Shown here one piece after another: positions 1-64,000 of a DNA stretch of 64,000 nt; within the stretch, counting starts at the first letter, position 1; each line of letters begins with the position of its first letter. The position numbers and the translations under genes were made by a program. The stretch comes from Opitutales bacterium. Lineage in GTDB: Bacteria; Verrucomicrobiota; Verrucomicrobiia; Opitutales; UBA2987. The stretch is taken from NCBI GenBank assembly GCA_965226885.1, contig CBDDEL010000016.1, positions 320,001 to 384,000 of the forward strand, given 5' to 3'. The notes beneath the pieces are model-generated. The model saw only the letters and a list, made by a program, of their open reading frames with translations. It was not told the DNA's origin and made no database searches.

Positions 1-1239
1 CAAAGCGCCCCGGTTTTTTCTCCAGCAAAGCCAGGTAGTGCACCGGCTCGAAAGAGACTTGCTCTTTATCCCAAATGCGGCGGTGCCGGGCCACCTCTTG
101 GCCCCCACAGAAGATCATCACCTGCCGACAGGACCCTTCCACCACCACCGGATGGTGGGCGCAGCGCACCGGCACCGAATAGTCGTTGCACTCGAAGCGC
201 ACCAGCGAGAGGCTGCTGACGCAGGTCGAGCGTTTGCGGCTCGCTTCAAAGGGTATGGGCGGCAACGCCAGCATGACGGCGCGCTCCTCGGCCAGCAGTT
301 CCTTTTTCACCGCCCTTTTCCCGCGTAATTTACGCTCCATGTCCCGCTCACATGCCTCCAACAGCTTTGCGTTGAGTTCCTCCAGGTCCCGAACCTGCGG
401 TACCGGTACCAGGAAGTTGGCCCGGGCATAACGCACGATCCCCTCGACCACGCCCTTCTCGTTGGGCCGGGCGGGCAGACAGAAGTGTTCCTCGAACAGG
501 TAATGGCTCTGTAGCTGCAGAGAAACCCGTCGGTCAGCTTGCGTTCATGCGAACCGATAATCTTACCCACCGCCACCTTCGAGTTGTCATAGGCTGATGC
601 GCCGGGGCACCGCCCCGAAAAACTCAAAAGCTCGCAGGTGCCCCTCCCAGAAGCTCTCCGTGCACTCCCGTTCGAACACCTGCACGAAAAAGGCATCGCT
701 GTAGGGCAGGCTCATGGCAAAAAATGGCCGCCTACGCAATTGCCCCGCCTCCTTCACCAGGGCATGACCGAAGTCCACCTGTCCCTCCCCGGGGCGGTGC
801 TCCAGCGGCACGAACACTTCCCGCCGCCTCGCTCGCAGCTCGGCCACCACCTCCTTGACCGCCGTGTAGCCCCCTTGGTAGCCCTTCTCCCGACCCAAAC
901 GCTGGTAGATCCGTTTGGCCGTATGGCGCTGCTTCTTGGGCACGTTCCGGTCCGCTTTGAGCACCTCCTCGATCCAGCCCACATACGGATCGATCTTGCG
1001 CTCTCGCCTCTTCTTGCGCCGGTCTCCCGGCGGCTGGGAATAGGCCAGCATCTTTCCCAGGGTCTCCCAGTGCAGTCCCTCTTCTCGCATTACAGAGCGC
1101 TTGCTCTGCTTGTCCCGCAGCACTTTGTGCCGCACTCTTGTCCATTGCTTCATATCTCGATACACTCCTCCTTTCTAGGATAAGCGTACCGGTTTTAAAG
1201 CGCCCTCTTTACCGTACCGGTTTTTCCCCGGCGTTTACA
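1..1239 (-). mobile_element. istA: IS21-family element copy 1 (left end plus frameshifted istA; runs off the window start)
   Basis: Near-identical to the intact copy at 43070-47199. Terminal ...GGCGTTTACA ends at 1239. Small indels near 520 and 590 split istA (ORF 587..1165). Confidence 0.95.
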
Positions 1240-1596
1240 GCTGCTCTTCGCTGAAAAACTTCGAGGCCCGCTCCAGGGTGCTTTTGGAGATGCCCCTGAT
1301 GCCATCGATCTGCCGGACACCGGCAAAAGTCGGCCAACAGATCGCTGCTGCCCAGAGCCCGCGACAAATGCCGAAACGAAATCCCTCCGAGCAGACGGCC
1401 CAGCGTATCCATGCGCAGTGCCTTGATGGGCAAAACTGGCCCGCTGCCGCCGGGCCTTTAGACCCATTGGCTGCCACCCCTCCAAGGCCAGCTCAATGGC
1501 CTGCGATTCCACCTCCGAGTCGATCAGCAGCCGATCGATTCGATCAATGGTGGCGCGGAAGTTATCGTAATCGAGGCACCGGTCGACCACAGTTAA

Positions 1597-4297
1597 CCCG
1601 GATATTTCATGAAGGGTAAAGTTTGGCTCGTTATTGCTGTTGGAGATGGATTTCTTTGTATTTTGAGCAGATCGTCTTGATTTTTAGGTGTTTTTCAGGG
1701 TGTAGAGACACTGCCCCCTTTCCCCCATTGGTTCGGTAGTGCCGGGGGCAGCACCAATGCACCCTTTAGGTTGGCACCAATCGGCGGGCCGCATGGTTGA
1801 AAAGACTGGCCCAAGGATAACTCTCACTTAGGTGAAAGTGAATCGTTCGGGTGTTGCGCACGATGACCGCTCCGATCTTGATTAATTTGAGCCGCAGGGT
1901 GTGGCATTGGGCCCGCGCCCACTTCGTCCCTTTTAAGGCTAACCGGCGCATGGCTTCCATCAAGGTGTAGGCCAGCGCCGACAAGAGCAATCGCCACTGA
2001 TTGGCCCACCATTGATGGGCGCTGGTGCGCTCGCTGAACAATTGCATCTGTTCCTTGATTCGGTTCTCCATTTCACCGCGGCCACAGTATACCTTGTCGT
2101 AAAGCTCCTGGGGATCGCCCGGCAGGTTCGTCACCACGAAGCGCGGGTTGGACCCCTGTGCGGTGTGTTCGGCTTTATGGATGACCAACCGCAGCCATCG
2201 CCACGAATCGGCAGCATAGACGAAGTCCTGGAATAACCGTTGTTTTTTACCCCTTAGTTCGAACCATTCTTTGGCCTGCTTTTGCAACTGCTGGGCATCT
2301 TGCTGCAAGCGTGCATTGCGAGCCATCCCCACGATGTAACTAACTTCGTTGCGGTCGCACCAAGAGAGTATCCGGTCTCGACAAAATCCACTGTCGGCGC
2401 GCCAAATAATCCGCGTACGGGGCCAGCTCTGGCGAATCCGTTTAACCAGCAATTTGAGGATGGCCCCGGCATGCTTGCTGGCATCGATCTTGCTCGGCCG
2501 CAGGTAGGCCACCAGCAGCTGATCACCGCAAAAAACATATAGCGGCAGAAAACAGTAATGATCATAATAACCGTGGAAAAAACGTCCCTCCTGGAGCCCG
2601 TGCACCGGAGTGTCGGTGGCGTCAAAGTCCAGGATGATCTCTTCGGGTTCCTCGGCAAAGGAGCCCATGAACTGTTCGACCAACAGCTCGTTTACCGCAA
2701 AGGCCGCCCGCCGATCCTGCCCGTTTTCAAAACGACACAAAGTCGGCGCGCTGGCCAACGTTTCAATGCGCCCCGTTACCGTTTGCAACAATGGATCGTG
2801 GCGCAGGGTATCAAAGTCGTTCAAATCCTCATAGCCCGCCACCAGCCCGTAAACGCGCTGCCGCAGCATCCCCAATACCTCATGGCGTACTTTGCCCTTC
2901 TGCCGTTTGTCCACTAACTGTCGGGCCGCTCGTTCGGTCAAGCCCAACTGCCGATCCACTTCCCGGATCAAAAGCAGTCCGGCATCCGAAGTAATACCAA
3001 ATCTCATTAGGTATGATAATAAGTTATTTGGCAGAAGCGTTTGCTTGAATGTGCTGCCAGCCTCCGCCAACTAAAGAGAGGACTTTTTCAGTGTCCTCCC
3101 ACCAGTCTTTGAGATGGGTTGCGACGACTTCTTCGAGTCGCTCAATGCTCGGCCACAGTTTGTTGGCCGTTTGATCCTGTATCATATCCCAAAGTCTTTC
3201 AATCGGGTTGAGTTCAGGACTATACGGCGGCAAATTCACGATATGTATGCCCGGGGGGACGTTGGGGTGCTCCGAGTCGTGCGGATGGAAGCCTGCCCCG
3301 TCCCATACAACCACATGTTCCTCCTCAGGATATTGCTTTTTGATCTGTTGGAGGAAAGCCTCCGTCCACTGTAGATTCGTGCTAGGGGTTTGGATGCATA
3401 CCATCTCGCCGTTGACCACGTCGAGGGCTCCGTAACAGTAGCTCCACTGGTATCTTGTCTGATATTTTTTGTGCGGCCGAAGCCCTCTTTGCGTCCAGCA
3501 CCGGCGGTACACCGGAAGCAAACCAAAACGGCTTTCATCGGCAAACCACACCCGAACCCGATTGCCTCGGGTGAGGGAAAGCTCCTGGAGGATCTTAAAA
3601 AAGTCTCGCTTGAACGCTTCCGCTTTTGCCGAGTCCCGTTTCTCATGCACGGGCCGAGGGACTCGAAGCACCCCGGCGCATTTTTTTAGCCATCGCCACA
3701 CCGTCTTGTAGGCGAAGGAGCGCCCGAAATGTCGCTCCAGCTCTTGCCCCGCCTGAACGGCTGTGTTCCAGCGCGCGACCTTCAAACCATTGAGCAAGAA
3801 GGCCTCCACCTCTTTGTCGCAACGGCTTTTGATCCCGCCTTTGTAGGCGCGTGTAAGCACCGCCCCGAGCCCTGCAGCACGATATTTGTCAAACCAACGC
3901 TGGATCGTCGCTTTGCCTCGGCCCACGATGGCTCCAATTTCATCAATGCTGTGGTGCGGCTGGAAGCCCATTTTTAATGCCACCAAACGCTCTTTACGCC
4001 AGCCGACAGCCTCTTTGTTGAGCAATTTCTTGATACGTTCACGGTCTTCATCGGTTCCCATATATCTTCTCATTCCGCCTTTATAGCTGTTTTTTAATCT
4101 TTATCAATCCTTTTGCGATTTGGTATAACCTCTCCGCCCTTGAAATCAACCCGCACACGGCGGCCTTTTACCCTTGTCAACTGTAGCTTTAATTGTTTAC
4201 CTTTTGTCATCGCTGATATTGCTTTAATTATTGATCTATCCTGCTGTATATCAGCAGTTAAGCATATCAACGATACTTTTTTTACGAAATATCCGGG
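1597..4297 (-). mobile_element. IS1380-family element copy 1, interrupted by IS630
   Basis: IRs CCCGGATATTTC / GAAATATCCGGG with a 4-bp TTAA duplication. IS1380-type transposase motifs (TSDAGLLL, LDFDAT, RADSGF, RGEMENRIKE). Confidence 0.95.
2995..4125 (-). mobile_element. IS630-family element copy 1 (349-aa transposase 3024..4073)
   Basis: WFADESRFG, WDGAGFH and LPPYSPELNPIE motifs. Ends TACCAAATC / GATTTGGTA flanked by TAA. 1131 bp. Confidence 0.95.
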
Positions 4298-4502
4298 TTA
4301 AAGCTGGACGCAGGAGGCATTGGATGGCTATATTTTTCATAGAAGATGGCTATATTTTTCATAGAAAGGGCTATATTGATTTTCGCTAACTCAATTATAG
4401 AACCCTTTTTTGGCCGGATCGAGCAAAAACTTGCTCTTTCCGGCTCTTTTTATCAACGTCATCCAGTTGACTATAAAATCTTTATATTTTTGGGACAGCC
4501 TC

Positions 4503-4710
4503 CAACTAATTCTAAAGTGTTAAAAGGTCCATCAAGAATCCAATGAATACCAGGATGCGGATAAGGCTCTTTGCGCGGTTCTCCACCGAAGACGGGCTTT
4601 GCAAAGGTTTTTTCTTCTATGGCATACACACAAGCGTAATCGAAATCAGGGTCCCCTGAACCGATAACATAAAATTTTCCAGGTGTGAGTTTTGCAGGCT
4701 GTTCGATCAT
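4503..4710 (-). pseudogene. Short hypothetical gene truncated at its 3' end by the IS end at 4502
   Basis: ORF 4471..4710 reads into the IS terminus. No recognisable family. Confidence 0.35.
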
Positions 4711-5342
4711 TGCGTATAGAGAGCTTGCTTTGTTTTTACACTATTTATTGTGTCCACATTCCCTATCAGATTACGCGCCGCCAATGGGATTTCAAGGAAT
4801 CTCGCAAGGGGGCAGTCCTTTTCCTTTATCTCGTTCAAAGGCAGGAACGCATGATCGCCACATATAGCCTAGAACCCCGCAGAAAAGCCGCTAGCATGGA
4901 TGTAAACCGAAATGAGGGATATGGATAGCCTTTGAGGCCGAAAATGCTTTGTGGGTGGAATATCCTATATTTATCAATAGAATACGGATATTTTATTCTA
5001 ATATAGGGGATTATCCCTATTTAATCCATTTTGGGGGATGATATATTTATCAAATTAAATTTGACAAAAAATGAATGGTGATTGCCCCCGATGTTTCATT
5101 CTGGGCATTCACCCCTTAAACCGCCACAAATTCCCTTGGAAGAAGCCCCCCTGCCCCTCTTACGGCATCAATTATCTCAATCCAGGGGCCAAAGTCATCC
5201 GTCCGGGTGTAAGGTTCCCATACCTACACCTGATTGAGGAATGTCGCTGGGCTCGGATCAGGTTTCAGTATTCGACACACCTCGAATCACGCATCTTGTA
5301 TCCAGAATCCTCTATCATTCCTACAATCTTCCCTCCGGGTAT

Positions 5343-5843
5343 TTATTTTCTTTTGGCGGAAAACAAGGATATGGCGAAACTGGAGTCGATACTGCGCAGC
5401 CTCATGCTAATTTCTCGAGCCAGATTCGTTAGGATGAGGGTATAAATCTTGGGATGCCTTTTCCAGATATGGGACAAGCTTTTTGAGGAAAGAACCAGCA
5501 CGATTGAATCTTTGAGCACTCGCACGGTGGCGGCGCGGGTATGCAACTCGATAATCGCCATTTCACCGAAGGTTTCCCCAATCCCGAGGGTGGCAATCTG
5601 CTCGCTATTGTCGTTTCCTGTATCCGGAACGATTTTGAGAATCTCAACAGAGCCCTCGACAATTAAAAAGAGGCAATTTCCCGGATCCCCTTCGACGACG
5701 ATTTTAGCACCTTTGGGATATTCTTCCTGCCTCATGAAGGTGAGGAATTTAATCAATTCTTCATCTTCAAAACCGCCAAACAGGGCATGGGATTGAAGAA
5801 ATTTCAAACTGACGGTACTGGCGAATTTTTTCGGCTTCGGCAT
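5343..5843 (-). CDS. Cyclic nucleotide-binding (cNMP/Crp-type) domain protein
   Basis: EGDPGNCLFLIVEGSVEI...GETFGEMAII...RAATVR is a canonical cNMP-binding signature. No HTH is evident. Confidence 0.85.
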   Translation of the reverse strand: MPKPKKFASTVSLKFLQSHALFGGFEDEELIKFLTFMRQEEYPKGAKIVVEGDPGNCLFLIVEGSVEILKIVPDTGNDNSEQIATLGIGETFGEMAIIELHTRAATVRVLKDSIVLVLSSKSLSHIWKRHPKIYTLILTNLAREISMRLRSIDSSFAISLFSAKRK

Positions 5844-6033
5844 TAGGTAAAAGTGATTGTTATCCAAGAATTCCCATATGAACATTCATAATCGTTGAAA
5901 ATAGCGCCTTTCAATACGCTTTGGCAATCGTCGCTTTGGCAATCGTCAATCCGCATCCAGTGATAGCTTGCCAGAAAGGGATTCAACACAATCCCAAAGC
6001 CCTTGCCGCCCGTTCACTCGCGGTTCTGAAATT

Positions 6034-6525
6034 TCAGGAGCCTTTTTGCATCGCAGCCATTTTGCGGAAGATACCAGGGCCATGAATTTGACGAAGCATT
6101 TTCCGACGGAGGGCCACAGCCAGTTTAAAGGCTTTTTCCTCCCCATATTTGCGGATGGAGATTGAAGTTGTTTTCAGTACATTGGGGGAAGGGTTCCAAC
6201 TGACCATGTAAATTTCGCTTATTTTCCCGGTAGGGCTTTTCCTTGCCGTGCGGCAGACTCCCAACACTCCGGTAGTATTTCGGGTATTACGAGAAATGAT
6301 CGTCCGACCTCGGGGCTTGGTGGGAATTTGGGCAAGCTTTTCGTAAAGCTCATCCCGGAACTGACGGGCTGCCTGCTGCGCCTTTATTTTACCCCCGCAC
6401 TTCAGGTCGCTGAAACATTTGGAATAGATTTTACCGTTTTTATACCCTTTCACATCCCATCTATGGACTGTTCCCGAATCAATGCGGGTGATTCCTTTAT
6501 TTCTTGGGTTTTTTCCTTTAGCCAT
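6034..6525 (-). CDS. AP2-like DNA-binding domain protein
   Basis: Very basic protein with GITRID...FSDLKCGGK...ARQFRD and NTTGVLGV...SISIRKYGEEKAFKLAVALRR, resembling tandem AP2-like domains. Recognised by eye. Confidence 0.6.
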   Translation of the reverse strand: MAKGKNPRNKGITRIDSGTVHRWDVKGYKNGKIYSKCFSDLKCGGKIKAQQAARQFRDELYEKLAQIPTKPRGRTIISRNTRNTTGVLGVCRTARKSPTGKISEIYMVSWNPSPNVLKTTSISIRKYGEEKAFKLAVALRRKMLRQIHGPGIFRKMAAMQKGS

Positions 6526-6549
6526 AGCCTATATGCTTGGCCGGTCTTT

Positions 6550-7343
6550 TTAAGCCTGCAAAAGTTTGGGCTTGTTCATTTTCCAAGCGGCAGCCCCAGC
6601 CAACAGGGTCATCAATACGATGATGCCCCATTCGTTTAGAGTGGGGATAGCCTGCACCGGCTCGGCGATTCCCGTTGAACCTGGATTAATGATGCCGTCT
6701 TCATAGGCCCAGTCGTGGATGGTGAGCGAGGAACTGTTTGCCGCAACGCTGACCTGGACCCAGCCATAGAGCAAACTCCCTGTGCCACCCGGGGAATTAT
6801 TGATAAATCTGACGCCGATAAATTTGCCTACGACACCAACGGGGAAATTACCAAAATAGGCATTGGAGCCAGATCCAAGTACACCGAAGTAAATACCAGG
6901 CGTGTTATACATCCAGAATCCGGGATTAGAGATGTTGGCAATATTGTAGTTTGTGGTCAAGACTTTGGGAAAGAAGTAAGATCCAGACGTGGCAAGGACG
7001 CCCGCATTAGTTGGGCCTGGACGGATGAGTTTGAAGGGATTGTAGTAACCAGCGTTGTTGGTAGAATAAATGTCAGTATCTCCGTCCCCGTCCAAATCGA
7101 TGGCGGTCGTGGCGTTCGAAGGCGACTGCACAACAATATCTGGCGGGTCGGTGTACTGTATGTGGCAGCCTCTGCCGCAGGGACGACAGCCAGGGCGGCA
7201 CCACCGGCAGCAGCGCTAGCCAAGGCGAGATTGCCGGGCCTTGCTGACCCTTTCCCCGCTGCAAGGGCCGATGCACGGTAGGCCTCAAGCTTGTCCTGTA
7301 AATCAATGATTTTCTTAACTGCTGGCTTTATTCTTTTTTCCAT
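6550..7343 (-). pseudogene. IPTL-CTERM sorting-domain surface protein, frameshifted near 7160
   Basis: C-terminus QAIPTLNEWGIIVLMTLLAGAAAWKM and an N-terminal Ala-rich signal ending AAEAA. Removing 2 nt near 7160 gives AAEAA-IQYTDPPDIVVQSPS. Confidence 0.8.
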
Positions 7344-7813
7344 AATTCATCCTCATCAATGTTCAAAATAAAGGTGGCGTCTTTGAAATACCCATCCAAC
7401 CAATTTTGCATCATAGCTTGCTGCCAACATAAGTCAATCAGTTTGTGTCCGGCTCTTTGCCCTCACCGCAAGGGATGACACAATACAAGGTTCATTCCCC
7501 CCTTTTACAGAAAAAATTTTGATCGGCATTTGAATAATACATGTATGCTTCCTGAAACCCCCTTCCTGAAACCCCTTTTGTAAAATTTCTGGGATGGAGG
7601 GTTTAACCAATACGTATATCGCCACCAGGGAAATGCATCGACCCCCGCCCCCCCTTCGGCAGTCCTGACATTTTCCTATCAAATAACAGCCATTCCTATC
7701 AAGTTTCTGGCCGTTCCTTGCCGTTTAGTTCCTTTCAATGCACAAGCTATGAATGGCATGTAAGCCAGTAAACAAGCGGGATACCCGATGAATAAAGGGC
7801 TAGAAGCTGGTTT

Positions 7814-8445
7814 TTGATTGGCCATGTTGTCGGTTTGACCAACCGGCCTAATATTCCGGGCGAACCGATTGCCGCCCCGGCGCAGCGAAGGGCTTTAAAT
7901 TCTGAAATTAATCCCAAACTAAGGAGAAATATAATGATCGAAAAAATCACCGATAAATTGGGCCTTTCGCCCGATGCCAATGAGGAGGATATCCTGCAAA
8001 CGCTGGAAAGTCTCCTTGATGACAGCCGCCAGTGGAATGAAGCTGGGGCCGTTACCGCCAATCAAGCGGAAACCCTGCGGATGGAGACGAAGCGTCTGCA
8101 AAACCGGGTCAGCGAGGCGCGCGCATTGAACTGATTTTGCAGGGGGCGCTGCGGGAGGCCCGCATCTGGCCGGCGGAAAAGGAGGAATGGGAAAGCCAGC
8201 TAAGGGAGAATTTCGATGAATCCGTGGAAGTCCTGGCCAATGCGCAGCCGATTCTCAATACCCACAGCCGCACGGCAGAGCTCGCAGGGAGCCATTTTAA
8301 AATGAGCCGCCAGGAGCGATTTCTGGAGGTGGTCAACGACCGCATGGACCGCACCGGAGAGGACTTCACAACGGCCTGGTCGAACTGCAAAAGGGAGCGC
8401 AGCGATCTGTTTGAACGATTGGCGCAACCCGACCGCAGCCGTTGA
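7814..8445 (+). pseudogene. Mu gpI-like head protease/scaffold remnant (N-terminus missing, frameshift in a GC repeat near 8120)
   Basis: VGLTNRPNI followed by LGLSPDANEEDIL and coiled coil. Deleting one GC from GCGCGCGC joins ORFs 7814..8134 and 8137..8445 (SEARIELILQGAL). Confidence 0.65.
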
Positions 8446-8533
8446 AGAGGAAGATTTTTCAGCAATTCATTCCATTTATTAGAATCATGGAAATGAATTT
8501 ACCACTAACCATCAAAAATAAAATACCAAAACA

Positions 8534-9197
8534 ATGACAACAATACTCCTGATTAGCATGACAATTGCCTTCGCCTTGATCGCGTGGGTCGTTCTGGAAA
8601 AAGTAAAAGGAGCCTCCCGGCCACGATTTTCCAATGTGACCGAAGGCACTCACGAGGGCAGCATCACGAAAAAAACTGACGCCGCCCTGAGCACCCGTTT
8701 CTCCCTCGTAAAAATCGGCAGCGACGCTGATCACATTGCCGTGTGCGGAGCGGGCGACCGGCCCCTGGGAATCGCCACCGATGAAGCGGAGGCGGCCGAG
8801 GACAACCTAAATGTGAACCTGCTGGGCTCCTCATCTAGCACCCAGAAAGCGGTTGCCAGCGAGGCCATCGCGGTGGGCGACTCCGTCTTCACGGCGGCCT
8901 CGGGCAAGGTGCAAAACGAACCCGGCGGGGCCGGGACCTACTACCTGGTGGGGAGGGGCCTTGACGGCCGCCGGAGCCGATGGCGAGGTCATAGAGATCG
9001 AGCCACAGGCGCCCCAGCGTACGGTGGTCATCGCCACCCTTGGAAACACCGATGCGGAAATCGGTGGTTTGACCATCGGGGGAACCTACACCCAGTCCGA
9101 AGTTGAAGCCCTCCGGGACAAGGCGGAGGAACTGGCGGACGATGTGCGCGCCCTGGCAACGGCGCTGTCCGAGCCCTCATTAGTGAAAGTCCTCTAG
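8534..9197 (+). pseudogene. DUF2190-like capsid cement/decoration protein, +1 frameshift in a G-run near 8955
   Basis: RPLGIATDEA...VASEAIAVGDSVFTAASGKV...YLVGR|ALTAAGADGEVIEIEP. It lies between the scaffold and capsid genes. The frameshift could be a homopolymer sequencing error. Confidence 0.7.
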
Positions 9198-9265
9198 TCG
9201 AGGATGGAGAACCGAAATTAAAAAAAATCTGCAAACAACCAAAAAAAAGAAAGAGAACCTGTTTT

Positions 9266-10240
9266 ATGAAAACCAATATCAATCCCTACTTCCCCGCCAT
9301 GCCTCTGGCCGTCGATGACGGTATGCAGGCGCCGGGGATCATTTGCGCGGCCAATGAAAGCCGTTTCAACGCCGCCCATCTGTCCGAGCCGCTGACCGCT
9401 TTCACGGTGGGCTGGCAAGACCCCGAAAACCTGCGCGAGCTGCTCGATTTCATCGCCCCGGTGGTGCTGGTGGGCCGTCGTTTCGAGTTCAAAAAAGCCG
9501 TCAACGCGGAAGCATTTTTGTCCGAAACGGATGATGTGCGGGCCATCGGCTCGGCCTTCAAGCGGGTCGAGTACAGCGGCGAAACGGTGAATGAAAAGAC
9601 CTTTAACAAGGGGCTGACCATTCGCATCGACCACGATGAAGAGGTGGGAGCCGAATGGCAGGAACGCAATGTGCAATTGCTCTTGCAGCGGCTTTACCGC
9701 AACGAGGTGCGCCGAGCCATCACCGCCCTGGACGGGGCCGACACCAATCTGGCCAAGACCTGGGACGGCAGCTCGAATCCGGACGCCGATGTGCGGGCCT
9801 CCCTCATCCTTGCAACAAGTGCTACCGGCGCCCGCCCCAACCGGGCGATCTTCGGCGAGGGGGCCTGGGATATCCGGGCCAATGCCTACGATGGGCAAAA
9901 CAACGCGGGAGCCTACCGTTCGGCCGGGCTCACCCCGGAGGAATTGGCGCGCAAGCTGTTCATCAACGGGGTGCGCGTGGTGAGTGCCCGCTACCAATCT
10001 TCCGCATCCGCCAAGAGCAAGATACTGGGAGACACCGTTTACCTGTATTATGCCCTCGATGGGCAGATGAAGGATGAGCCATCCAACATCAAACGATTCG
10101 TCACTCCTTCAGAGGAGGGGCATTTCCGGGTCTATGTGGAAGACCATAGCAAATTCACCGATATCACAGTGGAGCATTACAGCAATGTAGTCATCACATC
10201 CTCACTGGGAATACGCAAACTCACCGTCTCTGCATCCTGA
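9266..10240 (+). CDS. Putative phage major capsid protein (324 aa, intact)
   Basis: Size and position after the protease/scaffold and cement genes, followed by a terminator. The family call is an inference from synteny. Confidence 0.7.
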   Translation: MKTNINPYFPAMPLAVDDGMQAPGIICAANESRFNAAHLSEPLTAFTVGWQDPENLRELLDFIAPVVLVGRRFEFKKAVNAEAFLSETDDVRAIGSAFKRVEYSGETVNEKTFNKGLTIRIDHDEEVGAEWQERNVQLLLQRLYRNEVRRAITALDGADTNLAKTWDGSSNPDADVRASLILATSATGARPNRAIFGEGAWDIRANAYDGQNNAGAYRSAGLTPEELARKLFINGVRVVSARYQSSASAKSKILGDTVYLYYALDGQMKDEPSNIKRFVTPSEEGHFRVYVEDHSKFTDITVEHYSNVVITSSLGIRKLTVSAS

Positions 10241-10297
10241 TCCCCAACACGACAACACTAAATGACACATGCCGGAAACGATCCGCATGGGTCAACG

Positions 10298-10326
10298 GAA
10301 GGGGCCTTCGGTCCCCTTCTTTTTTT
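10298..10326 (+). terminator. Rho-independent terminator after the capsid gene
   Basis: GAAGGGGCC-TTCG-GTCCCCTTC hairpin followed by a T7 run. Confidence 0.8.
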
Positions 10327-10482
10327 CTGGAAACTTTCTGGAAACTATTTGAAATCACACCTTAAATAAGAATTTTGCGAAATTATCGAAACCAGAGCGG
10401 CGAGTTCATTGTTAATAGGCAATGTAAAAGCGGGCTCGACAAGACAGCCAATATGCAAACCCAATTCAAGTTATTCAGCTTT

Positions 10483-10893
10483 ATGAAACGATTACTATTC
10501 CTTCTTCCGGCATTGTTTCTGCTCTCGGCGTGCAGCAAAGATATGCAGCTGGTTGAATTCAAATCCGGGGCCAGGGCAGAAGGATTCTGGGACTCGGGCA
10601 AACGAGAGCTGCGGATTTATCTGGAGGATGGCGAGATACTGACCGGCAAATTCATCAAAATGAGCCAGGCCCGTTTTCGAATTACAACCGGGGTAGGATT
10701 CGGGGGCCGCCACACGCGGGCCGGGGTTTACCCGTCCATCGGCATTGATGGCCAGGGCAATATTTACGCGCTACTTGAGGACCCCAAATCCCATTTGGTA
10801 ATGGAGGTGGTGGCCGATTACAACTGGCTCGGGGGGGGAGGACACGGCGAGGCCCGGACCAACGACGGCCGCGTTTACAAGATGGTTTTTTAG
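10483..10893 (+). CDS. Putative lipoprotein
   Basis: MKRLLFLLPALFLLSAC signal peptide with lipobox LSAC. Confidence 0.7.
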   Translation: MKRLLFLLPALFLLSACSKDMQLVEFKSGARAEGFWDSGKRELRIYLEDGEILTGKFIKMSQARFRITTGVGFGGRHTRAGVYPSIGIDGQGNIYALLEDPKSHLVMEVVADYNWLGGGGHGEARTNDGRVYKMVF

Positions 10894-11131
10894 AAGCCTG
10901 AGGCCGTTTAGTGGATCTCAAGGTTCTTGCCATGCCCGGTGGGCATCAATTGGATTTTCGTTTACCCGCTGTTAAGCAAATATCAGCCCGTTGGAAGGGC
11001 CCATAATCAAGTTCGAGGAAGATGTGGAAAAAACGATTGCCTAGAGCTTATCATAAGGCTAAATCGTTTTTATTCTAAGAACTTCGTTATTTGTCCGATA
11101 TTTATTTAACCTCTGCGCCGACCATATAAAA

Positions 11132-11506
11132 ATGGGTATGAAAATTCTCACCATAGACGATTCCAGGGCCATTCGGCTCATTCTCAGGAAAGCCTTCAAA
11201 GGGTACGATTGCGAAATTATGGAAGCCACCAATGGGAAAATCGGTCTGGTTGCGGCGGAGAAAAAGCCGGACTTGATAATCCTCGATGTGACTATGCCGG
11301 TGATGGATGGCATCACCATGCTAAAGAAGTTGAAGGAACATGAGGTTTTAAGGTCGATTCCGGTTATCATGCTAACCTCTGAAGGTGGGCGGTCCATTTT
11401 GGAGGAATTACAAAAAATCGGCATCAGCGACTATATTCAAAAACCCTTCAATGCCGCTCAAATAATTGAAAAAGCGCGGCCGTTCATTACGGTTGAAGCA
11501 AGTTAA
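11132..11506 (+). CDS. Single-domain response regulator (CheY-like receiver)
   Basis: ILTIDDS...PDLIILDVTMPVMDG...VIMLTS...YIQKPF. Confidence 0.9.
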   Translation: MGMKILTIDDSRAIRLILRKAFKGYDCEIMEATNGKIGLVAAEKKPDLIILDVTMPVMDGITMLKKLKEHEVLRSIPVIMLTSEGGRSILEELQKIGISDYIQKPFNAAQIIEKARPFITVEAS

Positions 11507-11649
11507 TGGACATCGGGGAATTGAAGGAACCGTTCCCCCAATACACCGATATCAGCAATTCTTTCCTTTTTAATACTGCTCCGGGCCATGCCTAGGGCAT
11601 TGCAATTCCCTGCTTTTTTTCAAAAAACTTATCCACTGGGAGCTTGTAA

Positions 11650-12780
11650 TACCAAATCTCATTAGGTATGATAATAAGTTATTTGGCAGAAGCGTTTGCT
11701 TGAATGTGCTGCCAGCCTCCGCCAACTAAAGAGAGGACTTTTTCAGTGTCCTCCCACCAGTCTTTGAGATGGGTTGCGACGACTTCTTCGAGTCGCTCAA
11801 TGCTCGGCCACAGTTTGTTGGCCGTTTGATCCTGTATCATATCCCAAAGTCTTTCAATCGGGTTGAGTTCAGGACTATACGGCGGCAAATTCACGATATG
11901 TATGCCCGGGGGGACGTTGGGGTGCTCCGAGTCGTGCGGATGGAAGCCTGCCCCGTCCCATACAACCACATGTTCCTCCTCAGGATATTGCTTTTTGATC
12001 TGTTGGAGGAAAGCCTCCGTCCACTGTAGATTCGTGCTAGGGGTTTGGATGCATACCATCTCGCCGTTGACCACGTCGAGGGCTCCGTAACAGTAGCTCC
12101 ACTGGTATCTTGTCTGATATTTTTTGTGCGGCCGAAGCCCTCTTTGCGTCCAGCACCGGCGGTACACCGGAAGCAAACCAAAACGGCTTTCATCGGCAAA
12201 CCACACCCGAACCCGATTGCCTCGGGTGAGGGAAAGCTCCTGGAGGATCTTAAAAAAGTCTCGCTTGAACGCTTCCGCTTTTGCCGAGTCCCGTTTCTCA
12301 TGCACGGGGCGAGGGACTCGAAGCACCCCGGCGCATTTTTTTAGCCATCGCCACACCGTCTTGTAGGCGAAGGAGCGCCCGAAATGTCGCTCCAGCTCTT
12401 GCCCCGCCTGAACGGCTGTGTTCCAGCGCGCGACCTTCAAACCATTGAGCAAGAAGGCCTCCACCTCTTTGTCGCAACGGCTTTTGATCCCGCCTTTGTA
12501 GGCGCGTGTAAGCACCGCCCCGAGCCCTGCAGCACGATATTTGTCAAACCAACGCTGGATCGTCGCTTTGCCTCGGCCCACGATGGCTCCAATTTCATCA
12601 ATGCTGTGGTGCGGCTGGAAGCCCATTTTTAATGCCACCAAACGCTCTTTACGCCAGCCGACAGCCTCTTTGTTGAGCAATTTCTTGATACGTTCACGGT
12701 CTTCATCGGTTCCCATATATCTTCTCATTCCGCCTTTATAGCTGCTTTTTAATCTTTATCAATCCTTTTGCGATTTGGTA
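11650..12780 (-). mobile_element. IS630-family element copy 2 (transposase 11679..12728)
   Basis: Same 1131-bp element as copy 1, flanked by TAA/TAA. Confidence 0.95.
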
Positions 12781-12823
12781 TAAGACTTAAAATCCTTGGA
12801 AATCTTCCGAAATCCTAAGAGAT

Positions 12824-13444
12824 ATGAATCTGGCAATGGTAAAAGTAACCCCCTTGCATTTTATAGAGAAATTTGAAGAATGCATGATGCAGGACATCAC
12901 CAATGGTGAATTGCCCATTTTTTATGGCGCTGTTTTCAGACGATTTCTGAATTTTCCAGAAAGTAAGGCCAAAATCTGTATTTACGATAATAAGGACGAA
13001 GAAATACTGGCCAAGGTCGAGATTTACGAAGTAGCGGAACGTGGAAAGAGATCGGTCCTGAAGGGGGTAATGGTAAACTTTACCGAGGAAAATGAGAAAA
13101 ACCTGTTTATACTCATGAATGGGACCGGAAACCTGGCCATTGAGGCTTACAAGTCTTATCAGGACTTCAAATGCCTGTTTGGAATTGGGCCGGCTGCCGG
13201 TGATTCGGCCGAAGAAGACGAATCCGACGAGCCTACAGAGGAGGAAATTGCCAAGATTCTCGATCTTTCCGGTTCCAGCGATGATTCGGATGCAGTTTCG
13301 GAGGATTTCCTGCAAAGTGTCCTGCAGGAAGCGGAAGAAAGTAGCGAAGCGTCATCTGATTTCGTATTGGAAGAGAAAAAGGTTGGAGAATACTCGGTCA
13401 CCCTATCGCCCGATGATCTTCTCAAAACCATACAGAATGACTGA
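12824..13444 (+). CDS. Hypothetical protein with an acidic C-terminal half
   Basis: 206-aa open frame with a D/E-rich tail. No family recognised. Confidence 0.6.
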   Translation: MNLAMVKVTPLHFIEKFEECMMQDITNGELPIFYGAVFRRFLNFPESKAKICIYDNKDEEILAKVEIYEVAERGKRSVLKGVMVNFTEENEKNLFILMNGTGNLAIEAYKSYQDFKCLFGIGPAAGDSAEEDESDEPTEEEIAKILDLSGSSDDSDAVSEDFLQSVLQEAEESSEASSDFVLEEKKVGEYSVTLSPDDLLKTIQND

Positions 13445-13654
13445 TTCCTAGTCGTCAAAGTATCACTTTCCGCTGGCTGGATGCCTCATTCCGGCTGCAA
13501 AAATTTCAATTGAGGTAATCCGCTCCGGCAGGGCTATGAATTAAATGCGTTGCGTGGGGCTCCGATGTCGTTAAAAGATTGCATTCTATGTTTGGGCACA
13601 TTTGGGCACATTTGGGCACAGTTTTCCAATGGCCAGAAAAAGTTTTACCGGACA

Positions 13655-16500
13655 ATGGCTTTCGTAGAAGAGCTGATCAAAAAATTGCAAAATAACCAGA
13701 CGAGCCTGCCGGGGGTTCTCGGTGAACAGTCGGCTATAGACCGCCTGGAAAGATTGGCCGCATACTGTCCTGTTTATAAGAATTTTCTGACGCAATTTCC
13801 TCAATACGCAATCTGGCTGGAAGATCCAGCCAATCGAGACGAAACCTTTCGCTACAGCGCGTTTAAAAATACATGGGAAGAGGATTTCACCGAAAAAGGG
13901 GATTCCGTGAGTAGTTTCCTGAGCAGGCTGCAAAGGTTCCGCCGGCAGATGTCCATGCGAATCGCCTATCGGGAGATCAACAAATTATCGACGGTGGGAG
14001 AATCCATGCTGGAACTCACATTGCTGGCGGAATTCTGCCTGAAACTGGTTGCCTCCCGAACCCAGGCCGATTGGCAAAAGCGCCTCGGCCAGCCTTGGGA
14101 TGAGGCCTTGGACCGGCCGGCCGCCTATTGTGTTCTGGGTCTCGGCAAACTGGGCGGCAGGGAGCTGAATTTCTGTTCCGATCTCGACCTGATTTACTTG
14201 TTCGATGGCGAGGGGCACTGCCGAAAAGAGGGCAAGCCAACCACGGCAAGCAACGAATATTTTTTTACCAAAATGTTTCAGACCATGACCGGGACTTTGC
14301 AAAAGCGCAGCCACTCCGGCTTTCTTTACAACATCGATTTGAGGCTGCGACCAGAGGGTTCCACCGGTCCCATAGTGAGGCCCCTGTCGGCCATGGAGCA
14401 TTATTATTACACCAGAGGGCAAGCATGGGAACGGCTGGCAGAGGGCAAGCATGGGAACGGCTGGCCTTGCTGCGGGCGCGGCCGGTGGCCGGGATTTTGA
14501 GTCTGGGGGAAGAGTTTTTCGAGAACGTAAATCCTTTTCGCTACCCGAGGCATCCGCCGGAAGAGATGATTTCCGATGTGGCCGGCGTGAAAATTAGAAT
14601 TGAGAAGGAACTGGCAGGTGAACTCCAGTTAAAAAACGACCTCAAAACCGGGTATGGCGGCATCCGGGAAATTGAATTTTTTGTGCAAACCCTGCAATTG
14701 CTGCACGCAGGCAAAAACCCTTTTTTGCAAGTGGAAAGCACTCTGGAAACTATCCAGCTTCTTACCCGCTACAAATTGCTCGGCGGGAGTGAAGCCACCT
14801 TTCTGTCGGAGGCGTATCATTTCCTGCGCACAGTGGAGCATCGCCTGCAAATGAGAGAAGAAAAACAAACCCACACTCTGCCCGATGATGAGTCCGCATT
14901 GGAAACCCTGTCCCGCTTGCTCGGTTTCCGTGATTATGCAGAATTAGAAAAACGCATGCTGCCATTGAGAGATAAAGTGCGAGCTATCTACAGCAGCCTC
15001 TTCAAAGGGGACGACCGTGAAAATGAATTACAGGACTGGACCGTTTTTTTATCCGGAAATGCCGCCTCCCCTCAAATCCGGCAATCCCTTGCCAAATGGT
15101 TCCGCGGAATCCCGGAAAAGGAAGCCGAAATCCGACTGCGGACTTTCGCCCTGGGCAGCCCCAATTACGCCGTGACGCGTGAACAGGCGCAACTGTTTTT
15201 GAACCTGGCGCGTCAATTCGAGGTGGTGCTGCCTCAACTGGCGCACCCATTGCTTTCTCTCGAAAGAGTGTCCCGATTTGCCGAAAGCTACACGGCGCGG
15301 AAATTTTTCTTCAAAACCTGCGCCGAAAATCCTAGTTTCTTTCATTCCCTGTGTCTGTTGCTCGACCGCAGTCAATTCACCACCCAACTGCTCTGCCAGC
15401 ACCCAGAGATAATGGAGGAAGTCCTCGTCATCCAGAGCCATAGGCACAAATCGCCGGCTCGTATTTTGAAGGAATTAGGAGAGCTTCCTGGCGGTGCGGA
15501 ATTTCCCCGATGGCTCTGGCTCTATGTTAAAGCGGAGCAGGTGCGTCTTTCCATTTTGCAATTAACGGAGGATTGCAGGGTCGAGGAATTGGAGCAAAAG
15601 CTCACTCTGCTAGCCGATTCGGCCTTGCAATACACGCTCAAGATGATCGATCCGCAAGAGCGCCTCACCGTCATCGGGCTGGGAAAACTCGGTGCGCAAG
15701 AAATGACCTTGGGTTCCGACCTCGACCTGCTCATTTTAACCGATGAAAAAGACAATGCGTCCACCGCCAAAACAGCACAGCGATTACTCGCTATTTTGGG
15801 ACACCGCCACCCGTTGGGGCCCAACTTCGAGATCGACTTGCGCCTGCGCCCCCACGGCCGGGACGGCCCTCTCCTTACCTCCTTGAAGGCTTTCGCCAAA
15901 TACCATCAAAAATCGGCCCAGACCTGGGAAAAACAATTGCTGACCCGCTCAAGATTTATTGCCGGCAATGAACAAATTGCACGCGGCTTTGTCGAACTTC
16001 GACACAAACTGCTTTATTCAGCGCCTCTTAAAAAAGAGGAATGGAGTGATATCCTGAAGATGAAAAATCGCCTCGAAAATACGAATATCCCGCCGGACAA
16101 CCCCTACCGGGCCTTTAAAAAAGCTCCCGGCGGTCTGATCGGAATTGAGTTTGCCTGTCAAATGGCAGTTTTAAAATACGGCGCAGCAATTCCGCAGCTT
16201 GTTCAGGCCAGCACCCGCTAAGTACTGAAGAAATTGCCGGAACTAGGCTTACAGGAATCCGGTCAAAACCTGATCCTGCAAAAAAATTACGAAACTCTCA
16301 GAACCGTGGAACTCCATTCGAGAAGGGAAACCAACAAGGCCGTCGATACCCTATCGAAAAAGCCTGAAACCCAGGAGGTCTTGGCAAAATGGATGGGTTT
16401 TAAGGATCGTGAAGCATTTTGGGCCCAGCATCAAAAGGGCATGCTGGATAACAAAAAGATTGTAAAAATCCTTATAAATGAAATAATTAGCACACACTAG
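13655..16500 (+). pseudogene. glnE: Glutamine synthetase adenylyltransferase/adenylyl-removing enzyme, inactivated twice
   Basis: Two NT domains (GLGKLGGRELNFCSDLDL; GLGKLGAQEMTLGSDLDL; IDLRLRP; KTGYGGIREIEF). Frameshift from a 26-bp tandem duplication at 14413-14464 and an in-frame TAA at 16219-16221. Confidence 0.9.
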
Positions 16501-16605
16501 CTCTCCGTTTTTAAACCCCCTGTAAATTCAAATTCAGCTCATTTAAACAAATTTTTCAGCGTAGAGGCCGACTTATAATATTCACCAGAAGCAGACCACC
16601 GAAGA

Positions 16606-19215
16606 ATGATAGAACCAACCCAATTGATCAGAAAGATCGCCGCAAATGCACTCTTTTACGGCAGGATACGAGAGCATTGTATAGCCATTCTCATAGCCGT
16701 GGGCGTGGCCGGAGTAGCTATGGAGGCGACCGCCAAGGAATTTGTGGTCCAACGGGGCGATCTCGTGCAAATGCTGCAGGAGACCGAAAAAGCCATCAAC
16801 TACCTGCAATGGTATCATTACAAAAAAGAACCGATCACCAGGATCGACCAGGAGGAAATGCTGGTCTCCTACATGGAGGAGCTGGATTACAACCGCCTGT
16901 TTTTCCTACAAAGAGACAAGGAGGAAATCCTTGGACGTTTTGGCAACACGCTCATAGAAAGCTATTTCCGGCAGGGCAAATGGCTCTACCCGGCCTTTCA
17001 GGTATTTCAATTTTACCGTCAAAACGCCATCGCCCGCTTGCAATGGGTTTCCCAGCGGCTGGAAGGTGAATTTGATTTCACAACCGATAATTCAATCAGG
17101 CCAGACCGCTCGGAAGCCGAATGGCCTAAGGATTCGGATGAGGCCAACGATCTGTGGGAAAAACGGGTGACTTTCGATCTGCTGCAGGAAATCCTGAACG
17201 GGGAAAAAGAGGAAAGAGCGAAGGAAAAAGTGGGTCGCAGGTATCGGCGCACCTTGCGCTACATCGAGGGCCTTGAACCGCGCAATGTGCAGGAAATTTT
17301 TCTCACTTCCTTTGCCCAGATGTACGACCCGCACTCCACCTTTTACTCGCCCGATACCTGGGACGACTTCAATATTGCCATGCGCAATTCACTGGTCGGC
17401 ATCGGGGCTCTATTGCGCGATGAGGATGGATACTGTGTCATCCAACAATTGCTCCCCGGCGGACCGGCCGAATTGAGCAACCGGTTTCACCCCGGCGATA
17501 AAATAGTCGAAGTGCGCCAGGAAGGCGAAAAACCGGTCGATGTCATCGACATGAAGCTGCGCAATATTGTGGAGAAAATCCGCGGTCCAAAGGGCACCAA
17601 AGTGCACCTAACCATCATCCCGGCCAATGCCACTGATCCATCCGAACGCAAAGAGGTCACCTTGGTGCGGGAGGAAATAAAATTAACGGAAAACCTGGCC
17701 AGCGCCGCCATTTACGAGGTTCCGCTGGGAGAACATCGAACGATCGCGGTGGGGGTTATCGACCTGCCATCATTTTATGGTTCTACGGTGGGCGAAAAAG
17801 TCGAATCGAGCACCACATCCGATGTCGAGGAACTGATCGGCAAACTTAAAAAAGAGGGCATCGAAGGGCTCGTGCTGGACCTTCGCCGCAATGGCGGGGG
17901 GCTCCTCAGTGAAGCCATCAAGCTGACCGGATTATTCATTCCCAAAGGTCCCGTCGTTCAGGTCAAAGATACCACGGGGCAAATCCGGGAAGACTGGGAC
18001 AACGATCCCAAGATAGTTTATGAAGGCCCCCTGGTGGTCCTCGTTTCCCGGCGCAGCGCTTCGGCCAGTGAAATCGTGGCGGGAGCCCTCCAGAACCATC
18101 ACCGGGCATTGATTGTGGGAGATTCCTCCACCCACGGCAAAGGAACGGTCCAGCAAATTTTCGAACTCGACCGAAAATCGGGCCTGTCCATATTCAACCG
18201 GCCGAAAAAGGAAAAACTGGGCGCCACCAAAATCACCATTCAAAAATTCTATTTGCCCAACGGAGATTCCACCCAGAATAAAGGCGTCGTTTCGGACATC
18301 GTGCTGCCCTCCATCAATGAAATCCTGCCTATAGGAGAATCCGACCTGCCCAACGCCCTCATCTGGGACACCATCGAACCACTGCGCTGGAACCTCCAGG
18401 ATACGATCGGCCCCAACGGAAAACTGATCGATGAAAGCACCGTTTCTTTCCTTAGAAAAGGCAGCCAGACGAGGCAGGATACGCTCGAGGAATTTGCCTA
18501 TCTAAAACGGCAAATAGAATGGTTTCAGAAAAAGCAGGATCAGAAAGAATATTCCCTCAACCTGGAAATCCGCCGTTCTCAGCGCAACGAAGATGATAAA
18601 CTAAAGGAAGAAATGGAGGATCTCCGGGAAACCCTCAGCCGCAATTATTTCAAATGGCGGGAGGTCGTCCTGGACGTCAGCCGGGAAAAAGAGGACCAGC
18701 ATCAGTTGAAACTGCGAAACTCCTTGCTGCCCAACGGGAAAAACAAGGCCAACACCTATTATCAGAAAATCTTTTATTTCCAACCGCAGGAAGACAGCCC
18801 CATCAAGGAAATCTGGGTCGAATCGATCAATTACGAAAAATCGCTCAAACACAGTGAGGAAATCGCCGGCGAATTATCACAACTTGCCGGCGTCTCCATT
18901 CCCGAACCCCAAGTGAACGATTTGTTGAGTTATTTGAAAAACGCTGAAACCAGCGATGAATTTAATATCGAACGCGCTTTTGCCGAATATTTGGGAGACC
19001 AACTCGATAAAGAAGCGATTGAGCAAATCCTTCCGGGGTTTTTCACAAAACTGGTTCATCTGGACCCGGAACTGTTGTTGGAAAAACCCTCTCTTGACAT
19101 TGCTCTGAGGGAAAGTAATCGCATCCTGGCTGATTGGGTGGTCCAACAGCAGGAATCGATAAACTCAGGCACCATTGCCGAACTGGAACACCAGGAAGCC
19201 TCCCGGACGGATTGA
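16606..19215 (+). CDS. prc: Carboxy-terminal processing (tail-specific) protease, S41 family
   Basis: YDPHS, PDZ GIGALL, LDLRRNGGG, SASASEIVAGALQ, GKGTVQ, KFYLPNGDSTQNKGV. Confidence 0.9.
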   Translation: MIEPTQLIRKIAANALFYGRIREHCIAILIAVGVAGVAMEATAKEFVVQRGDLVQMLQETEKAINYLQWYHYKKEPITRIDQEEMLVSYMEELDYNRLFFLQRDKEEILGRFGNTLIESYFRQGKWLYPAFQVFQFYRQNAIARLQWVSQRLEGEFDFTTDNSIRPDRSEAEWPKDSDEANDLWEKRVTFDLLQEILNGEKEERAKEKVGRRYRRTLRYIEGLEPRNVQEIFLTSFAQMYDPHSTFYSPDTWDDFNIAMRNSLVGIGALLRDEDGYCVIQQLLPGGPAELSNRFHPGDKIVEVRQEGEKPVDVIDMKLRNIVEKIRGPKGTKVHLTIIPANATDPSERKEVTLVREEIKLTENLASAAIYEVPLGEHRTIAVGVIDLPSFYGSTVGEKVESSTTSDVEELIGKLKKEGIEGLVLDLRRNGGGLLSEAIKLTGLFIPKGPVVQVKDTTGQIREDWDNDPKIVYEGPLVVLVSRRSASASEIVAGALQNHHRALIVGDSSTHGKGTVQQIFELDRKSGLSIFNRPKKEKLGATKITIQKFYLPNGDSTQNKGVVSDIVLPSINEILPIGESDLPNALIWDTIEPLRWNLQDTIGPNGKLIDESTVSFLRKGSQTRQDTLEEFAYLKRQIEWFQKKQDQKEYSLNLEIRRSQRNEDDKLKEEMEDLRETLSRNYFKWREVVLDVSREKEDQHQLKLRNSLLPNGKNKANTYYQKIFYFQPQEDSPIKEIWVESINYEKSLKHSEEIAGELSQLAGVSIPEPQVNDLLSYLKNAETSDEFNIERAFAEYLGDQLDKEAIEQILPGFFTKLVHLDPELLLEKPSLDIALRESNRILADWVVQQQESINSGTIAELEHQEASRTD

Positions 19216-19235
19216 GGCAGGAGGCGGCATCTGCA

Positions 19236-20087
19236 TCAATCCTGGCTGCTCCATAGCAAAATAAAGCGATTACGCCTTGGCAGGTCTTTTAACGACTCGA
19301 TTTTTCGATAGCCGTTTTTGGCCGCCCTTGCGGTGATAGATTCGTGCTGATCGGGACCGGTTTCGAACGCCACCAGTCCTCCAGGCGAAATGTAGGCCCC
19401 GGCCTCTTCCACGATTTGATTTAAACATGCCAGGCCCGAATTTTCGGCCACCAGGGCTTCGCGGGGTTCGTGCTCCCGGACCTCCGGTTGAGCGCTTTCC
19501 CACTCATCGGCGCTGAGGTAGGGAGGATTCGAGATAATGAGGTCAAAAGTTCCGTCCACATTCTCAAACCAGTGGGAGCGGCAAATAGCCACTCTCCCGG
19601 CGAGCCCGGCGGAGCGAATATTTTCCTCCGCCAATTCCAGCGCTGTGGGGCTGCTGTCCGCCGCCACCACACGGGCATCGGCAAAATGCCTGGCCAAAGC
19701 TATGGCAATGGCCCCGCTTCCCGTGCCCGAGTCGAGAATCCGTTGCGGAGGACTGGCTTTAAGCCTGGCAATCACCAGTTCGACCAATTCCTCGGTTTCC
19801 GGGCGCGGGATGAGGGCGCGGTTATCGACTTTCAGGCTGCCATTGAAAAAATCGGTTTGGCCGATGATGTATTGCCAAGGCTCCCGCCGGGAACGCCGCC
19901 CAACCAGTGGCCGCAACGTAGACAGTGTTTCCTCGCTCATGGGCAATTCAAACTGCAGGTAGAGATCGAGGCGTTTGCATTTCAAAACATGGGCAAAGAG
20001 CAGCTCGGCATTGAGACGAGGATTCTCCATGTCTTTACCCTCGAAAAACAGAGTCGTCTTATTGAGCGCTTCCAGTAATGTCAGCAT
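19236..20087 (-). CDS. prmC: Release factor glutamine methyltransferase
   Basis: RREPWQYIIG, ALIPRPETEELV, GTGSGAIA, SNPPY. Confidence 0.95.
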   Translation of the reverse strand: MLTLLEALNKTTLFFEGKDMENPRLNAELLFAHVLKCKRLDLYLQFELPMSEETLSTLRPLVGRRSRREPWQYIIGQTDFFNGSLKVDNRALIPRPETEELVELVIARLKASPPQRILDSGTGSGAIAIALARHFADARVVAADSSPTALELAEENIRSAGLAGRVAICRSHWFENVDGTFDLIISNPPYLSADEWESAQPEVREHEPREALVAENSGLACLNQIVEEAGAYISPGGLVAFETGPDQHESITARAAKNGYRKIESLKDLPRRNRFILLWSSQD

Positions 20088-20204
20088 GGGCAATAGTTGA
20101 TGCGGCAGGGTAAGCTTCTTTTCAATGAAATTGTAATTGCGAATTTCTTTTGTAAGGAAACTTTATTCCGATAGTCTAAAATTAAGACCAGAATAATTAT
20201 CAAG

Positions 20205-20489
20205 ATGCTGAAAAGGTGGTATAATAAAATGATTGCCGGGCTGACGCCTAGCTGCCGGGAGTTGGCGCGCCTGTCTTCCGAGTCGCTGGAACGCAAACTC
20301 TCCCTGCGCGAGAAGCTGCTCATTCGCCTTCACAATACAGTCTGTAGCTGGTGCAGTCGCTACGAAAACCAACTGCAATCCATTCACCAGGCAGTCGAGG
20401 GAAAGGGAGACGCATTATGCGATGAGGCCGATCTTTCCATGTCACAGGATTGCAAAGAGCGCATGAAATCCATTCTCAAAGATGAATAA
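20205..20489 (+). CDS. zf-HC2 zinc-finger anti-sigma factor
   Basis: SCRELARLSS...LHNTVCSWCSRY (Hx3Cx2C). Confidence 0.8.
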   Translation: MLKRWYNKMIAGLTPSCRELARLSSESLERKLSLREKLLIRLHNTVCSWCSRYENQLQSIHQAVEGKGDALCDEADLSMSQDCKERMKSILKDE

Positions 20490-20599
20490 AGAAATGATGT
20501 TCGCAATTGGGTTTGGGGAAATTGGGGGAAATAGAGTTCCCGCTGCCTAATTATCAAGAGTTTACGAATCGGGTCCGGCCTTGAATCCGGGAAAATTCA

Positions 20600-20726
20600 A
20601 GTTTGGCACTTTTTGGGCTGTTTTATACGGTTCGCATGGGGCTGGCACCCTTTCTTTGTCAACATACGGGGTTTTGCAATGAGGTTTGGCACTTTTACAG
20701 TGTCAATGCGTAGATTGGGCGAAGGC
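20600..20726 (-). repeat. Conserved downstream arm of cassette platform, copy 1
   Basis: Minus strand ...GCCTTCGCCCAATCTACGCATTGACACTGTAAAAGTGCC...TGCAAAACCCCGTA...GCCAAACT aligns by eye with 50315-50455 and partly with 42601-42680. Confidence 0.75.
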
Positions 20727-20785
20727 CGTTAACGCTCAAGCTCAGTGGCGCGCGTCAGCACGTCCACTGGAGCGCCTTGTTATGT
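20727..20785 (-). other. Integron attC site (59 bp)
   Basis: ACATAAC-AAGGCGCTCCAGTGG...CCACTGAGCTTGAGC-GTTAACG. R'' ACATAAC is the exact complement of the cassette start GTTATGT at 22564-22570. Confidence 0.88.
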
Positions 20786-20902
20786 GATCGATCTCTGACA
20801 CAATACATCGTACGATAACAACGCCATTTATCCAATCCGCTTTTGAAATGGTTAGCATTTAAAACAATGTTTCGAACTTGAACGCGTTCACCCCGGCCCT
20901 AT

Positions 20903-22477
20903 CTACCGGATGTAATGCGGGACCGTGATGTTGTTCCCCGAACCGTCCGTAGTGAGCGTATAGCCGCCGGCAACCCATTGCAGTGGGTTGGAACCGGATC
21001 GGCGTGAAGTGTTGTAGTCGCCCCAACGCGTCACGGACCTGGTACTCAAGGTCGGATAGTAGACAACGAAGTCGCCCCATACACCCACCGCATGGTTACC
21101 GTGATAGGGGCCGCCGCCAAACGCGACGGACATGCCGAGTTCACCCCCGGAATTGGTGGACAGAAATGCATCCTGGAAAGCAAAGCCGGGATTCCAAATC
21201 TGGACCTGCTCCTGAAAGGCAAAGTTCGAGGCATTAAGGCGAACCATTTGAACGTGCGGATGCGGAAAACCGCCGCCACTTCCTGCCTGCCAGGCGAACC
21301 ACACGTTCGTTAAGTCCTGCAACGCATTTCCATAGATGTAGGTGGTGATACCGCCTTCCCACTGCATCCAATCCGTACCGTCCGGAGTGATCGATGACTC
21401 CGAACCGTTCGGCCAACTGTTGATGTTGACGGTTCGCCAATAATAGGAATTGTCACCATCCGGCCAATTGTAGACGCGCAGCTGGCTGGTATCGACGTGA
21501 CCCGCCCAATAGACTTGATTGTTGGGGTTTTGTGTAATGTGCGAGAAGATCGCATTGGTCCCCCATCGCATTGGTCCCCCCTGTGTACCGATAGTTCACG
21601 GTCGCGCGCCTGGCAAGCTGATCAAGTGGTAGCCGGACGACGATCCGTCCGCCCGCGATCATGCTCGTCCAGTAGAGGGATTTCGACTCGCGGTCATGTC
21701 GTTGTAGTCGAGGGATCCTAGCGCACTGAACACATTGCTGGGGAAGTCCCAATACGTCCATGCGGTGCCGTTGGAGCTACGGACGCCTTCAGTCGATTCC
21801 ACGGCGACGCGAATGCGGTTGTCATTGGTGCCATCGCCGCCCTTCGCGCTCCGATACTGCATCAGCCACACGAACAAATCGTACTGCGGCACGTACAGGA
21901 CGATTTGGTCGCAGCAAAGACCGCCATCATCCTGCGGAAAGACCGTCGTCGGATTGATATATGTGAAGGTTCCCCCGGCATCTTCAGAAAACGCCATCCA
22001 TGTATTGCCAGTCATGATGATCGTTTCGCCGTTCTCTGCGACACTCACTTCACCAAGGCTGCCAATATTGGGAAGAACATCGTCAACTTCGGCATAATCG
22101 TCGAAATCAAGTTCCTGGGAAGGCTCTTCGTCTTTGGCTGCTATCTTGATCGCCGGATTTTTCGGCTCGATGTCCCCTCTTAGCGGCCCGACCGGAATCG
22201 GCGGGAAATTGATGTGTTCCTCATTCGGTATGAAGGTAGACTCGATGACGGGCTCCACTGGCGGATACGGCGCGCCTTCGGTGCGTTTGGGATCGATGGC
22301 CCCGCCCTTGCTCTCCTCGCGAACTTCTGGGCCGACCACTCCTATCCCATCATCGGGCTTTCCGATATCCCGATCACATGCACAAACGAAAAACCAGTAC
22401 AGCAGGCCTACGAGGAAAAGCGCGGCAACCAACGCTAGAATCGCCAAGGCACCATGCAGTATTGATTTCATATTCAC
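20903..22477 (-). pseudogene. Cassette-borne membrane-anchored/secreted hypothetical protein, two frameshifts
   Basis: ORFs 21659..22477, 21453..21761 and 20903..21571 join into one protein (GLCCDQIVLY...RWGDY). The second frameshift is a 16-bp duplication at 21549-21580. Confidence 0.75.
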
Positions 22478-22563
22478 TCCCCCTGCTGTTCACGTACGAA
22501 CAGGCAATACATTTGAAAATTCCAACATGTATTCCTTGCTATACATAACATATAGTAGGCTAT

Positions 22564-22719
22564 ACATAACATATAGTAGGTAGCGTCTACGCGGCCTGTG
22601 ATTGGGTACGATAAAAATTTTGGCGAAATTTGCAAGAAAATTTTTAATTTTTTGGCAGAGAAGAGGCTTATTAGGTTTTCCCTAATTTATTGCCAATTTT
22701 TAGCGATGCGTGGGTGCTG
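22564..22719 (-). promoter_or_regulatory. attI-like site plus conserved upstream arm with Pc-like promoter, copy 1
   Basis: ...TTGCAA-16nt-TATCGT...GCGTAGACGCTACCTACTATAT-GTTATGT. Aligns over ~150 bp with 48645-48800. The crossover region is tandemly duplicated (21 bp, 22539-22580). Confidence 0.75.
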
Positions 22720-22777
22720 AAGGTGTGCTATTCATCACCTAGCCAAAGAAAAAGGAATGAAACCCCTTCAGGGTTTT

Positions 22778-24909
22778 GGTAGTGTATAAAAAAGAATGTT
22801 ATTTTGTATTTTTAGCTGTACAAATAGCGTTAGGCAGTTTATTCTTAGTGCATGGTTACTAAAATTATTAATTGTCGGCACTGTGGAAGTGAAAATATCA
22901 TTAAATTTGGCAAGACGCCCAACCATAAACAGCGCTACCGCTGCCATGATTGTGGTAAACAAAGCCGCGAAAACCCCACAGTGAAATACACCGAAGAGCA
23001 AAAAGAAATGATCCTTCGAGTCTATCAGGAACGCAGCAGTCTACGCGGTTTACAGCGCGCCTTCGGGGTGAGTCCCAACACCGTTTTGAGTTGGTTAAAA
23101 AAAACGACAATCGCTGCGACCGCTCAAAAGCACGATTCTTGCGGCCCGCCGCCATGATGTCATTGAACTGGACGAACTGTGGTCTTTTGTGGGGCGCAAG
23201 AGCGATGCCCAATGGGTTTGGATCGCTCTTTGCCGACGCACCCGTCAAATCCTCTCCTATGCCATTGGGCCTCGGGATTGGTATCGTTGCCGGGAACTTT
23301 ACGAGCGTCTGCCACGGGCCTACAAAAGATGTGCCACCTACAGCGACTTTTGGAGCACTTATGATGAAGTCTTTCCTCATAACCGATGACGTGTACTGGA
23401 TTTGTTGGACACGGGATTCTCTTATATTCATTGTTTATTGATTAGTGTGTCAGGCGGCTTGTTTTGGTAAAGGGTTTTGTTTTCTCGTTGCCCCCCATGG
23501 GGGGCAAATATTTTCCTCGAATTGGACTGGGCTTTGGTAACTCAGAGAGGAATGTTTGCGATATCGGTTGTAGAAGATTTCCACGTATTCGAAGACAGTT
23601 GATCGCAGTTCGCGCTCGTCGGCAAAGTGGCGGCCTCGAATCGTGCTGGTCTTGAAGCGGCCGTAGAACGATTCCATGGCCGCGTTGTCGTAGCAGTTGC
23701 CTTGGGCGCTCATGCTCGGCTTCATGCCTAGTTCAGAGACCAGCCTCTGATAGTCGTCGCTGGCGTAGGGGCTGCCCCGATCGCTGTGATGAATAATCCC
23801 GGTGCGCAGTGTGCCGCGGGTCATGGCCGCGGCTTTGAGGGCCTTGCCAACCAGCTTCGCGTCGTTGTGGTTGGAAACGCTCCAGCCCAGCAGGCGTCGG
23901 CTGAACAGGTCCATCACCGTGGCCAAGTACATCCAACCGGCCAGGGTCCGTAGGTAGGTCGTGTCCGCCACCCAGACCTCGTCGATATGGGTCGGCTGGC
24001 CATGCTTTTTAAGCACATTGGGGCTGTAACCATAGGGATGGTTACTGTTGGTTTTTAATGGCTTAAAGCGTTTACTCTGGGTGCTTTTGATTCCCATTTC
24101 ACGCATCAGACGCAGAGCCCGGTCACGGCCGCAATCGATGCCCTCATCATCCTTCAGATGGCGGTGCATTGGCCGATGCCCATAGCGGCCCTTGGCCTCT
24201 TTGTGTACCTTCAGGATCGCCCCCTTGATTCCCTCGTCCTCGATCCGCCGGGCCGAGGGCGCTCGGTGCCTCCAGCAGTAATAGCCACTGCGACAAATCC
24301 CCATCGCCGAGCATATTTCCTCGATCTTGAAGCGCCCCTCGTTGTCTTTGACAAACTGGTACTTCATTGTTCGTCCTTGGCAAAGTAGCCCACCGTTTTT
24401 TTTAGTATCTGGTTGATCCGCTCCGAGCGGCGCAGCTCTTTGCGAAGACGATCTATCTCGGCCGCCATCTCCTTCGGACTGCTCTGTCGCTTTGAGGTGG
24501 CTTCGCCCTGCTGATCGTCCAGATAGAGCCTCTTCCACCTATACAATTGGTTGGTGTTGACCCCAAGTTTGGTCGATACCTCGGTGGCGCTCAGACCATC
24601 GAGTATCATCAGTTGAACTGCCTCATTTTTGAACTCTATACTAAAGCGTCTTCTTCCCATGCTTCGATTCTCCATTTAGGAGAATCTCGTGTCCACTTTT
24701 TCCAGTGCACATCACGATCCGTGGGAAAAGAAACCGGTGAAACGGCCCATGTGGAACGATGGAACAATACCCTGCGCCAACGACTGGGTCGTTTCACACG
24801 CAAGACCCTCTCCTTTTCCAAGCTTAAGAGTATGCATGAAACCTGTCTGAGACTTTTCATTCATCAATATAATCAAGAATTAGCCACCATTCCTACTTAA
24901 TACACTACC
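22778..24909 (+). mobile_element. IS1-family element type a, copy 1 (insA/insB), interrupted by IS3
   Basis: IRs GGTAGTGTAT / ATACACTACC with 8-bp TSD AGGGTTTT. InsA zinc ribbon (CRHCGS...YRCHDCG), A-run frameshift motif, InsB ELDELW...[12 protein letters not shown]. Confidence 0.95.
23387..24714 (-). mobile_element. IS3-family element type a, copy 1 (orfA 24364..24675, orfB ending 23450)
   Basis: TG...CA ends with 3-bp TSD CGA. rve DDE motifs WVADTTY, HHSDRGSPY, DNAAMESFY. Confidence 0.95.
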
Positions 24910-25009
24910 AGGGTTTTCATATATTAATCATAGGTCCAAGTGTCCAGAGGTTGCACTCCTGGCTGGCGAATAGAGCACCTTCAGGGCAGTGTACTAAACA
25001 TTGGCCTGT

Positions 25010-26726
25010 TTATACATCAGCCTCCTCCACATACGTCACGTTAAAGAAGAGATGGTCGCGGAGGTCCAGTCGGATCCTCTCTGCTACCTTCATTGCACTG
25101 AGTGTGCGAATACTCTCAGCAGCTGTCCTTTGACAGTATTCCGACCATTGTTCCGTTTTACTACGCACTATCGTTGAAGTGGACGGGGTTGTTTGGACAA
25201 TTTTGACGTGGGATTAAGGTGGAAATCGTGTTCATATTATTTTTTAAAAATATATTTTGTCCTTAGCCAAAGACGGGCACGCAGGTGCCCGCAAGCTGTA
25301 TTGGCGGGGAGGGTGGTTTTGCTCCGATTGCATGGACTTCGGCCGGGGTCCGGTAGCCCAGGGCTTGGTGGGGGCGCAGGTGGTTGTAGAAGTCCAGGTA
25401 GCGGGCTATCCCTTCGCTGGCTTCCTTTGCCGTGGCGTATTCGCGCAGGTAAATGTCTTCATACTTGAGGGTTCTCCAAAAGCGTTCAACAAATATGTTG
25501 TCCAGGTAGCGGCCACGCCCGTCCATGCTGATGCGCACCCCGGCTTGCCCCAGCACCGAGGTGAACTCGCTGCCGGTAAACTGGCTGCCTTGATCGGTGT
25601 TGAAGATTTGAGGTTGGGCCCGCCTCAGAGCTTCCTCCAGGGCGAGCACACAGAAGCGGCTCTCCAGGGTGTTGGAAAGCTGCCAGCTCAACACGTAGCG
25701 GCTGAACCAGTCCAACACCACGGTCAAGAAAAGGAATCCTCGGCTCAGCCGCAGGTAAGTGATGTCGCTGCACCATACCTGGTCGGGCCGCTCGACCGCC
25801 AAACCCCGCAGCAGATAAGGGAAAATGCGGTGCTGCCGGTGCCCCTGGCTCAAGTTTCGACGCGGATAAATAGCCTCCAGGCCCATTTGGCGCATGAGCC
25901 GCTGGATGCGGCCTCGTCCCACTGCATGGCCCTCTCGACGCAGCCACTGGGTCATCCGGCGAGAACCAAAAAACGGATATTGGGTGTAGAGCTCATCCAT
26001 GCGATGCATGTAGAGAACGTTCTGCTCGCACTGGGCACGGGCCCGATAGTAATAGCTGCCGCGGGCCAGCCCCAGCAACTGACATTGCCTGCCGATACTG
26101 ATTTTTCCTTGAAGTGGTTGCACCATCTTGCGCCTCTCACCAACCGAATTGTTCAGACTTTTTTTTTAGCCAATCGCATTCTACTTTCAGCTTTCCAATC
26201 TCCTGGTAAAGGTGATCTTTTTCCGTCTCGTTGTCCTTGCTGAGAGTCTGCCGCTGGCGCGAAAACAGCTCCGTTGCTCCCTGCAAAAGCTGCTTCTTCC
26301 ATTGGGTCACCTGGTTGGGATGCACCTCAAAACGACCGGCGATCTCGTTGATGGTATGAGCGCCCCTGATGGCTTCCAGGGCCACTCGGGCTTTAAACTC
26401 AGCACTGTATTGTCTTCTCTTTCGTGATTTAATAACATTCATAGGTTAGCGGATTTAGTGGTTCAAGACCACCTTATTCCACTGTCCAGTTTTCCCCGTC
26501 CATTTCACGTATCCCATGACCATACTCCTGGGGGCTCGTCCCTCGAACTCGGGATCACTCCTATGATACCGTCATCAATCACGACCCAGACTTCTCCACC
26601 TAGAATCGCTTGCCCGGAGTCTGCGATTGCCTGGAGCGCAAATATAACATCCGCTCTTCGCCATGCGTACTCTCCATCTGCATCCTTAAACGCGGAGGCT
26701 TTAACTTGTTTCGGGAGGTCGCTCAT
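25010..26726 (-). pseudogene. Imm40-like immunity protein gene split by IS3 type b
   Basis: Removing the IS and one CGT restores MSDLPKQ...AILGGEVW...WSWDT-IVRSKTEQWSEYCQR...FFNVTYVEEADV*. The family is guessed from the ILGG(D/E)V motif. Confidence 0.65.
25175..26507 (-). mobile_element. IS3-family element type b (orfA 26137..26442, orfB 25263..26126)
   Basis: IRs TGAAGTGGACGGGG / CCCCGTCCATTTCA with TSD CGT. A9G frameshift signal. WCSDITY, NTDQGSQFT, DNIFVERFW. Confidence 0.95.
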
Positions 26727-26778
26727 GTATGTCGATAACTCATTATTGAGGGTACTTTTGTGATATTTGCGGACCCCT

Positions 26779-27372
26779 CTATTTGCCGGGGGCGAACCAG
26801 TGGATTTCCAGGCATTGGCGCAGGGCCATGCGGGCGCGGTGTAGAATGGTCCAGAGGTTTTGCTTGGATATGCCAACAATTTCGCAGATTTCGGGGCTGG
26901 AATAACCATCCACTTCCCGCATTAAAAACACTCGCCGGATTTTTTCGGGTAATTGGTCGGCGCAGGAGTTGAACTGTTCGCGAAATTCTTTGCGGTCCAT
27001 ATTGGTCACCTGCTCGGGGCTCAACTGGGAGGGATGGCCGGACATATCGGCTCGCCAGTGACCGTCCTCCTTAAATGATTTTCCCGATTCATCTTCGTAA
27101 AAGGAGGAGAGTTCGCTGAAATTGGTGACCCGGGAATTCTTTCGATAATGATCGATGATTTTGTTTTTGAGGATTCCCGTCAGCCAGGTTTTGACGGAAG
27201 CCTTGCCCTTGAACCGGTCGAGCGACTTGATCGCAGCAAGGAATGTATCCTGCACAAGGTCCTCCGCCAAGGCCGTATTGTTGACCCGGTATTGGGCAAA
27301 GCGATAGAGAGAATCCCCGTAATCATCCACCCACCGGGCTGGATCCGGTTTTTCTGCATTTGGGGATTCCAT
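26779..27372 (-). CDS. ECF-family RNA polymerase sigma-70 factor
   Basis: AEDLVQDTFLAA...SVKTWLTGILKNKIIDHYR...LPEKIRRVFLMREVDG...LHRARMALR. Confidence 0.92.
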   Translation of the reverse strand: MESPNAEKPDPARWVDDYGDSLYRFAQYRVNNTALAEDLVQDTFLAAIKSLDRFKGKASVKTWLTGILKNKIIDHYRKNSRVTNFSELSSFYEDESGKSFKEDGHWRADMSGHPSQLSPEQVTNMDRKEFREQFNSCADQLPEKIRRVFLMREVDGYSSPEICEIVGISKQNLWTILHRARMALRQCLEIHWFAPGK

Positions 27373-27414
27373 ACTGGTATTCCGGGAATGTTATGAGGCC
27401 AGTGGAAGTTTTCC

Positions 27415-28509
27415 TTATTCCTCGCCGCCCGGATTGAGAATTTCCTGGATTTTTGCCTCCCGGTCGGAGGTTTGCAGGGCCTCCAGCAACTCCGCGATTT
27501 CCCCGTCCATAAATTGGGGCAGGCTGTGCAGGGAAAAACCGATGCGGTGGTCCGTGACCCGGCTCTGGGGGAAGTTGTAAGTGCGTATACGCTCCGAGCG
27601 ATCGCCCGTACCGACCTGGCTTTTGCGGTCTGCCGCATATTTGGCCCGCTCCTCTTCTTCCTTCGCTTTGAGGAGCCTGGCCCGGAGCACTTTGAGGGCT
27701 TTATTCTTGTTCTTCAACTGCGACCGCTCATCCGCGCAGGTAACCGTTATGTTGGTCGGCAAATGGGTTATCTGGACGGCCGAATCCGTGGTATTGACGC
27801 TTTGGCCGCCCGGTCCGCTGGCCCGGCAAACGGTGATTTCGAGATCATTGGGGTCGATCTGCACATCCACTTCTTCGGCTTCCGGCAACACCGCCACGGT
27901 GGCGGCGGATGTATGGATGCGCCCGTTGGTTTCCGTAACCGGTATGCGCTGCACCCGGTGCACCCCGCTTTCAAATTTGAGGGATTTGTAGGCCTCCTCT
28001 CCGGTGACCAAAAAAACCACCTGTTTGAACCCGCCGCTTTCCGATTCGCTGGCCCCCAGGGGCTCGATCTTCCAGCCCCGGTTTTCCACGAACCGACAAT
28101 ACATACGATAAAGATCGGCCGCGAACAGGCTGGCCTCATCCCCTCCCGTGCCGGCCCGAATTTCCATCACCGTATTGCGTGAATCTGAAGAATCCGGGGG
28201 AATCAAGGCGGTCAGGATTACCTGGCGCAAGTCCTCCAGTTGCTCCTCCAAAGCGGGAATTTCTTCCCTGGCCAGAGCGGCAAACTCTTCCTCGCTCTCG
28301 GGATCGCTGATAATGGCACGGTGTTCGGCCAACTCTCCCTGCACCTCGATCGAGCGTTCATGCGCCTCCAAAAGGCGGTTCAACTTCTGATGTTCGCGGG
28401 AAAGTCTGGCCACTTTGCGCTGGTCTTGAAAAAAATCAGGCTGCGCCATGAGCGCATCGATTTCCGCGAAGCGCCTCCGAAAAGGAGAAATATCCGGAAG
28501 ATTTTCCAT
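27415..28509 (-). CDS. prfA: Peptide chain release factor 1
   Basis: [21 protein letters not shown] (PxT), SGPGGQSVN (GGQ), IRTYNFPQ. Confidence 0.96.
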
Positions 28510-28621
28510 TATTGAATCACTTTTGAATATATTCGCTAAAGTTGCCTCCCAGCGGCAAGCCAATATACGGACAATTTGTCCATCTTTAAATCGGTAGGGC
28601 CGGGAGCAAAACCGATCCGGG

Positions 28622-28660
28622 AAAAAAGGCGGCTCCCCTAGGATAATGGGGGAGCCGCCC
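28622..28660 (-). terminator. Rho-independent terminator upstream of prfA
   Basis: Minus strand GGCGGCTCCCC...GGGGAGCCGCC followed by a T7 run. Confidence 0.7.
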
Positions 28661-28871
28661 TGTATAATTGCATTTCATCCTAGCGCCAACTAAATGAACC
28701 TGCAAAGTCATTTTTCCCGACATCGAAAAAGCTACAAGCCGAAAAGGTAGATTTACCCATTGTTAATCGCAAAATGCTTGTCAATAAAAAATATTTAGAA
28801 ATTTACAGATGGGTCCTTTAGCGCAACGATTCCCCGTGTGAAAATAGGAGTCCAATGAGGCCCGATTTATT

Positions 28872-29141
28872 TCAAAGCATCCCGCCGATGGTTCGCTCAT
28901 ACTCGGGAAAATACCTGCCGATGAGGGGAAGGTCGAAGCGCGCCAATATCATCGTGTTGCTTTCCCGGGCCAGCAAGAATTGGAACGACTTCTCGATCAA
29001 TACCTCCGGGGTGACACGGCCAGCGGTTAGCTTTTTGTAGTATTCGTCCGCCAGGGAAACATTGTGGGAAGTGGTGCTCCCAGCCTCAACGGTGACCTCA
29101 TAGGATTGCCCGGAGCTCTTTTTCACAGTAATTTTTGCCAT
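28872..29141 (-). CDS. Small conserved-type hypothetical protein
   Basis: 89-aa ORF with SFQFLLARES...IL..FDL..I.RYFPEYE, a motif pattern I recognise from an uncharacterised family. Confidence 0.7.
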   Translation of the reverse strand: MAKITVKKSSGQSYEVTVEAGSTTSHNVSLADEYYKKLTAGRVTPEVLIEKSFQFLLARESNTMILARFDLPLIGRYFPEYERTIGGML

Positions 29142-29302
29142 AACACCACTATGCCGGATAAACGCCCCGGCCACAAATAAAATCACTTGTAATAATCAGG
29201 CAGTAATATTATATATTTCTATAAGGCCAAGAGGCCAAGGCCAATAATTGCCAATAGCAACAGATTGGAAGCCTCGGAGGGAAGCCTCGGAGCATAGTAA
29301 AA

Positions 29303-30079
29303 ATGGTCGCCTCGAAAACCAAAGCAGCCTTTTGGATCGGCATTGCCACACTCAGCTTGTTGAGCAAGATTCAAGCAGTGGTTATCCAGGACGGCCTTAT
29401 TGCCCATTGGACAGCCGATGACACGGGGGAGGATGCCACCACAAATAACAATGACGGCACTTTGATTGGAAACACTACTTACACCACGGGAGTAATCGGA
29501 AGCGCTTTCTCCTTTGACGGTTCCGGCGACTACGTGCAAGTGCCCGACAGCAGTTTGTGGACATTCACCGGGGACTTCACGATTGGACTTTGGGCCAATT
29601 TCGCCAGCAATCCGGGAGGATCGGTGGGACAAGCCGGAAGCATTTTTATCGGCCACGACGAAGGCGGCGGAACCCAGAACAAGTGGTGGTTCGGCCTCGG
29701 AGGCGGCCAACTCAACTTCCACATCAATGGGCCCGGAACGGGGTTGGCTTTTCTCGCCCTGACCGATTTCAACCCCAATCTCGAGCAATGGTATCATCTG
29801 TCCGTAACCAGATCGGGAAACAATTTTACGACCTACATTGATGGAACCGCCGGAACCGTCCAGAGCGGCACACTGGCGATCCCCAATGCCAACACCTTCA
29901 TCACCATCGGTCAGGCCGAAGGGTTTTTTCACCACGGCGCCATCGACGACATCACCCTATACGACCGCGCTCTCTCTCTTTCTGAAATTAACACCCTGGC
30001 CACCATCCCGGAACCCACCTCAGCCCTCCTCCTGTTGCTCGCCGCTCCATTGCTCCTTTGGCGAGGTTCCAGGAGTTGA
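29303..30079 (+). CDS. LamG-like jellyroll protein with PEP-CTERM sorting signal
   Basis: Signal peptide, GLIAHW...AFSFDGSGDYV...WYHLSVT...IDDITLYDRALS, C-terminal IPEPTSALLLLLAAPLLLWRGSRS. Confidence 0.88.
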   Translation: MVASKTKAAFWIGIATLSLLSKIQAVVIQDGLIAHWTADDTGEDATTNNNDGTLIGNTTYTTGVIGSAFSFDGSGDYVQVPDSSLWTFTGDFTIGLWANFASNPGGSVGQAGSIFIGHDEGGGTQNKWWFGLGGGQLNFHINGPGTGLAFLALTDFNPNLEQWYHLSVTRSGNNFTTYIDGTAGTVQSGTLAIPNANTFITIGQAEGFFHHGAIDDITLYDRALSLSEINTLATIPEPTSALLLLLAAPLLLWRGSRS

Positions 30080-30188
30080 CTGATATTGGGGTATGGCTCC
30101 GAACAGCGTGAATTTAAAGCCAAATCGAATTTTCTTCCTTCTTCCTCTTTGTAATCGACTGTCGGTTTGGAATACCTAAACTTAAAAA

Positions 30189-30389
30189 ATGAAAATCGAG
30201 ATCGAACAGGAGGATGATGGACGGTGGATAGCTGAAGTTTCTGATCTCCCAGGTGTCATGGTGTATGCTGAAGATAGGGAGCAGGCCATTGCGAAGGTGG
30301 AAGCGCTTGCACTCAGAACCATTGCTGACCGCCTCGAACACGGGGAGGACATTCCTGATCTTAACGGCGTGTTTTCCATTGTCACATGA
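30189..30389 (+). CDS. hicB: HicB-family antitoxin (short form)
   Basis: IEQEDDGRWIAEVSDLPGVMVYA. Confidence 0.85.
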   Translation: MKIEIEQEDDGRWIAEVSDLPGVMVYAEDREQAIAKVEALALRTIADRLEHGEDIPDLNGVFSIVT

Positions 30390-30601
30390 GCCAATGGGGA
30401 TCTGCTAAGGCTCGAATTGTTTTGCGGGCGCTATTGCGCATCGGATGGCAGATTAAACGGTCACGGTCTGGATCTCACAAGATTTTATCAAAAGAGGGAT
30501 GGCCCGATTATGTATTCTCCTTCCATGACGGTGAAGAATTAGGTCCAAGAATGTTGGCCCGAATCGCTAAGAAGACGGGACTGAATCCCGAAGATTTATG
30601 A
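30386..30601 (+). CDS. hicA: HicA-family mRNA interferase toxin
   Basis: LLRIGW...SGSHKIL...FHDGEELGPRMLARIAKKTGL. ATGA overlap with hicB. Confidence 0.85.
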   Translation: MSQWGSAKARIVLRALLRIGWQIKRSRSGSHKILSKEGWPDYVFSFHDGEELGPRMLARIAKKTGLNPEDL

Positions 30602-30894
30602 ACAATTTGCTTTGCATACATCCTGGTGAACATCTTCTTGAGGATTTTCTCAAGCCTCACGGTATTACACAGTATCGTTTAGCCAAGGATATTGGCGTTT
30701 CGGCGATGCGGATACATGAAATCATTAAAGGCAAGCGGGCCATAACAGCCGATACGGCGTTGCGGCTGGGCAAGTATTTCGGTACTACTGCACGGATATG
30801 GATGCGCCTGCAAGCACGCTACGATTTGGAAAAGGCGCAGCTTGCAGTCGGCAAAAAAATAGAGGAAGAGGTGCCGGCGTTAAACTCGGTTTAG
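30598..30894 (+). CDS. higA: HigA-family HTH antitoxin (no adjacent HigB)
   Basis: IHPGEHLLEDFL...RAITADTALRLGKYFGT...WMRLQARYDL. Confidence 0.88.
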   Translation: MNNLLCIHPGEHLLEDFLKPHGITQYRLAKDIGVSAMRIHEIIKGKRAITADTALRLGKYFGTTARIWMRLQARYDLEKAQLAVGKKIEEEVPALNSV

Positions 30895-30900
30895 GACTAG

Positions 30901-32467
30901 CCCGGATATTTCATGAAGGGTAAAGTTTGGCTCGTTATTGCTATTGGAGATGGATTTCTTTGTATTTTGAGCAGATCGTCTTGATTTTTAGGTGTTTTTC
31001 AGGGTGTAGAGACACTGCCCCCTTTCCCCCATTGGTTCGGTAGTGCCGGGGGCAGCACCAATGCACCCTTTAGGTTGGCACCAATCGGCGGGCCGCATGG
31101 TTGAAAAGACTGGCCCAAGGATAACTCTCACTTAGGTGAAAGTGAATCGTTCGGGTGTTGCGCACGATGACCGCTCCGATCTTGATTAATTTGAGCCGCA
31201 GGGTGTGCCATTGGGCCCGCGCCCACTTCGTCCCTTTTAAGGCTAACCGGCGCATGGCTTCCATCAAGGTGTAGGCCAGCGCCGACAAGAGCAATCGCCA
31301 CTGATTGGCCCACCATTGATGGGCGCTGGTGCGCTCGCTGAACAATTGCATCTGTTCCTTGATTCGGTTCTCCATTTCACCGCGGCCACAGTATACCTTG
31401 TCGTAAAGCTCCTGGGGATCGCCCGGCAGGTTCGTCACCACGAAGCGCGGGTTGGACCCCTGTGCGGTGTGTTCGGCTTTATGGATGACCAACCGCAGCC
31501 ATCGCCACGAATCGGCAGCATAGACGAAGTCCTGGAATAACCGTTGTTTTTTACCCCTTAGTTCGAACCATTCTTTGGCCTGCTTTTGCAACTGCTGGGC
31601 GTCTTGCTGCAAGCGTGCATTGCGAGCCATCCCCACGATGTAACTAACTTCGTTGCGGTCGCACCAAGAGAGTATCCGGTCTCGACAAAATCCACTGTCG
31701 GCGCGCCAAATAATCCGCGTACGGGGCCAGCTTTGGCGAATCCGTTTAACCAGCAATTTGAGGATGGCCCCGGCATGCTTGCTGGCATCGATCTTGCTCG
31801 GCCGCAGGTAGGCCACCAGCAGCTGATCACCGCAAAAAACATATAGCGGCAGAAAACAGTAATGATCATAATAACCGTGGAAAAAACGTCCCTCCTGGAG
31901 CCCGTGCACCGGATTGTCGGTGGCGTCAAAGTCCAGGATGATCTCTTCGGGTTCCTCGGCAAAGGAGCCCATGAACTGTTCGACCAACAGCTCGTTTACC
32001 GCAAAGGCCGCCCGCCGATCCTGCCCGTTTTCAAAACGACACAAAGTCGGCGCGCTGGCCAACGTTTCAATGCGCCCCGTTACCGTTTGCAACAATGGAT
32101 CTTGGCGCAGGGTATCAAAGTCGTTCAAATCCTCATAGCCCGCCACCAGCCCGTAAACGCGCTGCCGCAGCATCCCCAAGACCTCATGGCGTACTTTGCC
32201 CTTCTGCCGTTTGTCCACTAACTGTCGGGCCGCTCGTTCGGTCAAGCCCAACTGCCGATCCACTTCCCGGATCAAAAGCAGTCCGGCATCCGAAGTAACC
32301 TCTCCGCCCTTGAAATCAACCCGCACACGGCGGCCTTTTACCCTTGTCAACTGTAGCTTTAATTGCTTACCTTTTGTCATCGCTGATATTGCTTTAATTA
32401 TTGATCTATCCTGCTGTATATCAGCAGTTAAGCATATCAACGATACTTTTTTTACGAAATATCCGGG
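30901..32467 (-). mobile_element. IS1380-family element copy 2 (intact transposase)
   Basis: 1567 bp, IRs as copy 1, CTAG duplication, ORF 31070..32440. Confidence 0.96.
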
Positions 32468-32552
32468 CTAGGAGTTCTACCGGTTGCAGGCGCGTCCGAT
32501 ATAAACCGTTGCGCCCGGCGGTGATTTTGGTTTCAGTTTGCAGCAGTATTTT

Positions 32553-33731
32553 ATGACGGCTGCGCTTTCCATCACCGGGCATTTGGAAGGGCCTTTTGAT
32601 GAGGCTGCTCTGGAGCAGTGGGCCAAGGAGCTGGGCCGGCAGTTGAGCGGGGAGGTGTCCCTGGGGATTGTTTTCATGGGGCCGCCTTTTTTCGACCATG
32701 CCGGGCAAGCCCTGGAGATTATTCGCATCAATGCCCGCGTGCCCCTCCTTGTTGGTTGTTCGAGCATGGGCCTTATCGCCAATGAGCATGAAATTGAAAT
32801 CGGCAGCGGTCTGGCGCTTAGTCTCTTCAGCTTGCCGGGCGCCCGCTTAAAGGCCTTGCACTTCACGGCGGAGGAAATTGCCTCGACCGAGGATGTCGAG
32901 GAATTCACGGGGATTTCCCGCTCTCAAACCAATGGCTGGCTGCTCCTGGCAGACCCTTTTCATTTGCGCACCGACAATTGGCTGGAGCGCTGGAATGATG
33001 CCTATTCCCCCAGTCCACTGCTGGGCGGCCTGGCCGGGGGGTTGGCGGGAAAACCGGAGTCTTTTCTTTACCTCAATGGCGAAGTTTTCAATGAGGGCAT
33101 GGTAGCCCTTTCGGTGGGGGGCGACATTTATCTGCAAGGGATTGTTTCGCAGGGCTGCACGCCCATCGGTGAAACCTGGACAATCACCGAAGTGGAGCAA
33201 AACAAAATCCTTGCCATCGCCAACAAACCGGCCTTCGCCATCCTGACGGAAACTTTTAACGGCCTCCCGGCCGCCATTCGGGAAAGGTCCAAATTCAATA
33301 TCTTTCTGGGCCTCGTTATTGATGAATACCAGGAGGATTTTCGGAGGGGCGACTTTCTTATCCGCAACTTGCTGGCGGCCGATCCCAAAAGCGGCGCCTT
33401 GACGGTGGGGGCCTATCCCCGGCCCGGCCAGACCCTCCAGTTCCAACTGCGCGACGCCGAGGCCGCGGATGAAGATTTGGCCGCTTCGCTGAACCTGGCC
33501 AAGGAAGCTCTGAATTCCGAAAATATCCTCGGCGGCTGCCTGTTTTCGTGCGCCGGACGGGGTGTGCATCTCTTCAACAGCCCCAACCACGACGCAAAAA
33601 TGATTCAGGAATCGTTGGGGCCGTTACCCCTGGTGGGGTTTTTCTGCCCCGGCGAAATCGGGCCGGTGGGTTCGCGCAGTTTTATCCACGGCTATACCGC
33701 GGCGCTGGTTCTATTTCTGAAGAAACCCTGA
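32553..33731 (+). CDS. FIST N/C domain protein
   Basis: LVGCSS, LLADPF, LLGGLAGG, VSQGCTPIG, FSCAGRG, GFFCPGEIGP, HGYTA. Confidence 0.9.
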   Translation: MTAALSITGHLEGPFDEAALEQWAKELGRQLSGEVSLGIVFMGPPFFDHAGQALEIIRINARVPLLVGCSSMGLIANEHEIEIGSGLALSLFSLPGARLKALHFTAEEIASTEDVEEFTGISRSQTNGWLLLADPFHLRTDNWLERWNDAYSPSPLLGGLAGGLAGKPESFLYLNGEVFNEGMVALSVGGDIYLQGIVSQGCTPIGETWTITEVEQNKILAIANKPAFAILTETFNGLPAAIRERSKFNIFLGLVIDEYQEDFRRGDFLIRNLLAADPKSGALTVGAYPRPGQTLQFQLRDAEAADEDLAASLNLAKEALNSENILGGCLFSCAGRGVHLFNSPNHDAKMIQESLGPLPLVGFFCPGEIGPVGSRSFIHGYTAALVLFLKKP

Positions 33732-33767
33732 CGACAATCAATCCGGCTTTTGAATAATAAAATATAG

Positions 33768-35018
33768 ATGGAATTTTTTGAAACCTTTGCCCTGGCGCTG
33801 ACGCTGACAGCCCTGTTCAGCTACCTTAACCATCGCTATATCGGGCTTCCCGCGACCATCGGGGTCATGACCGTCTCTTTGCTGCTTTCGCTCATGCTTG
33901 TTCTGGCCGGGGTTTTCCATGAGGGGGTGCAGGATTGGGCCCGGACATTGGCTGGCTCTTTTCATTTCAGCGAAACGCTTTTAAAGGGGATGTTGAGCTT
34001 TCTCCTGTTTGCCGGCGCCCTCCATGTCAACCTGGACGATCTATACGCCAACAAATGGATTATCGGGTCGTTGGCGCTTTTCGGGACGATTTGTTCGGCT
34101 TTCCTTATCGGCTTGGCCACTTGGTGGCTGCTGGCCGCGATCGGCATCGGCATGCCCTATATTTACTGCCTCATTTTCGGAGCCCTCATCTCCCCCACCG
34201 ATCCCATTGCCGTATTGGGCATCCTGAAAACGGCAGGAGCGCCCAAGAGCCTGGAAACAAAGATTGTGGGCGAATCGCTTTTTAACGACGGGGTTGGGGT
34301 GGTTCTGTTTCTGGTGGTTGTAGAATTGGCTATGGGGGGCCAGGGTCATGGAGGAGACGGCCACACCGCCGCATCCATTTCTTTATTGTTTGCCCAGGAG
34401 GTTCTGGGGGGCGGCATTTTCGGACTGGGGGCCGGTTATCTCGTTTATGGGATGCTCAAATCCGTGGACAACCCGCAGGTGGAAATACTGCTGACGCTGG
34501 CCCTGGTTGCGGGCGGCTATGCCCTGGCCGACGCCTTGGGGCTCTCGGGGCCTATTGCAATCGTGGTGGCGGGGCTGCTGATTGGAAACCAGGGGCGGCT
34601 TTTCGCCATGTCGAAGCGAACCCTTGAGCGACTCGACGGTTTTTGGGAGTTGATCGATGAAATACTCAACGCGGTTCTTTTCGTCCTCATTGGATTGGAG
34701 GTGATCCTGTTAACCTACACGGGGCCCACCCTGCTGGCGGGAATTTTGGCCATCCCCATGGCGCTGCTGGTGCGGTTGGCGGCGGTCAGCCTGCCCATTG
34801 CCCTATTACGGGTCCGGCGGGAATTCAGCCCCGGAGTGGTGCGTATTTTAACCTGGGGCGGATTGCGGGGCGGCATATCGGTGGCCCTGGCGCTCTCCCT
34901 GCAACCGGGGGAGGAAAGAGACCTCATACTCAGTCTCACCTATCCGGTGGTCCTGTTTTCCATCCTCGTGCAAGGCCTCACCATCGGCAAACTGATAAAG
35001 AAGATAGTTCCATCGTGA
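33768..35018 (+). CDS. CPA1-family Na+/H+ antiporter
   Basis: Multiple TM segments, ISPTDPIAV, GESLFNDG, WGGLRGGISVALAL. Confidence 0.92.
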   Translation: MEFFETFALALTLTALFSYLNHRYIGLPATIGVMTVSLLLSLMLVLAGVFHEGVQDWARTLAGSFHFSETLLKGMLSFLLFAGALHVNLDDLYANKWIIGSLALFGTICSAFLIGLATWWLLAAIGIGMPYIYCLIFGALISPTDPIAVLGILKTAGAPKSLETKIVGESLFNDGVGVVLFLVVVELAMGGQGHGGDGHTAASISLLFAQEVLGGGIFGLGAGYLVYGMLKSVDNPQVEILLTLALVAGGYALADALGLSGPIAIVVAGLLIGNQGRLFAMSKRTLERLDGFWELIDEILNAVLFVLIGLEVILLTYTGPTLLAGILAIPMALLVRLAAVSLPIALLRVRREFSPGVVRILTWGGLRGGISVALALSLQPGEERDLILSLTYPVVLFSILVQGLTIGKLIKKIVPS

Positions 35019-35164
35019 TGCGAGATACTGGTTGCGGGATTCAGGATGTAGGAGACAGGCGGTTGAATTCTATGGAATCGTCATTTTTTCGATTTCCCAA
35101 TTTCCCACTTTGAGAAAAGAAAATGCGCCGGTCTAGAAGACCAATAACCCTTTTCATATTTCAT

Positions 35165-35223
35165 GCAAAACGCCCAAGACCAGATGCGCGATTTATCGCG
35201 TTACCTGCTACGATTTGTTAGGC
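35165..35223 (-). other. Integron attC site (59 bp)
   Basis: GCCTAAC-AAATCGTAGCAGGTAACGCGATAAATCGCGCATCTGGTCTTGGGC-GTTTTGC. The gene stop lies inside R''. TTGCCTAA is complementary to the cassette start TTAGGCAA at 35813-35820. Confidence 0.75.
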
Positions 35224-35809
35224 AATCCCACAATAATTTACAGCACCAATTGTTTCCGAGCAGAGGCCATATCCTTTCGCCTCATAGACTTCGAAGCATG
35301 CTGCGACGACTGGAACGGGTAGCTCCAACTCATTTGCGATTTCTTTTCCGTTTAGCTGCTGACCAATTTTGCATTCATCCAGGATTCTCGAAAAAGATTC
35401 CATTCTTTCACTGTTTTCATATAGGTGAAGGTGACAGAGGTACATCATGAATGACGGATCGGATAGCCAAATAGCCAATGGAAGATGCCTTCCCAATGTG
35501 CCTTCCCAATGCATGGTCACACCGAATTAGCCTCATTGCCGCCAATGTTGCAATGGGTCTACTGAAGTTCTCATAGAATTCGTCCTCAAATACGAGCTTG
35601 ATGTAGTTCGCTCGTTTCAACTCTTCATAGAGATGCTTAGATAATTCTGGTACGTCATCATGAAGAAAACTGATTGGATCCTCCAACCTACGAATGCGAT
35701 CAGAAAATTCCTTTGCATCAAGCTCTCCCTGTAGCTGAACAAGAGACGAAGCCCCAGGGAAAGAGGCTCCAGCGATACGGATCATGGAGAAAAACCAGTT
35801 TTTTTTCAT
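35218..35809 (-). pseudogene. Cassette-borne hypothetical protein, frameshifted by a 13-bp duplication
   Basis: MKKNWFFSMIR... joins ...LGRHLPLAIWLSDPSF...NYCGIA* when TGCCTTCCCAATG (35486-35511) is collapsed. Confidence 0.75.
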
Positions 35810-35814
35810 TTCTT

Positions 35815-35841
35815 GCCTAATATATTTCAGGCAGCGTCTAG
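35815..35841 (-). promoter_or_regulatory. attI-like site remnant, copy 4 (upstream arm replaced by IS1380)
   Basis: Minus strand TAGACGCTGCCTGAAATAT-ATTAGGC matches the last ~25 bp of the other platform copies. The crossover G reads A. Confidence 0.65.
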
Positions 35842-37469
35842 CCCGGATATTTCGTAAAAAAAGTATCGTTGATATGCTTAACTGCTGATATACAGCAGGA
35901 TAGATCAATAATTAAAGCAATATCAGCGATGACAAAAGGTAAACAATTAAAGCTACAGTTGACAAGGGTAAAAGGCCGCCGTGTGCGGGTTGATTTCAAG
36001 GGCGGAGAGGTTACTTCGGATGCCGGACTGCTTTTGATCCGGGAAGTGGATCGGCAGTTGGGCTTGACCGAACGAGCGGCCCGACAGTTAGTGGACAAAC
36101 GGCAGAAGGGCAAAGTACGCCATGAGGTATTGGGGATGCTGCGGCAGCGCGTTTACGGGCTGGTGGCGGGCTATGAGGATTTGAACGACTTTGATACCCT
36201 GCGCCACGATCCATTGTTAGCAAACGGTAACGGGGCGCATTGAAACGTTGGCCAGCGCGCCGACTTTGTGTCGTTTTGAAAACGGGCAGGATCGGCGGGC
36301 GGCCTTTGCGGTAAACGAGCTGTTGGTCGAACAGTTCATGGGCTCCTTTGCCGAGGAACCCGAAGAGATCATCCTGGACTTTGACGCCACCGACACTCCG
36401 GTGCACGGGCTCCAGGAGGGACGTTTTTTCCACGGTTATTATGATCATTACTGTTTTCTGCCGCTATATGTTTTTTGCGGTGATCAGCTGCTGGTGGCCT
36501 ACCTGCGGCCGAGCAAGATCGATGCCAGCAAGCATGCCGGGGCCATCCTCAAATTGCTGGTTAAACGGATTCGCCAAAGCTGGCCCCGTACGCGGATTAT
36601 TTGGCGCGCCGACAGTGGATTTTGTCGAGACCGGATACTCTCTTGGTGCGACCGCAACGAAGTTAGTTACATCGTGGGGATGGCTCGCAATGCACGCTTG
36701 CAGCAAGACGCCCAGCAGTTGCAAAAGCAGGCCAAAGAATGGTTCGAACTAAGGGGTAAAAAACAACGGTTATTCCAGGACTTCGTCTATGCTGCCGATT
36801 CGTGGCGATGGCTGCGGTTGGTCATCCATAAAGCCGAACACACCGCACAGGGGTCCAACCCGCGCTTCGTGGTGACGAACCTGCCGGGCGATCCCCAGGA
36901 GCTTTACGACAAGGTATACTGTGGCCGCGGTGAAATGGAGAACCGCAACTGTGGCCGCGGTGAAATGGAGAACCGCAACTGTGGCCGCGGTGAAATGGAG
37001 AACCGCATCAAGGAACAGATGCAATTGTTCAGCGAGCGCACCAGCGCCCATCAATGGTGGGCCAATCAGTGGCGATTGCTCTTGTCGGCGCTGGCCTACA
37101 CCTTGATGGAAGCCATGCGCCGGTTAGCCTTAAAAGGGACGAAGTGGGCGCGGGCCCAATGGCACACCCTGCGGCTCAAATTAATCAAGATCGGAGCGGT
37201 CATCGTGCGCAACACCCGAACGATTCACTTTCACCTAAGTGAGAGTTATCCTTGGGCCAGTCTTTTCAACCATGCGGCCCGCCGATTGGTGCCAACCTAA
37301 AGGGTGCATTGGTGCTGCCCCCGGCACTACCGAACCAATGGGGGAAAGGGGGCAGTGTCTCTACACCCTGAAAAACACCTAAAAATCAAGACGATCTGCT
37401 CAAAATACAAAGAAATCCATCTCCAATAGCAATAACGAGCCAAACTTTACCCTTCATGAAATATCCGGG
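35842..37469 (+). mobile_element. IS1380-family element copy 3 (frameshifted, internal 30-bp triplication, mismatched flanks)
   Basis: +1 base near 36219. ACTGTGGCCGCGGTGAAATGGAGAACCGCA x3 at 36918-37007. Flanks are CTAG and CTAA. Confidence 0.95.
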
Positions 37470-37503
37470 CTAAAGGCCCCATCCAGCATCTTGCATCTAT
37501 TCA

Positions 37504-37950
37504 CTAGTGCGTCAGAGATCCCCCGAAATACAGCCCCACGATAGCCGCCAGCAAATGCTTATCCAACGGCGTGATGACCAGCCCGTGCATCTGCTCCCAA
37601 ACGATCTTCTCCCCCTCGCTCCCGAAAAACCAGAATCCCCTCGTCATTTCCGCATAACCGAAAAACACCGCCGTCTCAGGCATGAAAACCGCCACCATCT
37701 TGGGAAAAGCGATGACGAAAAAAACCGCCATCAAAGCGATCGTCCGCCGCGTCCACTGGAACCCCCGGTTCTCATAACGCCGCGCCTTCCCGATGATGTC
37801 CGCCTTGGCATTGAGCGCCTGCAACACATAAGTGCGCTCCAATCGCCGGGACTCATTCGTCTTCGACCAAATTTTCATCGCTCCCCCCAAAAAAGAAGAG
37901 CCCAAAAGAGTAACAAGTTCCATCGGCACAGGCATTTTTATATTTTCCAA
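37504..37950 (-). CDS. Phage-type membrane protein (possibly holin-like)
   Basis: ELVTLLGS..LGG.MKIW...ARRYENRGFQWTRRTIAL...GLVITPLD..L..AIVGLYFGGSL resembles a family I recall from marine phages. Hydrophobic segments are present. Function is inferred. Confidence 0.55.
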   Translation of the reverse strand: MENIKMPVPMELVTLLGSSFLGGAMKIWSKTNESRRLERTYVLQALNAKADIIGKARRYENRGFQWTRRTIALMAVFFVIAFPKMVAVFMPETAVFFGYAEMTRGFWFFGSEGEKIVWEQMHGLVITPLDKHLLAAIVGLYFGGSLTH

Positions 37951-38221
37951 AAAGTTAAAGGTTGATCCAAAAATTGCTTAATAAACTAATGTTCACTATT
38001 CAAACGCTTAAAAAAACCAAGAAACCACTGCATCGGGCACCAATTCCTCGGAAGACACCCACCATACCACAAAATCAACAAAGCGTCAATGGATAGGTTG
38101 GCTCCGTTTGATGCGTTTGAATAAACATCAAAAAAAACACCAAAAACCCCCAAAAAACCGAAAATATCCAAAAAAAACCCAGAAAATCCACCTCCCAATC
38201 CCAATTCTGGCTCCAATCTCC

Positions 38222-39833
38222 GGTAGTGTATAAAAAAAGAATGTTATTTTGTATTTTTAGCTGTACAAATAGCGTTAGGCAGTTTATTTTTAGTGCATGG
38301 TTACTAAAATTATTAATTGTCGGCACTGTGGAAGTGAAAATATCATTAAATTTGGCAAGACGCCCAACCATAAACAGCGCTACCGCTGCCATGATTGTGG
38401 TAAACAAAGCCGCGAAAACCCCACAGTGAAATACACCGAAGAGCAAAAAGAAATGATCCTTCGAGTCTATCAGGAACGCAGCAGTCTACGCGGTTTACAG
38501 CGCGCCTTCGGGGTGAGTCCCAACACCGTTTTGAGTTGGTTAAAAAAAACGACAATCGCTGCGCCCGCTCAAAAGCACGATTCTTGCGGCCCGCCGCCAT
38601 GATGTCATTGAACTGGACGAACTGTGGTCTTTTGTGGGGCGCAAGAGCGATGCCCAATGGGTTTGGATCGCTCTTTGCCGACGCACCCGTCAAATCCTCT
38701 CCTATGCCATTGGGCCTCGGGATTGGTATCGTTGCCGGGAACTTTACGAGCGTCTGCCACGGGCCTACAAAAGATGTGCCACCTACAGCGACTTTTGGAG
38801 CACTTATGATGAAGTCTTTCCGGTAGTGTATTAAGTAGGAATGGTGGCTAATTCTTGATTATATTGATGAATGAAAAGTCTCAGACAGGTTTCATGCATA
38901 CTCTTAAGCTTGGAAAAGGAGAGGGTTTTGCGTGTGAAACGACCCAGTCGTTGGCGCAGGGTATTGTTCCATCGTTCCACATGGGCCGTTTCACCGGTTT
39001 CTTTTCCCACGGATCGGTTATGAGGAAAGACTTCATCATAAGTGCTCCAAAAGTCGCTGTAGGTGGCACATCTTTTGTAGGCCCGTGGCAGACGCTCGTA
39101 AAGTTCCCGGCAACGATACCAATCCCGAGGCCCAATGGCATAGGAGAGGATTTGACGGGTGCGTCGGCAAAGAGCGATCCAAACCCATTGGGCATCGCTC
39201 TTGCGCCCCACAAAAGATCACAGTTCGTCCAGTTCAATGACATCATGGCGGCGGGCCGCAAGAATCGTGCTTTTGAGCGGTCGTAGCGATTGTCGTTTTT
39301 TTTAACCAACTCAAAACGGTGTTGGGACTCACCCCGAAGGCGCGCTGTAAACCGCGTAGACTGCTGCGTTCCTGATAAACTCGAAGGATCATTTCTTTTT
39401 GCTCTTCGGTGTATTTCACTGTGGGGTTTTCGCGGCTTTGTTTACCACAATCATGGCAGCGGTAGCGCTGTTTATGGTTGGGCGTCTTGCCAAATTTAAT
39501 GATATTTTCACTTCCACAGTGCCGACAATTAATAATTTTAGTAACCATGCACTAAGAATAAACTGCCTAACGCTATTTGTACAGCTAAAAATACAAAATA
39601 ACATTCTTTTTTTATACACTACCGTCTTTCCTCATAACCGATCCGTGGGAAAAGAGACCGGTGAAACGGCCCATGTGGAACGATGGAACAATACCCTGCG
39701 CCAACGACTGGGTCGTTTCACACGCAAAACCCTCTCCTTTTCCAAGCTTAAGAGTATGCATGAAACCTGTCTGAGACTTTTCATTCATCAATATAATCAA
39801 GAATTAGCCACCATTCCTACTTAATACACTACC
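38222..39833 (+). mobile_element. IS1 type a copy 2, interrupted by an inverted copy of itself
   Basis: 8-bp TSD CAATCTCC. insB is split at 38821/39624. Confidence 0.95.
38822..39623 (-). mobile_element. IS1 type a copy 3 (intact, 802 bp)
   Basis: 8-bp TSD GTCTTTCC. insA 39243..39548, insB ending 38831. Confidence 0.95.
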
Positions 39834-39960
39834 CAATCTCCCAAATTCTGACTCCAAAATCCAATATTATACCTCTGCCCCATCCAGCATCCAGTATCCT
39901 TCTCCATATCCCCAGTGCGCCCGTGAGAAAAACCACAGATCAGACAGATAAACGCAGATA

Positions 39961-40094
39961 AAAAAGCAATAATTCGCGGAATCCTGATAAAACCCTTCTC
40001 AACCAAGAAATTGACAACGCAATTGTAAATTTCGGTCAAAATTTTACCGTATCCTATCATTCGTTACGTGGACGCTGCCTATAATATGTTAAAT
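39961..40094 (+). promoter_or_regulatory. attI-like site plus upstream arm, copy 3
   Basis: ...CTTCTCAACCAAGAAATT...TTGTAA-16nt-TACCGT...ACGTGGACGCTGCCTATAATAT-GTTAAAT, then RBS AGGAG and ATG at 40117. Confidence 0.72.
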
Positions 40095-40116
40095 GAAATA
40101 CAAGGAGTGAATATCT

Positions 40117-40878
40117 ATGAGTAAATCGCCAATTGTGTTGTTCGCATTCGCGCTCTGCAGTATGGGCTGCACGTTGTTGACACAACTGACGGAAGCAAAC
40201 ACAGGACAACACCCACAGTCATTCAAGGCAGAGATAACGAAAACACTACGAGCAAACTACTTGCTGTATATCCCTGACCAATATCCAACTTCGCTGAAAG
40301 AGTGGCCGCTTATTTTGTTTCTTCATGGCTCAGGAGAACGCGGTAGCGACTTGAGTAAGGTTGAAGATCACGGTATACTGAAGCTTATTGCCAAAGAGGG
40401 AAAGCATTTCCCTTTTGTCATTGCTTCTCCTCAATGTCCAAAGAATAGTTTTTGGGACAACGAATTACAGATCGATATACTGAGTGGGATTTTGGATGAT
40501 GTTCTTTCACAATACCGCATCGACAAAGATAAAATATACGTCACGGGACTCAGTATAGGTGGTTTCGGCACCTGGGGCATTGCCGAAGCGTATCCCAATA
40601 GATTTGCTGGGATCGCGCCAATCTGTGGCGGCGGGGATCCCGAAAATGCAGAAAGTATCGCCCATTTGCCGATATGGGTTTTCCATGGAGCGAATGACCC
40701 AAGAGTGCCCCTTAGGAGATCCGAGGAAATGGTCACTGCTTTGCAAAAGGCTGGCAGCAAAGTCAAATTTACTGTCTATCCTGATACCGGACATAACGCC
40801 TGGACTGAAACGTATAACAATCCCGATCTATATGAATGGTTTCTGAAACATTCTCGCCAACCTATAGAATCAGAGTAG
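40117..40878 (+). CDS. Secreted alpha/beta hydrolase (predicted peptidase/esterase), cassette-like
   Basis: PLILFLHGSGERG, SPQCP, YVTGLSIGG (GxSxG), WVFHGAND, GHNAW. Confidence 0.88.
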   Translation: MSKSPIVLFAFALCSMGCTLLTQLTEANTGQHPQSFKAEITKTLRANYLLYIPDQYPTSLKEWPLILFLHGSGERGSDLSKVEDHGILKLIAKEGKHFPFVIASPQCPKNSFWDNELQIDILSGILDDVLSQYRIDKDKIYVTGLSIGGFGTWGIAEAYPNRFAGIAPICGGGDPENAESIAHLPIWVFHGANDPRVPLRRSEEMVTALQKAGSKVKFTVYPDTGHNAWTETYNNPDLYEWFLKHSRQPIESE

Positions 40879-40997
40879 TGAAAAATCCACCAAACAAGCC
40901 GGAAGCAGACAATGGCTTGTAGCCGCGATATTCATCCTCCAGCCATTTTGACTAGAACCTATCCCCTCCCAACCCGCGCAAGGATCGACGGAGTTAG

Positions 40998-42578
40998 CCC
41001 GGATATTTCATGAAGGGTAAAGTTTGGCTCGTTATTGCTATTGGAGATGGATTTCTTTGTATTTTGAGCAGATCGTCTTGATTTTTAGGTGTTTTTCAGG
41101 GTGTAGAGACACTGCCCCCTTTCCCCCATTGGTTCGGTAGTGCCGGGGGCAGCACCAATGCACCCTTTAGGTTGGCACCAATCGGCGGGCCGCATGGTTG
41201 AAAAGACTGGCCCAAGGATAACTCTCACTTAGGTGAAAGTGAATCGTTCGGGTGTTGCGCACGATGACCGCTCCGATCTTGATTAATTTGAGCCGCAGGG
41301 TGTGGCATTGGGCCCGCGCCCACTTCGTCCCTTTTAAGGCTAACCGGCGCATGGCTTCCATCAAGGTGTAGCCATCAAGGTGTAGGCCAGCGCCGACAAG
41401 AGCAATCGCCACTGATTGGCCCACCATTGATGGGCGCTGGTGCGCTCGCTGAACAATTGCATCTGTTCCTTGATTCGGTTCTCCATTTCACCGCGGCCAC
41501 AGTATACCTTGTCGTAAAGCTCCTGGGGATCGCCCGGCAGGTTCGTCACCACGAAGCGCGGGTTGGACCCCTGTGCGGTGTGTTCGGCTTTATGGATGAC
41601 CAACCGCAGCCATCGCCACGAATCGGCAGCATAGACGAAGTCCTGGAATAACCGTTGTTTTTTACCCCTTAGTTCGAACCATTCTTTGGCCTGCTTTTGC
41701 AACTGCTGGGCGTCTTGCTGCAAGCGTGCATTGCGAGCCATCCCCACGATGTAACTAACTTCGTTGCGGTCGCACCAAGAGAGTATCCGGTCTCGACAAA
41801 ATCCACTGTCGGCGCGCCAAATAATCCGCGTACGGGGCCAGCTTTGGCGAATCCGTTTAACCAGCAATTTGAGGATGGCCCCGGCATGCTTGCTGGCATC
41901 GATCTTGCTCGGCCGCAGGTAGGCCACCAGCAGCTGATCACCGCAAAAAACATATAGCAGCAGAAAACAGTAATGATCATAATAACCGTGGAAAAAACGT
42001 CCCTCCTGGAGCCCGTGCACCGGATTGTCGGTGGCGTCAAAGTCCAGGATGATCTCTTCGGGTTCCTCGGCAAAGGAGCCCATGAACTGTTCGACCAACA
42101 GCTCGTTTACCGCAAAGGCCGCCCGCCGATCCTGCCCGTTTTCAAAACGACACAAAGTCGGCGCGCTGGCCAACGTTTCAATGCGCCCCGTTACCGTTTG
42201 CAACAATGGATCGTGGCGCAGGGTATCAAAGTCGTTCAAATCCTCATAGCCCGCCACCAGCCCGTAAACGCGCTGCCGCAGCATCCCCAATACCTCATGG
42301 CGTACTTTGCCCTTCTGCCGTTTGTCCACTAACTGTCGGGCCGCTCGTTCGGTCAAGCCCAACTGCCGATCCACTTCCCGGATCAAAAGCAGTCCGGCAT
42401 CCGAAGTAACCTCTCCGCCCTTGAAATCAACCCGCACACGGCGGCCTTTTACCCTTGTCAACTGTAGCTTTAATTGTTTACCTTTTGTCATCGCTGATAT
42501 TGCTTTAATTATTGATCTATCCTGCTGTATATCAGCAGTTAAGCATATCAACGATACTTTTTTTACGAAATATCCGGG
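40998..42578 (-). mobile_element. IS1380-family element copy 4 (frameshifted by a 14-bp duplication)
   Basis: TTAG duplication inside G-TTAG-GC. CCATCAAGGTGTAG x2 at 41358-41385. Confidence 0.95.
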
Positions 42579-42600
42579 TTAGGCAAAAAATCACCGAGCA

Positions 42601-42680
42601 CCGTAATTCAAAAGTGTAAGGCATCAAACCCGCTGCAAACGCTTTAATAATCCAATTCGTATCAAACCCGGCTTCCCCCC
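42601..42680 (+). repeat. Partial downstream arm of cassette platform, copy 3
   Basis: CCGTAA...GCATCAAACCCG...CCAATTCGTATCAAACCCGGCTTCCCC aligns with 50373-50455. Confidence 0.65.
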
Positions 42681-43147
42681 CTCTCTCCGTGTCCCCCGTG
42701 CCTCCGTGAGAAAAAATCACCCATCCACCATCCCCAAACCCATTTCGCGTTAATTCGCGTTCATTAGCGGTTAAAAATCACAAATCTCTCATCCAGCATC
42801 AAGTATCCAACATCCTCTCAAACCCCGTGAGATTATTTTAAAATTTCAGAATTTGAAACCAATTCGATTTCCTCACAAAGCCACAAAGAGCACAAAAATT
42901 TTCTAATTGTAAAAAAATTCCAGCCAAGATCACGATACACAGCGATTGCGGTATCGACCATTATCTTCCTCACTTCGTGTCCTCCGTGCCTCCGTGAGAA
43001 AAAAATCATCCCTGCTCATCCGTCTAATCTGTTGTAAAAAATATCCTGTATCCCATCCGTGCAATAGTGTGTAAACGCCGGGATGAAACCGGTACGGGGG
43101 TCGGGGTAAAACCGGTACGCTTGGAATAAGGTTTAGGTTAGTAATTG

Positions 43148-44752
43148 GGTAGTGTTAACATGACGAATGTTTGATATTGCTGTTGTATTCCCAGATGAAC
43201 AAGCACAGGACGCGAAAATGCATGACCAAAGACTTCGAGAATGACAGCGTTTTACGCACATAGCGTGACAGGGACTGTCGCAAGGTATTGTTCCAGCGTT
43301 CGATATGGGCGGTTTGGCCGGATTGTTTCCCGCTGGCGCTGTTGTGAGGGAAAACCTTGTCGTAGCTTTCCCAGTAATCGCTTACGGTGGCACAGTCGCG
43401 ATAGGGCTGGGCGATGTTGTGATACAACTGCCGGTAGTGTATTAAGTAGGAATGGTGGCTAATTCTTGATTATATTGATGAATGAAAAGTCTCAGACAGG
43501 TTTCATGCATACTCTTAAGCTTGGAAAAGGAGAGGGTTTTGCGTGTGAAACGACCCAGTCGTTGGCGCAGGGTATTGTTCCATCGTTCCACATGGGCCGT
43601 TTCACCGGTTTCTTTTCCCACGGATCGGTTATGAGGAAAGACTTCATCATAAGTGCTCCAAAAGTCGCTGTAGGTGGCACATCTTTTGTAGGCCCGTGGC
43701 AGACGCTCGTAAAGTTCCCGGCAACGATATCAATCCCGAGGCCCAATGGCATAGGAGAGGATTTGACGGGTGCGTCGGCAAAGAGCGATCCAAACCCATT
43801 GGGCATCGCTCTTGCGCCCCACAAAAGATCACAGTTCGTCCAGTTCAATGACATCATGGCGGCGGGCCGCAAGAATCGTGCTTTTGAGCGGTCGCAGCGA
43901 TTGTCGTTTTTTTTAACCAACTCAAAACGGTGTTGGGACTCACCCCGAAGGCGCGCTGTAAACCGCGTAGACTGCTGCGTTCCTGATAGACTCGAAGGAT
44001 CATTTCTTTTTGCTCTTCGGTGTATTTCACTGTGGGGTTTTCGCGGCTTTGTTTACCACAATCATGGCAGCGGTAGCGCTGTTTATGGTTGGGCGTCTTG
44101 CCAAATTTAATGATATTTTCACTTCCACAGTGCCGACAATTAATAATTTTAGTAACCATGCACTAAAAATAAACTGCCTAACGCTATTTGTACAGCTAAA
44201 AATACAAAATAACATTCTTTTTTTATACACTACCCAACTGCCAGCACGTTTGATCGCTACGATCACCCAGAGAAAACCCGACGACCTGTCGGGTACGTCG
44301 ACACAAGGCTACCCATAGCCATACCTGCCCCGAACGCTTATCGCCCCAGAATGACCACACCTCGTCCAGTTCCAGCACATCACTACACTGGCGGGCAAGC
44401 AGAGTGGACTCCAGCTTCGGCAAACTCAGGACTTTTTTTAATCCATTCGATGACCGTCTTTGGGGCTACCCCGAAGGTACGGTAAATGGCACGCAGGCTC
44501 ATCCGGTTTTGGTGCGCACGGAGCACCTGCTTGACCAGCGCCGGAGGATGCTCACGACTTTTGGGGTGAAGCCGAAACTGATAACCACACCCCTTGCATC
44601 GATACTTCTGAACCCCTTTCGGATCCTTGCCGTGCTTGATGATGTGATCGCTTCCGCATTGAGGACATTTTACTGTGATATGGACCATTCCCAGTTCACA
44701 ACATAATCACGCTAAAAAGTACAGCTTAAACATTCAAAATGTTAACACTACC
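43148..44752 (-). mobile_element. IS1-family element type b, interrupted by IS1 type a
   Basis: IRs GGTAGTGTTAACA / TGTTAACACTACC with TSD AGTAATTG. InsA CPQCGS...YRCKGCG, InsB ELDEVW...[11 protein letters not shown]. Confidence 0.93.
43433..44234 (-). mobile_element. IS1 type a copy 4
   Basis: 802 bp, TSD CAACTGCC. Confidence 0.95.
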
Positions 44753-47203
44753 AGTAATTGCAGGTACGTCAAGGTTTAGGGTTTGGGAGTTGGTTTTGGG
44801 GATTGGCTTGGGGTCGGTGAGGAGGCCGGAGGCCGACGAGCCGGGCCCAAGGCGTTTATTGTTTTGTGCCACGGCGACGGCGTCGAGCATCGCGCAAGCG
44901 GTAGCTTTGCCCGTTGGCTTCGAGGATATGCACCCGATGGGTGAGTCGGTCCAGCAGAGCTCCGGTGAGCCGTTCGGAACCGAGCACTTCGATCCAGTTC
45001 TCAAAGGGCAGGTTGGTGGTGACGATGAGACTGGTGCGCTCGTAAGCGCGGCTGACCACGTCGAAGAGCAGTTCGGAACCGGTCTTGGAAAAAGGGACGT
45101 AACCGAGTTCGTCGAGGATGAGTAGGTCGAGCCTTTCGAGTTGCTTCATGAAGCGCTGCAGGTCGTGGTTGTCGCGTTGCTCGAGCATATGGGTAACCAG
45201 GGCGGTGACCCCGAAGAAACGGATCCGCCGGCCCTGGGCACAGGCGGCAAAGCCCAGGGCGGTGGCCAGGTGCGTTTTACCGGTACCGGCGTTACCGAGG
45301 AGCAGCACGTTTTCGCGCTGGTCGACATACTCCCCGCGCATGAGCTCTCGGATGAGCGCTTCGTTGATCGAGGGCTGCGCTTCAAAGGCGAAGCTCTCGA
45401 GGGTCTTGAGCACGGGGAAACGGGCGTTTTTGATCCGCCGCTGGGCGGCCCGCTGTTCGCGTTCAATGAGCTCCCGTTCGACCAGATGCAACAAAAAGGC
45501 GGCGTAATCGAGCCGGTCCCGGGAACAAGCCGCGGCCACCGCCGGCCATTCGCGCAGGATGGTGGGCAACTTCAGTTTCTTGAGGTGATGGTGTAACAGC
45601 AGCTGGTTTTTTTCTTCCTTCATAAAGCCCCTCCTGGAATCTTGAGCAGTTCGCTGTAGGCACCGAGGTCAGGGGCGGCCACACGGACGTGACGCAGGTG
45701 TGGATGGCCGTCCAGCCGGAAGGTTCTGCTCCCGTAGTCTTCCTGAGGATAGAGATACTGGGCGATGGCCTCACGAGTCAGTCCCCCCACCCGCAGGGCC
45801 GAGACGACGGCCTGCTGCAAGGCCGCCATGGGGTGTTTCTCCAACAGCCGCAGCACCCGGATATACTCCCGGGTGCCTTCGCCCCCGCATTGGCTTTCGA
45901 GCCGGCGTCTGAGGACCTGCAGGCACTGCGGCAACTGCCAGCCCGAGAGTGGGCGGGCGAAGTCCAAAGCGCCCGGTTTTTTCTCCAGCAAAGCCAGGTA
46001 GTGCACCGGCTCGAAAGAGACTTGCTCTTTATCCCAAATGCGGCGGTGCCGGGCCACCTCTTGGCCCCCACAGAAGATCACCACCTGCCGACAGGACCCT
46101 TCCACCACCACCGGATGGTGGGCGCAGCGCACCGGCACCGAATAGTCGTTGCACTCGAAGCGCACCAGCGAGAGGCTGCTGACGCAGGTCGAGCGTTTGC
46201 GGCTCGCTTCAAAGGGTATGGGCGGCAACGCCAGCATGACGGCGCGCTCCTCGGCCAGCAGTTCCTTTTTCACCGCCCTTTTCCCGCGTAATTTACGCTC
46301 CATGTCCCGCTCACATGCCTCCAACAGCTTTGCGTTGAGTTCCTCCAGGTCCCGAACCTGCGGTACCGGTACCAGGAAGTTGGCCCGGGCATAACGCACG
46401 ATCCCCTCGACCACGCCCTTCTCGTTGGGCCGGGCGGGCAGACAGAAGTGTTCCTCGAACAGGTAATGGCTCTGTAGCTGCAGAAACCCGTCGGTCAGCT
46501 TGCGTTCACGCGAACCGATAATCTTACCCACCGCCACCTTCGAGTTGTCATAGCTGATGCGCCGGGGCACCGCCCCGAAAAACTCAAAAGCTCGCAGGTG
46601 CCCCTCCCAGAAGCTCTCCGTGCACTCCCGTTCGAACACCTGCACGAAAAAGGCATCGCTGTAGGGCAGGCTCATGGCAAAAAATGGCCGCCTACGCAAT
46701 TGCCCCGCCTCCTTCACCAGGGCATGACCGAAGTCCACCTGTCCCTCCCCGGGGCGGTGCTCCAGCGGCACGAACACTTCCCGCCGCCTCGCTCGCAGCT
46801 CGGCCACCACCTCCTTGACCGCCGTGTAGCCCCCTTGGTAGCCCTTCTCCCGACCCAAACGCTGGTAGATCCGTTTGGCCGTATGGCGCTGCTTCTTGGG
46901 CACGTTCCGGTCCGCTTTGAGCACCTCCTCGATCCAGCCCACATACGGATCGATCTTGCGCTCTCGCCTCTTCTTGCGCCGGTATCCCGGCGGCTGGGAA
47001 TAGGCCAGCATCTTTCCCAGGGTCTCCCAGTGCAGTCCCTCTTCTCGCATTACAGAGCGCTTGCTCTGCTTGTCCCGCAGCACTTTGTGCCGCACTCTTG
47101 TCCATTGCTTCATATCTCGATACACTCCTCCTTTCTAGGATAAGCGTACCGGTTTTAAAGCGCCCTCTTTACCGTACCGGTTTTTCCCCGGCGTTTACAA
47201 TAG

Positions 47204-48546
47204 TGACGTGTACTGGATTTGTTGGACACGGGATTCTCTTATATTCATTGTTTATTGATTAGTGTGTCAGGCGGCTTGTTTTGGTAAAGGGTTTTGTTTT
47301 CTCGTTGCCCCCCATGGGGGGCAAATATTTTCCTCGAATTGGACTGGGCTTTGGTAACTCAGAGAGGAATGTTTGCGATATCGGTTGTAGAAGATTTCCA
47401 CGTATTCGAAGACAGTTGATCGCAGTTCGCGCTCGTCGGCAAAGTGGCGGCCTCGAATCGTGCTGGTCTTGAAGCGGCCGTAGAACGATTCCATGGCCGC
47501 GTTGTCGTAGCAGTTGCCTTGGGCGCTCATGCTCGGCTTCATGCCTAGTTCAGAGACCAGCCTCTGATAGTCGTCGCTGGCGTAGGGGCTGCCCCGATCG
47601 CTGTGATGAATAATCCCGGTGCGCAGTGTGCCGCGGGTCATGGCCGCGGCTTTGAGGGCCTTGCCAACCAGCTTCGCGTCGTTGTGGTTGGAAACGCTCC
47701 AGCCCAGCAGGCGTCGGCTGAACAGGTCCATCACCGTGGCCAAGTACATCCAACCGGCCAGGGTCCGTAGGTAGGTCGTGTCCGCCACCCAGACCTCGTC
47801 GATATGGGTCGGCTGGCCATGCTTTTTAAGCACATTGGGGCTGTAACCATAGGGATGGTTACTGTTGGTTTTTAATGGCTTAAAGCGTTTACTCTGGGTG
47901 CTTTTGATTCCCATTTCACGCATCAGACGCAGAGCCCGGTCACGGCCGCAATCGATGCCCTCATCATCCTTCAGATGGCGGTGCATTGGCCGATGCCCAT
48001 AGCGGCCCTTGGCCTCTTTGTGTACCTTCAGGATCGCCCCCTTGATTCCCTCGTCCTCGATCCGCCGGGCCGAGGGCGCTCGGTGCCTCCAGCAGTAATA
48101 GCCACTGCGACAAATCCCCATCGCCGAGCATATTTCCTCGATCTTGAAGCGCCCCTCGTTGTCTTTGACAAACTGGTACTTCATTGTTCGTCCTTGGCAA
48201 AGTAGCCCACCGTTTTTTTTAGTATCTGGTTGATCCGCTCCGAGCGGCGCAGCTCTTTGCGAAGACGATCTATCTCGGCCGCCATCTCCTTCGGACTGCT
48301 CTGTCGCTTTGAGGTGGCTTCGCCCTGCTGATCGTCCAGATAGAGCCTCTTCCACCTATACAATTGGTTGGTGTTGACCCCAAGTTTGGTCGATACCTCG
48401 GTGGCGCTCAGACCATCGAGTATCATCAGTTGAACTGCCTCATTTTTGAACTCTATACTAAAGCGTCTTCTTCCCATGCGTCTTCTTCCCATGCTTCGAT
48501 TCTCCATTTAGGAGAATCTCGTGTCCACTTTTTCCAGTGCACATCA
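47204..48546 (-). mobile_element. IS3 type a copy 2, inserted inside the IS21 target duplication
   Basis: ATAG duplication. A 15-bp tandem duplication at 48463-48492 gives MGRRRMGRRR. Confidence 0.95.
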
Positions 48547-48644
48547 ATAGTGCTCAAACCCCATTTCAAAACCCGACAGGTACCAAAACGATGCGTCTAC
48601 GCATCTAATTAAAATTTTATGCAGCGTTTTTGTACCATTTTATG

Positions 48645-48800
48645 CAGCGACCACGCATCATTAAAAATTGGCGGTTAATTACGGAAAACGGATTCAGCCT
48701 CTTCTCAGCCAAGGAATTACAAATTCACTTGCAAATTTCGCCAAAAATTTTATGGTAATCAATCACTGGCTGCGTAGGCGCTGCCTACAATATGTTGGGC
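48645..48800 (+). promoter_or_regulatory. attI-like site plus upstream arm, copy 2
   Basis: CAGCGACCACGCATC...TTGCAA-16nt-TATGGT...GCGTAGGCGCTGCCTACAATAT-GTTGGGC. Confidence 0.78.
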
Positions 48801-48816
48801 TGAGGAAACAAGAAGC

Positions 48817-49203
48817 ATGATAGAACCTCTATTCCAGAAAGTGGATTGCATCAGCCTTCCGGTGAAAGACCTGGAAGGAGCGCTTGAATTCTATCATGAT
48901 AAACTGGGGCACAGTCTCGCCTGGCGCACTGACAGCGAAGCAGGGCTTGACTTTGCTGATGGCAGCGTTGAATTGGTGCTCCGCCTCAATAATAATCCAC
49001 CTGAAACAGACATCATGGTGGAATCAGCGATTAAGGCTGCGAAACGATTCGAGAAGGCAGGCGGTTCGGTTGTTGCTGGGCCGTTTGATATTAAGATCGG
49101 AAAATGTGTCGTCGTAAAAGACCCTTGGGGAAATCACCTTGTTCTGCTTGATTCCAGCAAAGGTCTTCTAAAAACGGACGAAGAGGGCTATGTCGTCTCT
49201 TAG
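48817..49203 (+). CDS. VOC/glyoxalase-family protein (gene cassette)
   Basis: ISLPVKDLEGALEFYHDKLG...GGSVVAGPFDIKIGKCVVVKDPWGN. Bounded by GTTGGGC and an attC. Confidence 0.88.
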   Translation: MIEPLFQKVDCISLPVKDLEGALEFYHDKLGHSLAWRTDSEAGLDFADGSVELVLRLNNNPPETDIMVESAIKAAKRFEKAGGSVVAGPFDIKIGKCVVVKDPWGNHLVLLDSSKGLLKTDEEGYVVS

Positions 49204-49211
49204 CTGATGCA

Positions 49212-49265
49212 GCCCAACAAATCATTTGAGCCGAAGCATTCGCCCGGCTCAATTCGACGTTATGC
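49212..49265 (+). other. Integron attC site (54 bp)
   Basis: GCCCAAC-AAATCAT-TTGAGCCG...CGGCTCAA-TTCGAC-GTTATGC. CAGCCCAAC is the exact complement of the cassette start GTTGGGCTG. Confidence 0.85.
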
Positions 49266-49301
49266 CATCTTGATAGACCCACAAATGGGAAGGACACTTC
49301 A

Positions 49302-50246
49302 ATGAAGAAAATTCAGTTTTTCATACTTACTTGCGCCTTTGCGGCCCTGATTTTTTTCCAAACAGCAACGGCACAACGACCGCCGATCATCGACGTGCAT
49401 CTGCACTCCTACCGAGCGGAGAGTTTTTCCGGACCCTTGCCCCCTAATTCGGTGACCGGCGTGATGCCTGCGGCGACGACACCCAAGGAGAACATGCAGG
49501 CAACGTTGACGCAGCTGGAGAAATTCAACATTGTGCTTGGCATCGTCAGCGGGCCCCTGGATTCGGTAGATGCGTGGCATCAGGCGGCTCCTGACCGGAT
49601 CATTGCTGGGGCCTATGAGGGCCCGCGAGGCATCCTGCCGGATGTGGCGGTCCTACGCGAATCCTTTGAGTCCGGTCGCCTCCAGGTGATGGGTGAACTG
49701 GGGCTCCAATACCGCGGCCTAACGCCCAACGAATCGCGTCTAAAACCCTACTTTCGTTTGGCTGAGGAATTAAGCATCCCTGTTGCCATTCACACTGGCC
49801 TTGCTGCACCAAATACGCCCTACAAATCGTGCTGTCCTGATTTCCGAGTAACGCTGGGCAATCCAGAGCTTGTGGAGGAGGTGCTGGTCCGGCATCCGAA
49901 GCCCCGTGTTTACCTTATGCACGCCGGACATCCCTACCTGCAAGAGACGAAGGCCATCATGTCTATGTACCCGCAGGTCTACGCCGACCTCGCAGTTATC
50001 AATTGGGTCTTGCCGCGAAAGGAGTTCCACAACCATCTGAAGGCGCTGATTGACGGCGGCTACGGCAAGCGGCTGATGTTCGGCTCAGATTCACAGCTGT
50101 GGCCGGAAGCTATAGAAATGGCCATCCAAGGCATTGAGTCGGCAGAGTTTCTGACAGAGGAGCAAAAACGGGACATCTTCTACAATAATGCAGCGCGGTT
50201 TCTGCGATTGACTAAGGAGACAATTGCTAAACATCATGGTCAGTAA
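49302..50246 (+). CDS. Secreted amidohydrolase-family metallohydrolase (gene cassette)
   Basis: Signal peptide, IIDVHLH, GELGLQY, AIHTG, LMHAG, LMFGSD, IFYNNAARFL. Confidence 0.88.
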   Translation: MKKIQFFILTCAFAALIFFQTATAQRPPIIDVHLHSYRAESFSGPLPPNSVTGVMPAATTPKENMQATLTQLEKFNIVLGIVSGPLDSVDAWHQAAPDRIIAGAYEGPRGILPDVAVLRESFESGRLQVMGELGLQYRGLTPNESRLKPYFRLAEELSIPVAIHTGLAAPNTPYKSCCPDFRVTLGNPELVEEVLVRHPKPRVYLMHAGHPYLQETKAIMSMYPQVYADLAVINWVLPRKEFHNHLKALIDGGYGKRLMFGSDSQLWPEAIEMAIQGIESAEFLTEEQKRDIFYNNAARFLRLTKETIAKHHGQ

Positions 50247-50262
50247 TGAACATGGAGAGCCG

Positions 50263-50314
50263 GCCTAACAAGCCGACGTCGCTTCGCGGCGCAGCTTATC
50301 GTGAAACGTTAACG
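50263..50314 (+). other. Integron attC site, apparently internally deleted (52 bp)
   Basis: GCCTAAC-AAGCCGACGTCGCTTCGCGGCGCAGCTT-ATCGTGAAAC-GTTAACG. The spacer between R'' and L'' appears lost. Confidence 0.65.
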
Positions 50315-50455
50315 CCCCTCGCTTGACCTAAGCATTGACACCGTATTAGTGCTCAACCCCCTATGCAAAACCCCGTAAATCGCTAAAGAAAAAGCATCAA
50401 ATCCGGCGCGAACACGTTAAAAAGCACCAATTCACGTCAAACTCGGCTTCCCCCC
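50315..50455 (+). repeat. Conserved downstream arm of cassette platform, copy 2
   Basis: CCCCTCGCTTGACCTAAGCATTGACACCGTATTAGTGCTC...TGCAAAACCCCGTA...GTCAAACTC aligns with 20600-20726 (minus). Confidence 0.75.
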
Positions 50456-50583
50456 ATCCAGCATCCTTCCCTCCCCATCCAGCATCCCTCCCCCCTTTCT
50501 GTCCCCCTCCCCAAAAAAAGACTTGGCAAACCGGGGACAACGCGTAATTTACCCTCTTTCATATCTTTGGCACGCGCAAATAT

Positions 50584-50669
50584 GGTGGGATATCCAAGTG
50601 GCTAAAGGGCGCGGACTGTAAATCCGTTCGGGTAACCGTTCGCAGGTTCAAATCCTGCTCCCACCACCA
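50584..50669 (+). tRNA. tRNA-Tyr (GTA)
   Basis: Acceptor GGTGGGA/TCCCACC, anticodon arm GCGGA-CTGTAAA-TCCGT, long variable arm, GGTTCAAATCC T-loop, encoded CCA. Confidence 0.96.
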
Positions 50670-51053
50670 TTTTAATAATCAACGACTTACAATTCCTTTA
50701 GAACCGGATGGCAATGTTGAACCATTGTGATCGAACCCCATCTTTTCTACCACTTTCAGAAACACTTATACTATTAATTATCAATAAGTTACACTGTTTA
50801 TAAGAACAACCTGATTATAGCTTTTTCACTGAGCCCCAACCGGAAACTTTTTTGTAAATTACTGGATCACCTACATAATATACGTCGCCCACGCCCGAAA
50901 TCTTTATAGTCAAAATTTTCTCAGCATGGACGGTCACATCTCCTGCTCCGCTGATACTAATTGTGGATTCTTCCGTTTGAAGATCTTTGGCCTCGATGTC
51001 GCCTGCGCCGCTAACTGATACCTCATGCACCCGGGCGCTTCCAGAGTAACTTA

Positions 51054-52184
51054 TACCAAATCTCATTAGGTATGATAATAAGTTATTTGGCAGAAGCGTT
51101 TGCTTGAATGTGCTGCCAGCCTCCGCCAACTAAAGAGAGGACTTTTTCAGTGTCCTCCCACCAGTCTTTGAGATGGGTTGCGACGACTTCTTCGAGTCGC
51201 TCAATGCTCGGCCACAGTTTGTTGGCCGTTTGATCCTGTATCATATCCCAAAGTCTTTCAATCGGGTTGAGTTCAGGACTATACGGCGGCAGATTCACGA
51301 TATGTATGCCCGGGGGGACGTTGGGGTGCTCCGAGTCGTGCGGATGGAAGCCTGCCCCGTCCCATACAACCACATGTTCCTCCTCAGGATATTGCTTTTT
51401 GATCTGTTGGAGGAAAGCCTCCGTCCACTGTAGATTCGTGCTAGGGGTTTGGATGCATACCATCTCGCCGTTGACCACGTCGAGGGCTCCGTAACAGTAG
51501 CTCCACTGGTATCTTGTCTGATATTTTTTGTGCGGCCGAAGCCCTCTTTGCGTCCAGCACCGGCGGTACACCGGAAGCAAACCAAAACGGCTTTCATCGG
51601 CAAACCACACCCGAACCCGATTGCCTCGGGTGAGGGAAAGCTCCTGGAGGATCTTAAAAAAGTCTCGCTTGAACGCTTCCGCTTTTGCCGAGTCCCGTTT
51701 CTCATGCACGGGGCGAGGGACTCGAAGCACCCCGGCGCATTTTTTTAGCCATCGCCACACCGTCTTGTAGGCGAAGGAGCGCCCGAAATGTCGCTCCAGC
51801 TCTTGCCCCGCCTGAACGGCTGTGTTCCAGCGCGCGACCTTCAAACCATTGAGCAAGAAGGCCTCCACCTCTTTGTCGCAACGGCTTTTGATCCCGCCTT
51901 TGTAGGCGCGTGTAAGCACCGCCCCGAGCCCTGCAGCACGATATTTGTCAAACCAACGCTGGATCGTCGCTTTGCCTCGGCCCACGATGGCTCCAATTTC
52001 ATCAATGCTGTGGTGCGGCTGGAAGCCCATTTTTAATGCCACCAAACGCTCTTTACGCCAGCCGATAGCCTCTTTGTTGAGCAATTTCTTGATACGTTCA
52101 CGGTCTTCATCGGTTCCCATATATCTTCTCATTCCGCCTTTATAGCTGTTTTTTAATCTTTATCAATCCTTTTGCGATTTGGTA
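51054..52184 (-). mobile_element. IS630-family element copy 3 (transposase 51083..52132)
   Basis: 1131 bp, flanked by TTA/TTA. Confidence 0.95.
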
Positions 52185-52559
52185 TTATATCGGCGGAACC
52201 CGAAATTGTGGTTCTCAGAGATTGGATTTCAAGTTCCAGGTCAACTTCACCGGCTCCCGAAATTTCCAAAGTCAGATTATCACAAACCAGAACATCTGAG
52301 GATGCGATCTCAACCGCCCCGCTAAAAGACAATTTCCTAAATGCAGGCGCGGTAATCTGGATTTTCATATCCTTTTTGTAAGAAACCTTTTCCGCGAATT
52401 TTATGTGCAAACGATTCTTGTGAACTTCGGTAATCAGGAGAGGCAGCAGGTTTTCATAGGTTTCAATTTGAATTTTGGGTTCATCGCCTATCACAAGGAG
52501 TATTTCCGCCGAGCCTCCAAATCTGATTTCCGAAAAAGGTTCCAGAGAACGAGTTTCTG

Positions 52560-55078
52560 TGTAAACGCCGGGGAAAAACCGGTACGGTAAAGAGGGCGCT
52601 TTAAAACCGGTACGCTTATCCTAGAAAGGAGGAGTGTATCGAGATATGAAGCAATGGACAAGAGTGCGGCACAAAGTGCTGCGGGACAAGCAGAGCAAGC
52701 GCTCTGTAATGCGAGAAGAGGGACTGCACTGGGAGACCCTGGGAAAGATGCTGGCCTATTCCCAGCCGCCGGGATACCGGCGCAAGAAGAGGCGAGAGCG
52801 CAAGATCGATCCGTATGTGGGCTGGATCGAGGAGGTGCTCAAAGCGGACCGGAACGTGCCCAAGAAGCAGCGCCATACGGCCAAACGGATCTACCAGCGT
52901 TTGGGTCGGGAGAAGGGCTACCAAGGGGGCTACACGGCGGTCAAGGAGGTGGTGGCCGAGCTGCGAGCGAGGCGGCGGGAAGTGTTCGTGCCGCTGGAGC
53001 ACCGCCCCGGGGAGGGACAGGTGGACTTCGGTCATGCCCTGGTGAAGGAGGCGGGGCAATTGCGTAGGCGGCCATTTTCTGCCATGAGCCTGCCCTACAG
53101 CGATGCCTTTTTCGTGCAGGTGTTCGAACGGGAGTGCACGGAGAGCTTCTGGGAGGGGCACCTGCGAGCTTTTGAGTTTTTCGGGGCGGTGCCCCGGCGC
53201 ATCAGCTACGACAACTCGAAGGTGGCGGTGGGTAAGATTATCGGTTCGCGTGAACGCAAGCTGACCGACGGGTTTCTGCAGCTACAGAGCCATTACCTGT
53301 TCGAGGAACACTTCTGTCTGCCCGCCCGGCCCAACGCGAAGGGCGTGGTCGAGGGGATCGTGCGTTATGCCCGGGCCAACTTCCTGGTACCGGTACCGCA
53401 GGTTCGGGACCTGGAGGAACTCAACGCAAAGCTGTTGGAGGCATGTGAGCGGGACATGGAGCGTAAATTACGCGGGAAAAGGGCGGTGAAAAAGGAACTG
53501 CTGGCCGAGGAGCGCGCCGTCATGCTGCCGTTGCCGCCCATACCCTTTGAAGCGAGCCGCAAACGCTCGACCTGCGTCAGCAGCCTCTCGCTGGTGCGCT
53601 TCGAGTGCAACGACTATTCGGTGCCGGTGCGCTGCGCCCACCATCCGGTGGTGGTGGAAGGGTCCTGTCGGCAGGTGGTGATCTTCTGTGGGGGCCAAGA
53701 GGTGGCCCGGCACCGCCGCATTTGGGATAAAGAGCAAGTCTCTTTCGAGCCGGTGCACTACCTGGCTTTGCTGGAGAAAAAACCGGGCGCTTTGGACTTC
53801 GCCCGCCCACTCTCGGGCTGGCAGTTGCCGCAGTGCCTGCAGGTCCTCAGACGCCGGCTCGAAAGCCAATGCGGGGGCGAAGGCACCCGGGAGTATATCC
53901 GGGTGCTGCGGCTGTTGGAGAAACACCCCATGGCGGCCTTGCAGCAGGCCGTCGTCTCGGCCCTGCGGGTGGGGGGACTGACTCGTGAGGCCATCGCCCA
54001 GTATCTCTATCCTCAGGAAGACTACGGGAGCAGAACCTTCCGGCTGGGGACGGCCATCCACACCTGCGTCACGTCCGTGTGGCCGCCCCTGACCTCGGTG
54101 CCTACAGCGAACTGCTCAAGATTCCAGGAGGGGCTTTATGAAGGAAGAAAAAAACCAGCTGCTGTTACACCATCACCTCAAGAAACTGAAGTTGCCCACC
54201 ATCCTGCGCGAATGGCCGGCGGTGGCCGCGGCTTGTTCCCGGGACCGGCTCGATTACGCCGCCTTTTTGTTGCATCTGGTCGAACGGGAGCTCATTGAAC
54301 GCGAACAGCGGGCCGCCCAGCGGCGGATCAAAAACGCCCGTTTCCCCGTGCTCAAGACCCTCGAGAGCTTCGCCTTTGAAGCGCAGCCCTCGATCAACGA
54401 AGCGCTCATCCGAGAGCTCATGCGCGGGGAGTATGTCGACCAGCGCGAAAACGTGCTGCTCCTCGGTAACGCCGGTACCGGTAAAACGCACCTGGCCACC
54501 GCCCTGGGCTTTGCCGCCTGTGCCCAGGGCCGGCGGATCCGTTTCTTCGGGGTCACCGCCCTGGTTACCCATATGCTCGAGCAACGCGACAACCACGACC
54601 TGCAGCGCTTCATGAAGCAACTCGAAAGGCTCGACCTACTCATCCTCGACGAACTCGGTTACGTCCCTTTTTCCAAGACCGGTTCCGAACTGCTCTTCGA
54701 CGTGGTCAGCCGCGCTTACGAGCGCACCAGTCTCATCGTCACCACCAACCTGCCCTTTGAGAACTGGATCGAAGTGCTCGGTTCCGAACGGCTCACCGGA
54801 GCTCTGCTGGACCGACTCACCCATCGGGTGCATATCCTCGAAGCCAACGGGCAAAGCTACCGCTTGCGCGATGCTCGACGCCGTCGCCGTGGCACAAAAC
54901 AATAAACGCCTTGGGCCCGGCTCGTCGGCCTCCGGCCTCCTCACCGACCCCAAGCCAATCCCCAAAACCAACTCCCAAACCCTAAACCTTGACGTACCTG
55001 CAATTACTAACCTAAACCTTATTCCAAGCGTACCGGTTTTACCCCGACCCCCGTACCGGTTTCATCCCGGCGTTTACA
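52560..55078 (+). mobile_element. istB: IS21-family element copy 3 (istA with late frameshift near 54047, istB 54138..54905)
   Basis: 2519 bp, 6-bp TSD TTTCTG. Confidence 0.96.
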
Positions 55079-55353
55079 TTTCTGTCTTCATTATGCCCTC
55101 GCCCCTGATTTTGGCATGGGTCAAAGGTGTTAGAGCGAGGAATATCCCGCAGAATAAGAGTCCGGGAAAAAGATGATTTTTTTGCTTCATGAACATTTAA
55201 TACCCGATAAAATACAAAAAGGTTACAAAGTATTTAATCGAACCGTAAATACTCCCCCATGAAACAGAGAAATCCGATTCATATTCGAGAACACCGCACG
55301 GCCAATGACAAAAGCAGTCTTTTAATCATTAACAATAAAGACTCAGTAAATCC

Positions 55354-58143
55354 CTACTCAACCGGCAACCCCGCCGGGACGCTGAAGAGGCTGCCGTCGT
55401 CAGACCTTTGAAAATATCGCCTTTCCGGGGTGTTGTCGGGGAAGGTAAAAATCCAACCTGAGTTATCCCCAAACAAAAACTCCCACCGGTAGGTATTTTC
55501 ATTAATAAACAACCAATCACCGAGGCCTAAATCCCAAACGAATATAACTTCCTCTGTGCTCCCGGAGTCGACAAACTGCCAGCCGTGTTCGTCGTGGTAG
55601 ACCCAGGGCCAAGAATCGACGTTGTAATTCATATACCACGAAGAGGATCGCCAACCGGGAAAGCCATTGATGGGTTGCCCCTGGAAAATGTTCAGGTTTT
55701 GCGGCGCGAAATCAACCGTGAGCCCGTCGATGGCATCAAGAGAGTCGATATTCTGTCGCTGCGCCGAACCGGGAGTCACATTGATGAAATTATTCTTCAA
55801 TCGCAGCCCCGCGCCGAAACTGCCATCCCGAAGATTGATCAATCCCGCCAAAGCACTGATATCGCTGATCTGGTTGTTGTCGAGATTTAGAAATGTCAGG
55901 TTGGTGAGCCCACTCAAAGAGCTGATATCGCTGATCTGGTTGCTGCCGAGGACTAGAATTGTCAGGCTGGTAAGCCCGCTCAGAACGCTGATATCGCTGA
56001 TCTGATTGGAAAAAAGGTTCAGGAGGGTCAAATTCACGGCTGTCTCCAGGCCACTAAGATCTGCGATATTTAAAAAAGTGGCTGTCAGAGAGGTCAGGTT
56101 AGCCAGGTCCGACGAGTTTAGAACGCCTGTGGGTACCCCCAGAGTGTTTCGGATGACCGACTCTAAACCACTATCCGGTATGCTTATACTAAATAAATTT
56201 TGAGGCTCAAACTCAACCGTGAGCCCATCAATGGCATCGAGAGCGTCGATGATTTGCCGCTGCGCCGAGCCGGGAGCCACATCGATGAGATTATTCTGCA
56301 GTCGCAGCCCCGCGCCGAAACTGCCATCCCGAAGATTGATCAATCCCGCCAAAGCGCGAATATCGCTGATCTGGTTTTCTTCAACATTCAGACTAGTCAA
56401 TACCGTCAAACCACTCAAGAGGCTTAGGTCGTTAATCTGATTAAAGGACAAATCAAGATCGGTCAGATTCACGGCGGCCTCCAGGCCGCTAATATCGTTA
56501 ATATCGAGTTCCGCGGCAGTAAGGAAAGTCAGGCTGGCCAGATCCGCTTCCGTCAAGTCGTCGCCGGGTTTGCCCAGGGTATCGCGGATGGCTGATTCCA
56601 AGGCGTTGTCGGGTATATCGACCAGGTAGGCGGAGGTGTCTCTTTGAGCATAATCGAAGTAACGCTTGCCATCTACCACGGACTCACTCAATTCAATGAA
56701 GAATTCTCCCGCTTCAGCCTGATAAAACTGTGTTTCCACCACTACAGTTTCGGGATCAGGTCCTCCAACCAGCGCTTCAAGCAAGATCCGGCCCTCCAAC
56801 GTCGCAGGTGGCTCGACCTCCTCAAGATAGTAAGCAGTGGCGGCAATATCCACATTCCCCGAAGGCGCCTGGATTTTCAACCCTTCTTTAATGTCGGGAC
56901 CCGATAAAAACAACTTGATGTGTATGTCGAATGGACTGGCCGAGCCATGCCCCCAACCGCTGCGCCAGGAGACATGTCCGCGGAATCCGTGCTCATTCGA
57001 CAAGTCGTTCCAATGCGGTGATACAAGCAAGTCGGCGGCCCTGTCGTGATCCCAATGAATAGCATAAAATGAAAAGGTGCCCGGAAAGATTCCGAGCATC
57101 TCGCCGGGGCTTGCCGCCCTTGCAAAAATGGCCCCGACAGTGGGTTCCGATTGAAGCGCCGTCACGATGGATTGAGCCAGCTCATCACTGTAGCTCTTCA
57201 GATAGATGGCCATGTTGTTGACCAGGACAACGTCGTCACTGAAGCCGTGCTTTGCCAACAGATCCCCCAACCTTCCTTCATTATCGCGAGTGGAAAAGCC
57301 GTGGTCAGCGGTGACGATGATATTAATGCTATCCTCCAAACCCATCTCTTTGTGCCGATCGAGAATCCGGCCAATTTCACCATCCAGTTGCCCCAGTGCT
57401 TGATCCGTTTGAGGAGCGCCGATCCCAAAGCGGTGAGCGGTGTGATCGGGATCGGTCAGCCACATAAATGTAAGGTCGGGCTCAATTTCATTGAGCCCGA
57501 GTTCAAGGTAGGCATTTACCGCCCAGGCATTCCGTAAAGTAGCCGGTCTTGAATCCCCCGGAACGGGCCCCAGTATTTCTAGAACATGCTCCATCATCGT
57601 CTCCGGATTAATCAGGCCGGTTCCAATCACCCCTCCCCCCAGTCCTTTGTGATTGAGCAAAAAGGAAGATCCACCGCTATCGGCCGAACTCACTGCCAGA
57701 ACCTTTTTCCCGGCCAGATGATATACTTCCCCGATTGAAGGCACCGTCAATAGATCGCCATTGGTAAATTCCTCGATCATCCTTAAATTCTCAACTGAGG
57801 AAGTCGTCAGCACCTCTTCAGTGATTTCCGGAAAATAGACTGAATTTGCCATCAATCCATGAGATGCCGGATAGGCTCCCGTTGAGATGGAAGAAGAATT
57901 CACCCGGGTAACAGTGGGATAAACCGAATGATGATTTTCGTAGACAACTCCCCCCTCACCAAGGGCAAAAAGATTCGGCATCAGCTCCGGAGTCACGTAA
58001 TCGGGCCGCAGCCCATCAAGGACGATGACCAGCACTCTGTTACCGGCTACTCCCTGTGATAGTGTGGTCAGGGCCAGGAAAAGGACCGAAATGGTTATTT
58101 GGCAGAATCGGATGAAATAATGGGGCTTAAAATTTGATGACAT
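55354..58143 (-). CDS. Secreted alkaline-phosphatase-superfamily (NPP-like) enzyme fused to internalin-type LRRs and a Trp-rich C-terminal module
   Basis: Signal peptide, VLDGLRPD, PTVTRVN, DPDHTAH, TADHGF, WGHGS, and LxxLxLxxNQISDISxL repeats in two blocks. True start taken as MSSNFK because the upstream ORF extension is IS sequence. Confidence 0.88.
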   Translation of the reverse strand: MSSNFKPHYFIRFCQITISVLFLALTTLSQGVAGNRVLVIVLDGLRPDYVTPELMPNLFALGEGGVVYENHHSVYPTVTRVNSSSISTGAYPASHGLMANSVYFPEITEEVLTTSSVENLRMIEEFTNGDLLTVPSIGEVYHLAGKKVLAVSSADSGGSSFLLNHKGLGGGVIGTGLINPETMMEHVLEILGPVPGDSRPATLRNAWAVNAYLELGLNEIEPDLTFMWLTDPDHTAHRFGIGAPQTDQALGQLDGEIGRILDRHKEMGLEDSINIIVTADHGFSTRDNEGRLGDLLAKHGFSDDVVLVNNMAIYLKSYSDELAQSIVTALQSEPTVGAIFARAASPGEMLGIFPGTFSFYAIHWDHDRAADLLVSPHWNDLSNEHGFRGHVSWRSGWGHGSASPFDIHIKLFLSGPDIKEGLKIQAPSGNVDIAATAYYLEEVEPPATLEGRILLEALVGGPDPETVVVETQFYQAEAGEFFIELSESVVDGKRYFDYAQRDTSAYLVDIPDNALESAIRDTLGKPGDDLTEADLASLTFLTAAELDINDISGLEAAVNLTDLDLSFNQINDLSLLSGLTVLTSLNVEENQISDIRALAGLINLRDGSFGAGLRLQNNLIDVAPGSAQRQIIDALDAIDGLTVEFEPQNLFSISIPDSGLESVIRNTLGVPTGVLNSSDLANLTSLTATFLNIADLSGLETAVNLTLLNLFSNQISDISVLSGLTSLTILVLGSNQISDISSLSGLTNLTFLNLDNNQISDISALAGLINLRDGSFGAGLRLKNNFINVTPGSAQRQNIDSLDAIDGLTVDFAPQNLNIFQGQPINGFPGWRSSSWYMNYNVDSWPWVYHDEHGWQFVDSGSTEEVIFVWDLGLGDWLFINENTYRWEFLFGDNSGWIFTFPDNTPERRYFQRSDDGSLFSVPAGLPVE

Positions 58144-58238
58144 CGAAATTGCCCTTTCTTTGCTGGTTGACCCTGAACAGCCATTGGCCTGTTGGGGTAA
58201 ATTTGCGATACAGAGTGTGGATTTTTGAAGGTATATTA

Positions 58239-60075
58239 GAGGCTGTCCCAAAAATATAAAGATTTTATAGTCAACTGGATGACGTTGATAAAAAGAGCCG
58301 GAAAGAGCAAGTTTTTGCTCGATCCGGCCAAAAAAGGGTTCTATAATTGAGTTAGCGAAAATCAATATAGCCCTTTCTATGCCCTTTCTATGAAAAATAT
58401 AGCCATCCAATGCCTCCTGCGTCCAGCTTTAACTGTGGTCGACCGGTGCCTCGATTACGATAACTTCCGCGCCACCATTGATCGAATCGATCGGCTGCTG
58501 ATCGACTCGGAGGTGGAATCGCAGGCCATTGAGCTGGCCTTGGAGGGGTGGCCGCCAATGGGTCTAAAGGCCCGGCGGCAGCGGGCCAGTTTTGCCATCA
58601 AGGCACTGCGCATGGATACGCTGGGCCGTCTGCTCGGAGGGATTTCGTTTCGGCATTTGTCGCGGGCTCTGGGCAGCAGCGATCTGTTGGCCGACTTTTG
58701 CCGTGTCCGGCAGATCGATGGCATCAGGGGCATCTCCAAAAGCACCCTGGAGCGGGCCTCGAAGTTTTTCAGCGAAGAGCAGTTGAGGGCCTTGCACCGG
58801 ACCTTGACTGAGGTGGTGGGCGATGCCCTTCTGGGCCGGCAGGTGGGATTGGACAAGCCGATTGACACCACCATTTGCCTGATCGACGGCACCTGTTTGG
58901 AGGCTAACATTCATTGGCCGACGGACTGGGTATTACTCAAGGATGTAGCCGGCACGTTGCTCAAAGCGATCCGGCTGATCCGCGAGAAGGCCGGTTTGCG
59001 CCATCGCATGCCGATCGAACCGGAGCCCTTGGCTCGGCAGATGAATCGGCTGTGCATACAGATGACCCACAGCCGGCGGCGAAAGGACAGCGCGCGGCAG
59101 CGCAAGGGTATCTTGAGGCAGATGAAAAAGCTGCTCAAACGGATCGGGGAGCATGCCCGCAGTCACCGGGAATTATTGCAAGCCTGCTGGGAGCAAAGCG
59201 ATTACAGCGAAAAACAGGTCCAACAGATCCTCGCCCGGATGGAGCGCATGAGCGAGCAAATCCCGGTGGTCATCAAACAGGCGCACGAGCGGATCATTGG
59301 CGGCCGGCAGGTGAAAAACGCAGAGAAAGTCTTGAGTGTTTACGAACTCGATGGGCAGGTGATTGTGCGAGGTAAAGCGGGCCAAGAGGTCGAGTTCGGC
59401 AACACCCTGTTTTTGGGAGAAAGCGTTGAAGGGTACCTGCTGGACTGGAAACTCTACGGCAGCCGAACTCCAAGCGAAAATGAACAAATGCAAGAGAGTT
59501 TGCAAAGACAGAACCGCTTCAACCTGGAAGAACCCATAGCGGCCATGTGCGCGGACCGGGGATTTGCCTCCCAGCGGGCCCGCCGGCAGTTAGCCCAGGA
59601 GGGAATCTACGACGCGCTCTGTCCACGCGATCCGAAGCAGTTGAAAAAACGGATGGAGGAACCACTGTTCAGACAATTGCAAAAGCGCCGGGCCAGCACC
59701 GAAGGGCGGATCGGGGGGATCGGGGTATTGAAGAATCGCTGGCAGGCCGGGCGGTTGCGCAGCAAAGGCTTTGCCAACCGCTCGATCAGCGTAGCCTGGT
59801 CGGTACTCTCGCACAACCTATGGAAAGTAGCCAAGATGCTGGCCCAGCAAGACGAACTAAAAACCAAAGCGGCGGCCTAGAGAGCGGAAAAGCAAGGACA
59901 ATACTTTTTCACAGCCTTACTGTCGGCTCATACAAAGAAAACCAGGCAACCGGACCCCAAAACCAGTATCCTAACGTCATAGGAGAGCAAAGTTGATACT
60001 CTCCCAAATGCAAATACCTCTAAAATGAGCGCCTATCAAAAGCCCTCGCAAAAATCACCCTTTTGGGACAGCCTC
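58239..60075 (+). mobile_element. IS5/ISNCY-like DDE element copy 2 (496-aa transposase 58390..59880)
   Basis: 15-bp IRs GAGGCTGTCCCAAAA / TTTTGGGACAGCCTC with 7-bp TSD TATATTA. DGTCLEANIHWPTD, RGKAGQEVEFG, ADRGF, RASTEGRI. The exact family is uncertain. Confidence 0.88.
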
Positions 60076-60471
60076 TATATTATGGACATTGGAATTGCCT
60101 TCAAGGTATATTATGGACATTGGAATTGCCTTCTATTGGATAGTTTTGCTGGAAAGTACAATTATTCAGGATTGTCCTTGGTTAATGGTATTGGCCAGAA
60201 GTTCCAATCAATGGCACTCAGCCGGGCAACCACATTCCCCAATGTCAGGCAGCATCCAGGCTGGAATGTATAGATGATTGGCATGAATAGGGGAAGTAAC
60301 CGGAAATGGCATAACCGTCAAATGAAATTTTGCGATTGGGAAACCTTCACCTGGAATATTAAGCAAAAAAATAGGATCAGTCTGGAGGCCCAAAAATCCG
60401 ATTTCCTATTCAAGTATACCGGGAAATCACTAAAAAGAAGCCGTCTTTAATATTAAAGACTCAGTAAATCC

Positions 60472-62480
60472 CTACTCAACCGGCAACCCCTCCGGAACGC
60501 TGAAGAGGCTGCCATCATCAGACCTTTGAAAAAATCGCCTTTCCGGGGTGTTGTCGGGGAAGGTAAAAATCCAGCCTGGATTATCCCCGAATAAGAACAT
60601 CCAACGGTAGGTGCTCTCATCCAGAAAGATCCATTCCGCCAAACCCAAATCCCATAGGAAGAATATCTCTTGCGGGTTCTCCCCGGAAACAAATTGCCAG
60701 CCGTGCTCATCGTGGAAAATCCAGGGCATAAAATCCACGTTGTAATTGAGATACCAGGGGGAGGCCTGCCAACCGGGGAATCCAGGTATGTCCTCGCCGC
60801 AAAACACGTCCTCACATAATGGCGGGCCGAAAGTGGCCAGGAAGGATTGCTCCACGGGGAGCGCGGGGAGGTAGTTTTCGCTGCCCTCCTGATTGGCCTC
60901 AATGTTGATTTGCCCCTCGCCGCTGAGCGTTACCGTTGAGCCTACAATCGCCGCAATGGTCGCTCCTTCAACCACCGTAAATGAAACCGGCAGGCCGCTG
61001 CTTGACACCGCAAAAATTGGCAATGGGGAATCCGCCACAGATGAATTCCCAATGGGATTGAAAGTGATGATCTGGTCGGCCATGCCGATGGCGAAGCTCC
61101 GGTCCACCGGCGGGGCGGGGTTGAAATTTCTGTTGCCAGCCTGTCCGGCGCGGATGGTGACGCTGCCGACGCCTGAAATCGTAACCGTATTTTCGTTGAT
61201 GTCTATCAACTCCGCACCCACCAAAACAGAATAAGAGACCGACAGGCCACTGTTTGCCGAGGCGCTCAGAGAGTAAGACGGATCGTCAAATACTTTGTTC
61301 TCAAGGGCGTTGAAAGTAATTATTTGGTCGCCCTTGATGGTGGTCAAGTCTGCTACCCATGCTTCCTTTTGGCCACCCGGATTGGTTCCCCATCCGGCGA
61401 TTTTCAATCCATCCTCAGATACGGCGCTGGCCTGGATTAAGGTCCAGCCGGTCAAGTCCAGTCCCAATTCAATTTCCAAAACCGACTTTAGAGCGCTCAT
61501 CCCCACCCCGGCGTCCCAAATATAAGCCTCCAGCGCATCTTCGCCCGAAGCCGGTGTGCTCCAACCGACAATTACCGAACCGTCCGCGGAAACACCCAAG
61601 GCTTCACTAAAGTATCCGCCCCCGGCCAAATCACCCAAGCCTGTCATCCCGCCTGCCTCGGTCCATCGAAATGCCTCGATTCCCGATGCCGATTCGCTCC
61701 GGCCCACCACGATCGACCCATCGGAAGAAACACCATTGGCCAGGCTGAAAAAACTGCCCCCGGCCAAATCTCCCAAGCCTGCCATTCCGCCTGCCTCGGT
61801 CCATAGGAACGCCTCCATTCCCGATTCCGATTCGCTTCGGCCCACCACAACCGACCCGTCCGAAGAAACGCCCCGAGCTAAACTGAAAAAACTGCCGCCG
61901 GTCAAATCTCCAAGACCCACCATCCCACCTGCCTGCGTCCAGCGAAACGCTTCCAAACCGGCAATGGTCACACTTAACCCCGCCACGACCGTCTCTTCTG
62001 CGGAACCGCTGCCCCCGGAAAACCTGCCCCCCGCCTGGGTCCACCGAAACGTTTCAATGGCTGCAGGTGCATCGCTCGCGCTTCCCCCCACAATGACCGA
62101 TCCATCGGAGGAGACTCCCGTCGCTTCGCTCTTGAAAACGCCACCCGCGAGGTCTCCCAAACCGGTTAAACCGCCGGCCTCGGTCCAGCGGAAAGCTTCA
62201 CCTCCGGAGATCGAAAGGCCTTCACCCACAACCACCGACCCATCCCCGGAAACACCCCTGGCCACACTCTTGAAATCACCGCCGCTAAGGTCACCCAAAC
62301 CTGTCAATCCGCCTGTTTCGGTCCAGCGAAACCCTTCCATCCCCAAGGCTGATTCACTTTTACCCACAACCACCGACCCGTCCGCGGCAATCCCCACGGC
62401 TTCACTGCTCAAATCGCCCCCTGAGAGATCCCCGAGGCCCTCAAAACTGGCTCCCAACAAAAAGGAAGGCATTGCCACCA
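60472..62480 (-). pseudogene. HAF-like extracellular repeat protein with Ig-like repeats and Trp-rich C-terminal module; 5' end cut by IS3
   Basis: About six EAFRWTEAGGMxGLGDLAGG...SxAxGVSxDGSVVVG repeats and two DQIITFN repeats. An IS3 end begins at 62481 within the signal peptide. Confidence 0.85.
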
Positions 62481-62519
62481 TGATGTGCACTGGAAAAAGT
62501 GGACACGAGATTCTCCTAA
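62481..62519 (+). mobile_element. IS3 type a copy 3, left end only (interrupted by IS1380)
   Basis: TGATGTGCACTGGAAAAAGTGGACACGAGATTCTCCTAA is the reverse complement of 24676-24714. Confidence 0.9.
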
Positions 62520-64000
62520 CCCGGATATTTCGTAAAAAAAGTATCGTTGATATGCTTAACTGCTGATATACAGCAGGATAGATCAATAATTAAAGCAATA
62601 TCAGCGATGACAAAAGGTAAACAATTAAAGCTACAGTTGACAAGGGTAAAAGGCCGCCGTGTGCGGGTTGATTTCAAGGGCGGAGAGGTTACTTCGGATG
62701 CCGGACTGCTTTTGATCCGGGAAGTGGATCGGCAGTTGGGCTTGACCGAACGAGCGGCCCGACAGTTAGTGGACAAACGGCAGAAGGGCAAAGTACGCCA
62801 TGAGGTCTTGGGGATGCTGCGGCAGCGCGTTTACGGGCTGGTGGCGGGCTATGAGGATTTGAACGACTTTGATACCCTGCGCCACGATCCATTGTTGCAA
62901 ACGGTAACGGGGCGCATTGAAACGTTGGCCAGCGCGCCGACTTTGTGTCGTTTTGAAAACGGGCAGGATCGGCGGGCGGCCTTTGCGGTAAACGAGCTGT
63001 TGGTCGAACAGTTCATGGGCTCCTTTGCCGAGGAACCCGAAGAGATCATCCTGGACTTTGACGGCACCGACAATCCGGTGCACGGGCTCCAGGAGGGACG
63101 TTTTTTCCACGGTTATTATGATCATTACTGTTTTCTGCCGCTATATGTTTTTTGCGGTGATCAGCTGCTGGTGGCCTACCTGCGGCCGAGCAAGTTCGAT
63201 GCCAGCAAGCATGCCGGGGCCATCCTCAAATTGCTGGTTAAACGGATTCGCCAAAGCTGGCCCCGTACGCGGATTATTTGGCGCGCCGACAGTGGATTTT
63301 GTCGAGACCGGATACTCTCTTGGTGCGACCGCAACGAAGTTAGTTACATCGTGGGGATGGCTCGCAATGCACGCTTGCAGCAAGACGCCCAGCAGTTGCA
63401 AAAGCAGGCCAAAGAATGGTTCGAACTAAGGGGTAAAAAACAACGGTTATTCCAGGACTTCGTCTATGCTGCCGATTCGTGGCGATGGCTGCGGTTGGTC
63501 ATCCATAAAGCCGAACACACCGCACAGGGGTCCAACCCGCGCTTCGTGGTGACGAACCTGCCGGGCGATCCCCAGGAGCTTTACGACAAGGTATACTGTG
63601 GCCGCGGTGAAATGGAGAACCGAATCAAGGAACAGATGCAATTGTTCAGCGAGCGCACCAGCGCCCATCAATGGTGGGCCAATCAGTGGCGATTGCTCTT
63701 GTCGGCGCTGGCCTACACCTTGATGGAAGCCATGCGCCGGTTAGCCTTAAAAGGGACGAAGTGGGCGCGGGCCCAATGCCACACCCTGCGGCTCAAATTA
63801 ATCAAGATCGGAGCGGTCATCGTGCGCAACACCCGAACGATTCACTTTCACCTAAGTGAGAGTTATCCTTGGGCCAGTCTTTTCAACCATGCGGCCCGCC
63901 GATTGGTGCCAACCTAAAGGGTGCATTGGTGCTGCCCCCGGCACTACCGAACCAATGGGGGAAAGGGGGCAGTGTCTCTACACCCTGAAAAACACCTAAA
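62520..64000 (+). mobile_element. IS1380-family element copy 5 (transposase to 63917; runs off the window end)
   Basis: Left IR CCCGGATATTTC after CTAA, full-length ORF. Confidence 0.95.

Follow-up and report, generated by a model that had tools for sequence, protein, structure and literature searches.

Putative paralogues of an integron attI region head integrase-less gene cassettes across an Opitutales chromosome

Textbooks present the integron as a single integrase with a single attI and a single array. In the classical platform, intI, the promoter Pc, attI and the cassette array follow one another, both in the mobile classes 1-3 and in sedentary chromosomal integrons. Integrase-less attC clusters are common, and the window analysed here, a 64-kb stretch of the genome of a marine Opitutales bacterium (C16:320001-384000), raises the question of their origin in a specific form. 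It holds four small loci (A to D, Table 1), each headed by a copy of the same upstream (L) arm, and no intI is adjacent to any of their arrays. What is this arm, and how did cassettes come to lie behind it?

Cassette loci of the window and their dispersed upstream arm

A first-pass annotation of the window had placed the L arm at 22564-22719 (-), 39961-40094 (+) and 48645-48800 (+), and BLASTN aligned the copies at these positions with 71-82% pairwise identity. The truncated copy that it marked at 35815-35841 (-) is a real 27-bp remnant, cut by an IS4-type element. Similarity was also said to stop at GTT, which is indeed where it ends; the crossover G is given in Table 1 for loci B and C, and at locus A a 21-bp tandem duplication (22529-22549 and 22550-22570) runs across the junction and leaves two candidates for it, 22549 and 22570. 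The crossover base of locus D is A, not G.

The window encodes no tyrosine recombinase, as the annotation had stated: PF00589 was found in 0 of 78 ORFs, TIGR02249 had no match in C16:320001-384000, and the nearest tyrosine-recombinase matches on this contig are more than 200 kb distant. With attC sites but no intI within several kb, locus C (two attC) is operationally a CALIN, and loci A and D (one attC each) are SALINs.

Table 1. Parts of the four cassette loci in the window
Feature	Position	Strand	Details
Locus A L arm, attI-like	22550..22719	-	nhmmer E 8.5e-46
Cassette A	20786..22549	-	secreted-looking gene, no Pfam family; cassette length 1816 bp
attC of cassette A	20727..20785	-	61 bits, model seed; R'' 7/7 to cassette start; R' GTTAACG
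Locus A R arm proper	20616..20733	-	beyond ~20616, local flank
Locus D L-arm remnant	35815..35841	-	last 27 bp; nhmmer E 0.083 genome-wide
Cassette D	35165..35814	-	ORF within 35417-35908, no known family; attC 35165-35223
Locus B L arm	39942..40090	+	nhmmer E 4.2e-34; crossover G at 40088
Cassette B	40088..40993	+	alpha/beta hydrolase 40117-40878; decayed attC; first ~35 bp of R arm
Locus C L arm	48575..48796	+	core 48645-48796, nhmmer E 1.9e-49; crossover G at 48794
Cassette C1	48794..49265	+	glyoxalase-family gene 48817-49203; attC 49212-49265 (seed); R'' 7/7
Cassette C2	49259..50314	+	amidohydrolase_2 gene 49302-50246; attC 50263-50314 (seed)
Locus C R arm	50308..50425	+	tRNA-Tyr beyond, 50584-50669

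Several of these loci are damaged. The gene of cassette A lies in two ORFs (21659-22477 and 20903-21571) and seems to have been disrupted around 21553-21580 by a short tandem duplication, and locus B is interrupted at 40994 by an IS4-type element. The extended left part of the locus C arm is shared with contig C107 of a related genome (G003).

The L arm is a dispersed repeat, and the annotation's view that it is multi-copy and spread around the chromosome was confirmed by nhmmer: the 5.48-Mb genome contains about 38 copies in total, found with two profiles. The main-subfamily profile, built from 18 copies, gave 24 matches at E ≤ 2e-7, and the integrase-type profile, built from two copies, gave 14 at E ≤ 3e-7; three bridging copies are matched by both. 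Genome-wide E-values reach 1e-49, and this recurrence is far beyond chance. By BLASTN, the arm occurs in the four other genomes of the genus (4-13 copies in each) and is absent from 36 of 36 genomes outside it. The arms are mutually 70-85% identical over about 150 bp and have recurrent ends, with the same left boundary, where a palindrome lies, in 13 full-length copies drawn from 4 genomes and a break in similarity at the same G/TT in dozens of copies. The break is also visible in public sequencing data, where each of 4 runs has 1-2 contigs that match the arm and depart exactly after 48796 into differing sequences.

attC sites, cassettes and the downstream arm

Behind fifteen arms lie one or two cassettes (384-1816 bp long) that end in a hairpin attC. 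These attC sites have R'' and R' boxes, with R'' complementary to the cassette start. In 9 of the 15, the R'' of the first attC matches the cassette start at 7/7 positions, each with a chance of about 1/256. Across a set of 14 first cassettes the match is 7/7 in eight, 6/7 in four, 5/7 in one and 4/7 in one; the first cassette at C15:161k matches 7/7 and ends in a 91-nt hairpin of -25.9 kcal/mol. Within the window, the annotation had claimed such complementarity at three loci, and it is perfect (7/7) at A and C, with 6/7 at D. The second attC of locus C also matches at 6/7, and its R' is GTTAACG.

Our attC covariance model was self-built from sites of the genus and is no substitute for the IntegronFinder model; in the 44 sources searched with it, all 21 matches (11 of them non-seed) fall on the strand of an arm, downstream of it. 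Compensatory changes occur in 8 of the 9 predicted stem pairs. The attC candidates that the annotation named in the window score with this model, three as seeds and one, the attC of cassette D (35165-35223, -), as a non-seed match (40.6 bits, E 5.6e-07). The decayed attC of cassette B gave no covariance-model match. Other searches were less informative. A regex attC finder was too strict and returned nothing in the window, the terminal R' of these sites being GTTAACG; an energy-only hairpin scan was unspecific, and Rfam at gathering thresholds found tRNA alone, with no attC family among the matches. Applied to integron loci from two other phyla, the genus-built model detected no attC.

The arm itself was considered as a long, VCR-like attC and rejected. 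It has no end-to-end fold (z-scores -0.7 to -1.8) and no R''/R' pairing, the attC model does not match it, and upstream it adjoins unrelated genes or IS elements.

The annotation described every platform as loaded with different cassettes, which is true of some arms but not of others. Genome-wide, at least 14 attC-model sites were found at E ≤ 1 (150 of 925 candidates scored), so for most arms no attC was detected. In many, an IS element interrupts the sequence no more than about 1 kb from the junction, and several arms precede ordinary-looking genes without an attC (PCMT, 2-hydroxyacid dehydrogenase, PQQ dehydrogenase). The gene that follows differs among most of the arms examined, and at 23 of 26 junctions a co-oriented ORF of at least 50 aa begins within 200 nt.

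Some arrays end in a second conserved sequence, the R arm, which is about 110 bp long and begins with GTTAACG or a close variant. It follows the last attC at four complete and two partial loci in this genome, and at five or more loci in the relatives. The annotation had reported GTTAACG and a shared 130-bp downstream arm at two loci; these are A and C, and the arm measures ~110-118 bp, as the remainder of the locus A stretch is local flank, common to a relative without the platform. Its third, partial copy belongs to locus B (~35 bp before the IS at 40994), not to locus D, where no R arm follows the cassette. A ~300-bp L+R landing pad, as the annotation conceived it, describes only a subset, because the R arm is present at only 6 of the ~38 platforms here. 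The empty L/R allele that it envisaged did not turn up in the five genomes or in the contigs of the 4 runs, and in the five genomes no R-arm match abuts an L arm. We saw no insertion or excision polymorphism either, and in the run contigs no joint that skips a cassette. Judged by eye, the outer L and R ends have no terminal inverted repeats or target duplications.

Kinship of the arms to the sequence beside the sole integron integrase gene

The annotation had looked to an intI elsewhere in the genome, and there is one, on contig C10, a different contig from the window. It is split by IS21 istA/istB, and its halves score 188.7 and 229.7 bits to TIGR02249 (cut-off 265). The L arm is homologous to the sequence between this gene and the first cassette there, where a G/TT site lies 237 bp upstream of intI. 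One arm subfamily makes the connection directly, since the intI-to-G/TT sequence is at least 90% identical to the copies at C15:161k and C17:646k over ~215 bp. For the main subfamily, a profile match (E 1.2e-4) in the 400 bp upstream of intI has the correct orientation and ends 5 nt from G/TT; genome-wide, the same comparison gives E 1.7, which is not significant alone, so this subfamily is linked to attI through the targeted test and the bridging copies. By this homology, and by the break in similarity at a G/TT crossover that heads an array, the arm appears to be an attI-type site.

No second intI or remnant was found in this genome at E ≤ 1e-3 (TIGR02249 search), and none lies beside the integrase-less copies, contrary to what would be expected if every arm abutted an intI or its remains. 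Some arms abut housekeeping genes instead; lexA is ~100 bp from one, and astB touches a 465-bp unit discussed below. No IntI-specific match was detected in the four relatives, which are MAGs of 81-93% completeness, so that an integrase could be unassembled or plasmid-borne there. A 269-aa recombinase of one relative (G003:C311) was tried as a candidate IntI and ruled out. It is 29% identical to the N-terminal half of IntI, its best model is XerA-type, and it scores below the TIGR02249 cut-off. Relatives of this IntI in contigs of other genomes come from many phyla, and none exceeds 60% identity.

Arm copies probably include a cassette promoter, to judge from -35/-10-like hexamers conserved at one position in both arm subfamilies. 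By hand count, 8 of 12 hexamer positions match; the sigma-70 scan requires 9 and therefore makes no call.

It seems fairly probable to us that the L arms are paralogous copies of an attI region that serve as the pads of a distributed integron, serviced by an integrase encoded elsewhere. The arms would be paralogues of the integron's attI region placed chromosome-wide without an adjacent integrase gene. The integrase would join a circular cassette, through its folded attC, to the G/TT at the arm's end, and the cassette's promoterless gene would come to lie 10-75 nt beyond the arm. The R arm would then be the sequence formerly to the right of the crossover, displaced to the end of a 1-2-cassette array. 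If cassettes are captured at scattered arms in this way, the genus would thus have a distributed integron (~38 pads here, 4-13 detected per relative) rather than one platform with a long array. Which integrase acted, its action in trans, the activity of the promoter, the route of pad multiplication and any present activity we infer from sequence comparison.

Servicing in trans has indirect support from a comparison of this genome (G000) with a second species (G004). In four locus pairs the arm is 80-84% and the flank 87-93% identical, and the intervening cassette is non-homologous. The cassette-side flank is kept in 3 of the 4 pairs; the lexA pair keeps the lexA-side flank alone. One pair has a conserved second cassette (sulfotransferase) and a different first one. 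Orthologous integrase-less platforms that hold unrelated cassettes in two species argue for trans servicing. A servicing element had been suspected in a 1.3-kb segment that lies next to two arms and shows 99% identity between species; it proved to be an ordinary IS3-family element, present at least 40 times.

A further step, which we regard as possible and would put forward tentatively, is that the attI-promoter module together with the R arm is a unit that multiplies around the chromosome, and that dozens of small pads, each expressed separately, exchange cassettes across the genus through a trans integrase that is repeatedly lost and perhaps regained.

Rival origins and known systems

The same arms could instead be the debris of many classical integrons, each having later lost its own intI and left a CALIN or SALIN with the attI side attached, which would need neither trans servicing nor pad multiplication. 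The copies at C15:161k and C17:646k suit this origin, as they match the real platform to within 24 bp of the intI start codon, and an IS630-type element lies just beyond the C17:646k copy; the wealth of IS elements in the genome would favour deletions. There are parallels elsewhere, in that extra copies of the intI-upstream region occur in two unrelated MAG chromosomes (two in a Planctomycetota MAG), and a Desulfobacterales MAG with two such extra copies has retained 5' intI remnants. Yet debris from so many integrons sits poorly with ~38 copies that have left no second intI or remnant here and no IntI-specific match in the four relatives, or with a left boundary that recurs among full-length copies. 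The C15:161k and C17:646k copies also share a common 465-bp unit (92% identity) whose left part is not intI-derived, which indicates that the integrase-less unit itself was copied. As cassette content at orthologous integrase-less pads also differs between species, we think a debris origin unlikely.

A related possibility accepts the arms as real attI relics and attributes cassette diversity to homologous recombination or rearrangement among paralogous arms or arrays, not to an integrase acting in trans. Two loci of this genome are chimeric relative to G004: at C16:903k the lexA side of G004:C28 is fused to the GntR-gene side of G004:C27:366k, and C12:273k combines two halves found on separate G004 contigs. 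Part of the cassette differences at orthologous pads could come from homologous recombination between pads. As a full account this is distinctly improbable, because 70-85% identity over ~150 bp makes a poor substrate for homologous recombination, and one pair differs in only the first of its two cassettes. Moreover, every cassette starts exactly at G/TT with its own R'' complement, which implies that each was inserted by an integrase at some arm. Least credible, and already disfavoured, is the idea that the arm is a mere regulon promoter or 5' leader, or that cassettes entered unrelated attG-type sites whose similarity to the arm is incidental. It would explain the co-oriented ORFs after 23 of 26 arms and the housekeeping-type genes that some arms head without an attC, and according to Loot et al. 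(bioRxiv 10.1101/2022.09.11.507474) IntI1-3 do insert cassettes at GWT genome sites, with expression near a resident promoter. We give this idea very little weight, since dozens of copies break at the same G/TT, the arm shares homology with the attI beside the integrase gene, a common R arm follows the last attC, and the attG model expects recipient sites that are unrelated to one another.

The distributed-pad reading, which we prefer, retains much of the classical integron. The loci have a G/TT recombination site, cassettes of ~0.4-1.8 kb that end in a hairpin attC with R'' pairing to the start, and genes co-oriented with the site, and a TIGR02249-type integrase has such a site 237 bp upstream. 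They differ in the number of attI-type sites (~38 per genome here versus one), with the integrase beside only one of them and either IS-disrupted or, in the relatives, undetected. Most loci examined here have 1-2 cassettes, although the C15:161k array looks longer, and a conserved right-hand arm ends some arrays.

The definitions of CALIN and of SALIN (the latter given in bioRxiv 10.1101/2022.09.11.507474) include no attI, whereas the elements here are headed by a recognisable paralogue of an attI region. According to Cury et al. (2016, PMC4889954), 95% of CALINs are without a nearby intI pseudogene, and the attI of most integrons is described as unknown and not searchable. As in the attG insertions treated by Loot et al. 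(bioRxiv 10.1101/2022.09.11.507474), cassettes lie outside the integron proper at a G/TT (GWT) site; attG-inserted cassettes are expressed there only with a promoter upstream. According to the same paper, attG sites are short (~18 nt), differ from attI in sequence and structure and are no repeat family. The recipient here, in contrast, is a 110-220-bp repeat homologous to attI, not a site with a GWT core and short motifs that is unrelated to attI or attC. The degenerate chromosomal integrons of Xanthomonas, as presented in bioRxiv 10.1101/2025.06.18.660453, are likewise genus-wide and ancestral, with an integrase that is often inactivated; they are described with one platform fixed downstream of ilvD, not with dozens of dispersed attI copies as here. 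The same preprint states that mobilisation of CALINs in trans is possible.

The distributed multi-attI architecture proposed here would be a variation on the integron theme. The annotation knew of no description of it, and we found none in the literature searched; supplementary CALIN/SALIN tables might already list such genomes. These loci offer a concrete, testable model for the insertion of integrase-less cassettes and, if the putative promoter is real, would explain how such cassettes are expressed at many chromosomal places simultaneously. If an attI-promoter module does multiply, unrecognised attI copies may likewise head many CALINs and SALINs of other phyla, which would then not be array debris or random insertions. 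A general check would be to search the integrase-proximal attI region of a chromosomal integron for paralogues that head CALINs and SALINs of the same genome, a step that current tools omit, since the attI sequence is known for only a minority of integrons. In the present genus, every genome searched has integrase-less cassettes behind what can be recognised as a copy of the attI region.

Upstream arms and the integron integrase

The first-pass annotation had described three upstream arms in the window, i.e., attI-like repeats ending at a G/TT junction, as members of a multi-copy, dispersed family. Alignment confirmed all three where they had been placed, with similarity stopping after GTT, and BLASTN and nhmmer place them in a family scattered across this 5.48-Mb draft genome (G000; 17 contigs, ∼52% G+C), of which the window is C16:320001-384000. 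A first nhmmer profile, made from four arm copies, gave 29 matches at E ≤ 0.003. The junction can be placed in 26 copies; the sequence past it differs in nearly every one, and the first seven bases from the junction mostly fit GTTRRRY. The neighbors of the arms are unrelated genes. We rejected the idea that the arm is itself a long attC, as it has no end-to-end fold (z-scores −0.7 to −1.8).

A whole-genome TIGR02249 search found a single integron-integrase gene (intI), located on contig C10. Its two parts, matching model positions 1-156 and 155-312, are ∼2.5 kb apart, and the insert encodes IS21 IstA and IstB. Against the TIGR02249 cut-off of 265, which applies to the whole protein, these parts reach 188.7 and 229.7 bits, and the C-terminal one fits the integron model over ∼75 residues not covered by Xer models. 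Elsewhere in the genome the search gives only Xer-like matches, none adjoining an arm, in agreement with the proposal that the pads lack an integrase.

The intI start codon and the nearby G/TT are 237 bp apart, and the sequence up to that G/TT matches the arm family block by block. The profile of the main subfamily (18 copies), which comprises most arms, matches 24 places at E ≤ 2e-7; an integrase-type profile, built from the integrase-adjacent copy and its closest paralog, matches 14 places at E ≤ 3e-7. Arm copies total ∼38, and both profiles match three of them, near 232 kb on C10, 631 kb on C14 and 385 kb on C12. Against the whole genome, the main-subfamily profile matches the integrase-adjacent copy at no better than E 1.7; when only 400 bp of intI-upstream sequence are searched, the match has E 1.2e-4, is correctly oriented and ends 5 nt from G/TT. 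Based on the profile matches, the integrase-adjacent alignment and the three copies common to both profiles, we conclude that the arms are two subfamilies of one family, which includes the real attI region. At C15:161k (contig and approximate kb), a 465-bp unit starts where astB ends and is 92% identical to its counterpart at C17:646k. Of this unit, the integrase-adjacent copy has only the final ∼215 bp, reaching to within 24 bp of the intI start codon, which indicates that the integrase-less unit was itself copied.

The two subfamilies have −35/−10-like hexamers conserved at a common position, some 45-75 nt ahead of G/TT. A sigma-70 scan called no promoter in the arm (8 of 12 consensus positions, threshold 9), and promoter function is putative, judged from hexamer position and gene co-orientation. 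A palindrome, ATGCGT-N2-ACGCAT, marks the left boundary of many arms of both subfamilies, and its half-site ACGCAT recurs in the downstream arms, about 25 nt after G/TT; it may serve in protein binding or as a boundary. By eye, we saw no inverted repeats or target duplications at the pads. Integron integrases are classically under LexA control, and at C16:903k, as at G004:C28 in another genome of the genus, a divergent lexA lies ∼100 bp from an arm; this adjacency may or may not be due to chance.

Coordinates of arms, attC sites and neighboring features (window positions unless a contig is named; contigs of G000 unless a genome is named)
Feature	Location	Strand	Remark
Locus A upstream arm	22550-22719	−	
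Locus B upstream arm	39942-40090	+	
Locus C upstream arm	48575-48796	+	
Locus D remnant	35815-35841	−	Arm end truncated by IS4-type element
Locus D attC	35165-35223		Non-seed match of the attC model
Palindrome at left arm boundary	48590-48605		
Palindrome at left arm boundary	C10: about 135320-135340		
Integrase-type arm	C15:160977-161150		Integrase-type profile, E 3.5e-55
lexA-adjacent arm	C16:903896-904800		
Arms of both subfamilies	C16:633089-633980		∼800 bp apart, same strand
Split arm	C10:279524-281341		Interrupted after model position 45 by ∼1.65 kb: small ORF, attC (E 6e-4), gene for 246-aa membrane protein; IS1 almost directly after the 3' part
Tandem platforms	G003:C406:1-1902		Full arm, two attC-ended cassettes (R'' 6/7 and 7/7), shorter arm core ending G/TT, another gene
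attC-like sites, no arm detected within ∼2 kb	C15:568813-568876; C14:54744-54803; C11:323690-323748; C9:43684-43741		E 6e-5 to 3e-3 genome-wide
prmC	19236-20093		∼7 kb from prfA
prfA	27415-28563		
21-bp tandem duplication	22529-22570		Perfect; across arm/cassette junction at locus A
Short tandem duplication	about 21553-21580		Apparently splits locus A cassette gene into two ORFs
IS3-family element	25175-26507		1333 bp
HicA toxin gene and adjacent HTH (Xre-type) gene	30386-30894		Resemble toxin-antitoxin pair; IS4-type element directly after
30-bp repeats in one IS4-type copy	36918-37007		Three perfect tandem repeats; apparently one in other copies

Cassettes, attC sites and downstream arms

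We built an attC covariance model from ten seed sites, six from G000 and four from relatives, chosen between an arm and either a downstream arm or the next cassette, with the R and L stems given as structure. RNAalifold predicts the L stem of the seeds unaided, and 8 of the 9 pairs that it predicts show compensatory changes. A search of both strands of 44 sources (405 kb) with the model gave 21 sites at E ≤ 1, 11 of them non-seed, and every one lies downstream of an arm on the same strand. Among 14 first cassettes, the cassette start matches the reverse complement of R'' at 7/7 bases in eight, at 6/7 in four, and at 5/7 and 4/7 in one each; with three of these seven positions invariant, ∼1 in 256 would match fully by chance. 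The attC sites of locus A and of the first locus C cassette fold more stably than shuffled controls, the latter as an end-to-end hairpin, and that of the second locus C cassette does not rise above them (z 0.33). In one public run, the attC of the first locus C cassette carries an 8-bp insertion.

At 23 of 26 junctions, an ORF of 50 aa or longer in the same orientation starts within 200 nt, often after a purine-rich stretch, and a few of these ORFs are IS element genes. The best integrase-type paralog, at C15:161k, heads a co-oriented run: an alpha/beta hydrolase gene, a hairpin of 91 nt that matches at 7/7, a gene for an SNF-family transporter, one for a GH43 enzyme together with the second attC of the run, and lastly a GNAT gene. 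Several arms precede ordinary-looking genes. The attC model detected no attC at most arms, many of which are IS-cut within about 1 kb. As a further point against general cassette loading, it found only 14 sites in the whole genome (150 scored out of 925 candidates), four or five without an arm within about 2 kb. These may be true SALINs elsewhere, or may lie behind arms too diverged to detect.

The downstream arm starts with GTTAACG after the last attC at loci A and C; it also occurs at C10:227k and at C16:903k (there starting GTTACCA), and partially at C14:583k. It had been described as ∼130 bp long and partly kept at a third locus. Loci A and C do share it, with the repeat part ending about 110-118 bp after G/TT; comparison with three relatives (G001, G002 and G003) shows the remainder at A to be local flank. 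The third locus is B, which keeps a decayed attC and ∼35 bp before an IS cut; locus D has none. At the site orthologous to locus A, G001 and G002 have no platform (arm plus cassettes), only 80 and 127 bp, and in G003 a GNAT gene abuts the flank. The interval from an ECF sigma gene to the prmC side is different in all four species, holding the platform and IS elements in G000.

Cassette turnover in the genus and competing readings

Queried with a 101-bp arm, the four remaining genomes of the genus yielded 4, 8, 13 and 13 matches; 36 genomes from other genera of the order yielded none. In the relatives, downstream arms are paired with upstream arms at a spacing of at least 740 bp. None of the four has an IntI-specific match; as these genomes are only 81-93% complete, absence of intI is not proven. 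G001 and G002 lack the lexA-adjacent arm, so members of the genus gain or lose pads.

When G000 is compared with G004, four pairs of loci (lexA side, peptidase-M20 side, GntR-gene side and an adenosine-deaminase/sulfotransferase locus) have arms 80-84% and flanking genes 87-93% identical, with unrelated sequence between. The cassette-side flank is kept in three pairs, the lexA pair keeping the lexA side only, and at the adenosine-deaminase/sulfotransferase locus the first of two cassettes differs between the species and the second does not. At these pairs, the space between housekeeping gene and arm is too small for an integrase in both species, so the exchange occurred at integrase-less pads. 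This is the main argument, not a conclusive one, that the integrase would act in trans. Inter-pad recombination occurs too, since one G000 locus combines parts of two G004 loci. Six public runs contain at least half of the sampled words of locus C, and no RNA run is among those listed for it. Contigs of four runs cover its structure (upstream arm, two cassettes, downstream arm) piecewise and include no cassette-skipping joint. In all four, contigs with 3-6 differences to the arm diverge exactly after position 48796 into different sequences, one being the tautomerase cassette of C16:903k; these contigs are paralogs, not alleles.

By IntegronFinder definitions, the window loci qualify as CALINs and SALINs. 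According to PMC4889954, attI is unknown for most integrons, hence not searchable, and for 95% of CALINs there is no intI pseudogene close by. One preprint describes attG, short GWT genome sites where cassettes insert, unlike attI (bioRxiv 10.1101/2022.09.11.507474), and another, on Xanthomonas, gives CALINs as mobilizable in trans (10.1101/2025.06.18.660453). We found no description of dispersed attI paralogs heading integrase-less cassettes, with subscription journals and supplements outside our coverage.

The dispersed integrase-less platforms first noticed in the window are real, and a distributed, multi-attI integron is the best-supported reading of them, one we consider probable. The main rival, that they are debris of many classical integrons, seems unlikely to us, though such debris does occur. 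As a small control, the ∼290 bp next to the integrase in each of three other genomes served as a query against that genome. This gave two additional copies in a Planctomycetota MAG and two additional partial ones in a Desulfobacterales MAG, none of them beside a full intI and the latter two retaining 5' intI remnants; the third genome had none. Orphan attI-side copies are therefore present in small numbers in other genomes, and in one of these they are simply integron debris. In contrast to these, the arms here are unusual in their number, lack of remnants, recurrent boundaries, shared right arm and genus-wide conservation. Current activity is doubtful, since the sole integrase gene is broken.

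Insertion sequences around the platforms

IS1, IS3, IS4-type, IS630 and IS21 elements crowd the window. Near-identical copies of the IS3-family element number at least 40 in each of G000 and G004, and the element is 99-100% identical between the two species, compared with 87-93% for other sequence that they share.
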